Shown here piece after piece: positions 1-46,150 of a stretch of DNA of 46,150 nt. Origin of the DNA: a virus. Its lineage: Duplodnaviria > Caudoviricetes. Position 1 is the stretch's first letter, and each line of letters starts with the position of its first letter. The notes beneath the pieces were generated by a model that ran no database searches, was not told the origin of the DNA, and saw only the letters and a list, made by a program, of their open reading frames with translations. The DNA lies in IMG/VR virus record IMGVR_UViG_3300046063_000004, positions 1 to 46,150 of that record; one strand, written 5' to 3'. Position numbers and translations under genes: made by a program.

Positions 1-55
1 GATGGACCGACGCGCAAAACGCCTGGCGAACACTGGAGAGGAAGGTGCCGCTAAG
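1..55. repeat. 55-bp terminal direct repeat, copy 1 (circular assembly overlap)
   Basis: 1-55 is identical to 46096-46150. 55 is a common assembler k-mer length, and an ORF runs through the join. Confidence 0.95.
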
Positions 56-280
56 GATGCGGGCCTTCTCGTCGGGCGTCGTGGATGGGGGGTCGGCCGG
101 CATGGCCGGATGGGGAGTTGGTTGGCCGGCTGAGGCCGTGTCGACGATGTGGCCCCGGTCGGATGCGGTGAAGGTGGGCCAGAAGTTGTCAATATCGTAG
201 GATTGAAACCCGTCGGACTCCGGGGACGGAGAGGAAGCCGACGGATTGTCGATATCCGAGTGGTAGTCATAGATGGGCAT
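1..280 (-). CDS. hypothetical protein, 5' part; spans the contig junction and continues at 46095..45989 (~128 aa, MPIYDYHSDIDN...)
   Basis: ATG at 280 with AAGGAG RBS upstream. The frame stays open across the join to a TAG at 45989-45991. Not in the ORF track. Confidence 0.65.
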   Translation of the reverse strand, partial: MPIYDYHSDIDNPSASSPSPESDGFQSYDIDNFWPTFTASDRGHIVDTASAGQPTPHPAMPADPPSTTPDEKARILSGTFLSSVRQAFCASVH

Positions 281-302
281 GGCAAGCAACTCCTTACGAG
301 GG

Positions 303-581
303 CTAACTCGGGGCGTTGGGCTCGTCGTCAGAGAGGGGGTCGGTGTCGTCGAAGTGGTTGATGTTGTCGTCGTCACCTTCAAAGCCAAACAGGTCGTCAA
401 GCTCGTATTGGGCTTGCAACGAGTTGGCGTTGAGGGTATGTGTACACAACCGCATGAGTCCCTGGGCTGATCGAGGGCCGACTGCCTGCGAGACGGTGAC
501 CACGGCCTCACCAGGGCTGCCAGATCGAATGAACACGACGTGGGTAAACTCGCCGGTTTGATAGCTCTGATACGCAGACAT
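303..581 (-). CDS. hypothetical protein, acidic C-terminus
   Basis: 92-aa ORF with AAGGG RBS, packed between neighbouring minus-strand genes. Confidence 0.6.
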   Translation of the reverse strand: MSAYQSYQTGEFTHVVFIRSGSPGEAVVTVSQAVGPRSAQGLMRLCTHTLNANSLQAQYELDDLFGFEGDDDNINHFDDTDPLSDDEPNAPS

Positions 582-596
582 GTCAGCCCTTGTGTG

Positions 597-1499
597 CTAG
601 CCGGCCTTGTGCAGCACGTAGGCCAAGAACAAAAAGTCCCCAGTCAACGTGTCGTTGTTCTCACCGGGGCGGCGCTCAAACGACAGCAACAGCGGGCCCG
701 GCCCCACAGGGTGCGAGTCAGCATCGGAGACGGGCGCATCGGCGGTCAGAGTGGCCGTGGCCAAGTGATGAGATCGCGTTGACACCGACAGCACGGTGTC
801 GCTGGAGCTTTCCTGGGACAGATCATCACCCGGGCTGGGAGCTAGCCGCCGGTCGCGGATCACGACATCGCCCGAGTTGCCGCTCTGGGAGGTATACCAC
901 AACCCGATGTCGAGAGCGTCCCATTGCGGTGGAACAACGACGATGCCGGCGATCCTGGCTGCGTTGACGTCGTTGAAGGAATAGGCGGTCCAGCGGCCAC
1001 TGACTTGCCTCACCGAGGGGGAGCCTCTGACCACGGCCATATCGCCGGCCCCGAGCACGATGGGGGTGTCGTCGCGCCGGTAGACGTTGAGGTTGCTATG
1101 TGACTGGCTCAACAGATCATGCGGGTCGGGCACCCCACCACCGGCTGTTGCCAGGTCGCGATCGTACACAGGAGCCACATCGGCCAAGTCAATACGGCCG
1201 TTGGCGGCGTCGTGGGGGACCTCGATCGAGTAGGTCCGCCTTGGCTGGCCCTCGATCGACTCGATGACGTAGTAGGTGTTGCCCCGGGGGGACGTGCCGG
1301 GCTCGTCGGTGGCCGCCAAGCCAACCGAGATAGAGCCGTTTGCGTCCAGCTCAACGGAAGTGGTCTGGGCCGCCACGATGACGTTGCCCCCCGAGTCGGT
1401 AATCGGGTGGGCCAACTGGAACGTGACCCCTCCCGAGGCAGGGGCTTGGCTCCCGTCGGGGCGGGTCCAGGTGCCCGTCACGGTGATTGCGGTAACCAT
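597..1499 (-). CDS. putative minor tail / tail-fibre-associated virion protein
   Basis: The N-terminus (VTGTWTRPDG..ASGGVTF...VELDANGSISVGL...TYYVIE...IDLADVAP) resembles the N-terminal module of actinophage tail fibre / minor tail proteins. Confidence 0.6.
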   Translation of the reverse strand: MVTAITVTGTWTRPDGSQAPASGGVTFQLAHPITDSGGNVIVAAQTTSVELDANGSISVGLAATDEPGTSPRGNTYYVIESIEGQPRRTYSIEVPHDAANGRIDLADVAPVYDRDLATAGGGVPDPHDLLSQSHSNLNVYRRDDTPIVLGAGDMAVVRGSPSVRQVSGRWTAYSFNDVNAARIAGIVVVPPQWDALDIGLWYTSQSGNSGDVVIRDRRLAPSPGDDLSQESSSDTVLSVSTRSHHLATATLTADAPVSDADSHPVGPGPLLLSFERRPGENNDTLTGDFLFLAYVLHKAG

Positions 1500-2430
1500 A
1501 AGCGCAGCGTAACCGATGGGGACGGCTCAACAAGAGTTAGCTGGAGCTAGCCCAAGCGGCGCCCCCGAGGAGTCACCGAGTGGTGCTCGAGTGGTGGGAG
1601 CCTGCTCTCAGCGAGCGGATGTAGCAATAGCGCTGCTCGATGCAGCAAAGTTGCCGCAACGACCCTGGCTAGCTAGCTCCAGCGGCCGTCGAGGGATAGG
1701 CGTGAAGCTCGCCCTTCCAACCCCTGTAGCCGTGGTCGTCGTCGCTGCAGCAAGGATACCGCAGAGTGCGGGATGGGATCCCTGGCGGGGTGGTGCAATC
1801 GAGGGGGTGGACATAAGACAATACCGACCTACCCGCCTCGCGGTCCTCTTGGTGCGCGCGTGGGTGGGGGACTAGTGGGGTGGGGGGGTGGATCGAGCTG
1901 ACTAGTGCAGGGGGAGGGTTTACATAATAACTAGGCAGGGGGAGGAGCCTTGAGAGGTTTACAAGTTACAGCTCGCCTGGGTTTACTAGTTATGTTGAGC
2001 TATATCGAACAAACGATCGAAAACAGACTAGTGAAAGCGTATTGGTCGAACGCATGTATCGGACAAAGGGTAAGGAAAGGACAGGGAGAGACAGGGGAAA
2101 GGGTATTTACCCCCTTCCACCTACCTCCAGGGTTCTTATACCGCCCAGTACATCTATCCGGCCTACCAGCGCTGTTATGTCCCCTTGGGCGCACGGTGGC
2201 TCGCGCACTACCGCGACGTACGCGTGTTGGCGCGTAATGCGCGCGCGTTGGGAGATTGCTTAGAAAGAGATTGGCTAGATTGGTTGACAACGGGATGCCA
2301 TGATGCTACGTTGTGAATATCGCAAGGCAGGGAAGCCGGAAGGAAGGGGAACCGCCAACAACCGAACCGCAGGGGAACGGCCAAGCCAAGAGACTCCCCG
2401 CAGACCAGAGCCCACAGAAAGGGGACAACG
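1500..2430. other. divergent non-coding control region; candidate genome end / packaging-initiation region
   Basis: No credible ORF. Lies between the two divergent arms and contains G-tracts, ACTAGT and GGTTTAC repeats. Confidence 0.55.
2284..2312 (+). promoter_or_regulatory. SigA/sigma70-type early promoter P1
   Basis: TTGACA-17 bp-TACGTT with extended -10 TG. Confidence 0.7.
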
Positions 2431-2619
2431 ATGGGGCGGTTGGACGACCACATCATGGGAGAGTTGGCCCAGCTATCCGACATGATCCGTGGCCAACACG
2501 ACTTGCTCACCGAGCCGCTCGATCCTCAAACCCGCGCAGGTGTCCAGCGCACGTACAACGAGACGTGTCAGCGCTACACCCGAGTCCTTGCACAAGCCAA
2601 GCGCATTGGACTGGCCTAG
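2431..2619 (+). CDS. small early hypothetical protein
   Basis: GAAAGGGGAC RBS; first ORF after P1. Confidence 0.7.
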   Translation: MGRLDDHIMGELAQLSDMIRGQHDLLTEPLDPQTRAGVQRTYNETCQRYTRVLAQAKRIGLA

Positions 2620-2710
2620 CTCGCTGAGCGTTGGGTTGCGCACTCGATCGAGTGAGTGCGCTTCCCTGCGCCCAGCAGGGCGTAGACAAGGAACGCGAAA
2701 GGGGATGGCC

Positions 2711-2947
2711 GTGAGCGACGACACAAGGCTCGAGGATACCAAAGCCATCGCAAGCGTCGTTGAGAACAAGCTCAAGCGCCAAGAGCACAGAACCGTATCT
2801 GCCTATGAGTTAGTGATCTACTGGCAGGACAATCGTGATGCCGGACGTGAGCCCATAAGCTACGCGGAGCGTCTGCGCCGGTATCACAAGGCGCAAGGCG
2901 CCTTCGATGAGATTTACAACTTGGCTAAGAGCCTAGGGCTGCGCTAA
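2711..2947 (+). CDS. small early hypothetical protein
   Basis: GAAAGGGG RBS before GTG 2711 (ATG 2705 is an alternative start). Confidence 0.7.
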   Translation: MSDDTRLEDTKAIASVVENKLKRQEHRTVSAYELVIYWQDNRDAGREPISYAERLRRYHKAQGAFDEIYNLAKSLGLR

Positions 2948-2957
2948 GTCGGTCCCT

Positions 2958-2980
2958 GTGTCCGTAATCGCGGGTTTGGG
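2958..2980 (+). repeat. GTGTCCGTAATC intergenic element, copy 1
   Basis: Core 12-mer also at 3360, 3783 and 8244. Confidence 0.85.
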
Positions 2981-3008
2981 AGATAGCGAAACAAGCAAAG
3001 TCCATTGG

Positions 3009-3037
3009 TTGACAATCCCAAACCCGTATGATACACT
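3009..3037 (+). promoter_or_regulatory. SigA-type early promoter P2
   Basis: TTGACA-17 bp-TACACT with extended -10 TG; shares ATTGGTTGACAA with P1. Confidence 0.8.
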
Positions 3038-3089
3038 AGTAGCACACAAGGGGAACCGCAAGGTAAGGAAGACACAGAAAGGGGACATC

Positions 3090-3344
3090 ATGTTGTGTGA
3101 CGAATACGACGACGAGCTGTACGAGCAAACCGCGCGTGGTGTGCTCGCGCTTAAGCGTGAGCGCGCCAACGAGGCCTATACCCAAGCCGAGAGGGACTAT
3201 CGCAACACCAACGTCGATCCCTGGGGTCAGCTCACAGTCAACCTAGAGCGCGCAGCACAGCGTTACACGACCCTCGCGTATCTCATCGAGACGATCGACG
3301 ATATACATGACGCCTTGCTTGTCGATGGCAGAGACGACGACTAG
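3090..3344 (+). CDS. small acidic early protein
   Basis: GAAAGGGGAC RBS, ATG 3090, downstream of P2. Confidence 0.75.
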   Translation: MLCDEYDDELYEQTARGVLALKRERANEAYTQAERDYRNTNVDPWGQLTVNLERAAQRYTTLAYLIETIDDIHDALLVDGRDDD

Positions 3345-3359
3345 CTACGGACGTATCCG

Positions 3360-3383
3360 GTGTCCGTAATCCGAGGTTTTGGG
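3360..3383 (+). repeat. GTGTCCGTAATCCGAGGTTTTGGG element, copy 2
   Basis: 24/24 identical to 8244-8267. Confidence 0.9.
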
Positions 3384-3423
3384 TTACGGCGCACACAAGG
3401 GGATGCAAGTGAAAGGGGACACC

Positions 3424-3792
3424 ATGCGAGATCGACGCTATCGCGCAACCGTACGCTATCTGTCACGTAGCGGTGGCTTGGTGCCGTGCTCACGTTATGG
3501 GGCAACCGGGCCGGAGTGCGCGGTTGTGGCTGCCCTTGTCGATGCGATCATCGAAAAAGACAGCGGCGAACCGCGCTCAGCACATAGCGCAGCCACGATC
3601 ATGGGATACGTCGTTAACGACTCGGATGATCCCGCCGTGACCATCGTCAAGGATGGCCCTGCGCATGGGATCAATCCGTACGATTGGCTAGACGACAATG
3701 TCGTAGAGGACACACTCTCTCTGTTGTCGGTGCTCTATGACGATGACGCTGGACACGATGCGAGGAAAGCGCTTCGCTTGATGTGTCCGTAA
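3424..3792 (+). CDS. early hypothetical protein
   Basis: GAAAGGGGAC RBS, ATG 3424. Confidence 0.75.
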   Translation: MRDRRYRATVRYLSRSGGLVPCSRYGATGPECAVVAALVDAIIEKDSGEPRSAHSAATIMGYVVNDSDDPAVTIVKDGPAHGINPYDWLDDNVVEDTLSLLSVLYDDDAGHDARKALRLMCP

Positions 3793-3806
3793 TCGGTCGT
3801 TAGGGG
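3783..3806 (+). repeat. GTGTCCGTAATC element, copy 3 (supplies the TAA stop of the upstream gene)
   Basis: Core 12-mer match. Confidence 0.8.
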
Positions 3807-3813
3807 GATAGAT

Positions 3814-4023
3814 ATGGACATCGCCAAGCTCAAGCGCGCAGCTGCAGGGGCTGCCTTGATGGGCGACGATCAGACCTATCAACGCCTAGAGCAGGCCCTG
3901 GGCCGGCCCATCGTGGTCGACCTAGAGACCGTACGGGCCCATAGACAAGCTCACATAGCCGCGTATGCCAAAGCTCAAGCTCTAGAGGCCCTTGGGGTGG
4001 CCCTGGCCGACCTAGAGCGCTGA
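3814..4023 (+). CDS. small early hypothetical protein
   Basis: AGGGGG RBS; 69 aa, predicted helical. Confidence 0.7.
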   Translation: MDIAKLKRAAAGAALMGDDQTYQRLEQALGRPIVVDLETVRAHRQAHIAAYAKAQALEALGVALADLER

Positions 4024-4055
4024 GAGGGCACTCATCGACGCAGAAAGGGGATGGC

Positions 4056-4343
4056 ATGACTGAGGGAGACACACGCCTTCGCGCCCACGCCCATGGGCCG
4101 GGCAGGGTCGGTGGTGATCCCAAGATCGCCATCACCCAGGAGATACGGCCACACCGCAACGAGCAATGGCACCAGCAGCCCCCGGTGGCGTGGCTGCCGT
4201 GGACCTACACCGACGGCGGCTTGGCCGATGGTCCCGACACCGTGTTGGCCAAGCACGGCTACTGCGTGGCTGCGATGTGTGAGTGGAAGACCGCCAACAA
4301 CGGTACCAAACTCGTTGCCACCGTCATAGAAAAATCCGGCTAA
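4056..4343 (+). CDS. early protein, member of the paralogous P[EK]I..WP..L..G[WY] family
   Basis: GAAAGGGG RBS; motif pattern shared with the 4447, 5107 and 5666 genes. Confidence 0.75.
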   Translation: MTEGDTRLRAHAHGPGRVGGDPKIAITQEIRPHRNEQWHQQPPVAWLPWTYTDGGLADGPDTVLAKHGYCVAAMCEWKTANNGTKLVATVIEKSG

Positions 4344-4352
4344 GCCTACTCC

Positions 4353-4387
4353 GTCCCCCGCCTCTGTGTCCCCTTGGGGCGGGGGAC
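4353..4387 (+). terminator. GC-rich stem-loop (terminator/attenuator-like)
   Basis: GTCCCCCGCC...GGCGGGGGAC 10-bp stem right after a stop codon; no U-tract. Confidence 0.5.
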
Positions 4388-4446
4388 CCTCCCAAAAAGC
4401 ACAAGAACACACAGGGGACAGTTCCACACACGCGAAAGGGGATAGG

Positions 4447-5016
4447 ATGACCACACGGTACTACGCCAAGGCCAGCGACTACCAAAACAAGAACTGGGGC
4501 CTTGCGCCCGAGGTCAAGGTCATCGAGCAGCGCTGGTCGCATGAGTCCGGGTGGGAGGCCACTGGAGCCGTGTGGCGCACTGACTGGCCGTATTGGGCAG
4601 ACGGCGTCACCGACATGGTGGTCTTCGAGGAAGCCGACGTTGTCCTAGAGCGCATGGGATGGCAACGCCTCGCGGGTCGCGATTGGATCCATCACGGCTA
4701 CGGATATCTCGTCGATGTCAAGCCCTTAGACCCATTCACCAGGTATCGCCATTACGCCACGGCAATCGAGGCAATCGGCGAGTTTGAGCCAGAGATTGTT
4801 GTTTTCCGGGAGGGGTGGTGCGAAGAGACCCGAGAATGGGAGCCGGACTGCATCCCCGATCGGTTCACCTGCCGGGAACGGCTCAACGGCGACGAGACCG
4901 ACGTGTTCGTTTTTGACGCCTGCCTTGGGCGCATGGGATGGCAAGTCGACGAGGACGACAGTTGGAAACCAATGGGGTTTGGCTATCAAGCCAACGTTGA
5001 GCCGCGTACCGAGTAG
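4447..5016 (+). CDS. early protein with two tandem copies of the paralogous domain
   Basis: GAAAGGGGA RBS; internal duplication (LERMGWQ...GYGYLVDVKP / LGRMGWQ...GFGYQANVEP). Confidence 0.8.
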   Translation: MTTRYYAKASDYQNKNWGLAPEVKVIEQRWSHESGWEATGAVWRTDWPYWADGVTDMVVFEEADVVLERMGWQRLAGRDWIHHGYGYLVDVKPLDPFTRYRHYATAIEAIGEFEPEIVVFREGWCEETREWEPDCIPDRFTCRERLNGDETDVFVFDACLGRMGWQVDEDDSWKPMGFGYQANVEPRTE

Positions 5017-5047
5017 TCCCGCCGCTATCACGCAAGTTGGGTTGGCT

Positions 5048-5071
5048 GGCGCCCCTGCCCCCTGGGGCGCC
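5048..5071 (+). terminator. intergenic stem-loop
   Basis: GGCGCCCC...GGGGCGCC stem between genes. Confidence 0.45.
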
Positions 5072-5106
5072 AACCTCCCCTACTCTCCCGATAGAAAGGT
5101 TAGACC

Positions 5107-5403
5107 GTGGAGGAGTATGTCGCCAAGCCTGTCCGACACTGCGCAGACGGGCCCAAGATCCTTATCGTGCGCAAGCTCGCCCGTCACTTCGGTCAAACCC
5201 AGCTCGCCCTTGACTGGCCCTGTGACGACGACGGCTTTCCTATCCAGCCGGCAACCGCGTGTCTGCGTCGCAGGGGCTACGTCGTCGAGAACGTCCACGC
5301 GCCGAATGGGCTGGACGCCAACCTCGAGCTTGTCCTTCGCCTACCCGGGCCCAAGGAACTGCAGGTGCTGCCCTACCCGGATCCCAAAGGGGCGCTCTGG
5401 TGA
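5107..5403 (+). CDS. early protein, divergent member of the paralogous family
   Basis: GAAAGG RBS, GTG start; PKILI...DWPCDDDG...ACLRRRGY. Confidence 0.7.
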   Translation: MEEYVAKPVRHCADGPKILIVRKLARHFGQTQLALDWPCDDDGFPIQPATACLRRRGYVVENVHAPNGLDANLELVLRLPGPKELQVLPYPDPKGALW

Positions 5404-5600
5404 CAGACGAAAGCGTTGATCTTGATCCGTGCCCACAAGGCAACTGCCTGGACCTGGCTACCCACGAGGTCGTCGTCACTAGCCACAACTCAACGGTGAG
5501 GATCGGCCCCGTGTGTGTCGACCATGCCCAACAGCGCCTAGCGCAAGCCTACCTCCAGCATAACGATCACGTCAAAGTCGAGATAGAGATAGTCGCATGA
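5400..5600 (+). CDS. small putative Zn-binding protein
   Basis: GTGA overlap with the upstream stop; CPQGNC...CVDH pattern. Confidence 0.6.
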   Translation: MTDESVDLDPCPQGNCLDLATHEVVVTSHNSTVRIGPVCVDHAQQRLAQAYLQHNDHVKVEIEIVA

Positions 5601-5629
5601 TTGACAACTTGACTTTGGCATGATACAAT
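5601..5629 (+). promoter_or_regulatory. SigA-type early promoter P3
   Basis: TTGACA-17 bp-TACAAT with extended -10 TG. Confidence 0.85.
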
Positions 5630-5665
5630 AGAGCCTAGAAAGGGACACGCGAGAAAGGGGACTCC

Positions 5666-5962
5666 GTGACCGAGCTGGTGCGCTACGTCGTCGATGCCAT
5701 CGCCTCCGAGGACGACGACGACAACGTCCCCGAGATCGTCATCGCTGCGGCCCAGTGGAACGCATCCGACGAGATATGGGAGTACACGGGTGATGTCGTG
5801 GCCCAAGCCGAGTGGCCTTACGAGGACGACAAGGTTGGCAGCGATCTCGTCGACGTCGAGGGAGTCTTGGACGAGATGGGATGGCACATCGTTGGTGAGG
5901 TGTGGGAGTCTACTGGCTTTGGCGCCGTCACCGTTGTGGAGCCGACCAACTCACACACATAA
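5666..5962 (+). CDS. very acidic early protein, member of the paralogous family
   Basis: GAAAGGGGAC RBS; PEIVI..W...W...EWPY...VLDEMGW...W..TGFG...VEP. Confidence 0.8.
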   Translation: MTELVRYVVDAIASEDDDDNVPEIVIAAAQWNASDEIWEYTGDVVAQAEWPYEDDKVGSDLVDVEGVLDEMGWHIVGEVWESTGFGAVTVVEPTNSHT

Positions 5963-5983
5963 GGAACGCAGAAAGGGGACATC

Positions 5984-6724
5984 ATGACTGAGCATCACGA
6001 CATTCTCATTGAGACTGTTCGGGACTTTGCCAGGGACTACAACGCCCTAGAGGACACCATCACGCTCCAACTTGGGCGGCGACAAGTCCGGGTCCCTCCA
6101 ACGAGCATCCGGGTCTGTCCCAAGGGAGACCACTTGATCGTGGCGCATCGCTGGCAACAGCTCTGTGATCATTGTCGCCAAGGCATCAAGGCGGGGGCAG
6201 TAGGGCTCGCGCATCACTTCACTGACAATCCTTCCCCTCGCTGTATCGACGGGGCGCATTGCTGGCAGCATTTTTGCGGTGAGGCCATGCCGCCTACGGA
6301 GCATGTCGTTGATCTTGACGATGACCAGGCCCAAGTGATGCTCAAAGACCACGTTGATGCGGCCGAGCGGCAAGCTCGCAAGGAAGACAGTCACGTTGAG
6401 GTATTAGTTGACGAGGCTATCAATGACCTCGCCGAGTGGTTCGTCAAGAAAGCCCTGGTTGAGTTGCATGATCAGGTCGCCGATGAGCAACAGCAGGCAG
6501 CCGAGGGGATCAGGCAACGCCTACTGGGTAAGCTGCGCTCGAAGTTGGATCGGGTCGAGCAGGGTTATTCCGTCGAGGATCTGGACCTGGCACACCCTCT
6601 CGACCCTGGTGTGCACTACGAGGACGGCGGGTTCGACGCGTGGGACATCGACCCGCGCGGGGGCCACGGAGGTCCCATCGTCGTTACCCCAAGCGACTTG
6701 GACCGTGACGGCAACTCGTCGTAA
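5984..6724 (+). CDS. early hypothetical protein (Cys/His cluster plus coiled coil)
   Basis: GAAAGGGGAC RBS; 246 aa; CDHC and HCWQHFC motifs. Confidence 0.75.
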   Translation: MTEHHDILIETVRDFARDYNALEDTITLQLGRRQVRVPPTSIRVCPKGDHLIVAHRWQQLCDHCRQGIKAGAVGLAHHFTDNPSPRCIDGAHCWQHFCGEAMPPTEHVVDLDDDQAQVMLKDHVDAAERQARKEDSHVEVLVDEAINDLAEWFVKKALVELHDQVADEQQQAAEGIRQRLLGKLRSKLDRVEQGYSVEDLDLAHPLDPGVHYEDGGFDAWDIDPRGGHGGPIVVTPSDLDRDGNSS

Positions 6725-6748
6725 AACGCGCCACACACAAGGCAGGGG

Positions 6749-7066
6749 ATGGCCATGTTCTTCGATATCTTAGAGATCATTTTCCTTGTGATCGTCATAT
6801 CTTTCTCGACGGCCGTTGCCATCTGGGCGGTTGGCTCATTCGCACTGTGTGTGGGGGGTGCTGTGGCTCTTCTCATTCATATCCCGAGGATGGAGATCAA
6901 AAATCGACGGTGGTGTGATCACTGCCAATGCACCACGTTCTCAAAGATCGACATCATTAGGGGTTCGGAAGTTGTTGATGGGCAACGAAGGCCTTCTGAC
7001 AGGGAAACGCTTTGTTGCAAGCGTTGTCGTCGTGATCATCACGACAAACCGAGTGCCCGTCTATAG
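6749..7066 (+). CDS. membrane-anchored Zn-ribbon protein
   Basis: Long hydrophobic N-terminus, then CDHCQC...CCKRC; lower GC. Confidence 0.65.
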   Translation: MAMFFDILEIIFLVIVISFSTAVAIWAVGSFALCVGGAVALLIHIPRMEIKNRRWCDHCQCTTFSKIDIIRGSEVVDGQRRPSDRETLCCKRCRRDHHDKPSARL

Positions 7067-7081
7067 AGAAAGGAACGTGCG

Positions 7082-7855
7082 ATGACACCCACGCAGACGC
7101 TACGGGTCCTTGATCACATGCTGTGTGAGTCAATGAGCCTGTACTACTCAACCGACAAGGAAAAGGCGCCGATGGCCAAGCGACGCCAGCTCGCCGCCGA
7201 GCCTTACGGCTGGCTCAGTGGCAGCCGCAACGAGTGCTGGCCGGTCGTGTCCACCTTCCATTTTCTCAAGGATCGCTTGGAATACGATCGGGTTGAGACT
7301 AGGGATTTATACCAGTTCTGTTTTTATAACAGTGGAAGCACTCTCGACGAGGTGGTCTATCGGTGGGGCCGGATACGCGAGCTGGGCGAGGCTGTTGCCT
7401 CTCACACCCTGAGCGATGCGCACCCGTTGGACCACGACTTTCGGTGGTGGGTGTTCGACGAGGGTGAGGTGGGCGATCAGATCGCGGTAGTCCAGACGTG
7501 TGATGAGCTTGGTTTGACCCCGAGTACGCCCTTTGCCTTCCGAGTGAGCCAGCTAGAGGACTTTTTCTCTTTTCGTCGAGCCATCGTGCACTGCTTAGAC
7601 GATCTCCCCGCAGAGCGTCAATACACCCACGTCTTTGAGTTCACAGGCGACCAATGGGAGGAGTACATCGTGACGAACGAGGGTTGGCAGCCCAACCCTC
7701 ATGGCGACAATCCGTTTACCAATGTCACGTCGTTGGGAGAGGAGGAAAAGCTGCCCGACGATCCTGGTGGCGTAATCTCCTACGACCCCGATTGGGGGGT
7801 GTATTACTGTCCTCGCTGCTCACACGAGCTTGATGTCGAAGCGCCTGGGCTATAA
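7082..7855 (+). CDS. early hypothetical protein with C-terminal CPRC
   Basis: GAAAGGA RBS; 257 aa, acidic. Confidence 0.75.
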   Translation: MTPTQTLRVLDHMLCESMSLYYSTDKEKAPMAKRRQLAAEPYGWLSGSRNECWPVVSTFHFLKDRLEYDRVETRDLYQFCFYNSGSTLDEVVYRWGRIRELGEAVASHTLSDAHPLDHDFRWWVFDEGEVGDQIAVVQTCDELGLTPSTPFAFRVSQLEDFFSFRRAIVHCLDDLPAERQYTHVFEFTGDQWEEYIVTNEGWQPNPHGDNPFTNVTSLGEEEKLPDDPGGVISYDPDWGVYYCPRCSHELDVEAPGL

Positions 7856-7886
7856 ACGAGCTGATCGCTGCAGAAAGGATCAGGGC

Positions 7887-8240
7887 ATGGATTGCCACGA
7901 CGTCGGGGCTCACCTGCGATATGGGCTGACGGCCTGGATCGAGCGGCCCGATACGGGCGACGAGTGCGCTGGTCTCATCGAGCGCACGTTGCGCCAGTGG
8001 CTGGTGGACGCCTCGGGTGGGGTCTCCACGGGCGATCTCGTCGAACTGGTAACTATCGGACGTGTGTCAGTCGGGGTATGGTGTCACCAGGAGGTTGCAC
8101 CGACGATCTTGCTTGCTCTAGGACATGCGAACTTGTCCAGGATGTATATCGAGATGCAACCGTTGTTCTTTGAGTTCCAAACGGCTATGTGTCTTTTGGT
8201 CGTCTATCCATTCACCTATACCCCAGAGGAAGCCAACTAG
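7887..8240 (+). CDS. early hypothetical protein
   Basis: GAAAGGA RBS before ATG 7887. Confidence 0.65.
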   Translation: MDCHDVGAHLRYGLTAWIERPDTGDECAGLIERTLRQWLVDASGGVSTGDLVELVTIGRVSVGVWCHQEVAPTILLALGHANLSRMYIEMQPLFFEFQTAMCLLVVYPFTYTPEEAN

Positions 8241-8243
8241 CTA

Positions 8244-8267
8244 GTGTCCGTAATCCGAGGTTTTGGG
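8244..8267 (+). repeat. GTGTCCGTAATCCGAGGTTTTGGG element, copy 4
   Basis: Identical to 3360-3383; sits between a stop codon and the next RBS. Confidence 0.9.
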
Positions 8268-8280
8268 GAAAGGGGACTTT

Positions 8281-8583
8281 GTGAAGATCATTCGTGCCAC
8301 GCCGAAAAAGCTCAACGACGGCAGTTGGGGGGCCACCGCCAAGAGCGCATCGGCCCAAGCTGGCGACATGCTCGACGTCGTTAGCTCCAATGGGATGAAG
8401 TACTCGGCCATGGTTGACCGAGTCGTTTTCCGAGGGCAGGACTCAGCGTTGTGTGCGATCGCCGCCCCCGACTCGAAGCGCAGTAGCGGGGTGCCCGATC
8501 AGTGCCCGGCCTGCGACGGGTTGTTGGATGACACCGACTTGCTGGAGGCCGACGTGGCCGGCTATCACGTCGAGTGCTGCTAA
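8281..8583 (+). CDS. small beta-barrel-like phage protein with C-terminal CxxC
   Basis: GAAAGGGGAC RBS, GTG 8281; KLNDGSWGA...AGDMLDV pattern of small actinophage proteins. Confidence 0.7.
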   Translation: MKIIRATPKKLNDGSWGATAKSASAQAGDMLDVVSSNGMKYSAMVDRVVFRGQDSALCAIAAPDSKRSSGVPDQCPACDGLLDDTDLLEADVAGYHVECC

Positions 8584-8610
8584 CGCCTTGCTCACAGACC
8601 GCTTTCACAT

Positions 8611-8835
8611 GGAGCTGAGTTGCCCGTTGTGGGGCAAGCTATCCCTGCTGGAGACCAAAGGGTCCGGCCAAGGGTACCTAGGCTCACAGACGGTGACTCA
8701 GCGCTTCCGAAACAAACGTTCGATAAACCCGGGGTGCCCGCCTCGCTGTGTGTTCCCTCTCTCCGCCCCCGCAAGGGGGGCTGAGGAGAGAGGGGAATAA
8801 ACGACAAGCGATGGGCGAGGCGAGATGCACCCCGG
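8611..8835 (+). ncRNA. candidate structured RNA / structured leader (multibranch domain plus 107-nt hairpin)
   Basis: Nested complementary segments read directly from the sequence; GCAA tetraloop at 8771-8774. Confidence 0.45.
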
Positions 8836-8870
8836 ATCCTACGATCCCGATAGTTGGAAAGGAGTTGGTC

Positions 8871-9506
8871 ATGGCTGGCAAGCGACCGCCCCGGCCAAGG
8901 ACTGCGCTCGTGCGCCTGACCGAGCAGCAGAAGTACCTGTTTCAGCGAAAGTGCGCTGTTCGCAAAGAGTCAGCACAACATGTCCTGAACTCGGCCATCA
9001 ACGATTATCTACTCGGGGAATGGGAGCCAGAGATGCGCCCCGCTCTCTCCCGAGAGCGCCAGATCGCGGCCTATGAGGTATGGGGCGAGGACGGCTTCGA
9101 CCCACGCGATGGCATCGACCCGCAGAAGGTCGACCCGGACGATCAGGCCATCGACCTACAGGATCTCGAGGAGGGGCCCAGCTTCTGGGACCTGCGCGAC
9201 CTGGTGGTCCACCTCCAGGAGCAGCTTGGCCGCGAGATCAGGGTGTCGACGCTGTACAAGCTATTGCAGACCCACTTCCCCCGGGAGCCGGGTCAGTGGC
9301 AGTACTCATGGTCTGGGGCCAGTGACCCACAGATCCCAGAGATCATCGCGATGGTCGAGTCCGGTGAGATGGAGCGCCTGCGGGATGAGTCGCTATCCCG
9401 CATCTATCAGGGCCCAAAGATCGAGCCCGGCGACCGCCGGTTGGTTACCAAGCCCACGCCCAAGACCACCCCGGGCGACCACCGGCGCAAGGCTTCAGAT
9501 GAGTGA
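8871..9506 (+). CDS. DNA-binding regulator: N-terminal ribbon-helix-helix plus C-terminal HTH-like domain
   Basis: AAAGGAG RBS; RTALVRLTEQQKYLF...SAQHVLNSAINDYL fits an RHH pattern; second helical domain LRDLVVHL...STLYKLL. Confidence 0.6.
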   Translation: MAGKRPPRPRTALVRLTEQQKYLFQRKCAVRKESAQHVLNSAINDYLLGEWEPEMRPALSRERQIAAYEVWGEDGFDPRDGIDPQKVDPDDQAIDLQDLEEGPSFWDLRDLVVHLQEQLGREIRVSTLYKLLQTHFPREPGQWQYSWSGASDPQIPEIIAMVESGEMERLRDESLSRIYQGPKIEPGDRRLVTKPTPKTTPGDHRRKASDE

Positions 9507-9600
9507 GAGTCTGCTTCCCTGTCTTGGTTTGTGGCGGTTTGTCCGATTTACACACCTTGTCCCTATATACACCCCGATATTCGGGGGTTATAGCCCCTGT

Positions 9601-9656
9601 GTGTCTCCTTCTGCCCTTGCGCGTCCCCCTATGGGGACGCGCAAGTAGGGGGACAC
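9601..9656. other. long hairpin upstream of primase (candidate origin or terminator)
   Basis: Perfect 13-bp stem CTTGCGCGTCCCC/GGGGACGCGCAAG at 9616-9645, extended by a GU-containing stem. Confidence 0.6.
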
Positions 9657-9751
9657 TGGCAATACCCCAGGGAACGCGCACGCGCATGAGGGAGGCACAG
9701 CTTGCCCACATGCGGTAGGGTGCGGCGCCCTTCGATGAGAGAGGAGACTCG

Positions 9752-11614
9752 ATGAGCACCAGAGACGCAGCCCACTACGCGCTCAAGTGCAGCTATAGCC
9801 CGATCCCCATTCCACGCGGAGCTAAGTCGCCGGTCTTTTCAGAGTGGACTCAGGCGCGCTACGACCACGACGACATCGCCACCCTGTTCGAGGATGAGCC
9901 CAACATCGGCATCTTGCTAGGCCAACCCAGCGATGGCCTCATCGACGTGGATCTCGATACCCCTGAAGCGGTCGAGCTGGCAGGGCGGCTATTGCCAGAG
10001 ACCAGCATGATCCACGGGCGCCCCAGCGCGCTGTGCAGCCACTTCTGGTATCAGGTGCCCATCGGCGAGTGCCCAGCCACAGCCAAGTACGTCGATCCGA
10101 CCGATCGCGCGAGCTTAGTCGAGTTGCGCTCCACGGGGTCCCAGACGATCGTGCCACCTTCGATCCACCCGTCCGGGGAAAAGCTGAGATGGCTCGAGCC
10201 ACACCGGAATGAGGTGTGGAGTGTTCCTCCTTCGATTGGCACGAGCGGCGATGAGCTAAGTGGGTGCGTCGCTGCCTTGGCCGCTGCCACGCTACTCACA
10301 CGTCACTGGCCAGGCGAGGGCAGTCGTCATGACGCCGCTGTGGCGTTGTGTGGCGGGCTGTTGCGAGGCGGCTGGGGGATAAGGCTCACCAAGGAGTTCG
10401 TAGCCCTTGTGGCCCAAGTCAGCGGCGATGAGGAGCACCAACAGCGCAAGGCTGACGCAGAGACGACACAGCGGCGCCTTGCTCATGACGGACAGATCCA
10501 GGGCTGGCCCACCTTGTCCAAGCTGTTGGGCAAGGAAGTCGTTGACGCGGTCATCGCTTGGCTACAGCTCAAGACCGAAAGGGCAGATGACAACGAGGAA
10601 AGCGAGGACATCCCCAATCGTCGTCTCGTGGGCAAGGCAATACGTGAGGGTGTGGACAACCCTGAGCAGATCGTTCCCGGGGTGCTGTACACCGGCATGA
10701 TCCACTGGTGGCAAGGTCCACCCGAGGGGGGCAAGAGTCTGCTGTTGTTGTCGATCATGTCCTCATTGGTCCATCAAGGTTATACCGTAATGTGGATTGA
10801 TGAAGAAACAGGGTTGGCTACAACTGCTGATCGTCTTTCACGTATGGGTGCCGACCCCGATACACTCGATGAGAAGTTCTGGTATTATGAGTCACCAGGA
10901 TTGGCCATGAACCAAGACAACCGTGAACGACTTGCTTTGAGCCTCAATCGAGCGAAACCCGATGTTGTGGTGATGGACTCTTGTAGCGACATGCTGGCCC
11001 AAGCGGGTCTCGACGAGGACTCCAACTCAAACATCACGGATTGGTACCACTCGTTCGTCACACCACTAACTCAGCACGGTGCAACGGTGGTCATCATCGA
11101 CCATGTCACCAAAGCCAGAGACAGTCGGGGTACGTACGCTCGAGGGGCTGGAGCGAAAAAGGCCAAGGCCGATGTGGCGTGGGGGGTCAATGTGGAGGAG
11201 CGCTTCGCCTTGGATCCACCACGCTTGGGCCGCATCGCCCTGACGATCAACAAGGATCGCCTTGGCCGTTTACCTGGGCGCGTGACTTACTCAATCGGTG
11301 CGACGAGTGATGGGCACACGCGCGTACGTCGCCTCAATGGTGGAACAAGGGTTGTCAGCGCACGAGAGCGTATCCGCACCAACATCACCAACATGTTGTT
11401 GGAGCGAACAGGGGATCCCGATAACGCGATGTCTACCTCTGAGGTTAGCCAAGTCATTGAGGGCAAGGATGTTGTCATCCGCCAGGTGCTCAATGAGTTA
11501 GAACAAGACGAAGAGTCTCCTGTTACTTACTATACCCAGACCGCATCCGAGACTGCCACCAAGTACTGGTGGGCTGAAGACAGTAGCAGCGTCATTGAAG
11601 TCGACTTCTCTTAG
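9752..11614 (+). CDS. bifunctional DNA primase/polymerase (Prim-Pol) fused to a RecA/AAA_25-type helicase
   Basis: PIPRGAKSP, NIGILLG, DVDLD, H, PPSIHPSG Prim-Pol motifs; Walker A GPPEGGKS, VVVMDS, IIDHVTK, KDRLG. Confidence 0.92.
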   Translation: MSTRDAAHYALKCSYSPIPIPRGAKSPVFSEWTQARYDHDDIATLFEDEPNIGILLGQPSDGLIDVDLDTPEAVELAGRLLPETSMIHGRPSALCSHFWYQVPIGECPATAKYVDPTDRASLVELRSTGSQTIVPPSIHPSGEKLRWLEPHRNEVWSVPPSIGTSGDELSGCVAALAAATLLTRHWPGEGSRHDAAVALCGGLLRGGWGIRLTKEFVALVAQVSGDEEHQQRKADAETTQRRLAHDGQIQGWPTLSKLLGKEVVDAVIAWLQLKTERADDNEESEDIPNRRLVGKAIREGVDNPEQIVPGVLYTGMIHWWQGPPEGGKSLLLLSIMSSLVHQGYTVMWIDEETGLATTADRLSRMGADPDTLDEKFWYYESPGLAMNQDNRERLALSLNRAKPDVVVMDSCSDMLAQAGLDEDSNSNITDWYHSFVTPLTQHGATVVIIDHVTKARDSRGTYARGAGAKKAKADVAWGVNVEERFALDPPRLGRIALTINKDRLGRLPGRVTYSIGATSDGHTRVRRLNGGTRVVSARERIRTNITNMLLERTGDPDNAMSTSEVSQVIEGKDVVIRQVLNELEQDEESPVTYYTQTASETATKYWWAEDSSSVIEVDFS

Positions 11615-11634
11615 CCACACACCCAGGGCAAGCA

Positions 11635-13149
11635 ATGAGCGCACACAACGGGGCAAGGCTTGGGGGCTATCAGTTCGCCACTACGCCCATGGCCCACCAG
11701 GCACAAGCGCTGCGGGCCATCATCGAGCGCAAGGGTGTGTGTGGCCTGCTCATGTCGCCTGGGACCGGAAAGAGCAAGCCCATCATCGACTATGTCGCCC
11801 TGTTATGGCACAAGCGGGGGCAAGTCGACTGGATGATTACGGTGCCCTTGAACGCCTTGGATACGTGGCCCCAAGAGTTCTCCTTGCACTTGCCCAACAG
11901 CGTGCCGCTGGAGCTGATCCAGCTCGATGGGCGCTACTCCATTGCCACTAAGATTGCCCGCATCGAGGCCCTGGCCAAACAGCCTGGCCATGGCAAGTTG
12001 CGCGTAGTGCTGATCAACCATGACGCGTTTGCGTCCAAGGCGCGTATGAAGGGCACGGCCACCAAGACCATGCAAGACGGCATCGTCGAGGCGATCGGTC
12101 TGTGGCAGCCTGATGGGATCACACTAGACGAGTCACAAAGATGTAAATCTCACACAGCTAATCGAGCAGTCGGATTGCGGCGAGTCGGCGAAGTGGTGGC
12201 CAAGCGCCAGATCCTGACTGGCACCGTATCACCCAAGAACCCACTCGACATCTACGCGCAGTGGAAGTTCCTCAATCCGCAGCGTTTCGATAAGCGCTGG
12301 GCCGACTTTTGCCGACGCTATGCCATGTGGGGTGGCTTCGAGGGCAGACAGCCCACGCGCTTTGTGCGCCAGGATCAGATGCGCAAAAAGATCAAGCAAG
12401 ATGCGTTCATCGCCACCAAAGAGCAATGCCTGGACCTGCCCGCAACGACTGATCGCACCGTACCGGTCGATCTCGGCAAAACCGAGGCGAGCGTCTACCG
12501 GGAGCTGGGCCAGCACTTGATGGCCGAGCTTCCTTCGGGTCAGACGGCCATTGCCCCTATCGTGTTGACCAAGGTGCTGCGACTGCGGCAAGTCACCGGT
12601 GGCTTTCTTGGCTACGAGGACGATTATTACAAGCATCACACCGAGGAGCTTGGCACCAGCAAGCTCGACGTGCTGGCCGACCTGTTACGGGATCTGTTCG
12701 ACGCCCAGGAGAAAGTGGTTATCTTTGCCCACTTTCGCCCCGATATCCAGCGCATCTGTGACATGCTGGGCAAACGCTTTGGCTCAACACAGGTATTTCG
12801 CGTCGAGGGCCAAACAGCTCACAAGTCAAGGCTAAGCGCGCGCCAGGGCTTTGCCGCCACCGAGGGGGCAGCGGCCATGGTCGCCCAGCAGCGCACCATG
12901 AGCTTGGCGGTCAATGAGCTAGTCGCCAGCAGCCACGCGGTGTTCTACTCACTGTCGGAGCGCCGCGACGATTACGATCAGGCCAAGGATCGCCTGCACC
13001 GCCAGGGCCAGATGCGGCCGGTCACCTTTCACCACTTGGTGGTACCCAACTCGGTCGACACCATGCTGTTGTCGGCCCACCGCGACAAGATCGCCCTGGA
13101 GAACGCGCTGTTGCAGGATCAACGCGCACTGACCCTGGATGGCCGATGA
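11635..13149 (+). CDS. SNF2-family helicase
   Basis: MSPGTGKS, LDESQRCK, LTGT, LRLRQVTGG, KVVIFAHF, QAKDRLHRQGQ. Confidence 0.93.
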   Translation: MSAHNGARLGGYQFATTPMAHQAQALRAIIERKGVCGLLMSPGTGKSKPIIDYVALLWHKRGQVDWMITVPLNALDTWPQEFSLHLPNSVPLELIQLDGRYSIATKIARIEALAKQPGHGKLRVVLINHDAFASKARMKGTATKTMQDGIVEAIGLWQPDGITLDESQRCKSHTANRAVGLRRVGEVVAKRQILTGTVSPKNPLDIYAQWKFLNPQRFDKRWADFCRRYAMWGGFEGRQPTRFVRQDQMRKKIKQDAFIATKEQCLDLPATTDRTVPVDLGKTEASVYRELGQHLMAELPSGQTAIAPIVLTKVLRLRQVTGGFLGYEDDYYKHHTEELGTSKLDVLADLLRDLFDAQEKVVIFAHFRPDIQRICDMLGKRFGSTQVFRVEGQTAHKSRLSARQGFAATEGAAAMVAQQRTMSLAVNELVASSHAVFYSLSERRDDYDQAKDRLHRQGQMRPVTFHHLVVPNSVDTMLLSAHRDKIALENALLQDQRALTLDGR

Positions 13150-15236
13150 CGTTTCCGGTGGTCGCCCAACACATCGTCAGCCAGGGTGAGCTGGAAGAGC
13201 TGATCACGCTGCTCAACGCCACCCAGAAGGTATGCCTGGACATCGAGACCCAGACCGACGACACCAACAATCTCAACCCAAGGGCGGCCGGCGCGCGGAT
13301 CGTGTCGATCTCGTTTACGACAACTCCGGGCATGGGCTACGTCGTGCCACTGAGTCACCCCAACAGCCCGTGGCCATACTCTTGGCGCAATGTATTGCGA
13401 CGGCTGGTCCAGGCAGCCATGGCCAAAGACGACGACGCGCTGAGGGGCAAGCTCATCGCCCACAACATCCAGTACGAGGCGCGCTGGATACAAGTCTTAG
13501 TTGATATCAACATCGCGCCCTGTGCGTGGTGGGACACCATGATGAGCACCCACCTGCTGGATGAGAACCGACCCAAGGACTTGAAGTCGGTCGTTGATCA
13601 AGAGCTGGGCATCGCTCCGTGGGGCATCAACCTATCCGCCCCCGAGGGTGCCCCCTGGCAGCAACTGGCTCATTACAACGCGCAAGACACCGACTACTGC
13701 TATCAGCTCCACGAGAAGCACAAACAGCATCTGCGCGACGATGAGGCCGTGGCCCGGGTGTGGCACTACATCGGCATGCCCGCCATCCGCGCCTTCATTC
13801 ACGTGGAGCACACGGGGCTGGGCCTGGACCTGGAGCAAGTCCAGTCGCTTACGATCACAAGCGAGAGCGAGCTTACTAGGACCGAGCGTGAGCTGTACCA
13901 GTGGATCCCCCCTCATCTGTTAGAGGAGTTCGGCGAGGATCAAGCACACGTCCACAGCGATGAGTGCCCGGCGTGGAAGTGCCCGGTGTGTGGCGTGGAG
14001 TGGACCCACGCAGAGACTAAAGAGACCGACACCGTCAAGCCAGCCAATCCCCCACTGTGTGTGATCTGCGAGCGCACGGCCATCCCCAAGACGTGTAAAA
14101 AGAAAAAGGACAAGCGCTACCCGATCTCATGGAGCCCCACCAGCAAGTTCTTCGCAGCGTTCATGGGCGCGCTGGCCCCGGTTATTGAGACCACGCCCAA
14201 GGGCGCGCCCTGTTGGGACGCGGCGGTGCTGGCCAGGCTTTCCCAGATGGGGTATGCCTTTGCCGATGTGTTGCTTTCCTATCGCGATCATCGCAAGAAG
14301 CTGGACTTCCTGTTCGACTGGCAAAACCGTGCGGTCAACGCACGCCTGTATCCCAGCTACAAGCCAGCCCACGTCGTAAGCGGACGCACATCTTCGCAGG
14401 AACCCAACATCCAACAGACCCCCAAGAGCCTGCGCTCGGCGATCACCGCCCCGCCCAGCTATTGGTTCGTCGAGGTCGATCACAGCCAGATCGAGCTGCG
14501 CGTGGCCGCCGAGCTAGCTAGCCGGGCTACTGCGGGCAAGGCTGAGCCGAGGATGCTGCAGGCGTATCTACGAGGAGAAGACCTGCACACGCTCATGGCC
14601 GCGCGCATCACGGGCAAAAAACCCGAGAATGTCTCTGACACAGAAAGGTTTCATGCCAAGGCCGCAAACTTTGGCTTTCTATATTCCATGACCTCAACGA
14701 CGTTCTCTACCCAGGCCTGGCGTGACTATCAGCTCGACTTCGACCCCCAGCAGGCCGCAGAGCTGAGATCGGCCTTCTTCGAGCAGTGGCCAGAGATCGG
14801 CCTGTGGCACGAGCACCAGCGCTCGATCGCCCGTCGGGGCCAGGTGCGCAGCCTGCTGGGACGCAAGCGCCGCTTGCCAGATATCGACTCCAACAACCCC
14901 GCCAAGGTCGGCGAGGCCCAGCGCATGGCCATCAACGCCCCCGTCCAGAGCCTGGCCAGTGACTTGACCCTGCTGGGCATGATCGCCGCCCACAAGGCCC
15001 TGGACCCAGACAAGGCCCGGGTGGTGGGCACCGTGCACGACTCGGTGCTGCTGGAGGTGTCCAAGGCCCACCTGACTGACTCCCTCAAAGTCGTCTCAAA
15101 CGCACTCCTGTATCCTGACCTGAAGGGAAAGTTCGGTGTGGAGTTGACAGTACCCCTAAAGATAGAGTATACTATTGGCAGGTTTTGGGCAGACCCCAAA
15201 GCCAGAGAAGTCCAAGTTCACAGAAAGGGCACATGA
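13146..15236 (+). CDS. polA: DNA polymerase family A with 3'-5' exonuclease
   Basis: Exo motifs CLDIET, AHN..YE, YNAQD; SGRTSSQEPNIQQ; motif A DHSQIELR; motif B KAANFGFLY; AINAPVQSLASD; motif C VHDS. Confidence 0.96.
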   Translation: MTFPVVAQHIVSQGELEELITLLNATQKVCLDIETQTDDTNNLNPRAAGARIVSISFTTTPGMGYVVPLSHPNSPWPYSWRNVLRRLVQAAMAKDDDALRGKLIAHNIQYEARWIQVLVDINIAPCAWWDTMMSTHLLDENRPKDLKSVVDQELGIAPWGINLSAPEGAPWQQLAHYNAQDTDYCYQLHEKHKQHLRDDEAVARVWHYIGMPAIRAFIHVEHTGLGLDLEQVQSLTITSESELTRTERELYQWIPPHLLEEFGEDQAHVHSDECPAWKCPVCGVEWTHAETKETDTVKPANPPLCVICERTAIPKTCKKKKDKRYPISWSPTSKFFAAFMGALAPVIETTPKGAPCWDAAVLARLSQMGYAFADVLLSYRDHRKKLDFLFDWQNRAVNARLYPSYKPAHVVSGRTSSQEPNIQQTPKSLRSAITAPPSYWFVEVDHSQIELRVAAELASRATAGKAEPRMLQAYLRGEDLHTLMAARITGKKPENVSDTERFHAKAANFGFLYSMTSTTFSTQAWRDYQLDFDPQQAAELRSAFFEQWPEIGLWHEHQRSIARRGQVRSLLGRKRRLPDIDSNNPAKVGEAQRMAINAPVQSLASDLTLLGMIAAHKALDPDKARVVGTVHDSVLLEVSKAHLTDSLKVVSNALLYPDLKGKFGVELTVPLKIEYTIGRFWADPKAREVQVHRKGT

Positions 15237-15508
15237 TGGCAGAGAGCCCACAAGTCGGCGAGACCTTCTCCAGCCAGGTCGAGGTGCTGTCGATCGTCGA
15301 GAAGGTCGATCGCCGCCAGAACGGGGTCACTCACCGAGTGCGCATCCGCTTTACCTCGGGGCCACTCAAGGGCCTTGAGACGTCAGTCAAGCAGCCGGTG
15401 AGCGAAAAACCCAAGGGCGTGCGCAAGGTAGCCAAGCAACCAGCCTCCCAGGGGGCCCCCCAGGGTGGCGCCGGAGGCAGCCAGGGCGAGCAGGGCGAGG
15501 ACGAGTAG
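15233..15508 (+). CDS. hypothetical protein
   Basis: ATGA overlap with the polA stop; GAAAGGG RBS. Confidence 0.65.
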   Translation: MMAESPQVGETFSSQVEVLSIVEKVDRRQNGVTHRVRIRFTSGPLKGLETSVKQPVSEKPKGVRKVAKQPASQGAPQGGAGGSQGEQGEDE

Positions 15509-15552
15509 CCTCGAAGTTCGCGCGGTCGACCCACACACAAAAGGAGACGCAA

Positions 15553-15795
15553 GTGCATCGACTCAAGATGGTCGCCTGTGAGCTGGCACGACGGGTGCTG
15601 TGGCGGTGGTGGCCACATACCTATGTGGCCAACCTCCCCGGTTATGAGCCCCCCTTGATGGTCCATGCTGGCGGGCCCCGTAGGCCCGACATGCCCACAA
15701 TCAACCAATCCTCGGTCGTGCTGGAGTGCACGATCGTGGTTGGTGACGTGGTCCAAACCGCTCAGGAGGTCAGCGATAGGGCCAACAGTGGCTGA
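15553..15795 (+). CDS. hypothetical protein
   Basis: AAAGGAG RBS, GTG start. Confidence 0.55.
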   Translation: MHRLKMVACELARRVLWRWWPHTYVANLPGYEPPLMVHAGGPRRPDMPTINQSSVVLECTIVVGDVVQTAQEVSDRANSG

Positions 15796-16936
15796 GTCGT
15801 TGCCCATCCATCACAGCCACCTTCACACCGCGCGCAGATGCTTGCGCCAATACCGCTACGCCTACGTCGAGGGGCTAACCCCCAGGCAGCCCACGCTGCC
15901 GCTTGCACGGGGGCTGTGGCTGCACTACTGCCTGGCTGCGGCTCACATCGCCGATGGGCTGGACAAGGGCAGCCTGCTCGAGGTGCCAGAGACGATCGAC
16001 ATCGACGACGTGGGCCCGGTGGCCATCGACCACGACCAGGCAAGCCTGATCGTGCCGCATACACCCAATCGAAAAGAGCAGTCCTATCCCTTGAGCTGGC
16101 AGGGCATGTTGCAACTATTGGTGGAACATGCGTGGATGCGTCTGTTCCCCGAGGAGCAAACAAGCTACGTCGAGCACGGCCACACTTTGCCTGAAGCGGT
16201 GGAGAAGATCCTGCGGGGTTACTTCTATCACTACCGCACAACCCTCGAGGCTGAAGCGCCGCTGCTGGTGGAGTTCCCCTGGAAGCGCACCCACGAGTCG
16301 GGCCATACCTTCGCCGGCCAGGTCGATCTGGTCACTAGGGACCCCCGGGGCATGGTCGTGCTGCGGGATTGGAAGTCGTCCAAGTCCGCGCCCAAGGCGA
16401 GCTGGAAGCTCATGGAGTCCCAGCTCCACCTGTACCCGTGGGGCCTGCAGCCAACCCTGGACGAGCACGGCATCTCGATTGACTACATCGAGTTCGACTA
16501 CCTGTTGACCAAGCCGCCGACCAAGCCGGCTCAGAACAAGGACGGCTCATTATCAAAACGAGCTATTGATACTGACGCGCTGACCTACCTCGAGGCCCTG
16601 AAGGAATACGGCATCGAGATCACCAGCGAGCACAAGCGCAAGCTCGCCGAGCTAAAGCATCACAACCCCTTTGTGGAGCGCACGCCGGCTCCACGCAACA
16701 AGGGGGTCACCGAGCAGATCCTGGCCGAGGCGGTCCAGACCGCAAGCGAGATGAAGCAAGTCCACCAGCGCCCGCATGTGGGCCAGGTGCGCACCGTCAA
16801 GCAAAGCTGCGAGTGGGACTGCCCGTATACGGAACTGTGCATGGCCGAGCTGTGGGGCCACGATACTCACAGCCTGCGTCAGCGCGACTTTCATCAACCC
16901 ACACACACACAGAATGGGAACGCAAAAAGGACCTAG
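15788..16936 (+). CDS. Cas4/RecB-like PD-(D/E)XK exonuclease
   Basis: RRCLRQY, GQVDLV...LRDWKS, QLHLY, C-terminal CEWDCPYTELC (four Cys, Fe-S type). Start at GTG 15788 is inferred. Confidence 0.88.
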   Translation: MAESLPIHHSHLHTARRCLRQYRYAYVEGLTPRQPTLPLARGLWLHYCLAAAHIADGLDKGSLLEVPETIDIDDVGPVAIDHDQASLIVPHTPNRKEQSYPLSWQGMLQLLVEHAWMRLFPEEQTSYVEHGHTLPEAVEKILRGYFYHYRTTLEAEAPLLVEFPWKRTHESGHTFAGQVDLVTRDPRGMVVLRDWKSSKSAPKASWKLMESQLHLYPWGLQPTLDEHGISIDYIEFDYLLTKPPTKPAQNKDGSLSKRAIDTDALTYLEALKEYGIEITSEHKRKLAELKHHNPFVERTPAPRNKGVTEQILAEAVQTASEMKQVHQRPHVGQVRTVKQSCEWDCPYTELCMAELWGHDTHSLRQRDFHQPTHTQNGNAKRT

Positions 16937-16938
16937 GG

Positions 16939-17727
16939 ATGGCAACGCCACTAACAAAAATGAACGACGATGCATTGAAGATGTTATTGCATGGAAGATC
17001 CGGTACAGGAAAAAGTTCGTTTGGCTCAACGATCGCACAATCATGTAAAACCCTCTACATCGACTTGCCCGGTGAGAAGGGGATCAAGTCGATCAAAAAT
17101 GCATCGTATGCTAACAACATCATGGTCGAGCGCCCCCAAAGCGTGACCGAGATCAGCCAACTGTTTTGGGACACCCAGACAGGCCAGGTTGATTGTCAAG
17201 CGGTCATGCTCGAGTCGATCTCGGCGTTACAGAAAATGTATGTGCGCTACCTGCTAGGGATCAGCGAGGACAGTGTCCAAGAGGTCACACAAAACCCCAA
17301 GGGCCTGGACATGCAGGGTTGGGGTAAGGTCCTCTCCTTTATGACCGATCAGATCGTGTTCTGGTACAACCTGGCTGACTCCGAGCGTGACAACCCCATA
17401 CACATCGTTATGACCTCTCAGTCCAAGACGGTCGAGGACGAGGACACCGGTGAGACTGAAGTTTCTCCCGATGTGTCCAAAGGCAGCCGAGCGATTGTGG
17501 AAGCGAGCCCGGACTACATCGGGTATTGCTTCGTCGAGGAAGGAGAGAGTGAGAGCCTAACCGAGGAGAAGTGGAACTTCTGTGTCCGCTTTGGCCCACA
17601 CGACATGATCCGCACCAAGGTGCGCGAGGATGCCGACTCGGCAAAGAAACTACCCTACGTGCTGGGCCGCAAGAACCGCCCTACCGTGCCCAAGCTGGCC
17701 AAGCGCTTGGGCATCCCTCTTACGTAG
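16939..17727 (+). CDS. Sak4-like AAA ATPase / single-strand annealing protein
   Basis: LLHGRSGTGKS, LYIDLPGEKG, MLESIS, QGWGK; typical position between exonuclease and SSB. Confidence 0.85.
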   Translation: MATPLTKMNDDALKMLLHGRSGTGKSSFGSTIAQSCKTLYIDLPGEKGIKSIKNASYANNIMVERPQSVTEISQLFWDTQTGQVDCQAVMLESISALQKMYVRYLLGISEDSVQEVTQNPKGLDMQGWGKVLSFMTDQIVFWYNLADSERDNPIHIVMTSQSKTVEDEDTGETEVSPDVSKGSRAIVEASPDYIGYCFVEEGESESLTEEKWNFCVRFGPHDMIRTKVREDADSAKKLPYVLGRKNRPTVPKLAKRLGIPLT

Positions 17728-17761
17728 TTAGCCTGCACGTTCACAGCCAGGAGGCAAAGGC

Positions 17762-18712
17762 ATGGTCAAGAAAGGCGACAGCACGATCGAGCTGGACTTC
17801 TCAAACACGTCACGCCGTGACACTCGCCTGCCCGAGGGCGAGTACATCTTCAAAGTCGAGGATGCCAAACAGCAAAAGGCCAAGACCTCGGGCAACCCCA
17901 TGATCGTGTTCACCCTGGTGGTCAACCACGGCTCGATGACCGGCTCGCAGGTGACCTATCGCCAGATGCTGCTAGAGCAAAACCTCTGGTCCTTTCGCAA
18001 CATGCTAGAGGCCATGGGCCACAAGATCCCGGAAGGAAAGATCAAGATCCGCCTGGAGACCCTGGTGGGCAAAGAGGTCGGCGCCCGTGTGGCCGACGGC
18101 GAGCCCTACAACAACCGGATCAAAAGCGAGGTCATCGACTTCTTGAAGCCCAATGCGGTGATCATCGACGCCCACCTGCGCAGCGACAAGTCCGGTGCTG
18201 GCGAGACCGAGATCTTCACCGAGGATACCGAGGCCGCCTACGACGACCTCGACGAGGACGAAGAAGAAGAAACCCCACAGGCGGCGACCGAGGACGAGGA
18301 GGACGACCTCGAGGAGCCAGACGAGGAGGAGGGCAACCAATCCTTACCGGGTGGATCCGAGGAGCTTGACGAGCCCAGCCAACACGACGCGGCCTTCCTC
18401 GAGGAGGAAGACGAGGAGGAAGCCGGCGAGCACCCCGAGGAGACCGATCCGACCAACGTCACGCGCCAGGAGTTCTACGCCCACCTCCAAAACATCGACC
18501 GCAGCGAAGTCTTGGCGTGGGCCAAGGAATACGACGTGCCCCGCGAGAAGGGCAAGAAGAAGCCCACCTACATCGCCGAGATCCTGGAGGTGACCCACCC
18601 CCAGCAGGTTGCAGATCAGGACAGCCAGCAGACTCCCGAGCCAGCCGGCGAGCCCCAGCAGGCCACGATCGAGCAAGAGCTGGATGACCTGGACCTGGAC
18701 GACATCGAGTAG
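17762..18712 (+). CDS. DUF669-like ssDNA-binding protein with long acidic tail
   Basis: LPEGEY.FKVED...KTSGNPMIVFTL...LVGKEV; D/E-rich tail ending DDLDLDDIE. Confidence 0.82.
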   Translation: MVKKGDSTIELDFSNTSRRDTRLPEGEYIFKVEDAKQQKAKTSGNPMIVFTLVVNHGSMTGSQVTYRQMLLEQNLWSFRNMLEAMGHKIPEGKIKIRLETLVGKEVGARVADGEPYNNRIKSEVIDFLKPNAVIIDAHLRSDKSGAGETEIFTEDTEAAYDDLDEDEEEETPQAATEDEEDDLEEPDEEEGNQSLPGGSEELDEPSQHDAAFLEEEDEEEAGEHPEETDPTNVTRQEFYAHLQNIDRSEVLAWAKEYDVPREKGKKKPTYIAEILEVTHPQQVADQDSQQTPEPAGEPQQATIEQELDDLDLDDIE

Positions 18713-18782
18713 CACGCCAACCCAGCGGGGGCTAGCCTGGTCCTTGCCCCCTTGTGTGTGGGCACACGATCGCATGTTCGAT

Positions 18783-18828
18783 AACGAGACCCCCGCCTTA
18801 GCCATCCCCGGCGGGGGTCTCGTTCTTT
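18783..18828 (+). terminator. intrinsic terminator
   Basis: 15-bp stem AACGAGACCCCCGCC/GGCGGGGGTCTCGTT followed by CTTT. Confidence 0.75.
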
Positions 18829-18837
18829 GGGGCAGCT

Positions 18838-19146
18838 ATGAACGAGTCGCAGTTGACCACCCACATCAAAAAGTCGCTGCTGCAGGCCAGACCCGACATG
18901 TGGATGATCAAGGTCCACGGCGGGCCCATGCAACAGCCCGGGGTGCCTGACTTGATCGGCGTGTGGCGGGGTCAGTTCATCGCCCTAGAGGTCAAACACC
19001 CCAACTCGCGGCATCCCGTCACACCGCGCCAGCAACACGCCATTGACCGGATCACCGCTGCCGGGGGGCTCACGGCGGTCGTATCGTCTGTCAGCGAGGC
19101 GGCCCGTATCGTGCTAGGGGATCAGGGGCAGATCACGCAAGGGTGA
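18838..19146 (+). CDS. VRR-NUC domain nuclease (Holliday junction resolvase-like)
   Basis: ESQL...KVHGG...GVPDLI...ALEVK...Q......I..AGG. Confidence 0.92.
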   Translation: MNESQLTTHIKKSLLQARPDMWMIKVHGGPMQQPGVPDLIGVWRGQFIALEVKHPNSRHPVTPRQQHAIDRITAAGGLTAVVSSVSEAARIVLGDQGQITQG

Positions 19147-22100
19147 GTCAGAGCCTTCTTGCTGGTACCTCTTGAGCTTTTCCTGATAGCCAAAGCGTCG
19201 ATTAGCCGCGCGCTCGAAGCGCTGCTGGCGACGCTTGGCGCGCTGGGCCACGTCCTCTTGGCCTGAGGTGATGCCGAATAGCTGGCGCCCGGCCTTCTCC
19301 AACAGCGAGGGCTCCTCGACGCCTTCGGCCAATACCGGCTGGTCGTTGCCATAGCGCGCCAACGTCTCACCCGACAGGCGGCGATAGGTTGATCGCCCAA
19401 GGCTGATCTGTGGCGAGAGGTCGACGATCTGATCACCCAGCGAGGGGGCTGTGGGGATGGGCCGCCCTTGCGGGTCAAGGCGCTCGTAGGGCCGCGAGTA
19501 GGGACGCTGGGTCAGTGGCCTGATCCCGGTCATGTTGCTCAGGCCCATCTGGACCAGCGGACTCATGAGGCTGGCTGAGCCACGCAAGGAGGGGCGGCCA
19601 CCAGAGACGAACGGGCGAGTCACATCCATGAAGGGGTTGGCCCCGCCAACCGAGATGAACGTCGGATCGCCATCCTCGCCGCCTTCGCCGATCTGAATGT
19701 CGCCTCGGCGATAATGGGGCAGCATCTCCTCTTGCTCGTTTGGCTCGCCCCATATCTCGATAAGCATGGCCTGTATGGCAAAGCGGTCGATGTTGCCCGG
19801 CTTGAGCTGCTTGGCGGTAAGCTGGGTGATGTGGCGCGTCCAGGCATAGAAGGGATAGCCACGCCTGATCGCCTGGCGCTCGACCGGGCTCATCGAGGTG
19901 TAATCGCCCAGGGTCTGCTTGGCCGCGCGAATGGCTTGCTGCGGGTTGGCGCCCTCCTCGAGCTGGGACAGATACACCGAGGCGCGATAGATATGATCAA
20001 AGAAGCTGTTGAGCCGAAACGCCCCCTCAACGACGCGCTTGGCCCGGCCACCAACCCTCGAGGTCGTTCCACTTACGAACCGACCCGGGCGCGTGCGCAT
20101 GGCCTCGTCGACCACCGGGATCGCAGACAGACGCTCACCGGTGGCCTGGCCGACGTTGTGGCCAAAAGTTCCCAGCTGGGAGATGTCTCGTTGGAACTCG
20201 CCCATGCTGGTCGAGGTGTCGAATATCTCGTCGCTGCGTGAACGACTCAGGCCGGGCACGTCGGTGGGCTCACCGCGACCCCAACGCATGCGAGCACGGG
20301 CTGCCATGGGCAGATAGCGATAGAGCTGCGATGGCGTGGCCCCGCCACCGAGGATGGGCAGGATGTTTTGCCCGATGTTGTTGAAGACCTGCCAGGCGGG
20401 GCGAAAGGCGAGCACGCCGGCCTTCCATATCCCCATGAGCGGGTCATAGACCGCGTTCATGGCCTTTTCGATGTTGCCTGTCTCGAAGGCGTCCTTGGCA
20501 ACCTTGGCCAAGCCCTCCTTGAGCCAGATATCCGAGCGTGGGGTCTGGCCCTTGCGCTGCAACAGCTCGGCGAACTTGGGGTCGTCAGCGCGAGCAAAGC
20601 CGATGTCGGCCATCTTCTGAGACAGCACGTGGGGCTGTGGCTTCGTCCGGGAGATGACGTTGCCAGCCTCGTCGTAAGTGGTCTTGCCTTCGGCCTCCTC
20701 CATGATCTCATCGACTTTGCCACGCGAGTAACCGGCTTCCTCCAGGGCCTGGCGCGGCGTGCGACCGAACTTCTGGTGGATGTAGCTCACCGCGTCGTCG
20801 CGTAGCTTGTCGGTGACGATGTCCATCTGCTCTTTGGGGATGATGATCGAGGGCTGGTCCTCAGCGTTGATGTTGCCACTAGAGTGGGCTCGGCGGAAAC
20901 GCCGCTGTGCCGTTGCAGCCAACGCCCCTGTAGGTCGGGCCATGAAGTCACCCGACTCGGCGGCCTTGGTACTGACATAGGAAACGTTGACGCCCGCGTC
21001 GGCCAGTTCCTCCAGGGTGGTGGGCAGCCCTGTGAGGTTTAGCTCATCGACCAGGTGATGGGGCACCTCCAGGTCCTCGCGCAGCATGCGATCCAGCTCG
21101 GGGGCCTCCTCGCGAGCAAAGCGCAACGCCTCACGGTAGTGGCGTGGTGCGGTCTCCAGGCGCTGGTTGACGTCGTCCTGGAAGTTCTTCATGCGCGTGC
21201 GGGCAGCCTGGAGCTTTTGTTGCTTCTTAGCCAGGTCCTCCAGGTGGGCGCGTGCCTGGCTTTGGGTCTGGGCCAGGTGCTGCTCAAAGTCGCGCGACTC
21301 GTCCTGATACCGCCGCGCCAGCGCTGATAGCTCGGCGATCTGGCGGTCGAAGTAGTCGCCGCCTTGGCTGCCCAGGGCTTGCCTGCCTCGACGCACCGAC
21401 GACTGACCGCGGTTGGCCGCCCACTGGTGACGCGGCGAGCCCTGGACCTGGGCATTGCCGGCCCGACTGGTTCGGTTACTGGCCCACGCCAGGGCCTGCT
21501 GGTACTCCGGGGTATCGGCCAGGCGGGGATTAGCCCGAGCGGCGCGGTGCAGCGCACGCAGCTCCGGTGAGACCCCCGACAGCCCCTCGCGGCCGATCAT
21601 AGCTAAGATCGGCGACACCTCGGGCATGAGCGACTGGACCTGCTCTAGCTCACCCACGGCCTCGTTGAACCGCGCCAAGGCTTGCTCGTCGGGGGCAAGC
21701 TCGTCGCTGTTGCGCGCGTAGTACAGCAGATCCGAGAGCTTGCCCTCAATCTGTGCGGCCAAGTCGCGCATGGGCTTGGGGCGCCCACCAATGCCTGACA
21801 GCACCAGCTCGTTCTCAAAGGCATTGAGCTGTTCATAGGCGCGCGCGTAGGTGTCCCATGCCTGCTGACCCTGGGCCGTTTCGGGATCGGCGTTCAAGGC
21901 CTCCTTCTCGCGCATGCGCATCTCGGCGTGTAGCTCGTTGTAGCGATCCAGCGCTTCGGCGCGGTGGGCAGCGAACTTGTCGCGCACGAGCTGGGTCTGG
22001 CGATTGACGTCGCGCTCGGCCTTGTCGATGACCCGTTGTTTGCGCCACAGCTTCTTCTGAGTACTCCTTTCTGGGCTGACCCGCTCAGTTGGGGGCTGCT

Positions 22101-24252
22101 CGTCGGGGCCCATCGCCTCATAGACGTCGTTGGTGGGCTCCTCTTTCTCCCAGCGCGCCTCGGCCTTGTCCAGGTCAGCGCGTGCCTTTTGCACCTGATC
22201 GGGCGTGGCGTTGGGGTCTTGCTCGAGTTTTTGCACCCGGCGGTGCTGATCGGCCAAGTACTGAGGCACTTCATCCACAGTGAGATTGGCTGCGCCTTGA
22301 TCACCACGCATGATCGCGTCGGGATCGCTGTTGAAGTCCAAGTCCCCGCTTTGGGTGTCGCGGACCACACGCTGAGTCGGTCGAGCCTGGGTCATGCGCA
22401 CTGCGCCCTGCTGCGTTGAGATGCGACCCTCTTGGATGAGCTGGGCCTCATGCTCGCGCTGCCAGCTTCGCCAGGTGCGCGCCGCCCGGTTGACCACGTC
22501 CTTTGTTGACTCGTCGAGCTGTGACCAGGCCACGCCGCCTTCTTGTGGCTGCATCATCTCCGATGCCATGTTCTGGCGCAGCATCGCGTCAATCTCATCG
22601 GGGCTCATGCCCTGGGCTTGCCCGGCTTCCTTAGCCAGGCGCTGTGCCTCGTCCTGGGACTCGAGCAGGTCGTCCAGCTGAGCCTTGCGCGTGACGAGAC
22701 GCTGCAACGAGCCTTCGGGCAAGCCCTGGGCTCTCTCGGCCTGGGCCACCCGAGTCAGTGACCAGTCCAAGTCGCGCGTGCCGGGGATGTCGATGGGCTC
22801 TTCTCCGCGCTGAACCCGGCGCTGGTTGGCCTGCTCGATCTCGTCCATGACGCGGCCCATCTGGGCCGGGTCTTGCTCGAGCTGGGTTTGGGTGCTCTTC
22901 TTGGTATCCATCGAGCGCGTGGGCACATTCACGCCCTCATCGGCGAGCTGCGAATAGCGCTGTTGGATGCCACGGGCAATGCGCTGGGTGGCCTTGTTCA
23001 TGTCAAAGCGCGCGTTCAGGTTGGCCCGGTGCTTAGCCATGGCCTGTTTCGTGCGGCTCATGGTGCGCCGCACCCCACGCCCAGCTTGAGAGAAGCGCGA
23101 TTGGGCCAACTTGCGGCCCATGGGCGTGTTATCCATGAACCTGTTGAGCTGCTCGCGCGTGCGAAGCGCAGTCGGTGAGAACTCGTCTACTTCGGGTGCG
23201 TTGCGTGGCCGGCGCACCTGCCGCGTGAGATCGGCCAGGCTCTGGCTACGTGCCCCGGCGCGACGGGCCGACAGCAACGTGCCCGCCACCGCGCCACCCA
23301 CGCCACCGGTCAGTGTCATGTCAGCCAGTGAGCCGGCCGCGGCCGCGCCTGCACCACTTCCCGTTGGGCCGGTCCCCCCACCACGTGAGCCAAGCGGGCC
23401 TCGAGGTGTCGGCTCTCCCGTCTCGGGATCGGTGCCGGTATAGCGCCCACCCAAGCCGGGGATCTTGGTGCCCACGGCCTTGCGGGCAGCCGCAGAGTAG
23501 GGACGCCCGATGGTGCGGCTGCTCAAGCGGCTGGCCTTGGCCAGTGAGCCGGCCCGGCCGCCTTGTTGCTCGATCTCGCGCAGAACTTCTTGACGGGCAC
23601 GCCGCGGTGAGGTCGTGGGGGCCTTGCCCTGTTGCAAGTCGGCCTTGCGCTGAACGCGCGCGGCCTTTTTCGCCCCGGTGATGCCCCCCGTGCGCGCTGC
23701 GGCCCCGCCAGCACGAGCGCTGGCTCCAGCGGCTGCCTTGCCGAGCACGGCGCCGGCACCGCTGCTGACCAGCGAGACGTTGCCCAAGTGCTCGAGTGTG
23801 AAGCTAGCCGGGCGCTCATAGAAGTTGCGTAGTGTCTCTTCTTGGAACTCCTTTTGGGCCTGCATGGCCTCGCCAAGTCCCTCACCCTTGGCGATCTCTT
23901 TCCAGAAGTCGATCTGGCCACCAGAGGCCACATTGGCTGTCTTGGGTATCGACTCGGTGAGGATGGGCTCGGCGAGCTTGTTCCACGTGTCCAGTTGCCA
24001 GTCGGCGTCGCCGCCTTCGGCCTCCTCGAAGACGTTGGTATCGAGCTGGGCGATGTCGCCGCCCACGGCCGTGGCGACCTCTGTGGCCGCCCGGGGCAGC
24101 TTGGACAGCACCCCACTGGCATCGCTTGCCAGGTTGCCCAGAAAGCCAGACACACCCTCGCTGGGATCAGCCGGCTTGGAAGGATCAAGCTGGCGACGCT
24201 GACCCGTCGTGATGCCATTGCTGTCGCTACTGCTGTCAGTGATATGGGCCAT
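19114..24252 (-). CDS. large internal virion / DNA ejection protein
   Basis: 1712 aa, helical; last gene of the virion operon; C-terminal PFYAWTR...NPF..SPLVQ..TG pattern seen in podovirus ejection proteins. Confidence 0.7.
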   Translation of the reverse strand: MAHITDSSSDSNGITTGQRRQLDPSKPADPSEGVSGFLGNLASDASGVLSKLPRAATEVATAVGGDIAQLDTNVFEEAEGGDADWQLDTWNKLAEPILTESIPKTANVASGGQIDFWKEIAKGEGLGEAMQAQKEFQEETLRNFYERPASFTLEHLGNVSLVSSGAGAVLGKAAAGASARAGGAAARTGGITGAKKAARVQRKADLQQGKAPTTSPRRARQEVLREIEQQGGRAGSLAKASRLSSRTIGRPYSAAARKAVGTKIPGLGGRYTGTDPETGEPTPRGPLGSRGGGTGPTGSGAGAAAAGSLADMTLTGGVGGAVAGTLLSARRAGARSQSLADLTRQVRRPRNAPEVDEFSPTALRTREQLNRFMDNTPMGRKLAQSRFSQAGRGVRRTMSRTKQAMAKHRANLNARFDMNKATQRIARGIQQRYSQLADEGVNVPTRSMDTKKSTQTQLEQDPAQMGRVMDEIEQANQRRVQRGEEPIDIPGTRDLDWSLTRVAQAERAQGLPEGSLQRLVTRKAQLDDLLESQDEAQRLAKEAGQAQGMSPDEIDAMLRQNMASEMMQPQEGGVAWSQLDESTKDVVNRAARTWRSWQREHEAQLIQEGRISTQQGAVRMTQARPTQRVVRDTQSGDLDFNSDPDAIMRGDQGAANLTVDEVPQYLADQHRRVQKLEQDPNATPDQVQKARADLDKAEARWEKEEPTNDVYEAMGPDEQPPTERVSPERSTQKKLWRKQRVIDKAERDVNRQTQLVRDKFAAHRAEALDRYNELHAEMRMREKEALNADPETAQGQQAWDTYARAYEQLNAFENELVLSGIGGRPKPMRDLAAQIEGKLSDLLYYARNSDELAPDEQALARFNEAVGELEQVQSLMPEVSPILAMIGREGLSGVSPELRALHRAARANPRLADTPEYQQALAWASNRTSRAGNAQVQGSPRHQWAANRGQSSVRRGRQALGSQGGDYFDRQIAELSALARRYQDESRDFEQHLAQTQSQARAHLEDLAKKQQKLQAARTRMKNFQDDVNQRLETAPRHYREALRFAREEAPELDRMLREDLEVPHHLVDELNLTGLPTTLEELADAGVNVSYVSTKAAESGDFMARPTGALAATAQRRFRRAHSSGNINAEDQPSIIIPKEQMDIVTDKLRDDAVSYIHQKFGRTPRQALEEAGYSRGKVDEIMEEAEGKTTYDEAGNVISRTKPQPHVLSQKMADIGFARADDPKFAELLQRKGQTPRSDIWLKEGLAKVAKDAFETGNIEKAMNAVYDPLMGIWKAGVLAFRPAWQVFNNIGQNILPILGGGATPSQLYRYLPMAARARMRWGRGEPTDVPGLSRSRSDEIFDTSTSMGEFQRDISQLGTFGHNVGQATGERLSAIPVVDEAMRTRPGRFVSGTTSRVGGRAKRVVEGAFRLNSFFDHIYRASVYLSQLEEGANPQQAIRAAKQTLGDYTSMSPVERQAIRRGYPFYAWTRHITQLTAKQLKPGNIDRFAIQAMLIEIWGEPNEQEEMLPHYRRGDIQIGEGGEDGDPTFISVGGANPFMDVTRPFVSGGRPSLRGSASLMSPLVQMGLSNMTGIRPLTQRPYSRPYERLDPQGRPIPTAPSLGDQIVDLSPQISLGRSTYRRLSGETLARYGNDQPVLAEGVEEPSLLEKAGRQLFGITSGQEDVAQRAKRRQQRFERAANRRFGYQEKLKRYQQEGSDSPLRDLPLIP

Positions 24253-24262
24253 CGCCGCGCTC

Positions 24263-25771
24263 CTACTCGGTGTAGACCCCAGTTAGCAAACGCATCGCCC
24301 GACGTGCCTTGGCCGGATCGAGACGATAGATCCGAGCGGGACTGTCCAAACCCAGCTCCTTGGCCAGACCCATGCGCGGATCGTCCTCGGTGCCAACGGC
24401 CCCTCGCTCGTCAGGGGCCTGGAGCTGACTCATCAAGTTTTGGATGACGCCGGCATGCGAGGCATCCGGTTCTTGGAGGCGCTTGTTGGCCAAGCCTGCA
24501 AGCTGCTCATAAATCTGCTGGGTGCTTGGCTGATCGCCAAACTGCTGGTTGAGATACATGTCCAGGGCCTCTTGGGGGTTTTCCTGCTGTGTGGGATCGG
24601 TCATCTCTTGTTGCAGCTTGCGGGTCTTTAGGCGCTCCCGCAGGTCCATGCCAGCCATGGGGTCTTGCTGGGCTTGCTCAGCCTCGGCCATCTCCTTTTC
24701 GTGCTTCTCCTTTGCCATCTCCAAGCGCTGCATCTTCATCATGCGATCGAACACGTCGCCACTGGCATCGTTTGATGCCTGCAGCATGGCGCGCTGCTTC
24801 TCGCCCTCGAGCTGGGCGGCCTTGAGCTGCAAGTCCTGCAACTGCTGATTGAGCGCGGTTGAGACTTGGGCCTGTTGCTGGGCGGCCTCAGACGGCGCGG
24901 CTGCAGCCAACTGGCCCAGATAGCTCTCCCCGGCTGCCTGACTCTGAGCGAGGTTGCCCTTGACTGAGGCCTCTCCCGAAGCTAGTGCGGCATCGAAGGG
25001 CCCGGCTGCCTGAGCGACCCGCTCGGCCACGCCCTCACCGGCGCCGGCACCCCCGGCTTGCTTTGCCAGCTCGGCGTACTTCTCGGGCGTGTCAGCGACT
25101 TGCTCGCGCGCCTCGCTGTAGGCCTCCTCGGCTGTTGCTTGAGCCCCTGCGTATGCCTGCTGAATGGGCACACGACCGGCCTTGGCCTGATCAGCGGCAT
25201 AACCGTAGAAGTCGCCGATGTTGCCCTGAGTTCGCTGAGCAGCCTCCTTCATGATGGGCTTTTGGCCTAGGATCGCCTCCTTTTGCTTGTCGTAGGAGGC
25301 GCCAATCTGGCTCTTGATCTGCTCTTGCTGGGCCTGTTGCTCGGCCAACATGGATTGGAGCATGTCCATCATCGTGGGGTCTTGCTCGCCCACCGCCGAG
25401 GGATCGCCTTCGATGCCGTAGTTGGGCTGAGTCGGCGGAGCGCCATAGCCCGTGGTGGAGGTTGTGGGCTCAGACAGGCCATAGTTGGACCGAGTGGGTG
25501 GGGCCTGACGGGTGTTGGCCGGCTGACCACCTCCAGCGTCCACACCACCCGAAGGGCTGGGAAACGTTGGCACCCCGGCGGTTCCTGAGGGCTGGGCCGG
25601 CAGGGGCTTTCCGGCATAGGGGTACCCACCGCCCTGCGGGGCGTTGGGTTGGGCGCTCAAACGAGCCCGTCGCCCGGCCTCGTCCTCGACGAGAAAGCCG
25701 CCCCTGGCCCTCATCTGCTCTGCGCTAGGGACCAGGTTCTTTTTGACCTCGCGGTTGGGATTGCGAGCCAT
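24263..25771 (-). CDS. internal virion / ejection protein
   Basis: Q/A-rich coiled coil, AAGGGG RBS, position after the nozzle. Confidence 0.65.
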   Translation of the reverse strand: MARNPNREVKKNLVPSAEQMRARGGFLVEDEAGRRARLSAQPNAPQGGGYPYAGKPLPAQPSGTAGVPTFPSPSGGVDAGGGQPANTRQAPPTRSNYGLSEPTTSTTGYGAPPTQPNYGIEGDPSAVGEQDPTMMDMLQSMLAEQQAQQEQIKSQIGASYDKQKEAILGQKPIMKEAAQRTQGNIGDFYGYAADQAKAGRVPIQQAYAGAQATAEEAYSEAREQVADTPEKYAELAKQAGGAGAGEGVAERVAQAAGPFDAALASGEASVKGNLAQSQAAGESYLGQLAAAAPSEAAQQQAQVSTALNQQLQDLQLKAAQLEGEKQRAMLQASNDASGDVFDRMMKMQRLEMAKEKHEKEMAEAEQAQQDPMAGMDLRERLKTRKLQQEMTDPTQQENPQEALDMYLNQQFGDQPSTQQIYEQLAGLANKRLQEPDASHAGVIQNLMSQLQAPDERGAVGTEDDPRMGLAKELGLDSPARIYRLDPAKARRAMRLLTGVYTE

Positions 25772-25781
25772 TGAGTCCCCC

Positions 25782-26291
25782 TTAGAAGGGCAAGGCGTTG
25801 ACGGCACGCTTGGTCGCCCGCCCTGCGCCTCTGCGCACGTCCTCGGCGCCACTCATGACGCTCTCGGCGGTTTGCCTGGCGTCCTGGCGGCCCAGATCCG
25901 ACAGGCCCTGGGCCAGCTCGCGCTCGAACTGGCCGCGCTGGCGCGCTTGGTCCTGGGCCACCTGACCCAGCTTCTTGCCCATGAGCCCCGAGCCGGTCAG
26001 GCCCCGGTTGGCCAGTGATCCAGCCGTTCGCTCGAGTTGCTGACCAAAGCGACGCTCCATGTAGGGGCGCATGAGCTTTGCGTCTTGGATCATGCGCTCG
26101 CTTTGGAGCTGACGGTCAGCCCGACCGGTTGACAGGTTATACTGACGCCGACGCTGGTTGTAGGACAGCATCGGATCAAAGAAGGGGGCTTGGGGCCGGC
26201 CCGCTCCTTGCTGGCCGCCACTTCGGGTATTGCCGCCGCTACCTCCTTGGCGGCTTTTTTGCTCACGCTCCTGTTCGCCGACCTGTGGCAT
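25782..26291 (-). CDS. small internal virion / ejection protein
   Basis: LANRGLTGSG motif typical of small podovirus ejection proteins; gene position. Confidence 0.6.
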   Translation of the reverse strand: MPQVGEQEREQKSRQGGSGGNTRSGGQQGAGRPQAPFFDPMLSYNQRRRQYNLSTGRADRQLQSERMIQDAKLMRPYMERRFGQQLERTAGSLANRGLTGSGLMGKKLGQVAQDQARQRGQFERELAQGLSDLGRQDARQTAESVMSGAEDVRRGAGRATKRAVNALPF

Positions 26292-26299
26292 AACCGTTC

Positions 26300-26617
26300 C
26301 TAGCCGTAATAGGCGACGTTGATCTCGCCGCCGGTGGACTCCTCGATTAGCTTGATCGCTTCCAAGTCCCCACGATAGGTCATCTCCTCGTCTTGGATAA
26401 GGCGCATACCAGTTGTGATATCAGGGCTGACTCCATCGTCGCGGTATCGCACGGTGGTGTTGACCGCCTGGATGATGGCAAAGCGAGAGCCATCTGGCGG
26501 GCTCAAGCTCACCGGTGAGGCCACCGAGGTGAACTGCTCATAGCCCAGCGGGGTAAAGCTGTGGCCGTAGCGGTAGTAGTCCGACTCGGCGTTGATGATG
26601 GACTTTTCGGCAACCAT
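26300..26617 (-). CDS. small virion protein
   Basis: Beta-rich (VRYRDDG..P..TTGMRL); GGAG RBS before ATG 26617. Confidence 0.65.
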   Translation of the reverse strand: MVAEKSIINAESDYYRYGHSFTPLGYEQFTSVASPVSLSPPDGSRFAIIQAVNTTVRYRDDGVSPDITTGMRLIQDEEMTYRGDLEAIKLIEESTGGEINVAYYG

Positions 26618-26633
26618 AATCAGCTCCAAAACT

Positions 26634-28187
26634 TTATTGTCGACTCATTTTCTCGCCTTTGCGGGAAGTAATCAACTCTAGCCCCTCGATCAACACCTCA
26701 TCGTCGTCGGCCGTCGGGGTAATGGTCACAGTCAGCTCGATGGCCGCCCCGCGCACGTTGATAGGCACGACGAACCCATCGAAGACCTCTGTCGGGAGAT
26801 TGAAGGGTCCCCGAGAGGCCACCCCGGCGTTGTCGGTCTCAGCGTCCACGGTGATCGTCGGTGTGCCCGAGCCTGAGTGCCAGCCGTGGATCTTGACGCC
26901 AAGGAAGCGCTGCAGGCTCAACGGGCGGTCCTGATCGGACCAGCCCAGCACGAACGAGGCCTTTTCCCCCGGGCGGCGGGGAAAGGCCGTGGTGGCCTCG
27001 TGAATGTCGCCGTCGTCGGTGCCAATGAGCAAGCGCTGTGGGTGGTAGTAGTCATGGACCACCGCCACCGCCGGGCCCTCGTTGCCCCAGCCGGTAAAGG
27101 TCGTCCACTTCTGGGTGTCGATGTTGAGGATGTAGACCTGGCGCTGGTCGCTGGCCGGTGAGAACGACAGGATGTAGTAGTTGCGGTATCTGGCCGCGAT
27201 GGCGTACTGACCCAGGGCCTCGCGAACCTTGATATAGGCTTCAGGGTTGGTCGGGACTGTGTCGTACTCGAGTTGCCACGACTGGAAGAACTCATCGATG
27301 GGCTGGCTGATTTTTTGTGGGCGTGAGCCGCGAAAGACGTACACCCCCATGGCCCCGTCGCGCTCACCGCCAAGGAAGGCCATGCCCTGGCCGATGTCGC
27401 TGTAGTGGGCCGTCGTGCGCCCCTGGCTTCCGATCTGGTGAGGTAGGCGGCGCAGGTGGAAGGTATCCAGCGTGGTGCCCGACAGGACCCACATCGAGCC
27501 GGCACACATGATGCCTAAGTTGGTCTCCCACAGAAAGAAGCCAGTGACCTCGCCGGGGAAGGTGGAGGCGTCGCTGCCAATGGAGCCGCCTCCGACGTTG
27601 ATGAACTCCTCCTCGGTAAAGCTCTCTGGCTGATTGATCCCAGAGAAGTAGATCAACTGACTGTCGCGGGCCACCCAACGCCGCCCCAGATGCTGAAAGC
27701 TGGCCCAGCCATGGAAGCCATCGAGCTGTGAGGTCAGATCGGTCACGTCCCAGGTGTTGGCCCCGGTCGCCTCGATGCGCCAGGTGTGGCTGGTGTTTCC
27801 CACATAGACCCTGGGCGTGACGTTTGGCTCGGCGTAGCCAAACGAGGTGATCCACACGGTCTCATCGGAATACAGATCTGAGATGATCTCGTGCCAGGTG
27901 AAGTTGTCGGCCTCGCTGGGGTCGCGATCGCTGGCGTAGAGCTTGTTGCCCTGCTGGGCGAAAAAGCCGCCGATGACCGACCACACGATCTGTGAGATGT
28001 GGCCAACTCCGATGTTTGCCTCCACCCCGTCAGGGGCGGGGGGCATCCACAAGTGGTTGTTGTCATCGGGCAGCATGTTGATGATGTCTCTGGGGGTGTT
28101 GAGCGGGCGCCGGTCGGTGTGTAGTGGCCGGCGCCGGCCGGCCCATAGCCCTTCGAACTGCGAGACGAGCTGAACCTCGGCGGGCAT
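26634..28187 (-). CDS. tail nozzle / DNA stabilisation protein (P22 gp10 / T7 gp12-like)
   Basis: 517 aa, beta-propeller-like (IYFSGINQPESF, KISQPID, YILSF...VYILN...WT); follows the adaptors. Confidence 0.75.
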   Translation of the reverse strand: MPAEVQLVSQFEGLWAGRRRPLHTDRRPLNTPRDIINMLPDDNNHLWMPPAPDGVEANIGVGHISQIVWSVIGGFFAQQGNKLYASDRDPSEADNFTWHEIISDLYSDETVWITSFGYAEPNVTPRVYVGNTSHTWRIEATGANTWDVTDLTSQLDGFHGWASFQHLGRRWVARDSQLIYFSGINQPESFTEEEFINVGGGSIGSDASTFPGEVTGFFLWETNLGIMCAGSMWVLSGTTLDTFHLRRLPHQIGSQGRTTAHYSDIGQGMAFLGGERDGAMGVYVFRGSRPQKISQPIDEFFQSWQLEYDTVPTNPEAYIKVREALGQYAIAARYRNYYILSFSPASDQRQVYILNIDTQKWTTFTGWGNEGPAVAVVHDYYHPQRLLIGTDDGDIHEATTAFPRRPGEKASFVLGWSDQDRPLSLQRFLGVKIHGWHSGSGTPTITVDAETDNAGVASRGPFNLPTEVFDGFVVPINVRGAAIELTVTITPTADDDEVLIEGLELITSRKGEKMSRQ

Positions 28188-28867
28188 TACCAGTGCCCTT
28201 CGGCCAGCAATGCCTCGAAGTCGTGGGAGACGACCTCGTCGCCGATGGTCTCGGTCAGCCGGCTTGCCTTCATGCGCTCCAGGTCACGCCAGAACCCTTC
28301 AGTGAACGGGCGCGCCTCGCTCTCTGATAGGTAGCGCCCGTCCACAGCCGGCATGCGCAAGATCAGCGCCGAGGTGGCGTAGTCCACTAGCAGCGAGTGC
28401 CACGTCTCGGGAAAGATCGGCTCGTCGTCATCGGCGGCCAACTGAGGCCAGACCCTGTAGTACTGCACCCGCAGCAGGTCAGCCTTGTTGGGCACGGGCC
28501 ACAGTCGCAGTTGGCCCTTCCAGTACGAGTAGGCCTCGACCCGTCCTGTGAGTGCGTTTTGAGGTGTGCCCCAATCGGGCTGGCCCTGGCGCTCGTCGAT
28601 GTAGTCCAGGTTGGCCCGCAGCGTGACGTTGCGAACCCCCAGAATAAGATTGACATCGTCGGGCAGCGAGAACTCACGCTGGCCCTCAACGGCGTTTGCC
28701 TCGTATTCGCTTTCCGAGAAGCGCCAGGTAGCCGCCCGCTCGATCTCGCGATAGCCCTTGTTGACCATCGCTTTGACGAACTCGTGGCTGACGTCCACTG
28801 CCCGCTCGGGCTGAGAGGGCCCCACCGCCTGAGCGATCGCTTGGGCCACGATCTCGGCCAGTTGCAT
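28187..28867 (-). CDS. head-tail adaptor (tail tubular protein A-like)
   Basis: VNKGYREI...WRF...LP.D...LRLWPVP...DDEPIFPE.WH.LLV. Confidence 0.75.
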   Translation of the reverse strand: MQLAEIVAQAIAQAVGPSQPERAVDVSHEFVKAMVNKGYREIERAATWRFSESEYEANAVEGQREFSLPDDVNLILGVRNVTLRANLDYIDERQGQPDWGTPQNALTGRVEAYSYWKGQLRLWPVPNKADLLRVQYYRVWPQLAADDDEPIFPETWHSLLVDYATSALILRMPAVDGRYLSESEARPFTEGFWRDLERMKASRLTETIGDEVVSHDFEALLAEGHW

Positions 28868-28870
28868 GGG

Positions 28871-29545
28871 TTACTCCGAGCCGGCTTGGGCCACCATGCC
28901 GTCGTGGCGCGGCACGCCTGCTCGAGCCTCGGCCGGAGTGCGATAGCCCGACTGGTCCCACGCGGATTGAATGAGGCTGTTCCAGGTCTGTTGGAACGCC
29001 TGAGCCGACGACCAGTCCTCTTCCTGACCATACATGTATTGGGTCATTCGCATGACCAACGCGTTGTGCCAACGGGCGTGAAGGCCGGTCAGGGTCTCGA
29101 TGTTGTCACCGGTCTGGGTCGCGGTGATCAGCGGTGGGGGCTCTTGGTGGTCGATGTAGATGGTCGACACCGAGCTTGGCCGTACCAGCACCGTCTTGCG
29201 AGTGAGCGCATAGACCGTCTGGGCCGGCATGAAGAACGTGCCCAGGTCTATTGAGCGCACGACCTCCGGTGAGACCAAGTGCAGCGGCACCCCCGCCGAG
29301 TCGCGGATCTCAAGAACGCGATCCCAAGTATCCAGCAGATCAGCCGATCCGCCAGAGCCAACCGAGAGCGTGTCGTTGGCGATGAACCCACGCAGCTCGG
29401 TTGGCGGTAGCTGGTCGTAGAGGTCCTTGATGGCGTCGTTGATCCACTCACGCAGAACCGTGTCCTGCACGGTCAGCGGGGTCTCCTCGCCGAAGTGGCC
29501 CCGTGCGCGCTTGATGACCTCGTCGGTGGTCAGCCCGCCAGCCAT
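28871..29545 (-). CDS. second head-tail adaptor-like protein
   Basis: LREWINDAIKDL...VRP...WHNALV; same architecture as the adjacent gene. Confidence 0.65.
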   Translation of the reverse strand: MAGGLTTDEVIKRARGHFGEETPLTVQDTVLREWINDAIKDLYDQLPPTELRGFIANDTLSVGSGGSADLLDTWDRVLEIRDSAGVPLHLVSPEVVRSIDLGTFFMPAQTVYALTRKTVLVRPSSVSTIYIDHQEPPPLITATQTGDNIETLTGLHARWHNALVMRMTQYMYGQEEDWSSAQAFQQTWNSLIQSAWDQSGYRTPAEARAGVPRHDGMVAQAGSE

Positions 29546-30072
29546 TAGTTGATCCTTGCATGCGCGTTGGCCCGCTTACCACCGGGGCCGGTCCACTCGA
29601 TCTTGGGCGAGCGCAGGGCTGCTTCGATGACCTCCAGGTCGGCCCGGCGCTTGTCGTCGGTCTGCTTGCGAGCAACTTGCTTGGCCTGCTCGTTTTGTTC
29701 TTGAGCCTGCTTGTCGGGCTCGTTGGCCACGTGGATGGCCTCTAAGCGCTCGATGATGTGGCGCCCAAACCCTGAGAAGCCAAAGACCGGGCGCTGCTTG
29801 CCATCACGACATAGCTCGACGACGACATGGGGGTAGTGCCCCTGCTCGTGACAGCGATTGCACGAACACGAGGCCACACGCAAGTTCGGCCACCGCTGTG
29901 CGACCTCCTGCGCTACCCCCAACACATCGCGCTCGACCCAATGGGTGCCCACGGGCTCGACGAGCCCGCCCGGCTTTCCTTGTTGCAGCGGGTTCCAGTC
30001 TCCCGGCAACAGCAAGCTCTGATTGGCGGGCTCGCCTGAGCCCCCACGTGGGCGAACAGCCTCCACACCCAT
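29545..30072 (-). CDS. hypothetical protein
   Basis: 175 aa; abuts the adaptor gene. Confidence 0.65.
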   Translation of the reverse strand: MGVEAVRPRGGSGEPANQSLLLPGDWNPLQQGKPGGLVEPVGTHWVERDVLGVAQEVAQRWPNLRVASCSCNRCHEQGHYPHVVVELCRDGKQRPVFGFSGFGRHIIERLEAIHVANEPDKQAQEQNEQAKQVARKQTDDKRRADLEVIEAALRSPKIEWTGPGGKRANAHARIN

Positions 30073-30114
30073 GGCTACTCACTCAGCTCTCAACTCGCTC
30101 TAAAGGCGAAAGAG

Positions 30115-31323
30115 CTAGGCGCTGACGGTGTTGACGTTGCGGATGAGGAAGTGGCTGTTGCGCTGGGTGATGCCCAACTGGGAGAAGTGGCGCATGCGAA
30201 ACTCCCAGCTATCCGAGCGGTCTTGGGCCGGGATGAACATGGTCCCAGACTCCTCGGCGAAGTGCCAGCCCGACTCTTCGCGCCAGATGCTGACCTTGCC
30301 CTCGTCGATGCCAAGGATCGAGCCGGTGTCGGCGTCCAAGTCCTCGGGATAGTCGGGGTCTTCCACGATGGGGATCGTCTGGGCGCCGATGTTGAACGGC
30401 AAAGCCGAGAAGCCCTGGCCGAACTCCATGGTGTTGACGAACTCGCGCTGGGACTTCATGTCGTTGAAGATGGCCCGGCGCACGCCAAAGCCAGTGAACA
30501 TCACGCTGACCTGCTGGCCCGAGTTGCGCCGCACCTTGTCATTGGCGGTCACGACCTCCAGCTCGGAATAGGAACCGGGGCCGTTGTCCACGATCTGGGC
30601 GGCCCACTTGGGCTCGTTGGCCGGGTCCAGGTTCTGGACGGGCTCGGTGTCGTCGATCAGGGTGCGCAGGCCCGTTAGCTCCTGGTTGTAGTTGCCGGTG
30701 CGCACCAGCACGTCGCCGGCGGTGACGCCGCTGGCGTCATCGACGGTGACCTCGTTGTTGCTGGTGTTGATGTTGGTGACCTCGATGCCTTCGGCGTTGA
30801 CCGTGGGGCCAGACTCGTCGACCGAGTCCAAGCGCATCTCCAGCTCGAAGTACTGGATGCGGTCCACGGTGATCACATCACCCGAGACCGACTGCACCGT
30901 GGCCAACTGCCCGTTGGGAAAGCCATAGACCATGCGCGCGTAGTCCTTCATGGCGTCGTCGCGCATGCCCGACAGCTCTTGGTCCAGGGTGTTGATGAAC
31001 GAGCGCGGCTCGCGGTCGGCCAGCAGCAGCGCCTGGGAGGTGATCTCTCCGACCACGTACTGGTGCTGCAGCTTGACCCGGGTGCCCACATAGCCCTGCT
31101 TGCCCGGCAGGGGCAGCACGCCCCGCTCGGGTCGCGAGCCAATGCCTTGGTTGCGACGGACCTTCAACGGGATGACGGTGTAGCGGCCCGAGACGTCCTG
31201 GCGCACGCCGTCGCTGGTGCGCTCGATACGAGACAGGGCGACAATCTCGCTTGAGAACGCGGTCTCAAACGACTCGGGCCATACCTCCTTGAGCATCGGC
31301 GAGACGCTGTTGAGATCAGCCAT
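30115..31323 (-). CDS. major capsid protein
   Basis: ~402 aa from ATG 31323 with AAAGGA RBS; follows the scaffold; very high GC3; E..LP..G, GF.AL.F...IPIVED and C-terminal RNSH features of HK97-fold capsids. Confidence 0.85.
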   Translation of the reverse strand: MADLNSVSPMLKEVWPESFETAFSSEIVALSRIERTSDGVRQDVSGRYTVIPLKVRRNQGIGSRPERGVLPLPGKQGYVGTRVKLQHQYVVGEITSQALLLADREPRSFINTLDQELSGMRDDAMKDYARMVYGFPNGQLATVQSVSGDVITVDRIQYFELEMRLDSVDESGPTVNAEGIEVTNINTSNNEVTVDDASGVTAGDVLVRTGNYNQELTGLRTLIDDTEPVQNLDPANEPKWAAQIVDNGPGSYSELEVVTANDKVRRNSGQQVSVMFTGFGVRRAIFNDMKSQREFVNTMEFGQGFSALPFNIGAQTIPIVEDPDYPEDLDADTGSILGIDEGKVSIWREESGWHFAEESGTMFIPAQDRSDSWEFRMRHFSQLGITQRNSHFLIRNVNTVSA

Positions 31324-31391
31324 TGCGCTTTCCTTTTGTCGCGTAGACCGCCTTTTCCGGGTTTTGAAAAGGCGGATGGGGGCCACAGGGG

Positions 31392-32561
31392 CTACTGGCT
31401 GCCACCGCCGGTCAACAGCGCCTCCATGTAGCTCTGCCGCGCCTTGGGATCGCTCAAGTCAGGCTTTTGTTGACCCGGTGCTTGGCCACCGTTGGCGATC
31501 TTGGGCGTGGTCAGCTGTTGGGGCTGTTGAGCACCGACCTTGTTGCGCATCTTGGTCATCAACGACTCGGTGGCCATCTCCACGGCCTGTTGTCCGTCGG
31601 TGACCTGTCCCTGCTCGAAGAGCTTGCCCGCCTCACTGACGATCGTCTCGCGCAAGGGATCGTCTTGCTCCAGCGGCAGTGAGTAGCGCTTGGCGGCCTC
31701 GTCGACCCAGCCCTGGACCTGCTGACGCTGCTGCTCTTCTTGCTGGCGCTGTTGCTGAGCTTGCTGCTCCTCTTGGCGCTTTTGCTCGAAGTACGCCTCA
31801 ACGTCGGCTTTGGTCATGGGCTGGTTGGCAGGATCTTGCTGTTGCCCGTCCTGTTGGGGCTGACCCTGCTGGCCGTCATTGGTGGCGGGCTGGGGCTGGT
31901 TGCCATCCTGCGAAGTCTGTCCGCCATTGGGCATCACCATCTGTTGAACCTCGCTTCGCAAGTCGCGTCCCAGCTCCTGGTCAAAACGATCGAACAACCA
32001 CTCGATCGTGTTCAACGGGTCGTTGACGATCGACTGGTAGAAGGCGACCGGGACCTCTAGCTCCTCGGGCGAGCTGGCGTACTCCTTGAAGCCACGCAGC
32101 TCGCTGTTGACGTTCTCGATCTTTTTTTGGACCTGTGCGTCCTGGTCCTTGCGGAACTGCTCCAGGCGCTCTTCAACCTGGGGCCGGATCCGCGGGTCCA
32201 GCCCTTCCAAGTACGGCTCGATGAACTCCTGGCCCCCACTGGACTGTTGTCCACCGCCGTCGTCATCCGGCTGTGCGCCCTGCCCCTGGCCGTCTTCCTC
32301 TGCAGCGGTTGCAAGATCGGCCGGATCGACGGGCTCACCCTGTCCCGCAGGCGGTTCCTGACCGGCCGTAGCCGTATCGGACCCACCGGCGGGGATGGGA
32401 AAGTATTCTCCGTCGATCTCAATGGCCCACGCGGGCCCAAAGGGGCGGATCTCGCCCTGACCGGATGTCAAAGGGTCTGGATCTGGCATACCTCGATCTT
32501 TCGTGGCTGTGTGAGGCCCTGGCCCTTGGGCTGTTGCCTCACCCTGGCCGCGTGCTGTCAT
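31392..32561 (-). CDS. capsid scaffolding protein
   Basis: Q/E-rich helical protein with flexible N-terminus, immediately upstream of the capsid gene. Confidence 0.75.
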   Translation of the reverse strand: MTARGQGEATAQGPGPHTATKDRGMPDPDPLTSGQGEIRPFGPAWAIEIDGEYFPIPAGGSDTATAGQEPPAGQGEPVDPADLATAAEEDGQGQGAQPDDDGGGQQSSGGQEFIEPYLEGLDPRIRPQVEERLEQFRKDQDAQVQKKIENVNSELRGFKEYASSPEELEVPVAFYQSIVNDPLNTIEWLFDRFDQELGRDLRSEVQQMVMPNGGQTSQDGNQPQPATNDGQQGQPQQDGQQQDPANQPMTKADVEAYFEQKRQEEQQAQQQRQQEEQQRQQVQGWVDEAAKRYSLPLEQDDPLRETIVSEAGKLFEQGQVTDGQQAVEMATESLMTKMRNKVGAQQPQQLTTPKIANGGQAPGQQKPDLSDPKARQSYMEALLTGGGSQ

Positions 32562-32570
32562 GAGTGTAAC

Positions 32571-32909
32571 TCACGGTGGTGAGTTGTCGAGAGAACCACT
32601 TTCGGCTCTCTCAATGAGGCGATCTAGGCGATCCTCGATGCGTTGGATGCGGCGATAGCTCTCACTGCGTGAGGGCACATCTTCCGATGTCTCGAGCTGG
32701 TCGTGGATGCGCTGTAGCTCACCGATCAACTCGGCTTGCTGGGTGGCGGCCTTGTTGGCGCGCTGCTCGGCCTCAGACAGCACCGTGGAGCGGATGTTGA
32801 CCGACACGACGATGAGGCCAACGGTCAAGGCGATGAGCATGGGGACGCCGATGTAGGCCATCCACTTCTCGATCTTATTGGATGTCTCAGTGTCCCATTT
32901 TTCAATCAT
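32571..32909 (-). CDS. single-TM membrane protein with coiled coil (lysis-associated)
   Basis: ATGA overlap at 32906-32909; TM segment YIGVPMLIALTVGLIVVSV. Confidence 0.65.
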   Translation of the reverse strand: MIEKWDTETSNKIEKWMAYIGVPMLIALTVGLIVVSVNIRSTVLSEAEQRANKAATQQAELIGELQRIHDQLETSEDVPSRSESYRRIQRIEDRLDRLIERAESGSLDNSPP

Positions 32910-33097
32910 GAGATCCCCAAGCCTCCCAACAGCAGCCCAGAGACGATCGTTCCCACGAACGCGAACCCGGCCCCAATGCCGATGATCAAGATCCGCGTGG
33001 CCCGATAGTCCATGCGCTCCTTCCACTGCTCCAGGTGGAACACGCGCCACCGCAAGTCGTTGACCTGGTCCTGCTCGTGCTGGCTTTCCTCAGTCAC
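32906..33097 (-). CDS. small membrane protein (holin/XhlA-like)
   Basis: Coiled N-terminus plus C-terminal TM; adjacent to the endolysin. Confidence 0.6.
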   Translation of the reverse strand: MTEESQHEQDQVNDLRWRVFHLEQWKERMDYRATRILIIGIGAGFAFVGTIVSGLLLGGLGIS

Positions 33098-33148
33098 AGC
33101 CCTACCCCCGCTGCGCCCTTTGAGTTACACCAGCGAGATTACCTCGGG

Positions 33149-33994
33149 TCAGGTCACGCTGCGGCTGTCCCCGTTGCGGGTGCGGATGCGCTGGGCCACC
33201 GCCTCGGCCGTACTGTCACGGGTAGGCCCGCCCACGTCGTGGGTCTCGTTCCACACGTCCATATCGAGATCGCGGATGGCACCCACGCGCACAGCGGTGC
33301 CGATGCTGGCCCGGCCCAGGTCCTTTGAGTGGATGAACTTCCAGTTGTAGGCCTTGCCCAGCACTCGGGCCATGCCCTCGTCGATGTCGTTCTCGGCGAT
33401 CACGGCCACCACGTAGTGGTTGTCGCTGACTTGGTCGGTCTCCCTCGTCTTGAGATCGGGCAGCGACTTGGGTAGGGGCAGGCCCTGCTGGATCCACTCA
33501 TAGACCGGATCGCCCGGGCACGCCTTGGGCGACACGTCGCGGTGGCCATTTACTTCCTCGACGGCGATGCCTTGATCGAGCAGCACATTGCGCAGGCCCA
33601 AGACGGCTGCCTGGGCCTTGTTGGTGAACTCGTTGGCCACCGCACCCAGGTAAGCCACACCCAGCCACACGCGGTTGTAGCCCTTGGCATGGGCGAGCTG
33701 GCGCTGTAAGCCCCTGCCTTCAAGGACGTTGCCATAGCGATCGACGCCCATGGCATAGCCAATGTCGGCCCAGCCCTGGCTGCCGGTATGGAACTGATAG
33801 ATATTACGCCACCACTGGGCCGTGTCCTTGCGCCCGAGGTTGTCGCCGGTGGTGATGTGCAGCGTCATAGCCTCGATCTCTTCAGTCCCTCGAGGCGCCC
33901 CTCCAGGATCGAATGGCAGCCCTGCCTGCTCGCGTGAGACGAACTCACCGGGGATTGCGTTCTCGATGGCCTGGCGCAGTCGATCATCCATCAT
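33149..33994 (-). CDS. endolysin, N-acetylmuramoyl-L-alanine amidase (PGRP/Amidase_2)
   Basis: LHITTG, GWADIGY, EGRG, AHAKGYN, GHRDVSPKACPG. Confidence 0.93.
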   Translation of the reverse strand: MMDDRLRQAIENAIPGEFVSREQAGLPFDPGGAPRGTEEIEAMTLHITTGDNLGRKDTAQWWRNIYQFHTGSQGWADIGYAMGVDRYGNVLEGRGLQRQLAHAKGYNRVWLGVAYLGAVANEFTNKAQAAVLGLRNVLLDQGIAVEEVNGHRDVSPKACPGDPVYEWIQQGLPLPKSLPDLKTRETDQVSDNHYVVAVIAENDIDEGMARVLGKAYNWKFIHSKDLGRASIGTAVRVGAIRDLDMDVWNETHDVGGPTRDSTAEAVAQRIRTRNGDSRSVT

Positions 33995-34212
33995 TGCTGT
34001 TCTCGTTTTTGTTTGAGCTTTCTGGCTCGCGAGGCGGCCACGTCACGCAGCACGTTCGCCGCTGCGCCGATGGCTGCGGCCACGGCGGCCAGCAGCGCCG
34101 AGGCATCCAGGGAAAACAACGCCTGGGCGCCAATGGCCCCGAGGAAGGTGTGCAGCGCCGTCCAGCCAGCTCGAGCGCCGGCCCTGGCTGCTGTCTCACT
34201 CAGAGAGGGCAA
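33991..34212 (-). CDS. holin
   Basis: 73 aa; RAGWTALHTFLG pattern, two hydrophobic segments and a basic tail; overlaps the endolysin start. Confidence 0.75.
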   Translation of the reverse strand: MPSLSETAARAGARAGWTALHTFLGAIGAQALFSLDASALLAAVAAAIGAAANVLRDVAASRARKLKQKREQQ

Positions 34213-34215
34213 CGG

Positions 34216-36717
34216 TTACTCGCCGCCTTGGGACTGCTCAGGCTGGTCCTCGGGCTGACGGCCCGGGGCTCCCTGCCCGCGTGGGCTCGGCCCCTGCACG
34301 CTCTGGCCTTCTCTTTCGCCTTGGCCACCGCCTGGGGCTTGGCCACCTCCAGCGCTGCCAGGGGCAGGCTGCTGGGGTTGAGCCTGCTGCTGGGCTTGCT
34401 GTTGCTGAGCCAGACCCATCGTGTTTTGCATCTGCTGCTCCCAGATCTGGCCCATGGATTGGGTGGCCTGGCCCGGCGAGGCCTGGGGCTGCTGGGAGAC
34501 CATCTGGGCCTGCAGAGCGGCCTGGTGGGCCGTGATGTGGGCGGTGAAGGCGTACTGGCGATAGGTGGGCCACTGCTCGAACTCAGCCATCTTGCGCATG
34601 CGGTTGTGGACCTGTAAGTGCACCAGGTGCTCGTGCCAGTCGGCCGGGCGCAGCGCCTCGACCTGGGCTTGGAAGTGATCCAGGTCGATCTCGCCGGTGT
34701 CGGGGTTGGCCACGGTTAGCTCCTCAAAGAGCTGGTTCTCCCTGCGAGCGTGGCGAAGGTCGATCTGGCGTTCGTTGAAGACCTTGCGCAGCCCACCCAT
34801 CTCCAGCACACGAGCAGCCTCAGACTGATCAATCAGGCCGTACTCCAGGGCCCGGTACACCTCGGCTTCCTTCTCGGCTTTGGAGAAGGGCCAGCCCGAG
34901 CCGGGCTGGACCCAGAAGTTGCCCCCGATCTGATCGCCCCGGATGAAAGCGCGGGCCTCGATGTCGCCCTCCTCACCCAGCACCGTGACCACGCGCTGAT
35001 CGCTCCACAACTGCCGCGCCATGCTCAGAATGATGTTGCCCTGCTTTTGCACCGCGCGCTCAATGGAGCGAATGGGAATGGAGGATGCCGAGTCGTCCAT
35101 CTCCTTCAACGAGTTGATGGCCGTGCCTGAGCGCACGTTGGGCGGGGTAGTGCCACGGGAGACCTCGTGCATGAATGTGAGGTCAGAAACGGACTGCCGG
35201 GTCAGCTCGATCTCACGCAGGATCAGCTCGCCGGCCTCGGGCACCTGCACGTTGTGGGCCGGCTGGGTCGAGCCCGGAGGCATCTCATAGATCGTCGACT
35301 TGCCTCCCAACGCGCCCTTGACCTGGGTGCCCCGGGGCAGGGCCACACCCACCGAGGAGTGCAGGTTGACCTGCTCAACCATGCCCGAGGCGGCGCGGTT
35401 GTGGCGCCGTTGCAAGGGAATGAGCGCTTGGACCATCCCCTTGCTCCAAAAGCTGCCCGGCACCTTGGTGTAGTCGATCTTGGCAAAGGGGTACTGGCGC
35501 TGCAGATACTCCGGCCACGGACGCTTGTCCAGGATCTGGCCCCCAGCGGTGATCAGGATCAACCCATCGGGGGCACGGCGGCTGGGCTTGACCCAGGTCT
35601 CTTTGACGATTGCGGTGGGCACCTTGGGCGCGCTGGACGAGCTGGGCATATGGGTGGGGCTCATGCCGCCTTGGAGCACCTGGGTCATGCGCTCATCGAG
35701 CATGCCGTAGCGCCCTTGGGTGTCGGCCTCGACCTCTATGCCCCAGCGCTCGTAGATCTCGTCAAGCTCGTAGGCCTTGGTGATCATCACATAGGGCTGA
35801 TCCTCGATATCGGCCTTGCGGATGTGGGGCACGCCCAACTCGAAGCACGACAGGGTGCGGAACTCGAAGTCGCCCATGCGTTGAGTCCCGTAGCGGCCAC
35901 CACCGGGCTGGCCGCCAATCGGGCCCTGACCCGGCATCTGACCACCTGGCTGACCCGGCATCTGATTGCCGCCCGGCATCTGGTTGCCCAGACCGCCGGC
36001 CTGTAACTGAGAGGCCAGGTCCTGCGGGGCCATGTTGGCACCGCCGCCACGCCGGCCAGCCAGGGCATCTGGCGATTGCGAGGGATCCAGCCCTTCCAGT
36101 GGGTCGACGACCTCGCCGGGGTCCATGCCGGGGATGTCGCCCTCGCCCTGTTTCTGTGGCCCAGCATCGGGATCCCACTGGGTGTCAATGACCGACGTGC
36201 CACCAAACAACGCCCACAGCGCGGCCTCCTCGAAGTACTCCTCCAGGCTCTGCTCTCTAGTGACGTGCTCGATGATGCGCTGGCCAGCTCGAGCAGCCTC
36301 GTAGTCCTGGCCATCCAGCCCGTCGGGCACGACCACGCCGTAGGGGCGATTGCGCAGCAAGCGGGCAAGCTCGGAGCGCACAGCCGGCTCGATGAGGTTA
36401 TCAACAGTGCGCACCCGGCCCTTCTTGGCCGGCAACTGGGTCAGCATCGTGCCCGCGTTGGGCACCTGATAGAAGTCCACGTACTGCTGATCCAGATAGA
36501 AGGCCGTGGCCAGCAGTGCCCAGCGCTCCACGTGCTGGCGGTTGCGCGTGACCCGGGAGAACCACTCGTCGTTGAGCGAGATCAGCTCTTGGTCGCTCAT
36601 CTGCGCAAAGGGCTTGTAGCGCTGACCCTTGGCCCCGGGCTGGCCCTGCTCGTTTGCATAGCCCAATCGCAAGGCATCGGTCATGCTCGTGCCCGCCATT
36701 GGCGGCTGGGAACTCAT
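34216..36717 (-). CDS. portal protein (podovirus-type, long Q-rich C-terminus)
   Basis: 833 aa after terminase; DNLIEP, YPF, G.VQALIPLQ..HN, SRG....VRSGTAI motifs. Confidence 0.85.
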   Translation of the reverse strand: MSSQPPMAGTSMTDALRLGYANEQGQPGAKGQRYKPFAQMSDQELISLNDEWFSRVTRNRQHVERWALLATAFYLDQQYVDFYQVPNAGTMLTQLPAKKGRVRTVDNLIEPAVRSELARLLRNRPYGVVVPDGLDGQDYEAARAGQRIIEHVTREQSLEEYFEEAALWALFGGTSVIDTQWDPDAGPQKQGEGDIPGMDPGEVVDPLEGLDPSQSPDALAGRRGGGANMAPQDLASQLQAGGLGNQMPGGNQMPGQPGGQMPGQGPIGGQPGGGRYGTQRMGDFEFRTLSCFELGVPHIRKADIEDQPYVMITKAYELDEIYERWGIEVEADTQGRYGMLDERMTQVLQGGMSPTHMPSSSSAPKVPTAIVKETWVKPSRRAPDGLILITAGGQILDKRPWPEYLQRQYPFAKIDYTKVPGSFWSKGMVQALIPLQRRHNRAASGMVEQVNLHSSVGVALPRGTQVKGALGGKSTIYEMPPGSTQPAHNVQVPEAGELILREIELTRQSVSDLTFMHEVSRGTTPPNVRSGTAINSLKEMDDSASSIPIRSIERAVQKQGNIILSMARQLWSDQRVVTVLGEEGDIEARAFIRGDQIGGNFWVQPGSGWPFSKAEKEAEVYRALEYGLIDQSEAARVLEMGGLRKVFNERQIDLRHARRENQLFEELTVANPDTGEIDLDHFQAQVEALRPADWHEHLVHLQVHNRMRKMAEFEQWPTYRQYAFTAHITAHQAALQAQMVSQQPQASPGQATQSMGQIWEQQMQNTMGLAQQQQAQQQAQPQQPAPGSAGGGQAPGGGQGEREGQSVQGPSPRGQGAPGRQPEDQPEQSQGGE

Positions 36718-37137
36718 CTAGGCTCCTCCCACCGTTGGGCCCTCCATGTCGACCCCGCGAGCCAGCCATTGGGCCTCGATCGAGTCGTCGACCGTCTCGC
36801 CCCAGCCCACGTCGTCGAAGCCGTGAGGCTCGGCCGGCTCGGAAGATCCGAGTAGCTTCCACCCGCCCGATTGAGTCGCGTGCTGGCCAGCAACGGTCTT
36901 GTCGGTGGCATTGGGCGTGTTTTGCTGCAGCGCGGTGAACTCCTGCCAGGAGTTGGCGGCCAACCGGTTGTGCAGCTCGGCGATGTAATGCTCGCGCTGA
37001 TCCAGAAGCTGGGAGTACTCGCTGCGCAGATCACTGATCTCAGCGCGCCAAAACCGCGACAGGGCGAACACGGTCGCCGCCACGGTGGCCAGCATGACCA
37101 GCGCGAGGACGAAAGCCAGGATCACAACGGTCGTCAC
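36718..37137 (-). CDS. membrane protein with coiled coil
   Basis: N-terminal TM; overlaps the upstream gene. Confidence 0.7.
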   Translation of the reverse strand: MTTVVILAFVLALVMLATVAATVFALSRFWRAEISDLRSEYSQLLDQREHYIAELHNRLAANSWQEFTALQQNTPNATDKTVAGQHATQSGGWKLLGSSEPAEPHGFDDVGWGETVDDSIEAQWLARGVDMEGPTVGGA

Positions 37138-38054
37138 GAGGTCTCTCCTTCCTCTTCATCATCGACGATCAGCTCGTCTTCATCGACTGGTTCGTTATCC
37201 CGCTCGTGGCCGGCGTTCTCGTCGATGGGCTGGTCGTAGTCCTGATCCCGGGCGCCCTCGACGAACTCAAAGCCCAAGCCGGTGATTAGCCCCTTGCGCG
37301 CGCGTCCATAGCCGCGGTCGGCCAGCTCCAGCTCGCGGTTGACCACCTGGGTGCGAAACTCCTCGGAGTGGCCCTCACAGAAGGCGATGATGTCGGCCAC
37401 TTTCTCGGCCAGCAGCGCGTCGATGTCGACCTCTTGGCCCTCGAGCTGAGTCGTCATGGGCGTGGATGGCTGGCCGTGATCCTGCTGCGTGGTGGGCGCG
37501 GTGCTTTGTTGTTGTTGTTGGGTCTGCTCGGCGCGCTTGCGGGCCACGTCGGCGTAGTGCTTGGCCTTGCGGCGTTGATGCGGCGCGCCGTAAAGCTGCT
37601 CGTGCTCGACCGCGCTGCCTGGCTCGGGGGGCTGGTGATGTCGCAGCAGGGGGTGGTTGGGGTGCTCAATGAGCCATTGCTCGATCTCGTCGCGGGTGGG
37701 GTCGCGCACTTCTCTCTTGATCTCGGTGACCACCTCAGCCTCGGGTGAGGGCATGACCTCGGCTGCCGCATTGGCCAGGCGCATGACCAGCTCTTGGTAC
37801 TTGTCGGCCTGGTCCTGCAAGTGGTTCGCACGAGCTTCCTCTTGGGCCGCCTGATCGCGCAGCTTGGCGGCCTGGTCCGGGTCAACCCAGCCCTGTTGGC
37901 GCAACGGCTTGGCAATGGCGTCGATCTTGACGTACAGGCGTCCATAGCCGTTGATGTCGCGGCCAAGGTCGAGTACCGGCCCCCGACCGTCGCCAGAGAC
38001 GACACACGTCATGGGTGACGTTTTTGGCTTGGGCAGGATCTGGACATTGGCCAT
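37134..38054 (-). CDS. hypothetical protein
   Basis: ~306 aa, GAGG RBS before ATG 38054, coiled coil. Confidence 0.7.
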   Translation of the reverse strand: MANVQILPKPKTSPMTCVVSGDGRGPVLDLGRDINGYGRLYVKIDAIAKPLRQQGWVDPDQAAKLRDQAAQEEARANHLQDQADKYQELVMRLANAAAEVMPSPEAEVVTEIKREVRDPTRDEIEQWLIEHPNHPLLRHHQPPEPGSAVEHEQLYGAPHQRRKAKHYADVARKRAEQTQQQQQSTAPTTQQDHGQPSTPMTTQLEGQEVDIDALLAEKVADIIAFCEGHSEEFRTQVVNRELELADRGYGRARKGLITGLGFEFVEGARDQDYDQPIDENAGHERDNEPVDEDELIVDDEEEGETS

Positions 38055-38071
38055 GTTTGCACCTCTTCGAT

Positions 38072-39178
38072 TTAGGATAACAGCCACATGTCGTCTAACG
38101 AGTCCTCGTCTGCTTCTTCGCCCACCAGATCAGCCGGGGTCAGCTCCTCGGTTAGCTCTGGCTGTGACTCGTCGACCACGGGGGCCTGGCGAACGTCCTG
38201 GTCGTTGGCCTGCAGATAAATCTTGGCCAGCTCGGAGATGTGGGACTCGCTCTCGTCTTCCTCCAAGTCCAGCAAGTTTGATGTGATGCCGATGTTGAGG
38301 TTGCAGGCGGCGATGTACTCCAAGGCGTCCATGAGGTGCACATAAGGCTCCTCTTGGACCTTCTTGCCCAGGTCTGGCATCTCGCGATCACCCGTGCCCG
38401 CGTCAGCTTCCGGGTAGCGATAAGCCGAGGAGAGAGCCTTGATCAGCAGCGTGCAGTGGGGGTTGACGCGGAACTTGCCCTCGCGCTCGACGTACTCGCG
38501 CAGGTAGTTGATGCGGTTCTTGCGACCCACGACCGACCACTCAGGGTCGATGCCGAACTGGTTGAGTACCTCGATGGATGAGAACTCGCTGTTCTCCTTG
38601 CGTTGATTGCCCGCCGGATCGCAGAAGTCGGCGATCCCCGCGCTGTCTTGCTCTAATGCCTGGGGAAACAGGCGCTGGGTCTGGTCAATGACCTTCTTGG
38701 CCAACTGGTGGGTGGATAGCCCAGCGAGCTGGTCGCGGTCGATGGTGGGATACAGCTCGTGCAAGCACACCAGCGTGTCGTCGGGCCACAGTTGGGCCCA
38801 CACCACGGCCGGGTGGCGATAGCCAAAGTCCCAGCCGCGCCACAGCGGCACCCGGGGGTTGTAGCGGGTGGGCCGCACGCTGTTGTTGGGGTCGAACTGA
38901 GAGTAGACGGCCTCACCGGAGAAGGCGGTGAAGTCGATCTCCATCTCGCGTTGCCAGTCGCGGCCTTGGAAGCCGCCCCGGTAGCCCACGACGTAGTGGT
39001 TGCGCCACTCACTCGTCGCCCGGTCGGGGTCGGCGGTGTAGTGCAGCCGGAGCACCAGATAGCCATCGTTGGTCTTCCAGCCCCGGATGCCGGGCATCAC
39101 CGGCTCGGGGATGCGCGTGCGTGGCAGCTTGAACGTGAACTCACCGGAGTCGCTGCCGTCCGCGTGCGCCTCGGGCAT
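38072..39178 (-). CDS. terL: terminase large subunit, C-terminal (lid plus RNase H-fold nuclease) part
   Basis: LHYTADP, WQREMEIDF..FSG.AVY, RGWDFGYRHPAVVW, CDPAG, HLMDALEY. Confidence 0.88.
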   Translation of the reverse strand: MPEAHADGSDSGEFTFKLPRTRIPEPVMPGIRGWKTNDGYLVLRLHYTADPDRATSEWRNHYVVGYRGGFQGRDWQREMEIDFTAFSGEAVYSQFDPNNSVRPTRYNPRVPLWRGWDFGYRHPAVVWAQLWPDDTLVCLHELYPTIDRDQLAGLSTHQLAKKVIDQTQRLFPQALEQDSAGIADFCDPAGNQRKENSEFSSIEVLNQFGIDPEWSVVGRKNRINYLREYVEREGKFRVNPHCTLLIKALSSAYRYPEADAGTGDREMPDLGKKVQEEPYVHLMDALEYIAACNLNIGITSNLLDLEEDESESHISELAKIYLQANDQDVRQAPVVDESQPELTEELTPADLVGEEADEDSLDDMWLLS

Positions 39179-39209
39179 GGCTTGCCTCGACGTGGTGGGC
39201 TAGCTGCTG

Positions 39210-39374
39210 CTAGCTGCTCGAGCTGGAGTTGGCCTCGATGGCGGCCTGCTGCATATACGCCTTGCGCTTGGCCCGCTTACGGCTCTGTTCATCGCCAGCG
39301 GTGTAGTGGTACTTGGCCTGGCCGCCGTACTGATAGTAGTGGCCCTGGCTGTCCTTGCCTGCGTGCACCGGCAT
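39210..39374 (-). CDS. small basic phage protein inserted between the terL halves (54 aa, MPVHAGKDSQGHYYQYGGQAKYHYTAGDEQSRKRAKRKAYMQQAAIEAN...)
   Basis: GAGGAG RBS, ATG 39374, TAG 39210-39212; below the ORF-track cutoff; different frame from terL. Confidence 0.75.
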   Translation of the reverse strand: MPVHAGKDSQGHYYQYGGQAKYHYTAGDEQSRKRAKRKAYMQQAAIEANSSSSS

Positions 39375-39385
39375 AGGAAGGCTCC

Positions 39386-40300
39386 TCAAGCCCCAGCAGG
39401 CACGGGGATGCGGCCATTCTCGCTCAGCGTAGAGTGAAAGACCTCCTCACCGTTGGGCGTGCTCACTCCGGTGAAGCGCCCACCTCCCTTGACGGTGGGC
39501 ATCGCAGCCCTGAAAATATCATCTGCCTGTTCTTGAAACGCGACCTCATCGGAAAAAACCCAACTGAAAGTAAACTGTCTTAGCCCTTTTGCTTCTTCGC
39601 CCATTGCATGAACAATAGACTCCATCTGAGGGCAACTGACTTCACCACTTTTTCGGTGTTTATCGAATGCGGCCGGCACGGAGAAGCGGCTGTGCGGCAG
39701 CCGGTTGTAGATCGTCTCCATGCGGTCGATCAGCGAGTCGGCGTCCTCGAACTTCTTAGAGATCACCGCCATGCGCTGTGCCGGGCGCACCAGCAAGTTG
39801 TGGGTGGCGATGCAGCAAAACAGCCAGGTGACCATGACCTGGCGGCTCTTGGGCACCAGCAACAGCGGCTGAAAGACCCAGGCATAGCTGAGTAGGCGCA
39901 GGTAGTCCTTGTCGGGCAGCGTCTTGTAGGGGTTGGCCTCGTCGTGCTCGTCCAGCGTCTGAGCCCAGCCGCCCACTCGCACCTTGACCCACGGGTTGTC
40001 ATCGGGGTCGTAGGCCCGCTGCGGGTCTACTGGTAGCCCCGTGATGTCGACCAGCCCGCCGAAGAGGAACCAGCGCAGGCTGTCCCAATGCTTGCGCTGA
40101 TAGAAGCGATCCCTTACTCGACGCTGGGCCACATCGCCCGTCTGACGCTTGGCGTCGGCAATGGCCTGTTGCTCCTTGCTGGTGAAGTCAGCGATGGTCG
40201 TGGCCCGCAGCCACGCCTTCTTGTCGACCAGCTCCTTCAGGGCCACCAGGTCGTCCTGGGACAGCTCTCGTAGTGCGGCCGGTAAGTCTTGCGTCTTCAT
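39386..40300 (-). CDS. terL: terminase large subunit, N-terminal ATPase part
   Basis: Walker A VPKSRQVMVTW, Walker B VFSDEVAF, motif III VSTPNG. Confidence 0.9.
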   Translation of the reverse strand: MKTQDLPAALRELSQDDLVALKELVDKKAWLRATTIADFTSKEQQAIADAKRQTGDVAQRRVRDRFYQRKHWDSLRWFLFGGLVDITGLPVDPQRAYDPDDNPWVKVRVGGWAQTLDEHDEANPYKTLPDKDYLRLLSYAWVFQPLLLVPKSRQVMVTWLFCCIATHNLLVRPAQRMAVISKKFEDADSLIDRMETIYNRLPHSRFSVPAAFDKHRKSGEVSCPQMESIVHAMGEEAKGLRQFTFSWVFSDEVAFQEQADDIFRAAMPTVKGGGRFTGVSTPNGEEVFHSTLSENGRIPVPAGA

Positions 40301-41151
40301 TCGAGTGTGATCGTAGAGAGATCGCTTGCGTTGTCGACCGTAACGCTGTCAGAAGGCGTATCGTCCTCGCCAGGGGAGGGGGCGGGAGTCTCATCGCCAG
40401 ACGGGTTGGCTGACGGGTCTGCTGGCGGGTTGGCCTCAATGACCTGGGCCGCCTCCATGTCGGGTGGCTTGGACACCTGATCCTCGGTGACCACCACCCC
40501 GGCGATCAGCGCGGTGATCTGGCGATTGACCCCCTCCACGCCGCCGAGGCCGTCTGCGCTCTGAGCTTTCGTCTGGGCCAACCTGGCCGCGCTGTTTTTG
40601 TCCTCGCCGAAGGTCTCGGGCTCCAGCAGCGCCTGAACGCGCATGTAACGGTCGAAGACGTCCTTGAAGGCGCTGTTGCGAGAGGCCAGGCTCGCCACGT
40701 ACTGGCTGTTGAGCCCGTCCTTGGTGACGTCGTGGTACTCCTTGGTCTCTACCTCCAGAGACGCAAGCAGCTCGTAGAGCTTGGCCTCCAGGCTCTGGCT
40801 CAATGCCTGTAGCCGGGACGTAGAAGCCTTCTCGTGTGACCCCTTGGCGCGCCCGTACAGCGTCCAGCCATTTTTCAGCGCCAGCGACTTGACCCGGGCG
40901 GGCGAGGTCGAGAACTCGCGGGCCACCTGGGCCAGGTTGCCCCCCGTACGCACGAACGCGGCCTTGATCCCCTCGATCTCGTCATCGGCGACGGGGCGGT
41001 CCAGGGGCTGTTGGAGCTGGTTGTCCTGAGCACTTTCTAGGCTTGATTGGGCAGGGCTCGAGTTACCCGAGGAGGGGGGCTCCACCCGTGGGTCGGGCTG
41101 CTGATCGGGCGGGACCGCCTTGGAGAAGTCGACGACGATCTGGTCACCCAT
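40297..41151 (-). CDS. terS: terminase small subunit (HTH)
   Basis: GNLAQVAREFSTSPARVKSLALKNGW HTH; overlaps the terL start. Confidence 0.65.
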   Translation of the reverse strand: MGDQIVVDFSKAVPPDQQPDPRVEPPSSGNSSPAQSSLESAQDNQLQQPLDRPVADDEIEGIKAAFVRTGGNLAQVAREFSTSPARVKSLALKNGWTLYGRAKGSHEKASTSRLQALSQSLEAKLYELLASLEVETKEYHDVTKDGLNSQYVASLASRNSAFKDVFDRYMRVQALLEPETFGEDKNSAARLAQTKAQSADGLGGVEGVNRQITALIAGVVVTEDQVSKPPDMEAAQVIEANPPADPSANPSGDETPAPSPGEDDTPSDSVTVDNASDLSTITLE

Positions 41152-41196
41152 GACGATGCTCCTCGACTCTCCTTGTACTCCCCTCCAGCGACTTAG

Positions 41197-41259
41197 TGGT
41201 GAGCCCCGCGCCGTAAGAGAAAGGAGACGAAAAGCTCACGACACGGGGCGAGCCCACCA
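41197..41259 (-). promoter_or_regulatory. GU-rich RNA hairpin upstream of terS
   Basis: About 20-bp imperfect stem whose mismatches are G-U pairs only on the minus (transcribed) strand. Confidence 0.5.
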
Positions 41260-41303
41260 TCCACGTGCACCACGCACACGCAGCGGTGTCGGCGCGGCGG
41301 GGC

Positions 41304-41651
41304 TTATGCGCGGGCGTAGTAGCCCAGCACGACGTTGTCGCTGCCACTGGCCGGGGCCGTTGAGAAGGTGACCTCGATGACCGAGTTCGTCAGGTTGGAC
41401 ACCCACGAGTCGCCACTGGCGTCCTCGCTCATGGCCTGGATGAAGGCCCGGGAGGGCGCCACGCCCAGGGTGTGATTGATCGAGAAGGTCGTGGCCGCCC
41501 CATCGCCACTGAAGATCGCTTCACCCATCTCCTCAACGGGCGAGAGGCGGTCAACGTCGACCTGGCGGTAAGCCGCATTGACCTCATCAAAGATCGAGGA
41601 CGGCGCGGTTCCGGTGGGGTTGGTATAGCCGGGATACTCCGAGGTCGTCAT
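41304..41651 (-). CDS. small virion protein (tail-fibre-like module)
   Basis: FSGDGAATTFSINHTLGVAP...VTFSTAPASG motif; GGAGG RBS. Confidence 0.7.
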   Translation of the reverse strand: MTTSEYPGYTNPTGTAPSSIFDEVNAAYRQVDVDRLSPVEEMGEAIFSGDGAATTFSINHTLGVAPSRAFIQAMSEDASGDSWVSNLTNSVIEVTFSTAPASGSDNVVLGYYARA

Positions 41652-41687
41652 AAGGCCTCCAAGGAAAGGCTCGCTCCAGGGTAACGA

Positions 41688-41840
41688 CTACGACTGTGAC
41701 TGCTTTAGCCAGGCCAGATAGCTCTGGATGGCCACGCGGGCTTGCTGGGCCAGCGACGTCTGGTTGGCCCTGGCTAGCTCGTTTAGCTCCTGCTTGGTCT
41801 CGGGCGTCATGGACACGTCGACTCGCTCGGGATAGCTCAT
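41688..41840 (-). CDS. CopG-like ribbon-helix-helix protein (50 aa, MSYPERVDVSMTPETKQELNELARANQTSLAQQARVAIQSYLAWLKQSQS)
   Basis: ATGA overlap with the upstream stop; RHH pattern; missed by the ORF track. Confidence 0.75.
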   Translation of the reverse strand: MSYPERVDVSMTPETKQELNELARANQTSLAQQARVAIQSYLAWLKQSQS

Positions 41841-42178
41841 GGGATATCACCGCTGTCGTCATCCCCGCTGGGAGCTGCGTCAAGGTGGGGCCCGTAGCCG
41901 TTGTTGGCCTGCGACGAGCCGACTTTGACCCCAAAGGGCACGATGCCGCTGACGAGCTGGACCCACACGGGATGGCCCTGGCGGATCAGCTCGCGATCCA
42001 TGGCCGAGGGCGCAAAGCGAATGGAGAAGCGATAGGCAGGCTGGCCAGCTAACTCGACCTCATCGACCATGGCCGGCACCTGATCGACTGATCCTTCCAT
42101 GCCCTCTGGCGGGCCGACGATCTCCACGCGCGAGTCGGGCAGGCGCTCGTTGTCGGGCACGTAGGTGGGCTGCATCAC
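41837..42178 (-). CDS. hypothetical protein
   Basis: AAGGA RBS; PS..DRELIRQG.PVWV pattern of small phage proteins. Confidence 0.7.
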   Translation of the reverse strand: MMQPTYVPDNERLPDSRVEIVGPPEGMEGSVDQVPAMVDEVELAGQPAYRFSIRFAPSAMDRELIRQGHPVWVQLVSGIVPFGVKVGSSQANNGYGPHLDAAPSGDDDSGDIP

Positions 42179-42251
42179 ACGTCCTTGACGTAGACTGCGT
42201 CAGTGTGCGTCACAACCTAGGGCAGGGGATGGGATGAGGCAAGTCAAGGGT

Positions 42252-44402
42252 TTACCACCGCACCGAGCGCCCCTGATCGGTCTGGATCGCAGGGGCGTAG
42301 CGCTGGACCCTCCACTGCTCAGCAAGGCCCGCATCGAGCTTGACGATCTCGTTGTCCTCCCATGAGTTCGCGATATAGAAGCTCCCATCGGCGTCTCTGG
42401 TCACATGCCGAAAGCGCAAGTTGCTTTGTTGTTCCTCCCAGATCCTCTCATCGGCTTGGATGGTCTCAGCCTCTACCCATAGGCGGTGGAGATAGCTCTC
42501 ATCGCTGCCAAATCTCGGGGTTGTTGTTACACAATACACGCTGTCGCTGTTTTGATGATCCATCCATAACCAGTTATCGTCCCCACTCCTACCGGGCAAG
42601 TCATAAGTGTCCAACACCGCGCCTGATTGTGGCCTGACGATGTGCATCTTGACGCCGGACAGGGCCCAAACAAGCGTGTCGGTCACAATGAGGGTCATGG
42701 TGCTGCTGCCGGAGTTGCCCAAGTCCGCTTCCCAATCAAGGGAGCCATCACCGCGGCTGTGCTTGCGAAGCCGCCCTCCCTGATAACTGTCAAGATAGTA
42801 GACCCAATCCTGTGTGACATCCAGTATCGCATCATTCAACAGGCCAAAGGTCAGTGGCTCCTTTGCCGGCAGAATGTTCCTCGCTCCGTCTTTTGCATTT
42901 AGCTCAATGAACACGGTCTCGCCGTCGTTGTTCTCATAGAGCGTATAGACCTTTTGTCGATCGCGAGACAGCGAGCCTTTCAGGTATTTATCCTCTACGT
43001 CAGATAGATCACGAAAGGGGTCCACCTTCCAGATCAGCTCACCGTCGAAGGTATAGGCGGCGATGTGATTGACCTCTGTGCCGCTGTTGCTCACCGCGAG
43101 GATGCGCTCATTCTCAAAATCCACATCGAGATGACGATAGTCGGCGCCAACGGACCACACGAGTTGGCCGTTGTCGGCTCGCAAGCGCTCGAGCGCGTCA
43201 CCGGCCACGAACACCGCCTCAGCCGGTCCGATGGGTGTGCCAGACACCCCACCAAGGCGAGAGTGGGTATGGGTATTGGCATGCCACTCGTAGCGCTGCA
43301 GGTTCGTGCGCACATCATGGGAGATGTCCTCGCCCAGCTTGCGCATGGCCTCGCCCACGCCCTCGGCCGTCTCAGCGTCCATGCCCTGATCATGCATGAG
43401 GCGCTTGGCCTCCGATGTGCGCTCGATTGGCCAGCTCTCTCGGGGCGTCTCGATCTTCTCATTAGCCGAGCCCTTGGGATCGGGCACCCCCCATCCGTAT
43501 CCGAGTGTGGCCCTCAGGGCCTTTGCCTGGCCCTGCCTGGAGTTGTCCGCGCCGGTGCCTGAGCCCGACTGGTCCTGGTGGGCCAGGACACAGGCATGGG
43601 CGGGCAGGCCGATCTTGAAGCCCAGGGGGAAGAACGTCGACTCGATTGCGTGATAGGAAAGAGTGCCCGGAAGAAGCCCCCGGTGATCCAGCACCGACGT
43701 GTGTGAGGCCAAGTTGACGATCTTGGCATAAGCTGCGTCGTAGTGCTGTTGGATCCGCGTCGACGACAGCGCGTGGATGTAGACGGCGCACTCGTCGATT
43801 TGGCCAGCAAGCTCTCGAGGGGGGTCGTAGTTCGCGCCAAGGGTGATCGGAGTCGGGTTGGTGGCAAAGCCCCCCGTGGCGATGACATCGCTCGCCTCTA
43901 AGACAGTGTCCACATAAATCTTGCGATCCCCGGTTGAAGAGTCATAGACCGCCACGATGTGATGCCACTGATCCGTTGCGACAGGCTCGCCCGTGGTATC
44001 CAGGTTGACCGTGCTCGCGCCGTTCTGAAAGAACCTCACGTTGCCATCGGATGAGCCAGCCCCAAGCTGAACCCCCCACCCCTTGGTGTCGTCGTTGTCA
44101 TCGTTTTTGACCATGAGACCGCGTTTGGTCTCAAGGTAGTCCGGGTTGACCCAAAGCTCGAATGAGCACGAACCCGCCATCGGGTCGATGATGTCGCCCG
44201 CGTCGACATAGTCTCCCGAGCCATCACAGTCAACGGCCGTATCGGATAATCTCGCCGCCCCGGTTACCCCGAGGGTGGGGTCTCCTTGGTAGGTCGCGTC
44301 GTGGTTGTTGCTGGTCTCGTCGTAGGCGATTGAGCCCGACGACTCGCCCAGGCGCCAGTAGGCGGCCGGGTTGTCTGCCAGGACCTCATCGCGATAGGCC
44401 AT
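42252..44402 (-). CDS. receptor-binding / tail appendage protein: LamG (ConA-like) domain plus PQQ-like beta-propeller
   Basis: PAAYWRLGE, FELWVNP, QWHHIVAVYD, GQIDECAVY..LS..RIQQHY; C-terminal DG.L.W repeats. Confidence 0.8.
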   Translation of the reverse strand: MAYRDEVLADNPAAYWRLGESSGSIAYDETSNNHDATYQGDPTLGVTGAARLSDTAVDCDGSGDYVDAGDIIDPMAGSCSFELWVNPDYLETKRGLMVKNDDNDDTKGWGVQLGAGSSDGNVRFFQNGASTVNLDTTGEPVATDQWHHIVAVYDSSTGDRKIYVDTVLEASDVIATGGFATNPTPITLGANYDPPRELAGQIDECAVYIHALSSTRIQQHYDAAYAKIVNLASHTSVLDHRGLLPGTLSYHAIESTFFPLGFKIGLPAHACVLAHQDQSGSGTGADNSRQGQAKALRATLGYGWGVPDPKGSANEKIETPRESWPIERTSEAKRLMHDQGMDAETAEGVGEAMRKLGEDISHDVRTNLQRYEWHANTHTHSRLGGVSGTPIGPAEAVFVAGDALERLRADNGQLVWSVGADYRHLDVDFENERILAVSNSGTEVNHIAAYTFDGELIWKVDPFRDLSDVEDKYLKGSLSRDRQKVYTLYENNDGETVFIELNAKDGARNILPAKEPLTFGLLNDAILDVTQDWVYYLDSYQGGRLRKHSRGDGSLDWEADLGNSGSSTMTLIVTDTLVWALSGVKMHIVRPQSGAVLDTYDLPGRSGDDNWLWMDHQNSDSVYCVTTTPRFGSDESYLHRLWVEAETIQADERIWEEQQSNLRFRHVTRDADGSFYIANSWEDNEIVKLDAGLAEQWRVQRYAPAIQTDQGRSVRW

Positions 44403-44427
44403 AGAGAACTATAGAAAAGAAGGCGGG

Positions 44428-44865
44428 TCACTGATCCTTGTCGTGGACCAGACCGGCCGAGCCCGTCGACAGCGTGAAGTCGGCCCCATTGGTCTGGGCC
44501 GGAAAGCCGGAAGTCTTGTAGAACCAGACGGGGCTGTCGGTGTCGTCGGTGACCAAGCGGTAGTACACAGCCGCGCCGATCTCGCCGAAGTCGGCCCCCG
44601 AATACGTGATGTCGCCGTGGTCCAACTCAGCCCGGTTGTTGGCGTCGTCGCGGGTCACCGTCCGCGAGGGCACGGACTTGCGGCTATACCCCGTGCCGCT
44701 CGACTCGCTGTTGCCCGTCGCGCTCAACACATCGGCGACGTAGGTATGCGTGGCATCGAAGGTGGGGCTGTCGGCGTTGTCCAGCAGCAACACTTCAATA
44801 GAGGCAGATGCCCAATCGTTATAGTGCTTGTCCTGCAAGCCCTCGTTGTACGTGGCGTCGGCCAT
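44428..44865 (-). CDS. minor tail / virion protein
   Basis: IEVLLL...E.SGTGYSRK...D.TYSGA...NGADFTL pattern common next to tail fibres; GAGGAG RBS. Confidence 0.7.
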   Translation of the reverse strand: MADATYNEGLQDKHYNDWASASIEVLLLDNADSPTFDATHTYVADVLSATGNSESSGTGYSRKSVPSRTVTRDDANNRAELDHGDITYSGADFGEIGAAVYYRLVTDDTDSPVWFYKTSGFPAQTNGADFTLSTGSAGLVHDKDQ

Positions 44866-44903
44866 GGCCTACTCCTCAAAGATCGCAAAGAGTGGGATTG
44901 AGG

Positions 44904-45329
44904 CTAGCTTGGCTCAGGCTCATCGTCGTAATCGCTCAACAGCTCGTAGATATCGTTAGCCAGCATCTCAAGGCGTTGAGGCGACATGATCCTGGCTGGC
45001 TGCTGGGAGAGCTGTTGGTACAGGTCACGCAAGCGGGAGGCGTAGCGATCAGCTCTCTTGGCGTGCTTCTGTGACCGCTGCTCAGCCTCCACTGAGAGCT
45101 GGCGGTACTGCTCGAGGCTGTCCTGAGCCGAGTCGGCGCGCTGCTGCTCATATTGAGCCTCACGCGCGAGGGCCTCGATGCGTTGGGCCGCGTAGCCAAG
45201 CCGCCCATTATTGTCAACCCTGTGGCCCAGCATCTGATAAGCCCGCTGCTGCGTCGTCGAGCCGGCTTGCCTCAGGGCATGCAGCAGGAACCGATCATAC
45301 GCGTCGAGGTCCAAGTTGTCTTGCTCCAT
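44904..45329 (-). CDS. coiled-coil protein, paralogue of 45329..45814
   Basis: RADSAQ...RADRYASRL...ANDIYELLSDYDDE. Confidence 0.7.
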   Translation of the reverse strand: MEQDNLDLDAYDRFLLHALRQAGSTTQQRAYQMLGHRVDNNGRLGYAAQRIEALAREAQYEQQRADSAQDSLEQYRQLSVEAEQRSQKHAKRADRYASRLRDLYQQLSQQPARIMSPQRLEMLANDIYELLSDYDDEPEPS

Positions 45330-45814
45330 TACAACCTCTCCTCATCGCCGTAGTCCCTCAAGAGCTTAGACACATCGTCGGCGTTATGATCAAAGCTAGT
45401 GGCATTGATCTGGTGTTGGCTGGCCGACTCTTGCATGATCGCGATGTCGTTGGCTAACCGAGTGGCATAGGCATTGGCTCGCAGTCGGGAGCTTTCGGCC
45501 TCGTCCTCCAACCCTTCCAAGCGCTGCTTGTGCCGCTCGCAGTCGCTCTCGGCCTGATCAGCCCGCCGCCGCTCATTCTCGGCGTCGCGATTGGCCTCGT
45601 TCACCCGCTGTAGAAGTCCAGCGACCCGATCGTCATCATCGTCGGCGGCTGTATCTTGTTGCTCGGATGTGACCTGTGCTTGCGGGTGGTGCTGGCTTTC
45701 CGCTTTTGGTTGGCAGTAGCCGTGCCCCAGGGCCAACAGCGCCTGACGAGCGAAGTCCTCATCGCACGTTTGCAGCACCAAGAGCACCAAGCCCTTGAGC
45801 TGCTCATGATCCAT
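45329..45814 (-). CDS. coiled-coil protein, paralogue of 44904..45329
   Basis: AAAGGAG RBS before ATG 45814; RADQAE...RANAYATRL...ADDVSKLLRDYGDE. Confidence 0.7.
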   Translation of the reverse strand: MDHEQLKGLVLLVLQTCDEDFARQALLALGHGYCQPKAESQHHPQAQVTSEQQDTAADDDDDRVAGLLQRVNEANRDAENERRRADQAESDCERHKQRLEGLEDEAESSRLRANAYATRLANDIAIMQESASQHQINATSFDHNADDVSKLLRDYGDEERL

Positions 45815-45815
45815 C

Positions 45816-45986
45816 TCAGTCTCCTTTCTCATCGACGTGATCAGCCATGACCAGGGCCGCGGCTGTCGCGGCCTGTCTCGTCCCCGCGGTTGTCCACGGG
45901 ACATCCTTGGTCACGGCCTGAGCGGCCAGCACCTGGTTGACCAGGTCATAGACATAATCGAACGTGTGCTCATAGGACCAGCTCAT
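45816..45986 (-). CDS. small hypothetical protein (56 aa, MSWSYEHTFDYVYDLVNQVL...)
   Basis: Fills the gap between neighbours exactly; GAGGTG upstream; below the ORF-track cutoff. Confidence 0.55.
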   Translation of the reverse strand: MSWSYEHTFDYVYDLVNQVLAAQAVTKDVPWTTAGTRQAATAAALVMADHVDEKGD

Positions 45987-45988
45987 CG

Positions 45989-46095
45989 CTAGCTAAACAC
46001 CTCGTCGTTGCCGCCCCAACGATGAAGCGGCGTGTCGGGCACGGTGTTGCGGGCGGTCGTGGAAGGAGCGGGTGAGGCCGAGCCCAGGCGCTGTC
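45989..46095 (-). CDS. 3' part of the junction-spanning hypothetical protein
   Basis: In frame with 280..1 after circularisation. Confidence 0.6.
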
Positions 46096-46150
46096 GATGG
46101 ACCGACGCGCAAAACGCCTGGCGAACACTGGAGAGGAAGGTGCCGCTAAG
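46096..46150. repeat. 55-bp terminal direct repeat, copy 2
   Basis: Identical to 1-55. Confidence 0.95.

What the first reader, a model, noticed from the sequence alone, without database searches (positions are those of the whole stretch)
10772..39670. A/T-third-position codon islands placed on catalytic motifs of six core enzymes
Seen (hand counts of A/T-ending codons in genes that otherwise favour G/C): primase-helicase WIDEE motif after Walker A, 10772-10849, 20/26; SNF2 DESQ (Walker B), 12121-12174, 14/18; PolA motif B, 14616-14684, 13/23; Cas4-like KDGSLSKRAIDT, 16547-16573, 9/9; Sak4 Walker A GRSGTGKS near 16993-17016, 7/8; TerL Walker B region, 39506-39670, 35/55. The protein motifs stay intact, so the shift looks synonymous. 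Known: such motifs are favoured targets of inteins, group I introns and their homing endonucleases, and conserved DNA is also what cross-reactive CRISPR spacers hit. Inference: this could be systematic recoding that immunises homing sites, co-conversion scars left by lost mobile elements, or programmed translational pauses at active-site folds. The Sak4 case is weakest because it lies near the gene start, and the primase gene is less GC3-biased overall.
Basis: partly seen in the sequence, partly recalled or inferred. Interest (0 to 1): 0.75.

Follow-up and report, generated by a model that had tools for sequence, protein, structure and literature searches.

The report
Codon scars at phage intein sites
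In this GC-rich phage, the patches of A/T-ending codons in the terminase and Sak4 genes lie exactly where close relatives carry self-splicing inteins with DNA-cutting domains, so they are likely scars of intein invasion and escape; the four other patches have no intein found yet and two of them are statistically weak.

Summary
All six hand counts reproduce. In an amino-acid-controlled scan the TerL island is far beyond chance (FWER<0.001), primase, Cas4 and SNF2 are borderline (0.017-0.07), and PolA motif B is not significant.

Two islands straddle intein insertion sites:
- TerL Walker B (39554|39553): a relative with 143 of 149 extein residues identical carries a LAGLIDADG intein there, and its DNA flanks carry the same A/T tract.
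- Sak4 Walker A (17013|17014): two cluster members carry one.

Intein-free alleles vary most at these junctions. A third intein site (SNF2 Walker A) has no island. No intein was found at the primase, SNF2-DESQ, PolA or Cas4 islands, and the Cas4 patch is not on the catalytic motif.

Distant GC-rich homologues lack the islands, which argues against conserved translational pauses. An unrelated 66%-GC phage family shows A/T excess at its own intein sites (top 0.2-1.3% of windows) and not at six control motifs.

Best reading: homing scars, made of co-converted foreign flanks plus escape variants. No donor was found and endonuclease activity is untested. The concept is known from mitochondria and haloarchaea; I did not find it described as a GC3 dip in intein-free phage genes.

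The parts
39515..39670 (-). TerL ATPase A/T3 island, residues 211-262, from about 117 nt before to 39 nt after the intein site
   Evidence: 34/52, FWER<0.001; shared by L001 and L002, 36/49 each, and by the intein-bearing contigs of run X8
39553..39554 (-). Empty intein insertion site F249|S250 at Walker B (SWVF|SDEV)
   Evidence: P0076, P0212, P0091 and L125 carry a related intein here; X8 loose ends at 39553 and 39538
39530..39575 (-). Cluster of allele differences around the junction (codons 242-257); candidate escape allele
   Evidence: 9 differences in 48 nt against L001 or L002, 2 in the preceding 90 nt; 8 of 30 private changes, permutation p=0.02
39386..40300 (-). Terminase large subunit, ATPase half (split gene; nuclease half 38072-39178)
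   Evidence: PHROG 2 for both halves; the 80 top homologues are 284-334 aa apart from the intein-bearing P0076
16948..17049 (+). Sak4 A/T3 island, residues 4-37 (gene starts at 16939)
   Evidence: 22/34; 22/32 informative codons against 56/214 in the rest of the gene
17013..17014 (+). Empty intein insertion site K25|S26 at Sak4 Walker A
   Evidence: P0148 and P0152 carry a 324-aa LAGLIDADG intein here; same site in L212 and L322
11763..11764 (+). Empty intein site G43|T44 at SNF2 Walker A; no island here
   Evidence: P0140 carries a 267-aa HNH-type intein; A/T3 5/23 before and 2/13 after
10772..10849 (+). Primase-helicase island centred on T353 after WIDEE; no intein found
   Evidence: 20/26, FWER 0.017; no long member among 25 hits or listed cluster members
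12121..12174 (+). SNF2 Walker B (DESQ) island; one relative has a replaced peptide here; no intein found
   Evidence: FWER 0.070; P0141 differs at 4 of 18 residues
14565..14684 (+). PolA weak patches (YLRGE 5/5 and motif B 13/23); no intein found
   Evidence: not significant alone; 6 of 23 motif-B residues differ from two relatives, p=0.02; the homologue of the first patch is also A/T-rich in family 2
16547..16573 (+). Cas4-like exonuclease patch 9/9 (gene starts at 15788); not the catalytic motif; no intein found
   Evidence: FWER 0.022; none of 15 cluster members is longer than 390 aa

Best explanation
The TerL and Sak4 islands surround empty intein insertion sites and are likely scars of intein homing: an intein endonuclease would cut the empty allele, repair would copy the intein plus flanking DNA of lower GC3, and surviving empty alleles would accumulate escape changes at the junction. 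Shown: inteins with LAGLIDADG domains sit at these exact codons in near-identical relatives; the TerL intein-bearing allele carries the same A/T tract; intein-free alleles are most variable at the junction; both islands end 12-13 codons after the site. Inferred: cleavage, a foreign origin of the tract, a homing-driven sweep, and how intein-free alleles came to carry the tract (precise loss, or recombination with converted alleles). The primase, SNF2-DESQ, PolA and Cas4 patches may be the same thing at sites whose element is unsampled or lost (about 45% for primase and SNF2, 30% for PolA and Cas4).
For: TerL: intein at F249|S250 in P0076 (143 of 149 extein residues identical; LAGLIDADG_3 E=5e-8) and in P0212. 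In X8 two contigs read from the flanks into the intein ends; the 127-nt upstream flank has 4 differences from the window; 8 of 15 intein codons seen end in A/T against 34/240 in L001's TerL outside the island (read by hand). L001 vs L002 differ at 2 of 153 nt inside and 50 of 759 outside the island (p=0.004). Sak4: intein at K25|S26 in 2 of 13 members and a fragment in a third; 6 peptide classes among 9 intein-free members. Same geometry: codons -24..-1 16/21 and 15/22; +1..+13 8/13 and 8/13; +14..+40 6/26 and 6/26. 2 of 3 intein sites fall in islands covering 184 of 4,677 core codons (P=0.0045 at score >=6). Family 2, intein-free alleles only: A/T3 excess at intein sites in the top 0.2%, 0.4% and 1.25% of 2,552 windows; six control motifs at 18-79%.
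Against: The SNF2 Walker A intein site has no island. No intein at four of the six islands, on small samples. No donor found for any tract. Every close intein-free TerL allele with DNA in hand (window, L001, L002, X3, X4) carries the tract, so an unconverted GC-rich allele was never seen, and precise intein loss is thought rare. The window's junction cluster is not significant against either relative alone (p=0.27, 0.18). Sak4 scores 7.8, so the 2-of-3 result depends on the threshold of 6. In family 2 the intein-bearing Sak4 flanks are not A/T-rich (0/10 and 2/11 upstream), so co-conversion alone does not explain that site; the two PolA sites are 7 codons apart and genomes are related, so the ranks are not independent tests.
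Confidence: 0.72

Rival explanations
1. Pure escape recoding: synonymous changes in the endonuclease recognition site are selected, and in a GC3-saturated genome any such change tends to be to A/T; no foreign DNA is needed.
For: Family 2 Sak4: intein-free alleles are A/T-enriched and diverse within about 6 codons of the site while intein-bearing flanks are not. Two TerL homologues of the 80% clade lack the +1 Ser (P0003, P0210).
Against: The TerL tract is about 156 nt, far longer than a 20-40 bp recognition site (size recalled; 20-30 bp in PMC5378118), is shared by the intein-bearing allele and is low in diversity; the window's private junction changes mostly restore G/C.
Confidence: 0.12
2. 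Ordinary mosaic recombination with lower-GC relatives at conserved motifs came first; the imported patch then made a target for the donor's intein.
For: The population is mosaic (primase P0097 joins two allele types); TerL homologues at 48-49% GC (L088, L092) and a 38%-GC carrier of the same intein (L125) exist. It explains intein-free alleles with the tract without precise loss.
Against: Conserved motifs without inteins show no excess in family 2 or in distant homologues; the same downstream edge at two sites and the junction variability are not predicted. No donor found.
Confidence: 0.09
3. Mutagenic repair of repeated endonuclease cuts drifts nearby silent sites to A/T (still intein-caused, but no donor and no selection).
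For: Proposed for fungal mitochondrial introns (PMC5378118, passages); raised synonymous diversity at family-2 sites (top 0.7-5.4%).
Against: The TerL tract is nearly monomorphic among L001, L002, X4 and X8.
Confidence: 0.04
4. Programmed translational pauses at active-site folds, or CRISPR-escape scars.
For: Most islands are on conserved motifs; rare codons are used.
Against: No excess at these motifs in 14-29 clusters of GC3-rich homologues per gene (p=0.20-0.94); L089-L091 have 2/43, 1/47, 1/47 over the TerL island. Coincidence with intein junctions is not predicted. Spacers were not searched.
Confidence: 0.03

Closest known systems
Co-conversion tract of the angiosperm mitochondrial cox1 homing intron (PMC3192709, passages read)
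   Same: Third-position synonymous differences flanking a homing site, shared with the element-bearing allele; a rare element-free allele keeping the tract.
   Different: There the tract described is 3' and 3-35 bp and almost never in intron-free genes; here it is mostly 5' (about 117 nt), common in intein-free alleles, belongs to inteins in a phage and is visible as a GC3 dip.
SNP gradients beside mobile introns in yeast mitochondria (PMC5378118, abstract parts and passages read)
   Same: Raised diversity at homing junctions, explained by mutagenic repair or co-conversion from outside the population.
   Different: Introns in organelles; no base-composition signal discussed (0 hits for 'GC content').
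Invasion-resistant mcm alleles and extein co-conversion in haloarchaea (PMC10643990, passages read)
   Same: Empty alleles lacking the +1 nucleophile; co-conversion of flanking residues.
   Different: Cellular gene; one-residue effect, no codon-bias tract in the passages read.
Mycobacteriophage terminase inteins TerL1-e (Walker B) and Pham3880-g (PMC5050341, passages read)
   Same: Walker B of TerL is a known intein site; the P0076 intein is about 34% identical to the terminase intein of cluster C1 phages such as ET08.
   Different: The ET08 intein inserts at another motif (LASSPY|C), and its flanks show no island (3 of 24 upstream, 2 of 13 downstream).

Membership tests
Intein homing site | In-frame intein at the site in homologous alleles | tested here: met
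   TerL F249|S250 and Sak4 K25|S26; also SNF2 G43|T44, which has no island
Intein homing site | In-frame intein at the primase, SNF2-DESQ, PolA motif B and Cas4 islands | tested here: inconclusive
   None among 25 primase hits, 6 SNF2, 3 PolA, 15 Cas4 cluster members, or 372 loci; samples small
Intein homing site | Splicing ends (terminal His-Asn, +1 Ser/Thr/Cys) | tested here: met
   TerL C...HN|S; Sak4 G...HN|T (class-3-like, motif reading recalled); SNF2 C...HN|T
Intein homing site | Homing endonuclease domain | tested here: met
   LAGLIDADG_3 above cut-off in P0076, P0148, P0152; HNH_3 just below cut-off in P0140
Intein homing site | Endonuclease cuts the empty allele | not testable with these tools
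   Needs a cleavage assay
Co-conversion tract | Tract shared with the element-bearing allele | tested here: met
   TerL only, run X8; no DNA for Sak4 intein alleles of this family
Co-conversion tract | Tract absent from never-invaded alleles and traceable to a donor | tested here: inconclusive
   Absent in distant homologues but present in all 5 close intein-free alleles with DNA; no donor found
Homing-resistant allele | Changes concentrated in the recognition site or loss of the +1 nucleophile | tested here: met
   TerL 4 of 16 vs 7 of 288 variable residues p=0.0014; Sak4 5 of 13 vs 18 of 249 p=0.003; resistance itself untested
Conserved translational pause | Rare-codon cluster conserved across homologues | tested here: not met
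CRISPR-escape patch | Matching host spacers and PAM or seed changes | not tested
   No spacer collection searched

The most novel reading that the evidence does not exclude
In GC-rich phages, A/T3 dips are a readable map of an intein arms race. Every island here marks a present or past homing site, including four not yet known to host inteins (primase WIDEE|T353, SNF2 Walker B, PolA GEDLH/motif B, Cas4 KDG|S). Endonuclease pressure between co-infecting phages then drives diversifying selection inside Walker A and B motifs, down to amino-acid changes and loss of the +1 nucleophile.
Probability: 0.35. Interest if true: 0.72.

Novelty: new variant of a known kind. Interest (0 to 1): 0.52.

Why it matters
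Resistance of empty alleles to intein homing is proposed but little documented in phages (the actinophage intein survey, 10.1101/2025.01.02.630785, leaves it as future work; passage read). This locus gives natural intein-bearing, tract-bearing and divergent empty alleles of the same gene for a direct cleavage test. It also suggests that intein history can be read from one intein-free genome, and warns that silent sites at the most conserved phage motifs can be foreign or under selection. Two targeted searches listed no paper on GC3 dips at empty phage intein sites; the library lacks most subscription papers.

Tried and rejected
Conserved pause: rejected. Gene-start effect for Sak4: rejected. 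RNA family or free-standing homing endonuclease in the window: none (Rfam 0 hits; no HNH, GIY-YIG or LAGLIDADG among 26+50 ORFs). One weak antisense promoter-like match at 39489-39517 (9 of 12), not pursued. Donor for the tracts: not found in IMG/VR, JGI metagenome or GTDB scans; a blastn of the PolA 3' half in phages found nothing. Close relatives of the replication genes were not found in IMG/VR, so their silent sites could not be compared. Read laying on 9700-19200 showed no insertion at any island in X5 and none among listed loose ends, but 59 loose ends and 1,517 differences were not shown and X8 was not among the runs. The two-piece Rasputia helicase hit shows no intein-like ends. PolA tblastn in phages: no split hit in 60 of 311 rows shown. 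The Sak4 count (7/17) included two alignment artefacts and was recounted as 5/13. The probability at score >=8 is not used because Sak4 scores 7.8. A profile search of the 1.84-billion protein set was not obtained, so deeper intein searches for SNF2, PolA and Cas4 remain open. Supplements of the cited papers were not read.
Full report
Setting. The window is a whole 46,150-nt contig, 62% GC, with phage genes: Prim-Pol/AAA_25 primase-helicase, SNF2 helicase, PolA, PD-(D/E)xK exonuclease, Sak4-like ATPase, SSB-like gene, a split large terminase, P22-like portal, major capsid protein, SU10-type adaptors and an amidase. The 10 runs listed for it are halite metagenomes from 3 studies; one may be its source. 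The host was not determined.

Observation. All six counts reproduce. I scanned 42 genes (12,752 codons, starts corrected by hand) against a null that keeps amino acid and gene mean. Eight segments score 8 or more against 0.74 expected. TerL 39515-39670 is extreme (34/52, FWER<0.001). Primase (0.017), Cas4 (0.022) and SNF2 (0.070) are borderline. PolA motif B is not significant. With the true start at 16939 the Sak4 island is 22/34 codons long and is the most A/T-rich codon 13-37 stretch of the 42 genes. Four of the top eight segments are off catalytic motifs.

TerL. One of 94 homologues, P0076, is 143/149 identical in its exteins and carries a 255-aa LAGLIDADG intein between F249 and S250, inside the island. 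Related inteins occupy the same site in P0212 (57% identical), P0091 and L125. In run X8, one of four runs laid, two contigs leave the window sequence at 39553 and 39538 and read into the first ten and last five intein codons (translated by hand). The 127-nt upstream flank differs from the window at 4 places, so the intein-bearing allele carries the A/T tract; 8 of those 15 intein codons end in A/T. Intein-free L001 and L002 carry it too (36/49 each) and differ at 2 of 153 nt inside against 50 of 759 outside, as after a sweep. The window differs from each at 9 nt in codons 242-257; 8 of its 30 private changes fall there (p=0.02; not significant against either relative alone), mostly towards G/C. 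Three peptide classes occur among 7 intein-free cluster members, and 2 proteins of the 80% clade lack the +1 Ser.

Sak4 and SNF2. Two of 13 Sak4 cluster members carry a 324-aa LAGLIDADG intein at K25|S26, inside the island. Nine intein-free members fall in six peptide classes around the site. TerL and Sak4 share geometry: 16/21 and 15/22 before, 8/13 and 8/13 just after, 6/26 and 6/26 beyond. One of 6 SNF2 members has an HNH-type intein at Walker A (G43|T44), where alleles also vary but the window has no island. So 2 of 3 intein sites lie in islands that cover 3.9% of core codons (P about 0.005, threshold-dependent).

The other four. No intein was found at primase (25 hits), SNF2-DESQ, PolA (2 relatives) or Cas4 (14 other members), nor at these motifs in 372 loci. 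Hints only: the primase island is centred on Thr353; one SNF2 relative has a replaced peptide at DESQ; 6 of 23 PolA motif-B residues differ from both relatives, which have Cys at 507.

Controls. Of 77 more distant TerL loci only L087 shows an excess at p<0.01. Across GC3-rich homologues (14-29 clusters per gene, five genes) none of the tested motifs shows an excess, which rules against a conserved pause. In the 66%-GC family of L030 and Dulem virus 38 (L212), inteins occur at Sak4 Walker A (L212, L322) and at two PolA sites 7 codons apart (L212, L023). Scoring only intein-free alleles (30 Sak4, 13 PolA, 33 SNF2, 33 Cas4, 28 primase), these sites rank in the top 1.25%, 0.2% and 0.4% of 2,552 windows for amino-acid-controlled A/T3. 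Six control motifs rank at 18-79%; a seventh motif without a seen intein, RGDDLH, ranks in the top 1%. Those four inteins have about twice the A/T3 of their host genes (for example 75/312 against 20/232). L023's upstream flank is A/T-rich (8/12) and pieces of it recur in intein-free alleles; the Sak4 intein flanks are not A/T-rich. Both co-conversion and escape patterns therefore occur. Relatedness was not corrected for.

Mechanism. Most likely (0.72): homing brings in the intein with flanking DNA of lower GC3, the tract spreads with the intein, and empty alleles persist and diversify at the junction. The sites, the shared TerL tract and the junction variation are shown. Cleavage, donor, order of events and the origin of tract-bearing empty alleles are inferred. 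Pure escape recoding (0.12), patch first then intein (0.09), mutagenic repair (0.04) and pause or CRISPR (0.03) are the rivals.

Known and new. Co-conversion tracts (PMC3192709, passages), diversity gradients at homing introns (PMC5378118, passages), resistant empty alleles (PMC10643990, passages) and Walker B terminase inteins (PMC5050341, passages) are known. PMC9957025 and the bioRxiv actinophage survey were read as passages only. Searches listed nothing on GC3 dips at empty phage intein sites. Eight unchecked notes from this scan describe the same pattern in other genomes; they are not evidence, but they suggest it recurs. Verdict: real for two of six islands with direct intein evidence, open for the rest; a new variant of a known kind; interest 0.52.

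Noticed in passing
window 39210-39374 (-): A 54-aa ORF sits between the two halves of the split large terminase; no Pfam hit. The split is family-wide.
   Followed up: partly
window 9752-11614; P0097, P0098, P0133-P0135: Two primase allele types (about 73% identical) segregate among phages whose other genes are above 90% identical; P0097 is a mosaic of the two.
   Followed up: partly
window 14565-14579; L022, L025, L030, L031 PolA RGDDLH: The same PolA motif carries a short A/T3 run in this phage (5/5) and in family 2 (top 1% of windows, low diversity), with no intein seen in either.
   Followed up: partly
window 44794-44817 (-): Fifth-ranked A/T3 island (6/8, score 9.4) in a small virion-region gene; none of 13 cluster members is longer.
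   Followed up: partly
window 11740-11815: Run X5's contig stops aligning across SNF2 Walker A without a length change, matching the allele variation at that intein site.
   Followed up: partly
L212 12011-12964, L322, L026 13149-13916, L319: Related class-3-like LAGLIDADG inteins sit after the Walker A lysine of Sak4 in some phages and of SNF2 in others; the SNF2 ones have host-like GC3 and no clear island.
   Followed up: partly
L087 TerL: A 67%-GC TerL homologue (54% identical) has a milder A/T3 excess over the same stretch (13/43 vs 23/233, p=9e-4).
   Followed up: no
window 8748-9506 (+): ORF with weak helix-turn-helix hits upstream of the primase, a possible regulator.
   Followed up: no

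Follow-up and report, generated by a model that had tools for sequence, protein, structure and literature searches.

The window analyzed here, a stretch of 46,150 nucleotides of viral DNA, encodes the predicted large terminase (TerL) as two open reading frames that are located on the minus strand and share one frame. The first of these, chain 1 (40300-39386, 304 aa), represents the ATPase side and combines a deviant Walker A motif (K151-R153), a Walker B motif (D251-E252) and motif III (residues 276-283) with a conserved IPxPxG-x tail. The second, chain 2 (39178-38072, 368 aa), consists of a conserved head (residues 16-30), a segment of about 65 residues that probably forms the last ATPase strand or strands and the lid, a RuvC-like nuclease (88-297) and an acidic tail. 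Two in-frame stops, TGA at 39388-39386 and TAG at 39202-39200, separate the halves, and gene 2 is preceded by a GAGG sequence 6 nt upstream of its ATG. Between the two halves, on the same strand and in a different frame, lies a passenger gene for a basic protein of 54 aa (ATG at 39374, stop at 39210), which is translationally coupled to gene 1 through a GAGGAG ribosome-binding site that overlaps the gene 1 stop (39375-39388, minus strand). At the stop of the passenger, a 10-nt tandem duplication (39199-39218) lies in an AGC-rich stretch, the length of which varies among the closest relatives (siblings) of the window and helps to set the frame. A 14-nt direct repeat is present at the junction: copy 1 (39412-39399, minus strand) encodes RIPVP in the chain 1 tail, and copy 2 (39115-39102, minus strand), which is identical in 13 of 14 positions and located 297 nt away, encodes RIPEP, residues 22-26 of chain 2. 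The original prediction had described the same-frame halves with their two stops, the separate ribosome-binding site of the second half, the intervening gene, the repeat with its spacing, and a gap that contains no visible intron, intein or homing endonuclease; all these features are confirmed.

Both halves match phrog_2, a TerL family (E about 9e-10), chain 1 over columns 253-406 and chain 2 over columns 421-587, and chain 2 also matches phrog_10250; a Pfam search gave no match for either half. The usual place of the small terminase is occupied by a 284-aa ORF that overlaps the start of chain 1 (40297-41151, minus strand) and has no significant match in Pfam or PHROG. Downstream, the same strand encodes a P22-like portal protein (34216-36717; PF16510, E 3e-16; phrog_156, E 6e-28). 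A scan for promoters and terminators yielded one weak site, on the opposite strand.

Distribution of the split terminase

Judged from comparison of the predicted genes, the split terminase is a family trait. The 170 rows of the comparison (169 fetched loci, duplicates included, and the window) comprise 132 split terminases, 25 fused ones and 13 without a detectable second half. Clustering at 90% identity groups the 157 rows with both halves (156 loci and the window) into 105 clusters, of which 89 are split and 16 are fused, a ratio that is biased and is no census, given that the search patterns were derived from split proteins and that the loci came from the best 80 of 261 and the best 80 of 351 matches. 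A quick tree, built from 104 ATPase cores without locus L012, places the window in a clade of 6 clusters with 100% SH-aLRT support, all of them split; the distribution of the split and fused states over the tree requires 5 changes, 2 of which are forced by starred branches.

The protein searches point in the same direction. The search with chain 1 produced 94 matches, the 80 closest of which (43-98% identity) are stand-alone proteins of 284-334 aa, save one intein-bearing form; 79 of these 80 terminate one residue past the last conserved glycine. The search with chain 2 produced 144 matches, 120 of them among the matches listed. The chain 2 profile has no match in the 80 close chain 1 proteins, and the chain 1 profile has none in 76 close chain 2 proteins. 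No close fused protein is present among the listed matches to chain 2, and a search for longer proteins, which is weak evidence, gave a single distant match at 36% identity. The arrangement of the two genes is variable: 34 of the 89 split clusters have an in-frame start codon (ATG) for gene 2 no more than 30 nt from the gene 1 stop, 11 of them forming ATGA overlaps, and at the other extreme the intergenic gaps reach 2622 nt. No isolate near this clade was found among GenBank phages, where the best matches to the halves of the window and of two distant split members show 22-36% identity. In GTDB genomes, 53 pattern matches were obtained, none of which was confirmed, so that no host was found.

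That the layout results from misassembly or is a decaying pseudogene has next to no probability. The window does rest on one contig, for which a contig with a mean depth of 14 is possibly the source; however, the siblings L001 and L002, from other assemblies, carry the same layout, and the passenger with portions of the two halves is also found, at 90-95% identity, in contigs from another study (X4). The catalytic residues are invariant, and changes in the chain genes relative to the two siblings are mostly silent (synonymous to nonsynonymous codons 48/6 and 42/7, and 79/19 and 85/11). Misassembly had been named in the original prediction as the outcome that would undo the split, and the independent siblings contradict it; the true two-gene terminase proposed there is upheld by these siblings together with the 89 split clusters among the 105.

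Position of the cut in the terminase fold

The cut is located just after motif III of the ATPase. The alignment profile of chain 1 matches residues 152-299 of T4 gp17 (E 1.4e-12), and the hallmarks of ASCE ATPases, namely Walker A, Walker B and motif III, are all present, with invariant residues K151, R153, D251 and E252. The Walker A motif lacks the Gly-Lys of gp17, as it also does in the fused relatives P0087 and P0174. In the structural model of chain 1 (pLDDT 91.9), the motif III strand (275-280) is the last one and is followed by one helix and a coil tail. The same boundary is found throughout the family: chain 1 terminates 13-29 aa past motif III in all 89 split clusters.

The model of chain 2 (pLDDT 84.2) shows three short strands (residues 25-45) and two helices (56-79) ahead of the nuclease. 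Residues 88-296 superimpose on residues 234-417 of D6E TerL (Z 20.2, rmsd 2.5, 183 aligned residues) and residues 89-297 on residues 361-558 of T4 gp17 (Z 14.1, rmsd 3.2, 168 aligned), and the nuclease fold also matches the TerL proteins of P22 and SPP1. The acidic catalytic residues of RuvC-like nucleases are present, with D117, D187 and D284 invariant in 68 chain 2 sequences. The structural alignment of chain 2 spans residues 88-297 only, and the assignment of the lid rests on position: judging from this position and from the continuity of the profiles, the first 88 or so residues of chain 2 appear to take the place of gp17 residues ~300-360, that is, of the predicted lid and the end of the ATPase. 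A profile comparison of chain 2 with gp2 of the Arthrobacter phage BillyTP detected nothing, so that homology of the lid is not supported by that route, and a PDB sequence search with the chain 2 profile likewise gave no match. The terminal tails that border the cut are strongly conserved in the near clade and shorter or absent in distant split members.

Reading frame, repeat and passenger gene

The shared frame and the repeat had led to the proposal that the gene can be rejoined, recombination at the repeats (or splicing) deleting 297 nt and restoring a one-chain TerL as a packaging switch. We consider this extremely improbable. Both the window and L001 carry the repeat in frame, 16 of the 105 clusters are relatives with a fused terminase, and the product of the deletion would have a linker of 45 aa, within the range of 43-58 aa seen in fused relatives (12 of the 16 fused clusters were measurable, in addition to P0087). 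However, the same deletion would strip near-invariant residues from both ends: G303 of chain 1, present in 53 of 53 aligned sequences, and the head of chain 2, F16-K17-L18-P19-x-T21, which is 68-97% conserved (n=68; P19 97%, T21 90%). Both G303 and the F16-T21 head are conserved and would have a function only in a terminase of two chains. The RIP motif is absent from all 12 measured junctions of fused clusters, the place where the original prediction had proposed to look for RIPxP.

Neither the frame nor the repeat is conserved. Sibling L001 (95-98% protein identity) keeps both the frame and the repeat at a spacing of 300 nt, the frame being preserved by two indels (+4 and -1) that sum to 3. 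In sibling L002 (97-98% identical), the spacing is 293 nt, the halves are out of frame, and the repeat is reduced to 11/14 by two synonymous changes in the second copy. Frame and repeat are thus retained in two of the three siblings (the window and L001), and the spacing differs through length changes in the spacer upstream of the passenger and in the AGC-rich stretch at its end. Across the family, the halves share a frame in 27 of the 89 split clusters, matching chance. Junction repeats of at least 13 nt occur in 4 of the 89, and in 2 of these, the cluster of the window and L079, they are in frame; split relatives without such an in-frame repeat, which, if no fused product was detected, the original prediction would have counted against rejoining, therefore amount to 87 of 89. 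The lack of a close fused protein (see above) also argues against rejoining. An Rfam search detected no family at the gathering score; its single match, to a snoRNA (E 0.38), fell far short of that score. The interval shows no excess of folding over shuffled sequences (z 0.65). No joint between the halves was found in the assembled contigs of 4 of the 10 listed runs, contigs being blind to rare deletions. The switch is thus not supported, in view of L002, the chance-level sharing of the frame and the conserved ends that would be deleted.

Joining of the halves at the protein level, by ribosomal bypass or readthrough as in T4 gene 60, is less probable still. The two terminase halves do share a frame here, and phages are known to use bypass, described for a gap of 50 nt in the available part of the source (10.1101/2022.08.31.505936). 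The gap here, however, measures 207 nt and contains two stops and a translated gene; repeat copy 1 ends three codons upstream of the stop; and GCT, the final sense codon, does not recur in frame between the second stop and repeat copy 2. In addition, the frame is not conserved, being lost in L002, and gene 2 possesses its own ribosome-binding site and a methionine start that is conserved in 94% of 68 sequences. Bypass as a route of rejoining, one of those suggested originally, thus finds neither a matched landing codon nor a stable frame. Splicing and trans-splicing likewise show none of their characteristic features.

A repeat of this kind is seldom seen at any one junction (a few percent) but is ordinary in a genome-wide scan. 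The late-gene region of 25.3 kb contains, with the junction repeat, 17 different direct repeats whose copies match in at least 13/14 positions within 500 nt, and all 17 are in frame; given both peptide motifs and the codon usage of the phage, the probability of at least 13/14 identity is 0.04. The Ile-Pro-x-Pro motif is conserved on both ends (I298 96% and P301 94% in chain 1; P24 100% and P26 93% in chain 2), and the 13/14 repeat is likely to be a chance product of two independently conserved proline-rich motifs written in preferred, GC-rich codons. An alternative that accepts the stable split and regards the RIPxP pair as a relic of a small duplication at the original fission is unlikely. 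Apart from the conservation of Ile-Pro-x-Pro on both ends, it can draw on the L079 junction, where the in-frame repeat is 15 nt long. On the other hand, RIPxP occurs in only 25 of 80 chain 1 tails and 13 of 76 chain 2 heads; a DNA repeat is not expected to survive at 43-60% protein identity; the five other clusters of the near clade contain no repeat longer than 10 nt at these motifs; a profile comparison of the two halves finds nothing (probability 0.06); and the two ends of distant split members resemble different parts of the fused linker.

The passenger looks like a real gene without a known family. Its codon changes relative to the siblings (synonymous to nonsynonymous 13/3 and 7/1) point to purifying selection. 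It has no match in Pfam, in PHROG or among GenBank phages, and its feature matches in the ESM Atlas (0.94-0.96), two of the three shown being viral, belong to unnamed clusters and are a lead only. Among loci L001-L169 and in viral contigs, its occurrence was limited to the window and the two siblings, and no look-alike was found in the gaps outside these siblings. In loci L005, L006/L007 and L014/L015 (51-56% identity), the gap is empty, the two terminase genes being directly adjacent or overlapping, and the two peptide motifs are both found. Because these passenger-free relatives keep both motifs, the repeat did not arise by target-site duplication when the passenger was inserted, and given that relatives with an empty gap are still split, the locus does not behave as an excisable insertion; the original proposal that the split was created by insertion with target duplication is therefore not supported. 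The passenger probably arrived after the split. In 34 of the 44 clusters with gaps longer than 150 nt, the gap holds at least one ORF of at least 35 aa, and these ORFs are mostly unrelated to one another; the gap is, by this prediction, a landing site for unrelated small genes. Selection on the passenger and its translational coupling to gene 1 could also indicate a third required subunit or an assembly factor of the terminase. This is very unlikely, considering that the gene is confined to the window and two siblings and that close relatives have either no gene in the gap (L005, L006, L014) or unrelated ones (L097). The shared frame, the repeat and the passenger, singled out in the original prediction, are accidents of this locus and of little further significance.

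A putative two-chain packaging motor

The findings described above are very probably best explained by a TerL that is stably encoded by two genes and cut after motif III, the chains re-associating without splicing and chain 2 contributing the end of the ATPase, the lid and the nuclease. Under this scenario, gene 1 and gene 2 would be translated separately, often in a coupled manner, and the two chains would assemble non-covalently into a motor subunit, as suggested by selection on both halves and by the need for a working motor. Chain 2 would likely complete the ATPase fold and bring in the lid together with the nuclease. The break appears to fall in a variable loop ahead of the hinge, so that the connection from lid to nuclease would remain covalent within chain 2, and the new ends (IPxPxG-x in chain 1, F-K-L-P-x-T in chain 2) likely serve assembly, by analogy with the tails of Aeh1 NrdA. 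The split would have come first, the intergenic point subsequently accepting small genes, with the 54-aa passenger as one later arrival. The packaging motor is thus likely to comprise two protein chains.

TerL is viewed as a single polypeptide in which force is transmitted by covalent links. A naturally occurring cut ahead of the lid, maintained by selection, would show which of these links may be non-covalent. It would also offer a two-part system for probing the lid and the hinge, in which each chain can be expressed, titrated and mutated separately. Annotation and phylogeny are affected as well, given that neither half matches Pfam whereas TerL is the usual marker gene. A more tentative extension, which we regard as doubtful, is that in a large clade of uncultured phages the ATP-binding core and the lid-nuclease chain are separable modules that dock via their proline-rich ends. 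If so, the phage could load, exchange or dose the cutting chain as a separate part, which would tie ATP turnover to the presence of that chain, and terminase-sensing host defences would meet an altered surface. Bacterial Avs2 sensors bind the ATPase domain of TerL, according to the available part of the report (PMC11564622), and, speculatively, a split ATPase may be sensed differently by Avs2.

Two-gene TerLs have already been published; what is unusual here is the seam after motif III, inside the ATPase domain. Our incomplete literature search found no published description of a terminase cut inside this domain, a result that does not establish its absence from print. Compared to the TerL of the T4 gp17, D6E and P22 type, the window shares the ATPase core, the nuclease fold and a nearby P22-like portal and differs in having two ORFs, and hence two chains, in place of a single polypeptide. 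In T4, the ATPase and nuclease domains stay active when separated and lose translocation without the hinge, as stated in the accessible text of the source (PMC9958956). In contrast, the cut in the window precedes the predicted lid and would spare the hinge; that a T4-type hinge would be left on one chain suggests why the split is tolerated.

The most similar published arrangement is that of the Arthrobacter cluster AY phages BillyTP and BlueShadow, in which, in the excerpts available, the large terminase corresponds to two genes, gp2 and gp3 (PMC11920828, PMC12820723). As in the window, ATPase and nuclease are encoded by two neighboring genes; the AY phages are viable isolates, and those excerpts make no mention of a splicing element. 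However, the AY proteins belong to phrog_9, whereas those of the window belong to phrog_2, so that the AY split is likely an independent event. The AY cut lies at the border of the nuclease: in BillyTP (gp2 359 aa, gp3 198 aa), the GFDG motif of gp3 is located at about residue 14, whereas chain 2 of the window has 116 residues before D117, and 88 extra residues before the nuclease fold. Furthermore, the AY halves have no intervening gene, unlike those of the window.

Fractured genes with split inteins include a gp17-like terminase with a gene between the pieces, according to the part of the source that is available (PMC2677866), and the terminase gene of the window is likewise found in two parts separated by another gene. 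In most of those cases, the same part of the source gives intein halves of 88-105 and 33-54 aa, along with a free-standing endonuclease (PMC2677866). A split intein was considered for the window and rejected: no intein family matched at E 0.1, and there is no room for intein halves. Chain 1 extends no more than 29 aa beyond motif III, and in chain 2 the first predicted strand is preceded by about 24 aa; neither intein halves nor a homing endonuclease was detected, the 54-aa passenger having no match in Pfam or PHROG.

The best functional analogue, as far as the comparison goes, is a different enzyme, the NrdA-a/NrdA-b protein of phage Aeh1. In the accessible portion of its description (PMC3045599), an essential enzyme is split within a domain, with a gene between the parts, and is assembled without splicing; the new terminal tails are essential for activity and are needed for higher assembly and not for the heterodimer. 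The insert in Aeh1 is the homing endonuclease gene mobE, which was the cause of the split (PMC3045599), whereas the passenger of the window is no endonuclease and would have arrived only after the terminase had been divided.

Fused terminases and variant forms of chain 2

In the quick tree of 104 ATPase cores, the terminases of three related loci in which TerL is encoded by one gene (L035, L129 and L150) are placed among those encoded by two genes. This placement may reflect either re-fusion or repeated fission of the terminase gene, the support of the tree being too weak to choose between the two. Variants were also observed of the nuclease-bearing chain (chain 2; window 38072-39178, minus strand, 368 aa). 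In one related locus (L005, IMGVR_UViG_3300028388_002042; protein P0163), chain 2 is apparently joined to a homolog of the product of the next gene (window 37134-38087), to which the fused part shows 32% identity across 236 aa; this may be either a genuine joining of the two genes or the result of a frameshift in a single assembly. In a distant group of split terminases (L008-L011), an additional Cys-rich segment (CxxC ... CxxC) forms the start of chain 2, and the gap between the TerL halves contains 1-3 small genes.

Intein-like inserts

In P0076, a relative of the ATPase-side chain (chain 1; window 39386-40300, minus strand, 304 aa) with 97% identity, an intein-like insert lies immediately ahead of Walker B and includes a LAGLIDADG domain (Pfam PF14528, E 4.9e-8); a PF14890 match is under the cut-off. 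Despite this insert, P0076 is split, with the cut at the same position as in other chain 1 proteins. Long inserts are present also in two relatives of chain 2. P0186 matches intein families, all under their cut-offs, whereas the insert of P0104 (~260 aa), which starts with Cys and ends with His-Asn followed by Ser, yielded no match in a Pfam search.

Virus record and gene content

The virus record has direct terminal repeats and a CheckV completeness of 69%. The sequencing run that matches it best carries the label halite metagenome and is a possible source of the sequence. The genes identified in the window encode PolA, primase, helicase, a Sak4-like protein, major head protein, portal and amidase; a PHROG search with the 1712-aa ORF at window 19114-24252 returned no match.

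Deviant Walker A motif

The deviant Walker A motif of chain 1 (residues 150-159; window 39824-39853, minus strand) starts with an invariant Lys and Arg. This motif is common to chain 1 and its fused relatives, and therefore the split is not its cause. In contrast to T4 gp17, the Gly-Lys of the Walker A motif is absent at the matching position of chain 1.
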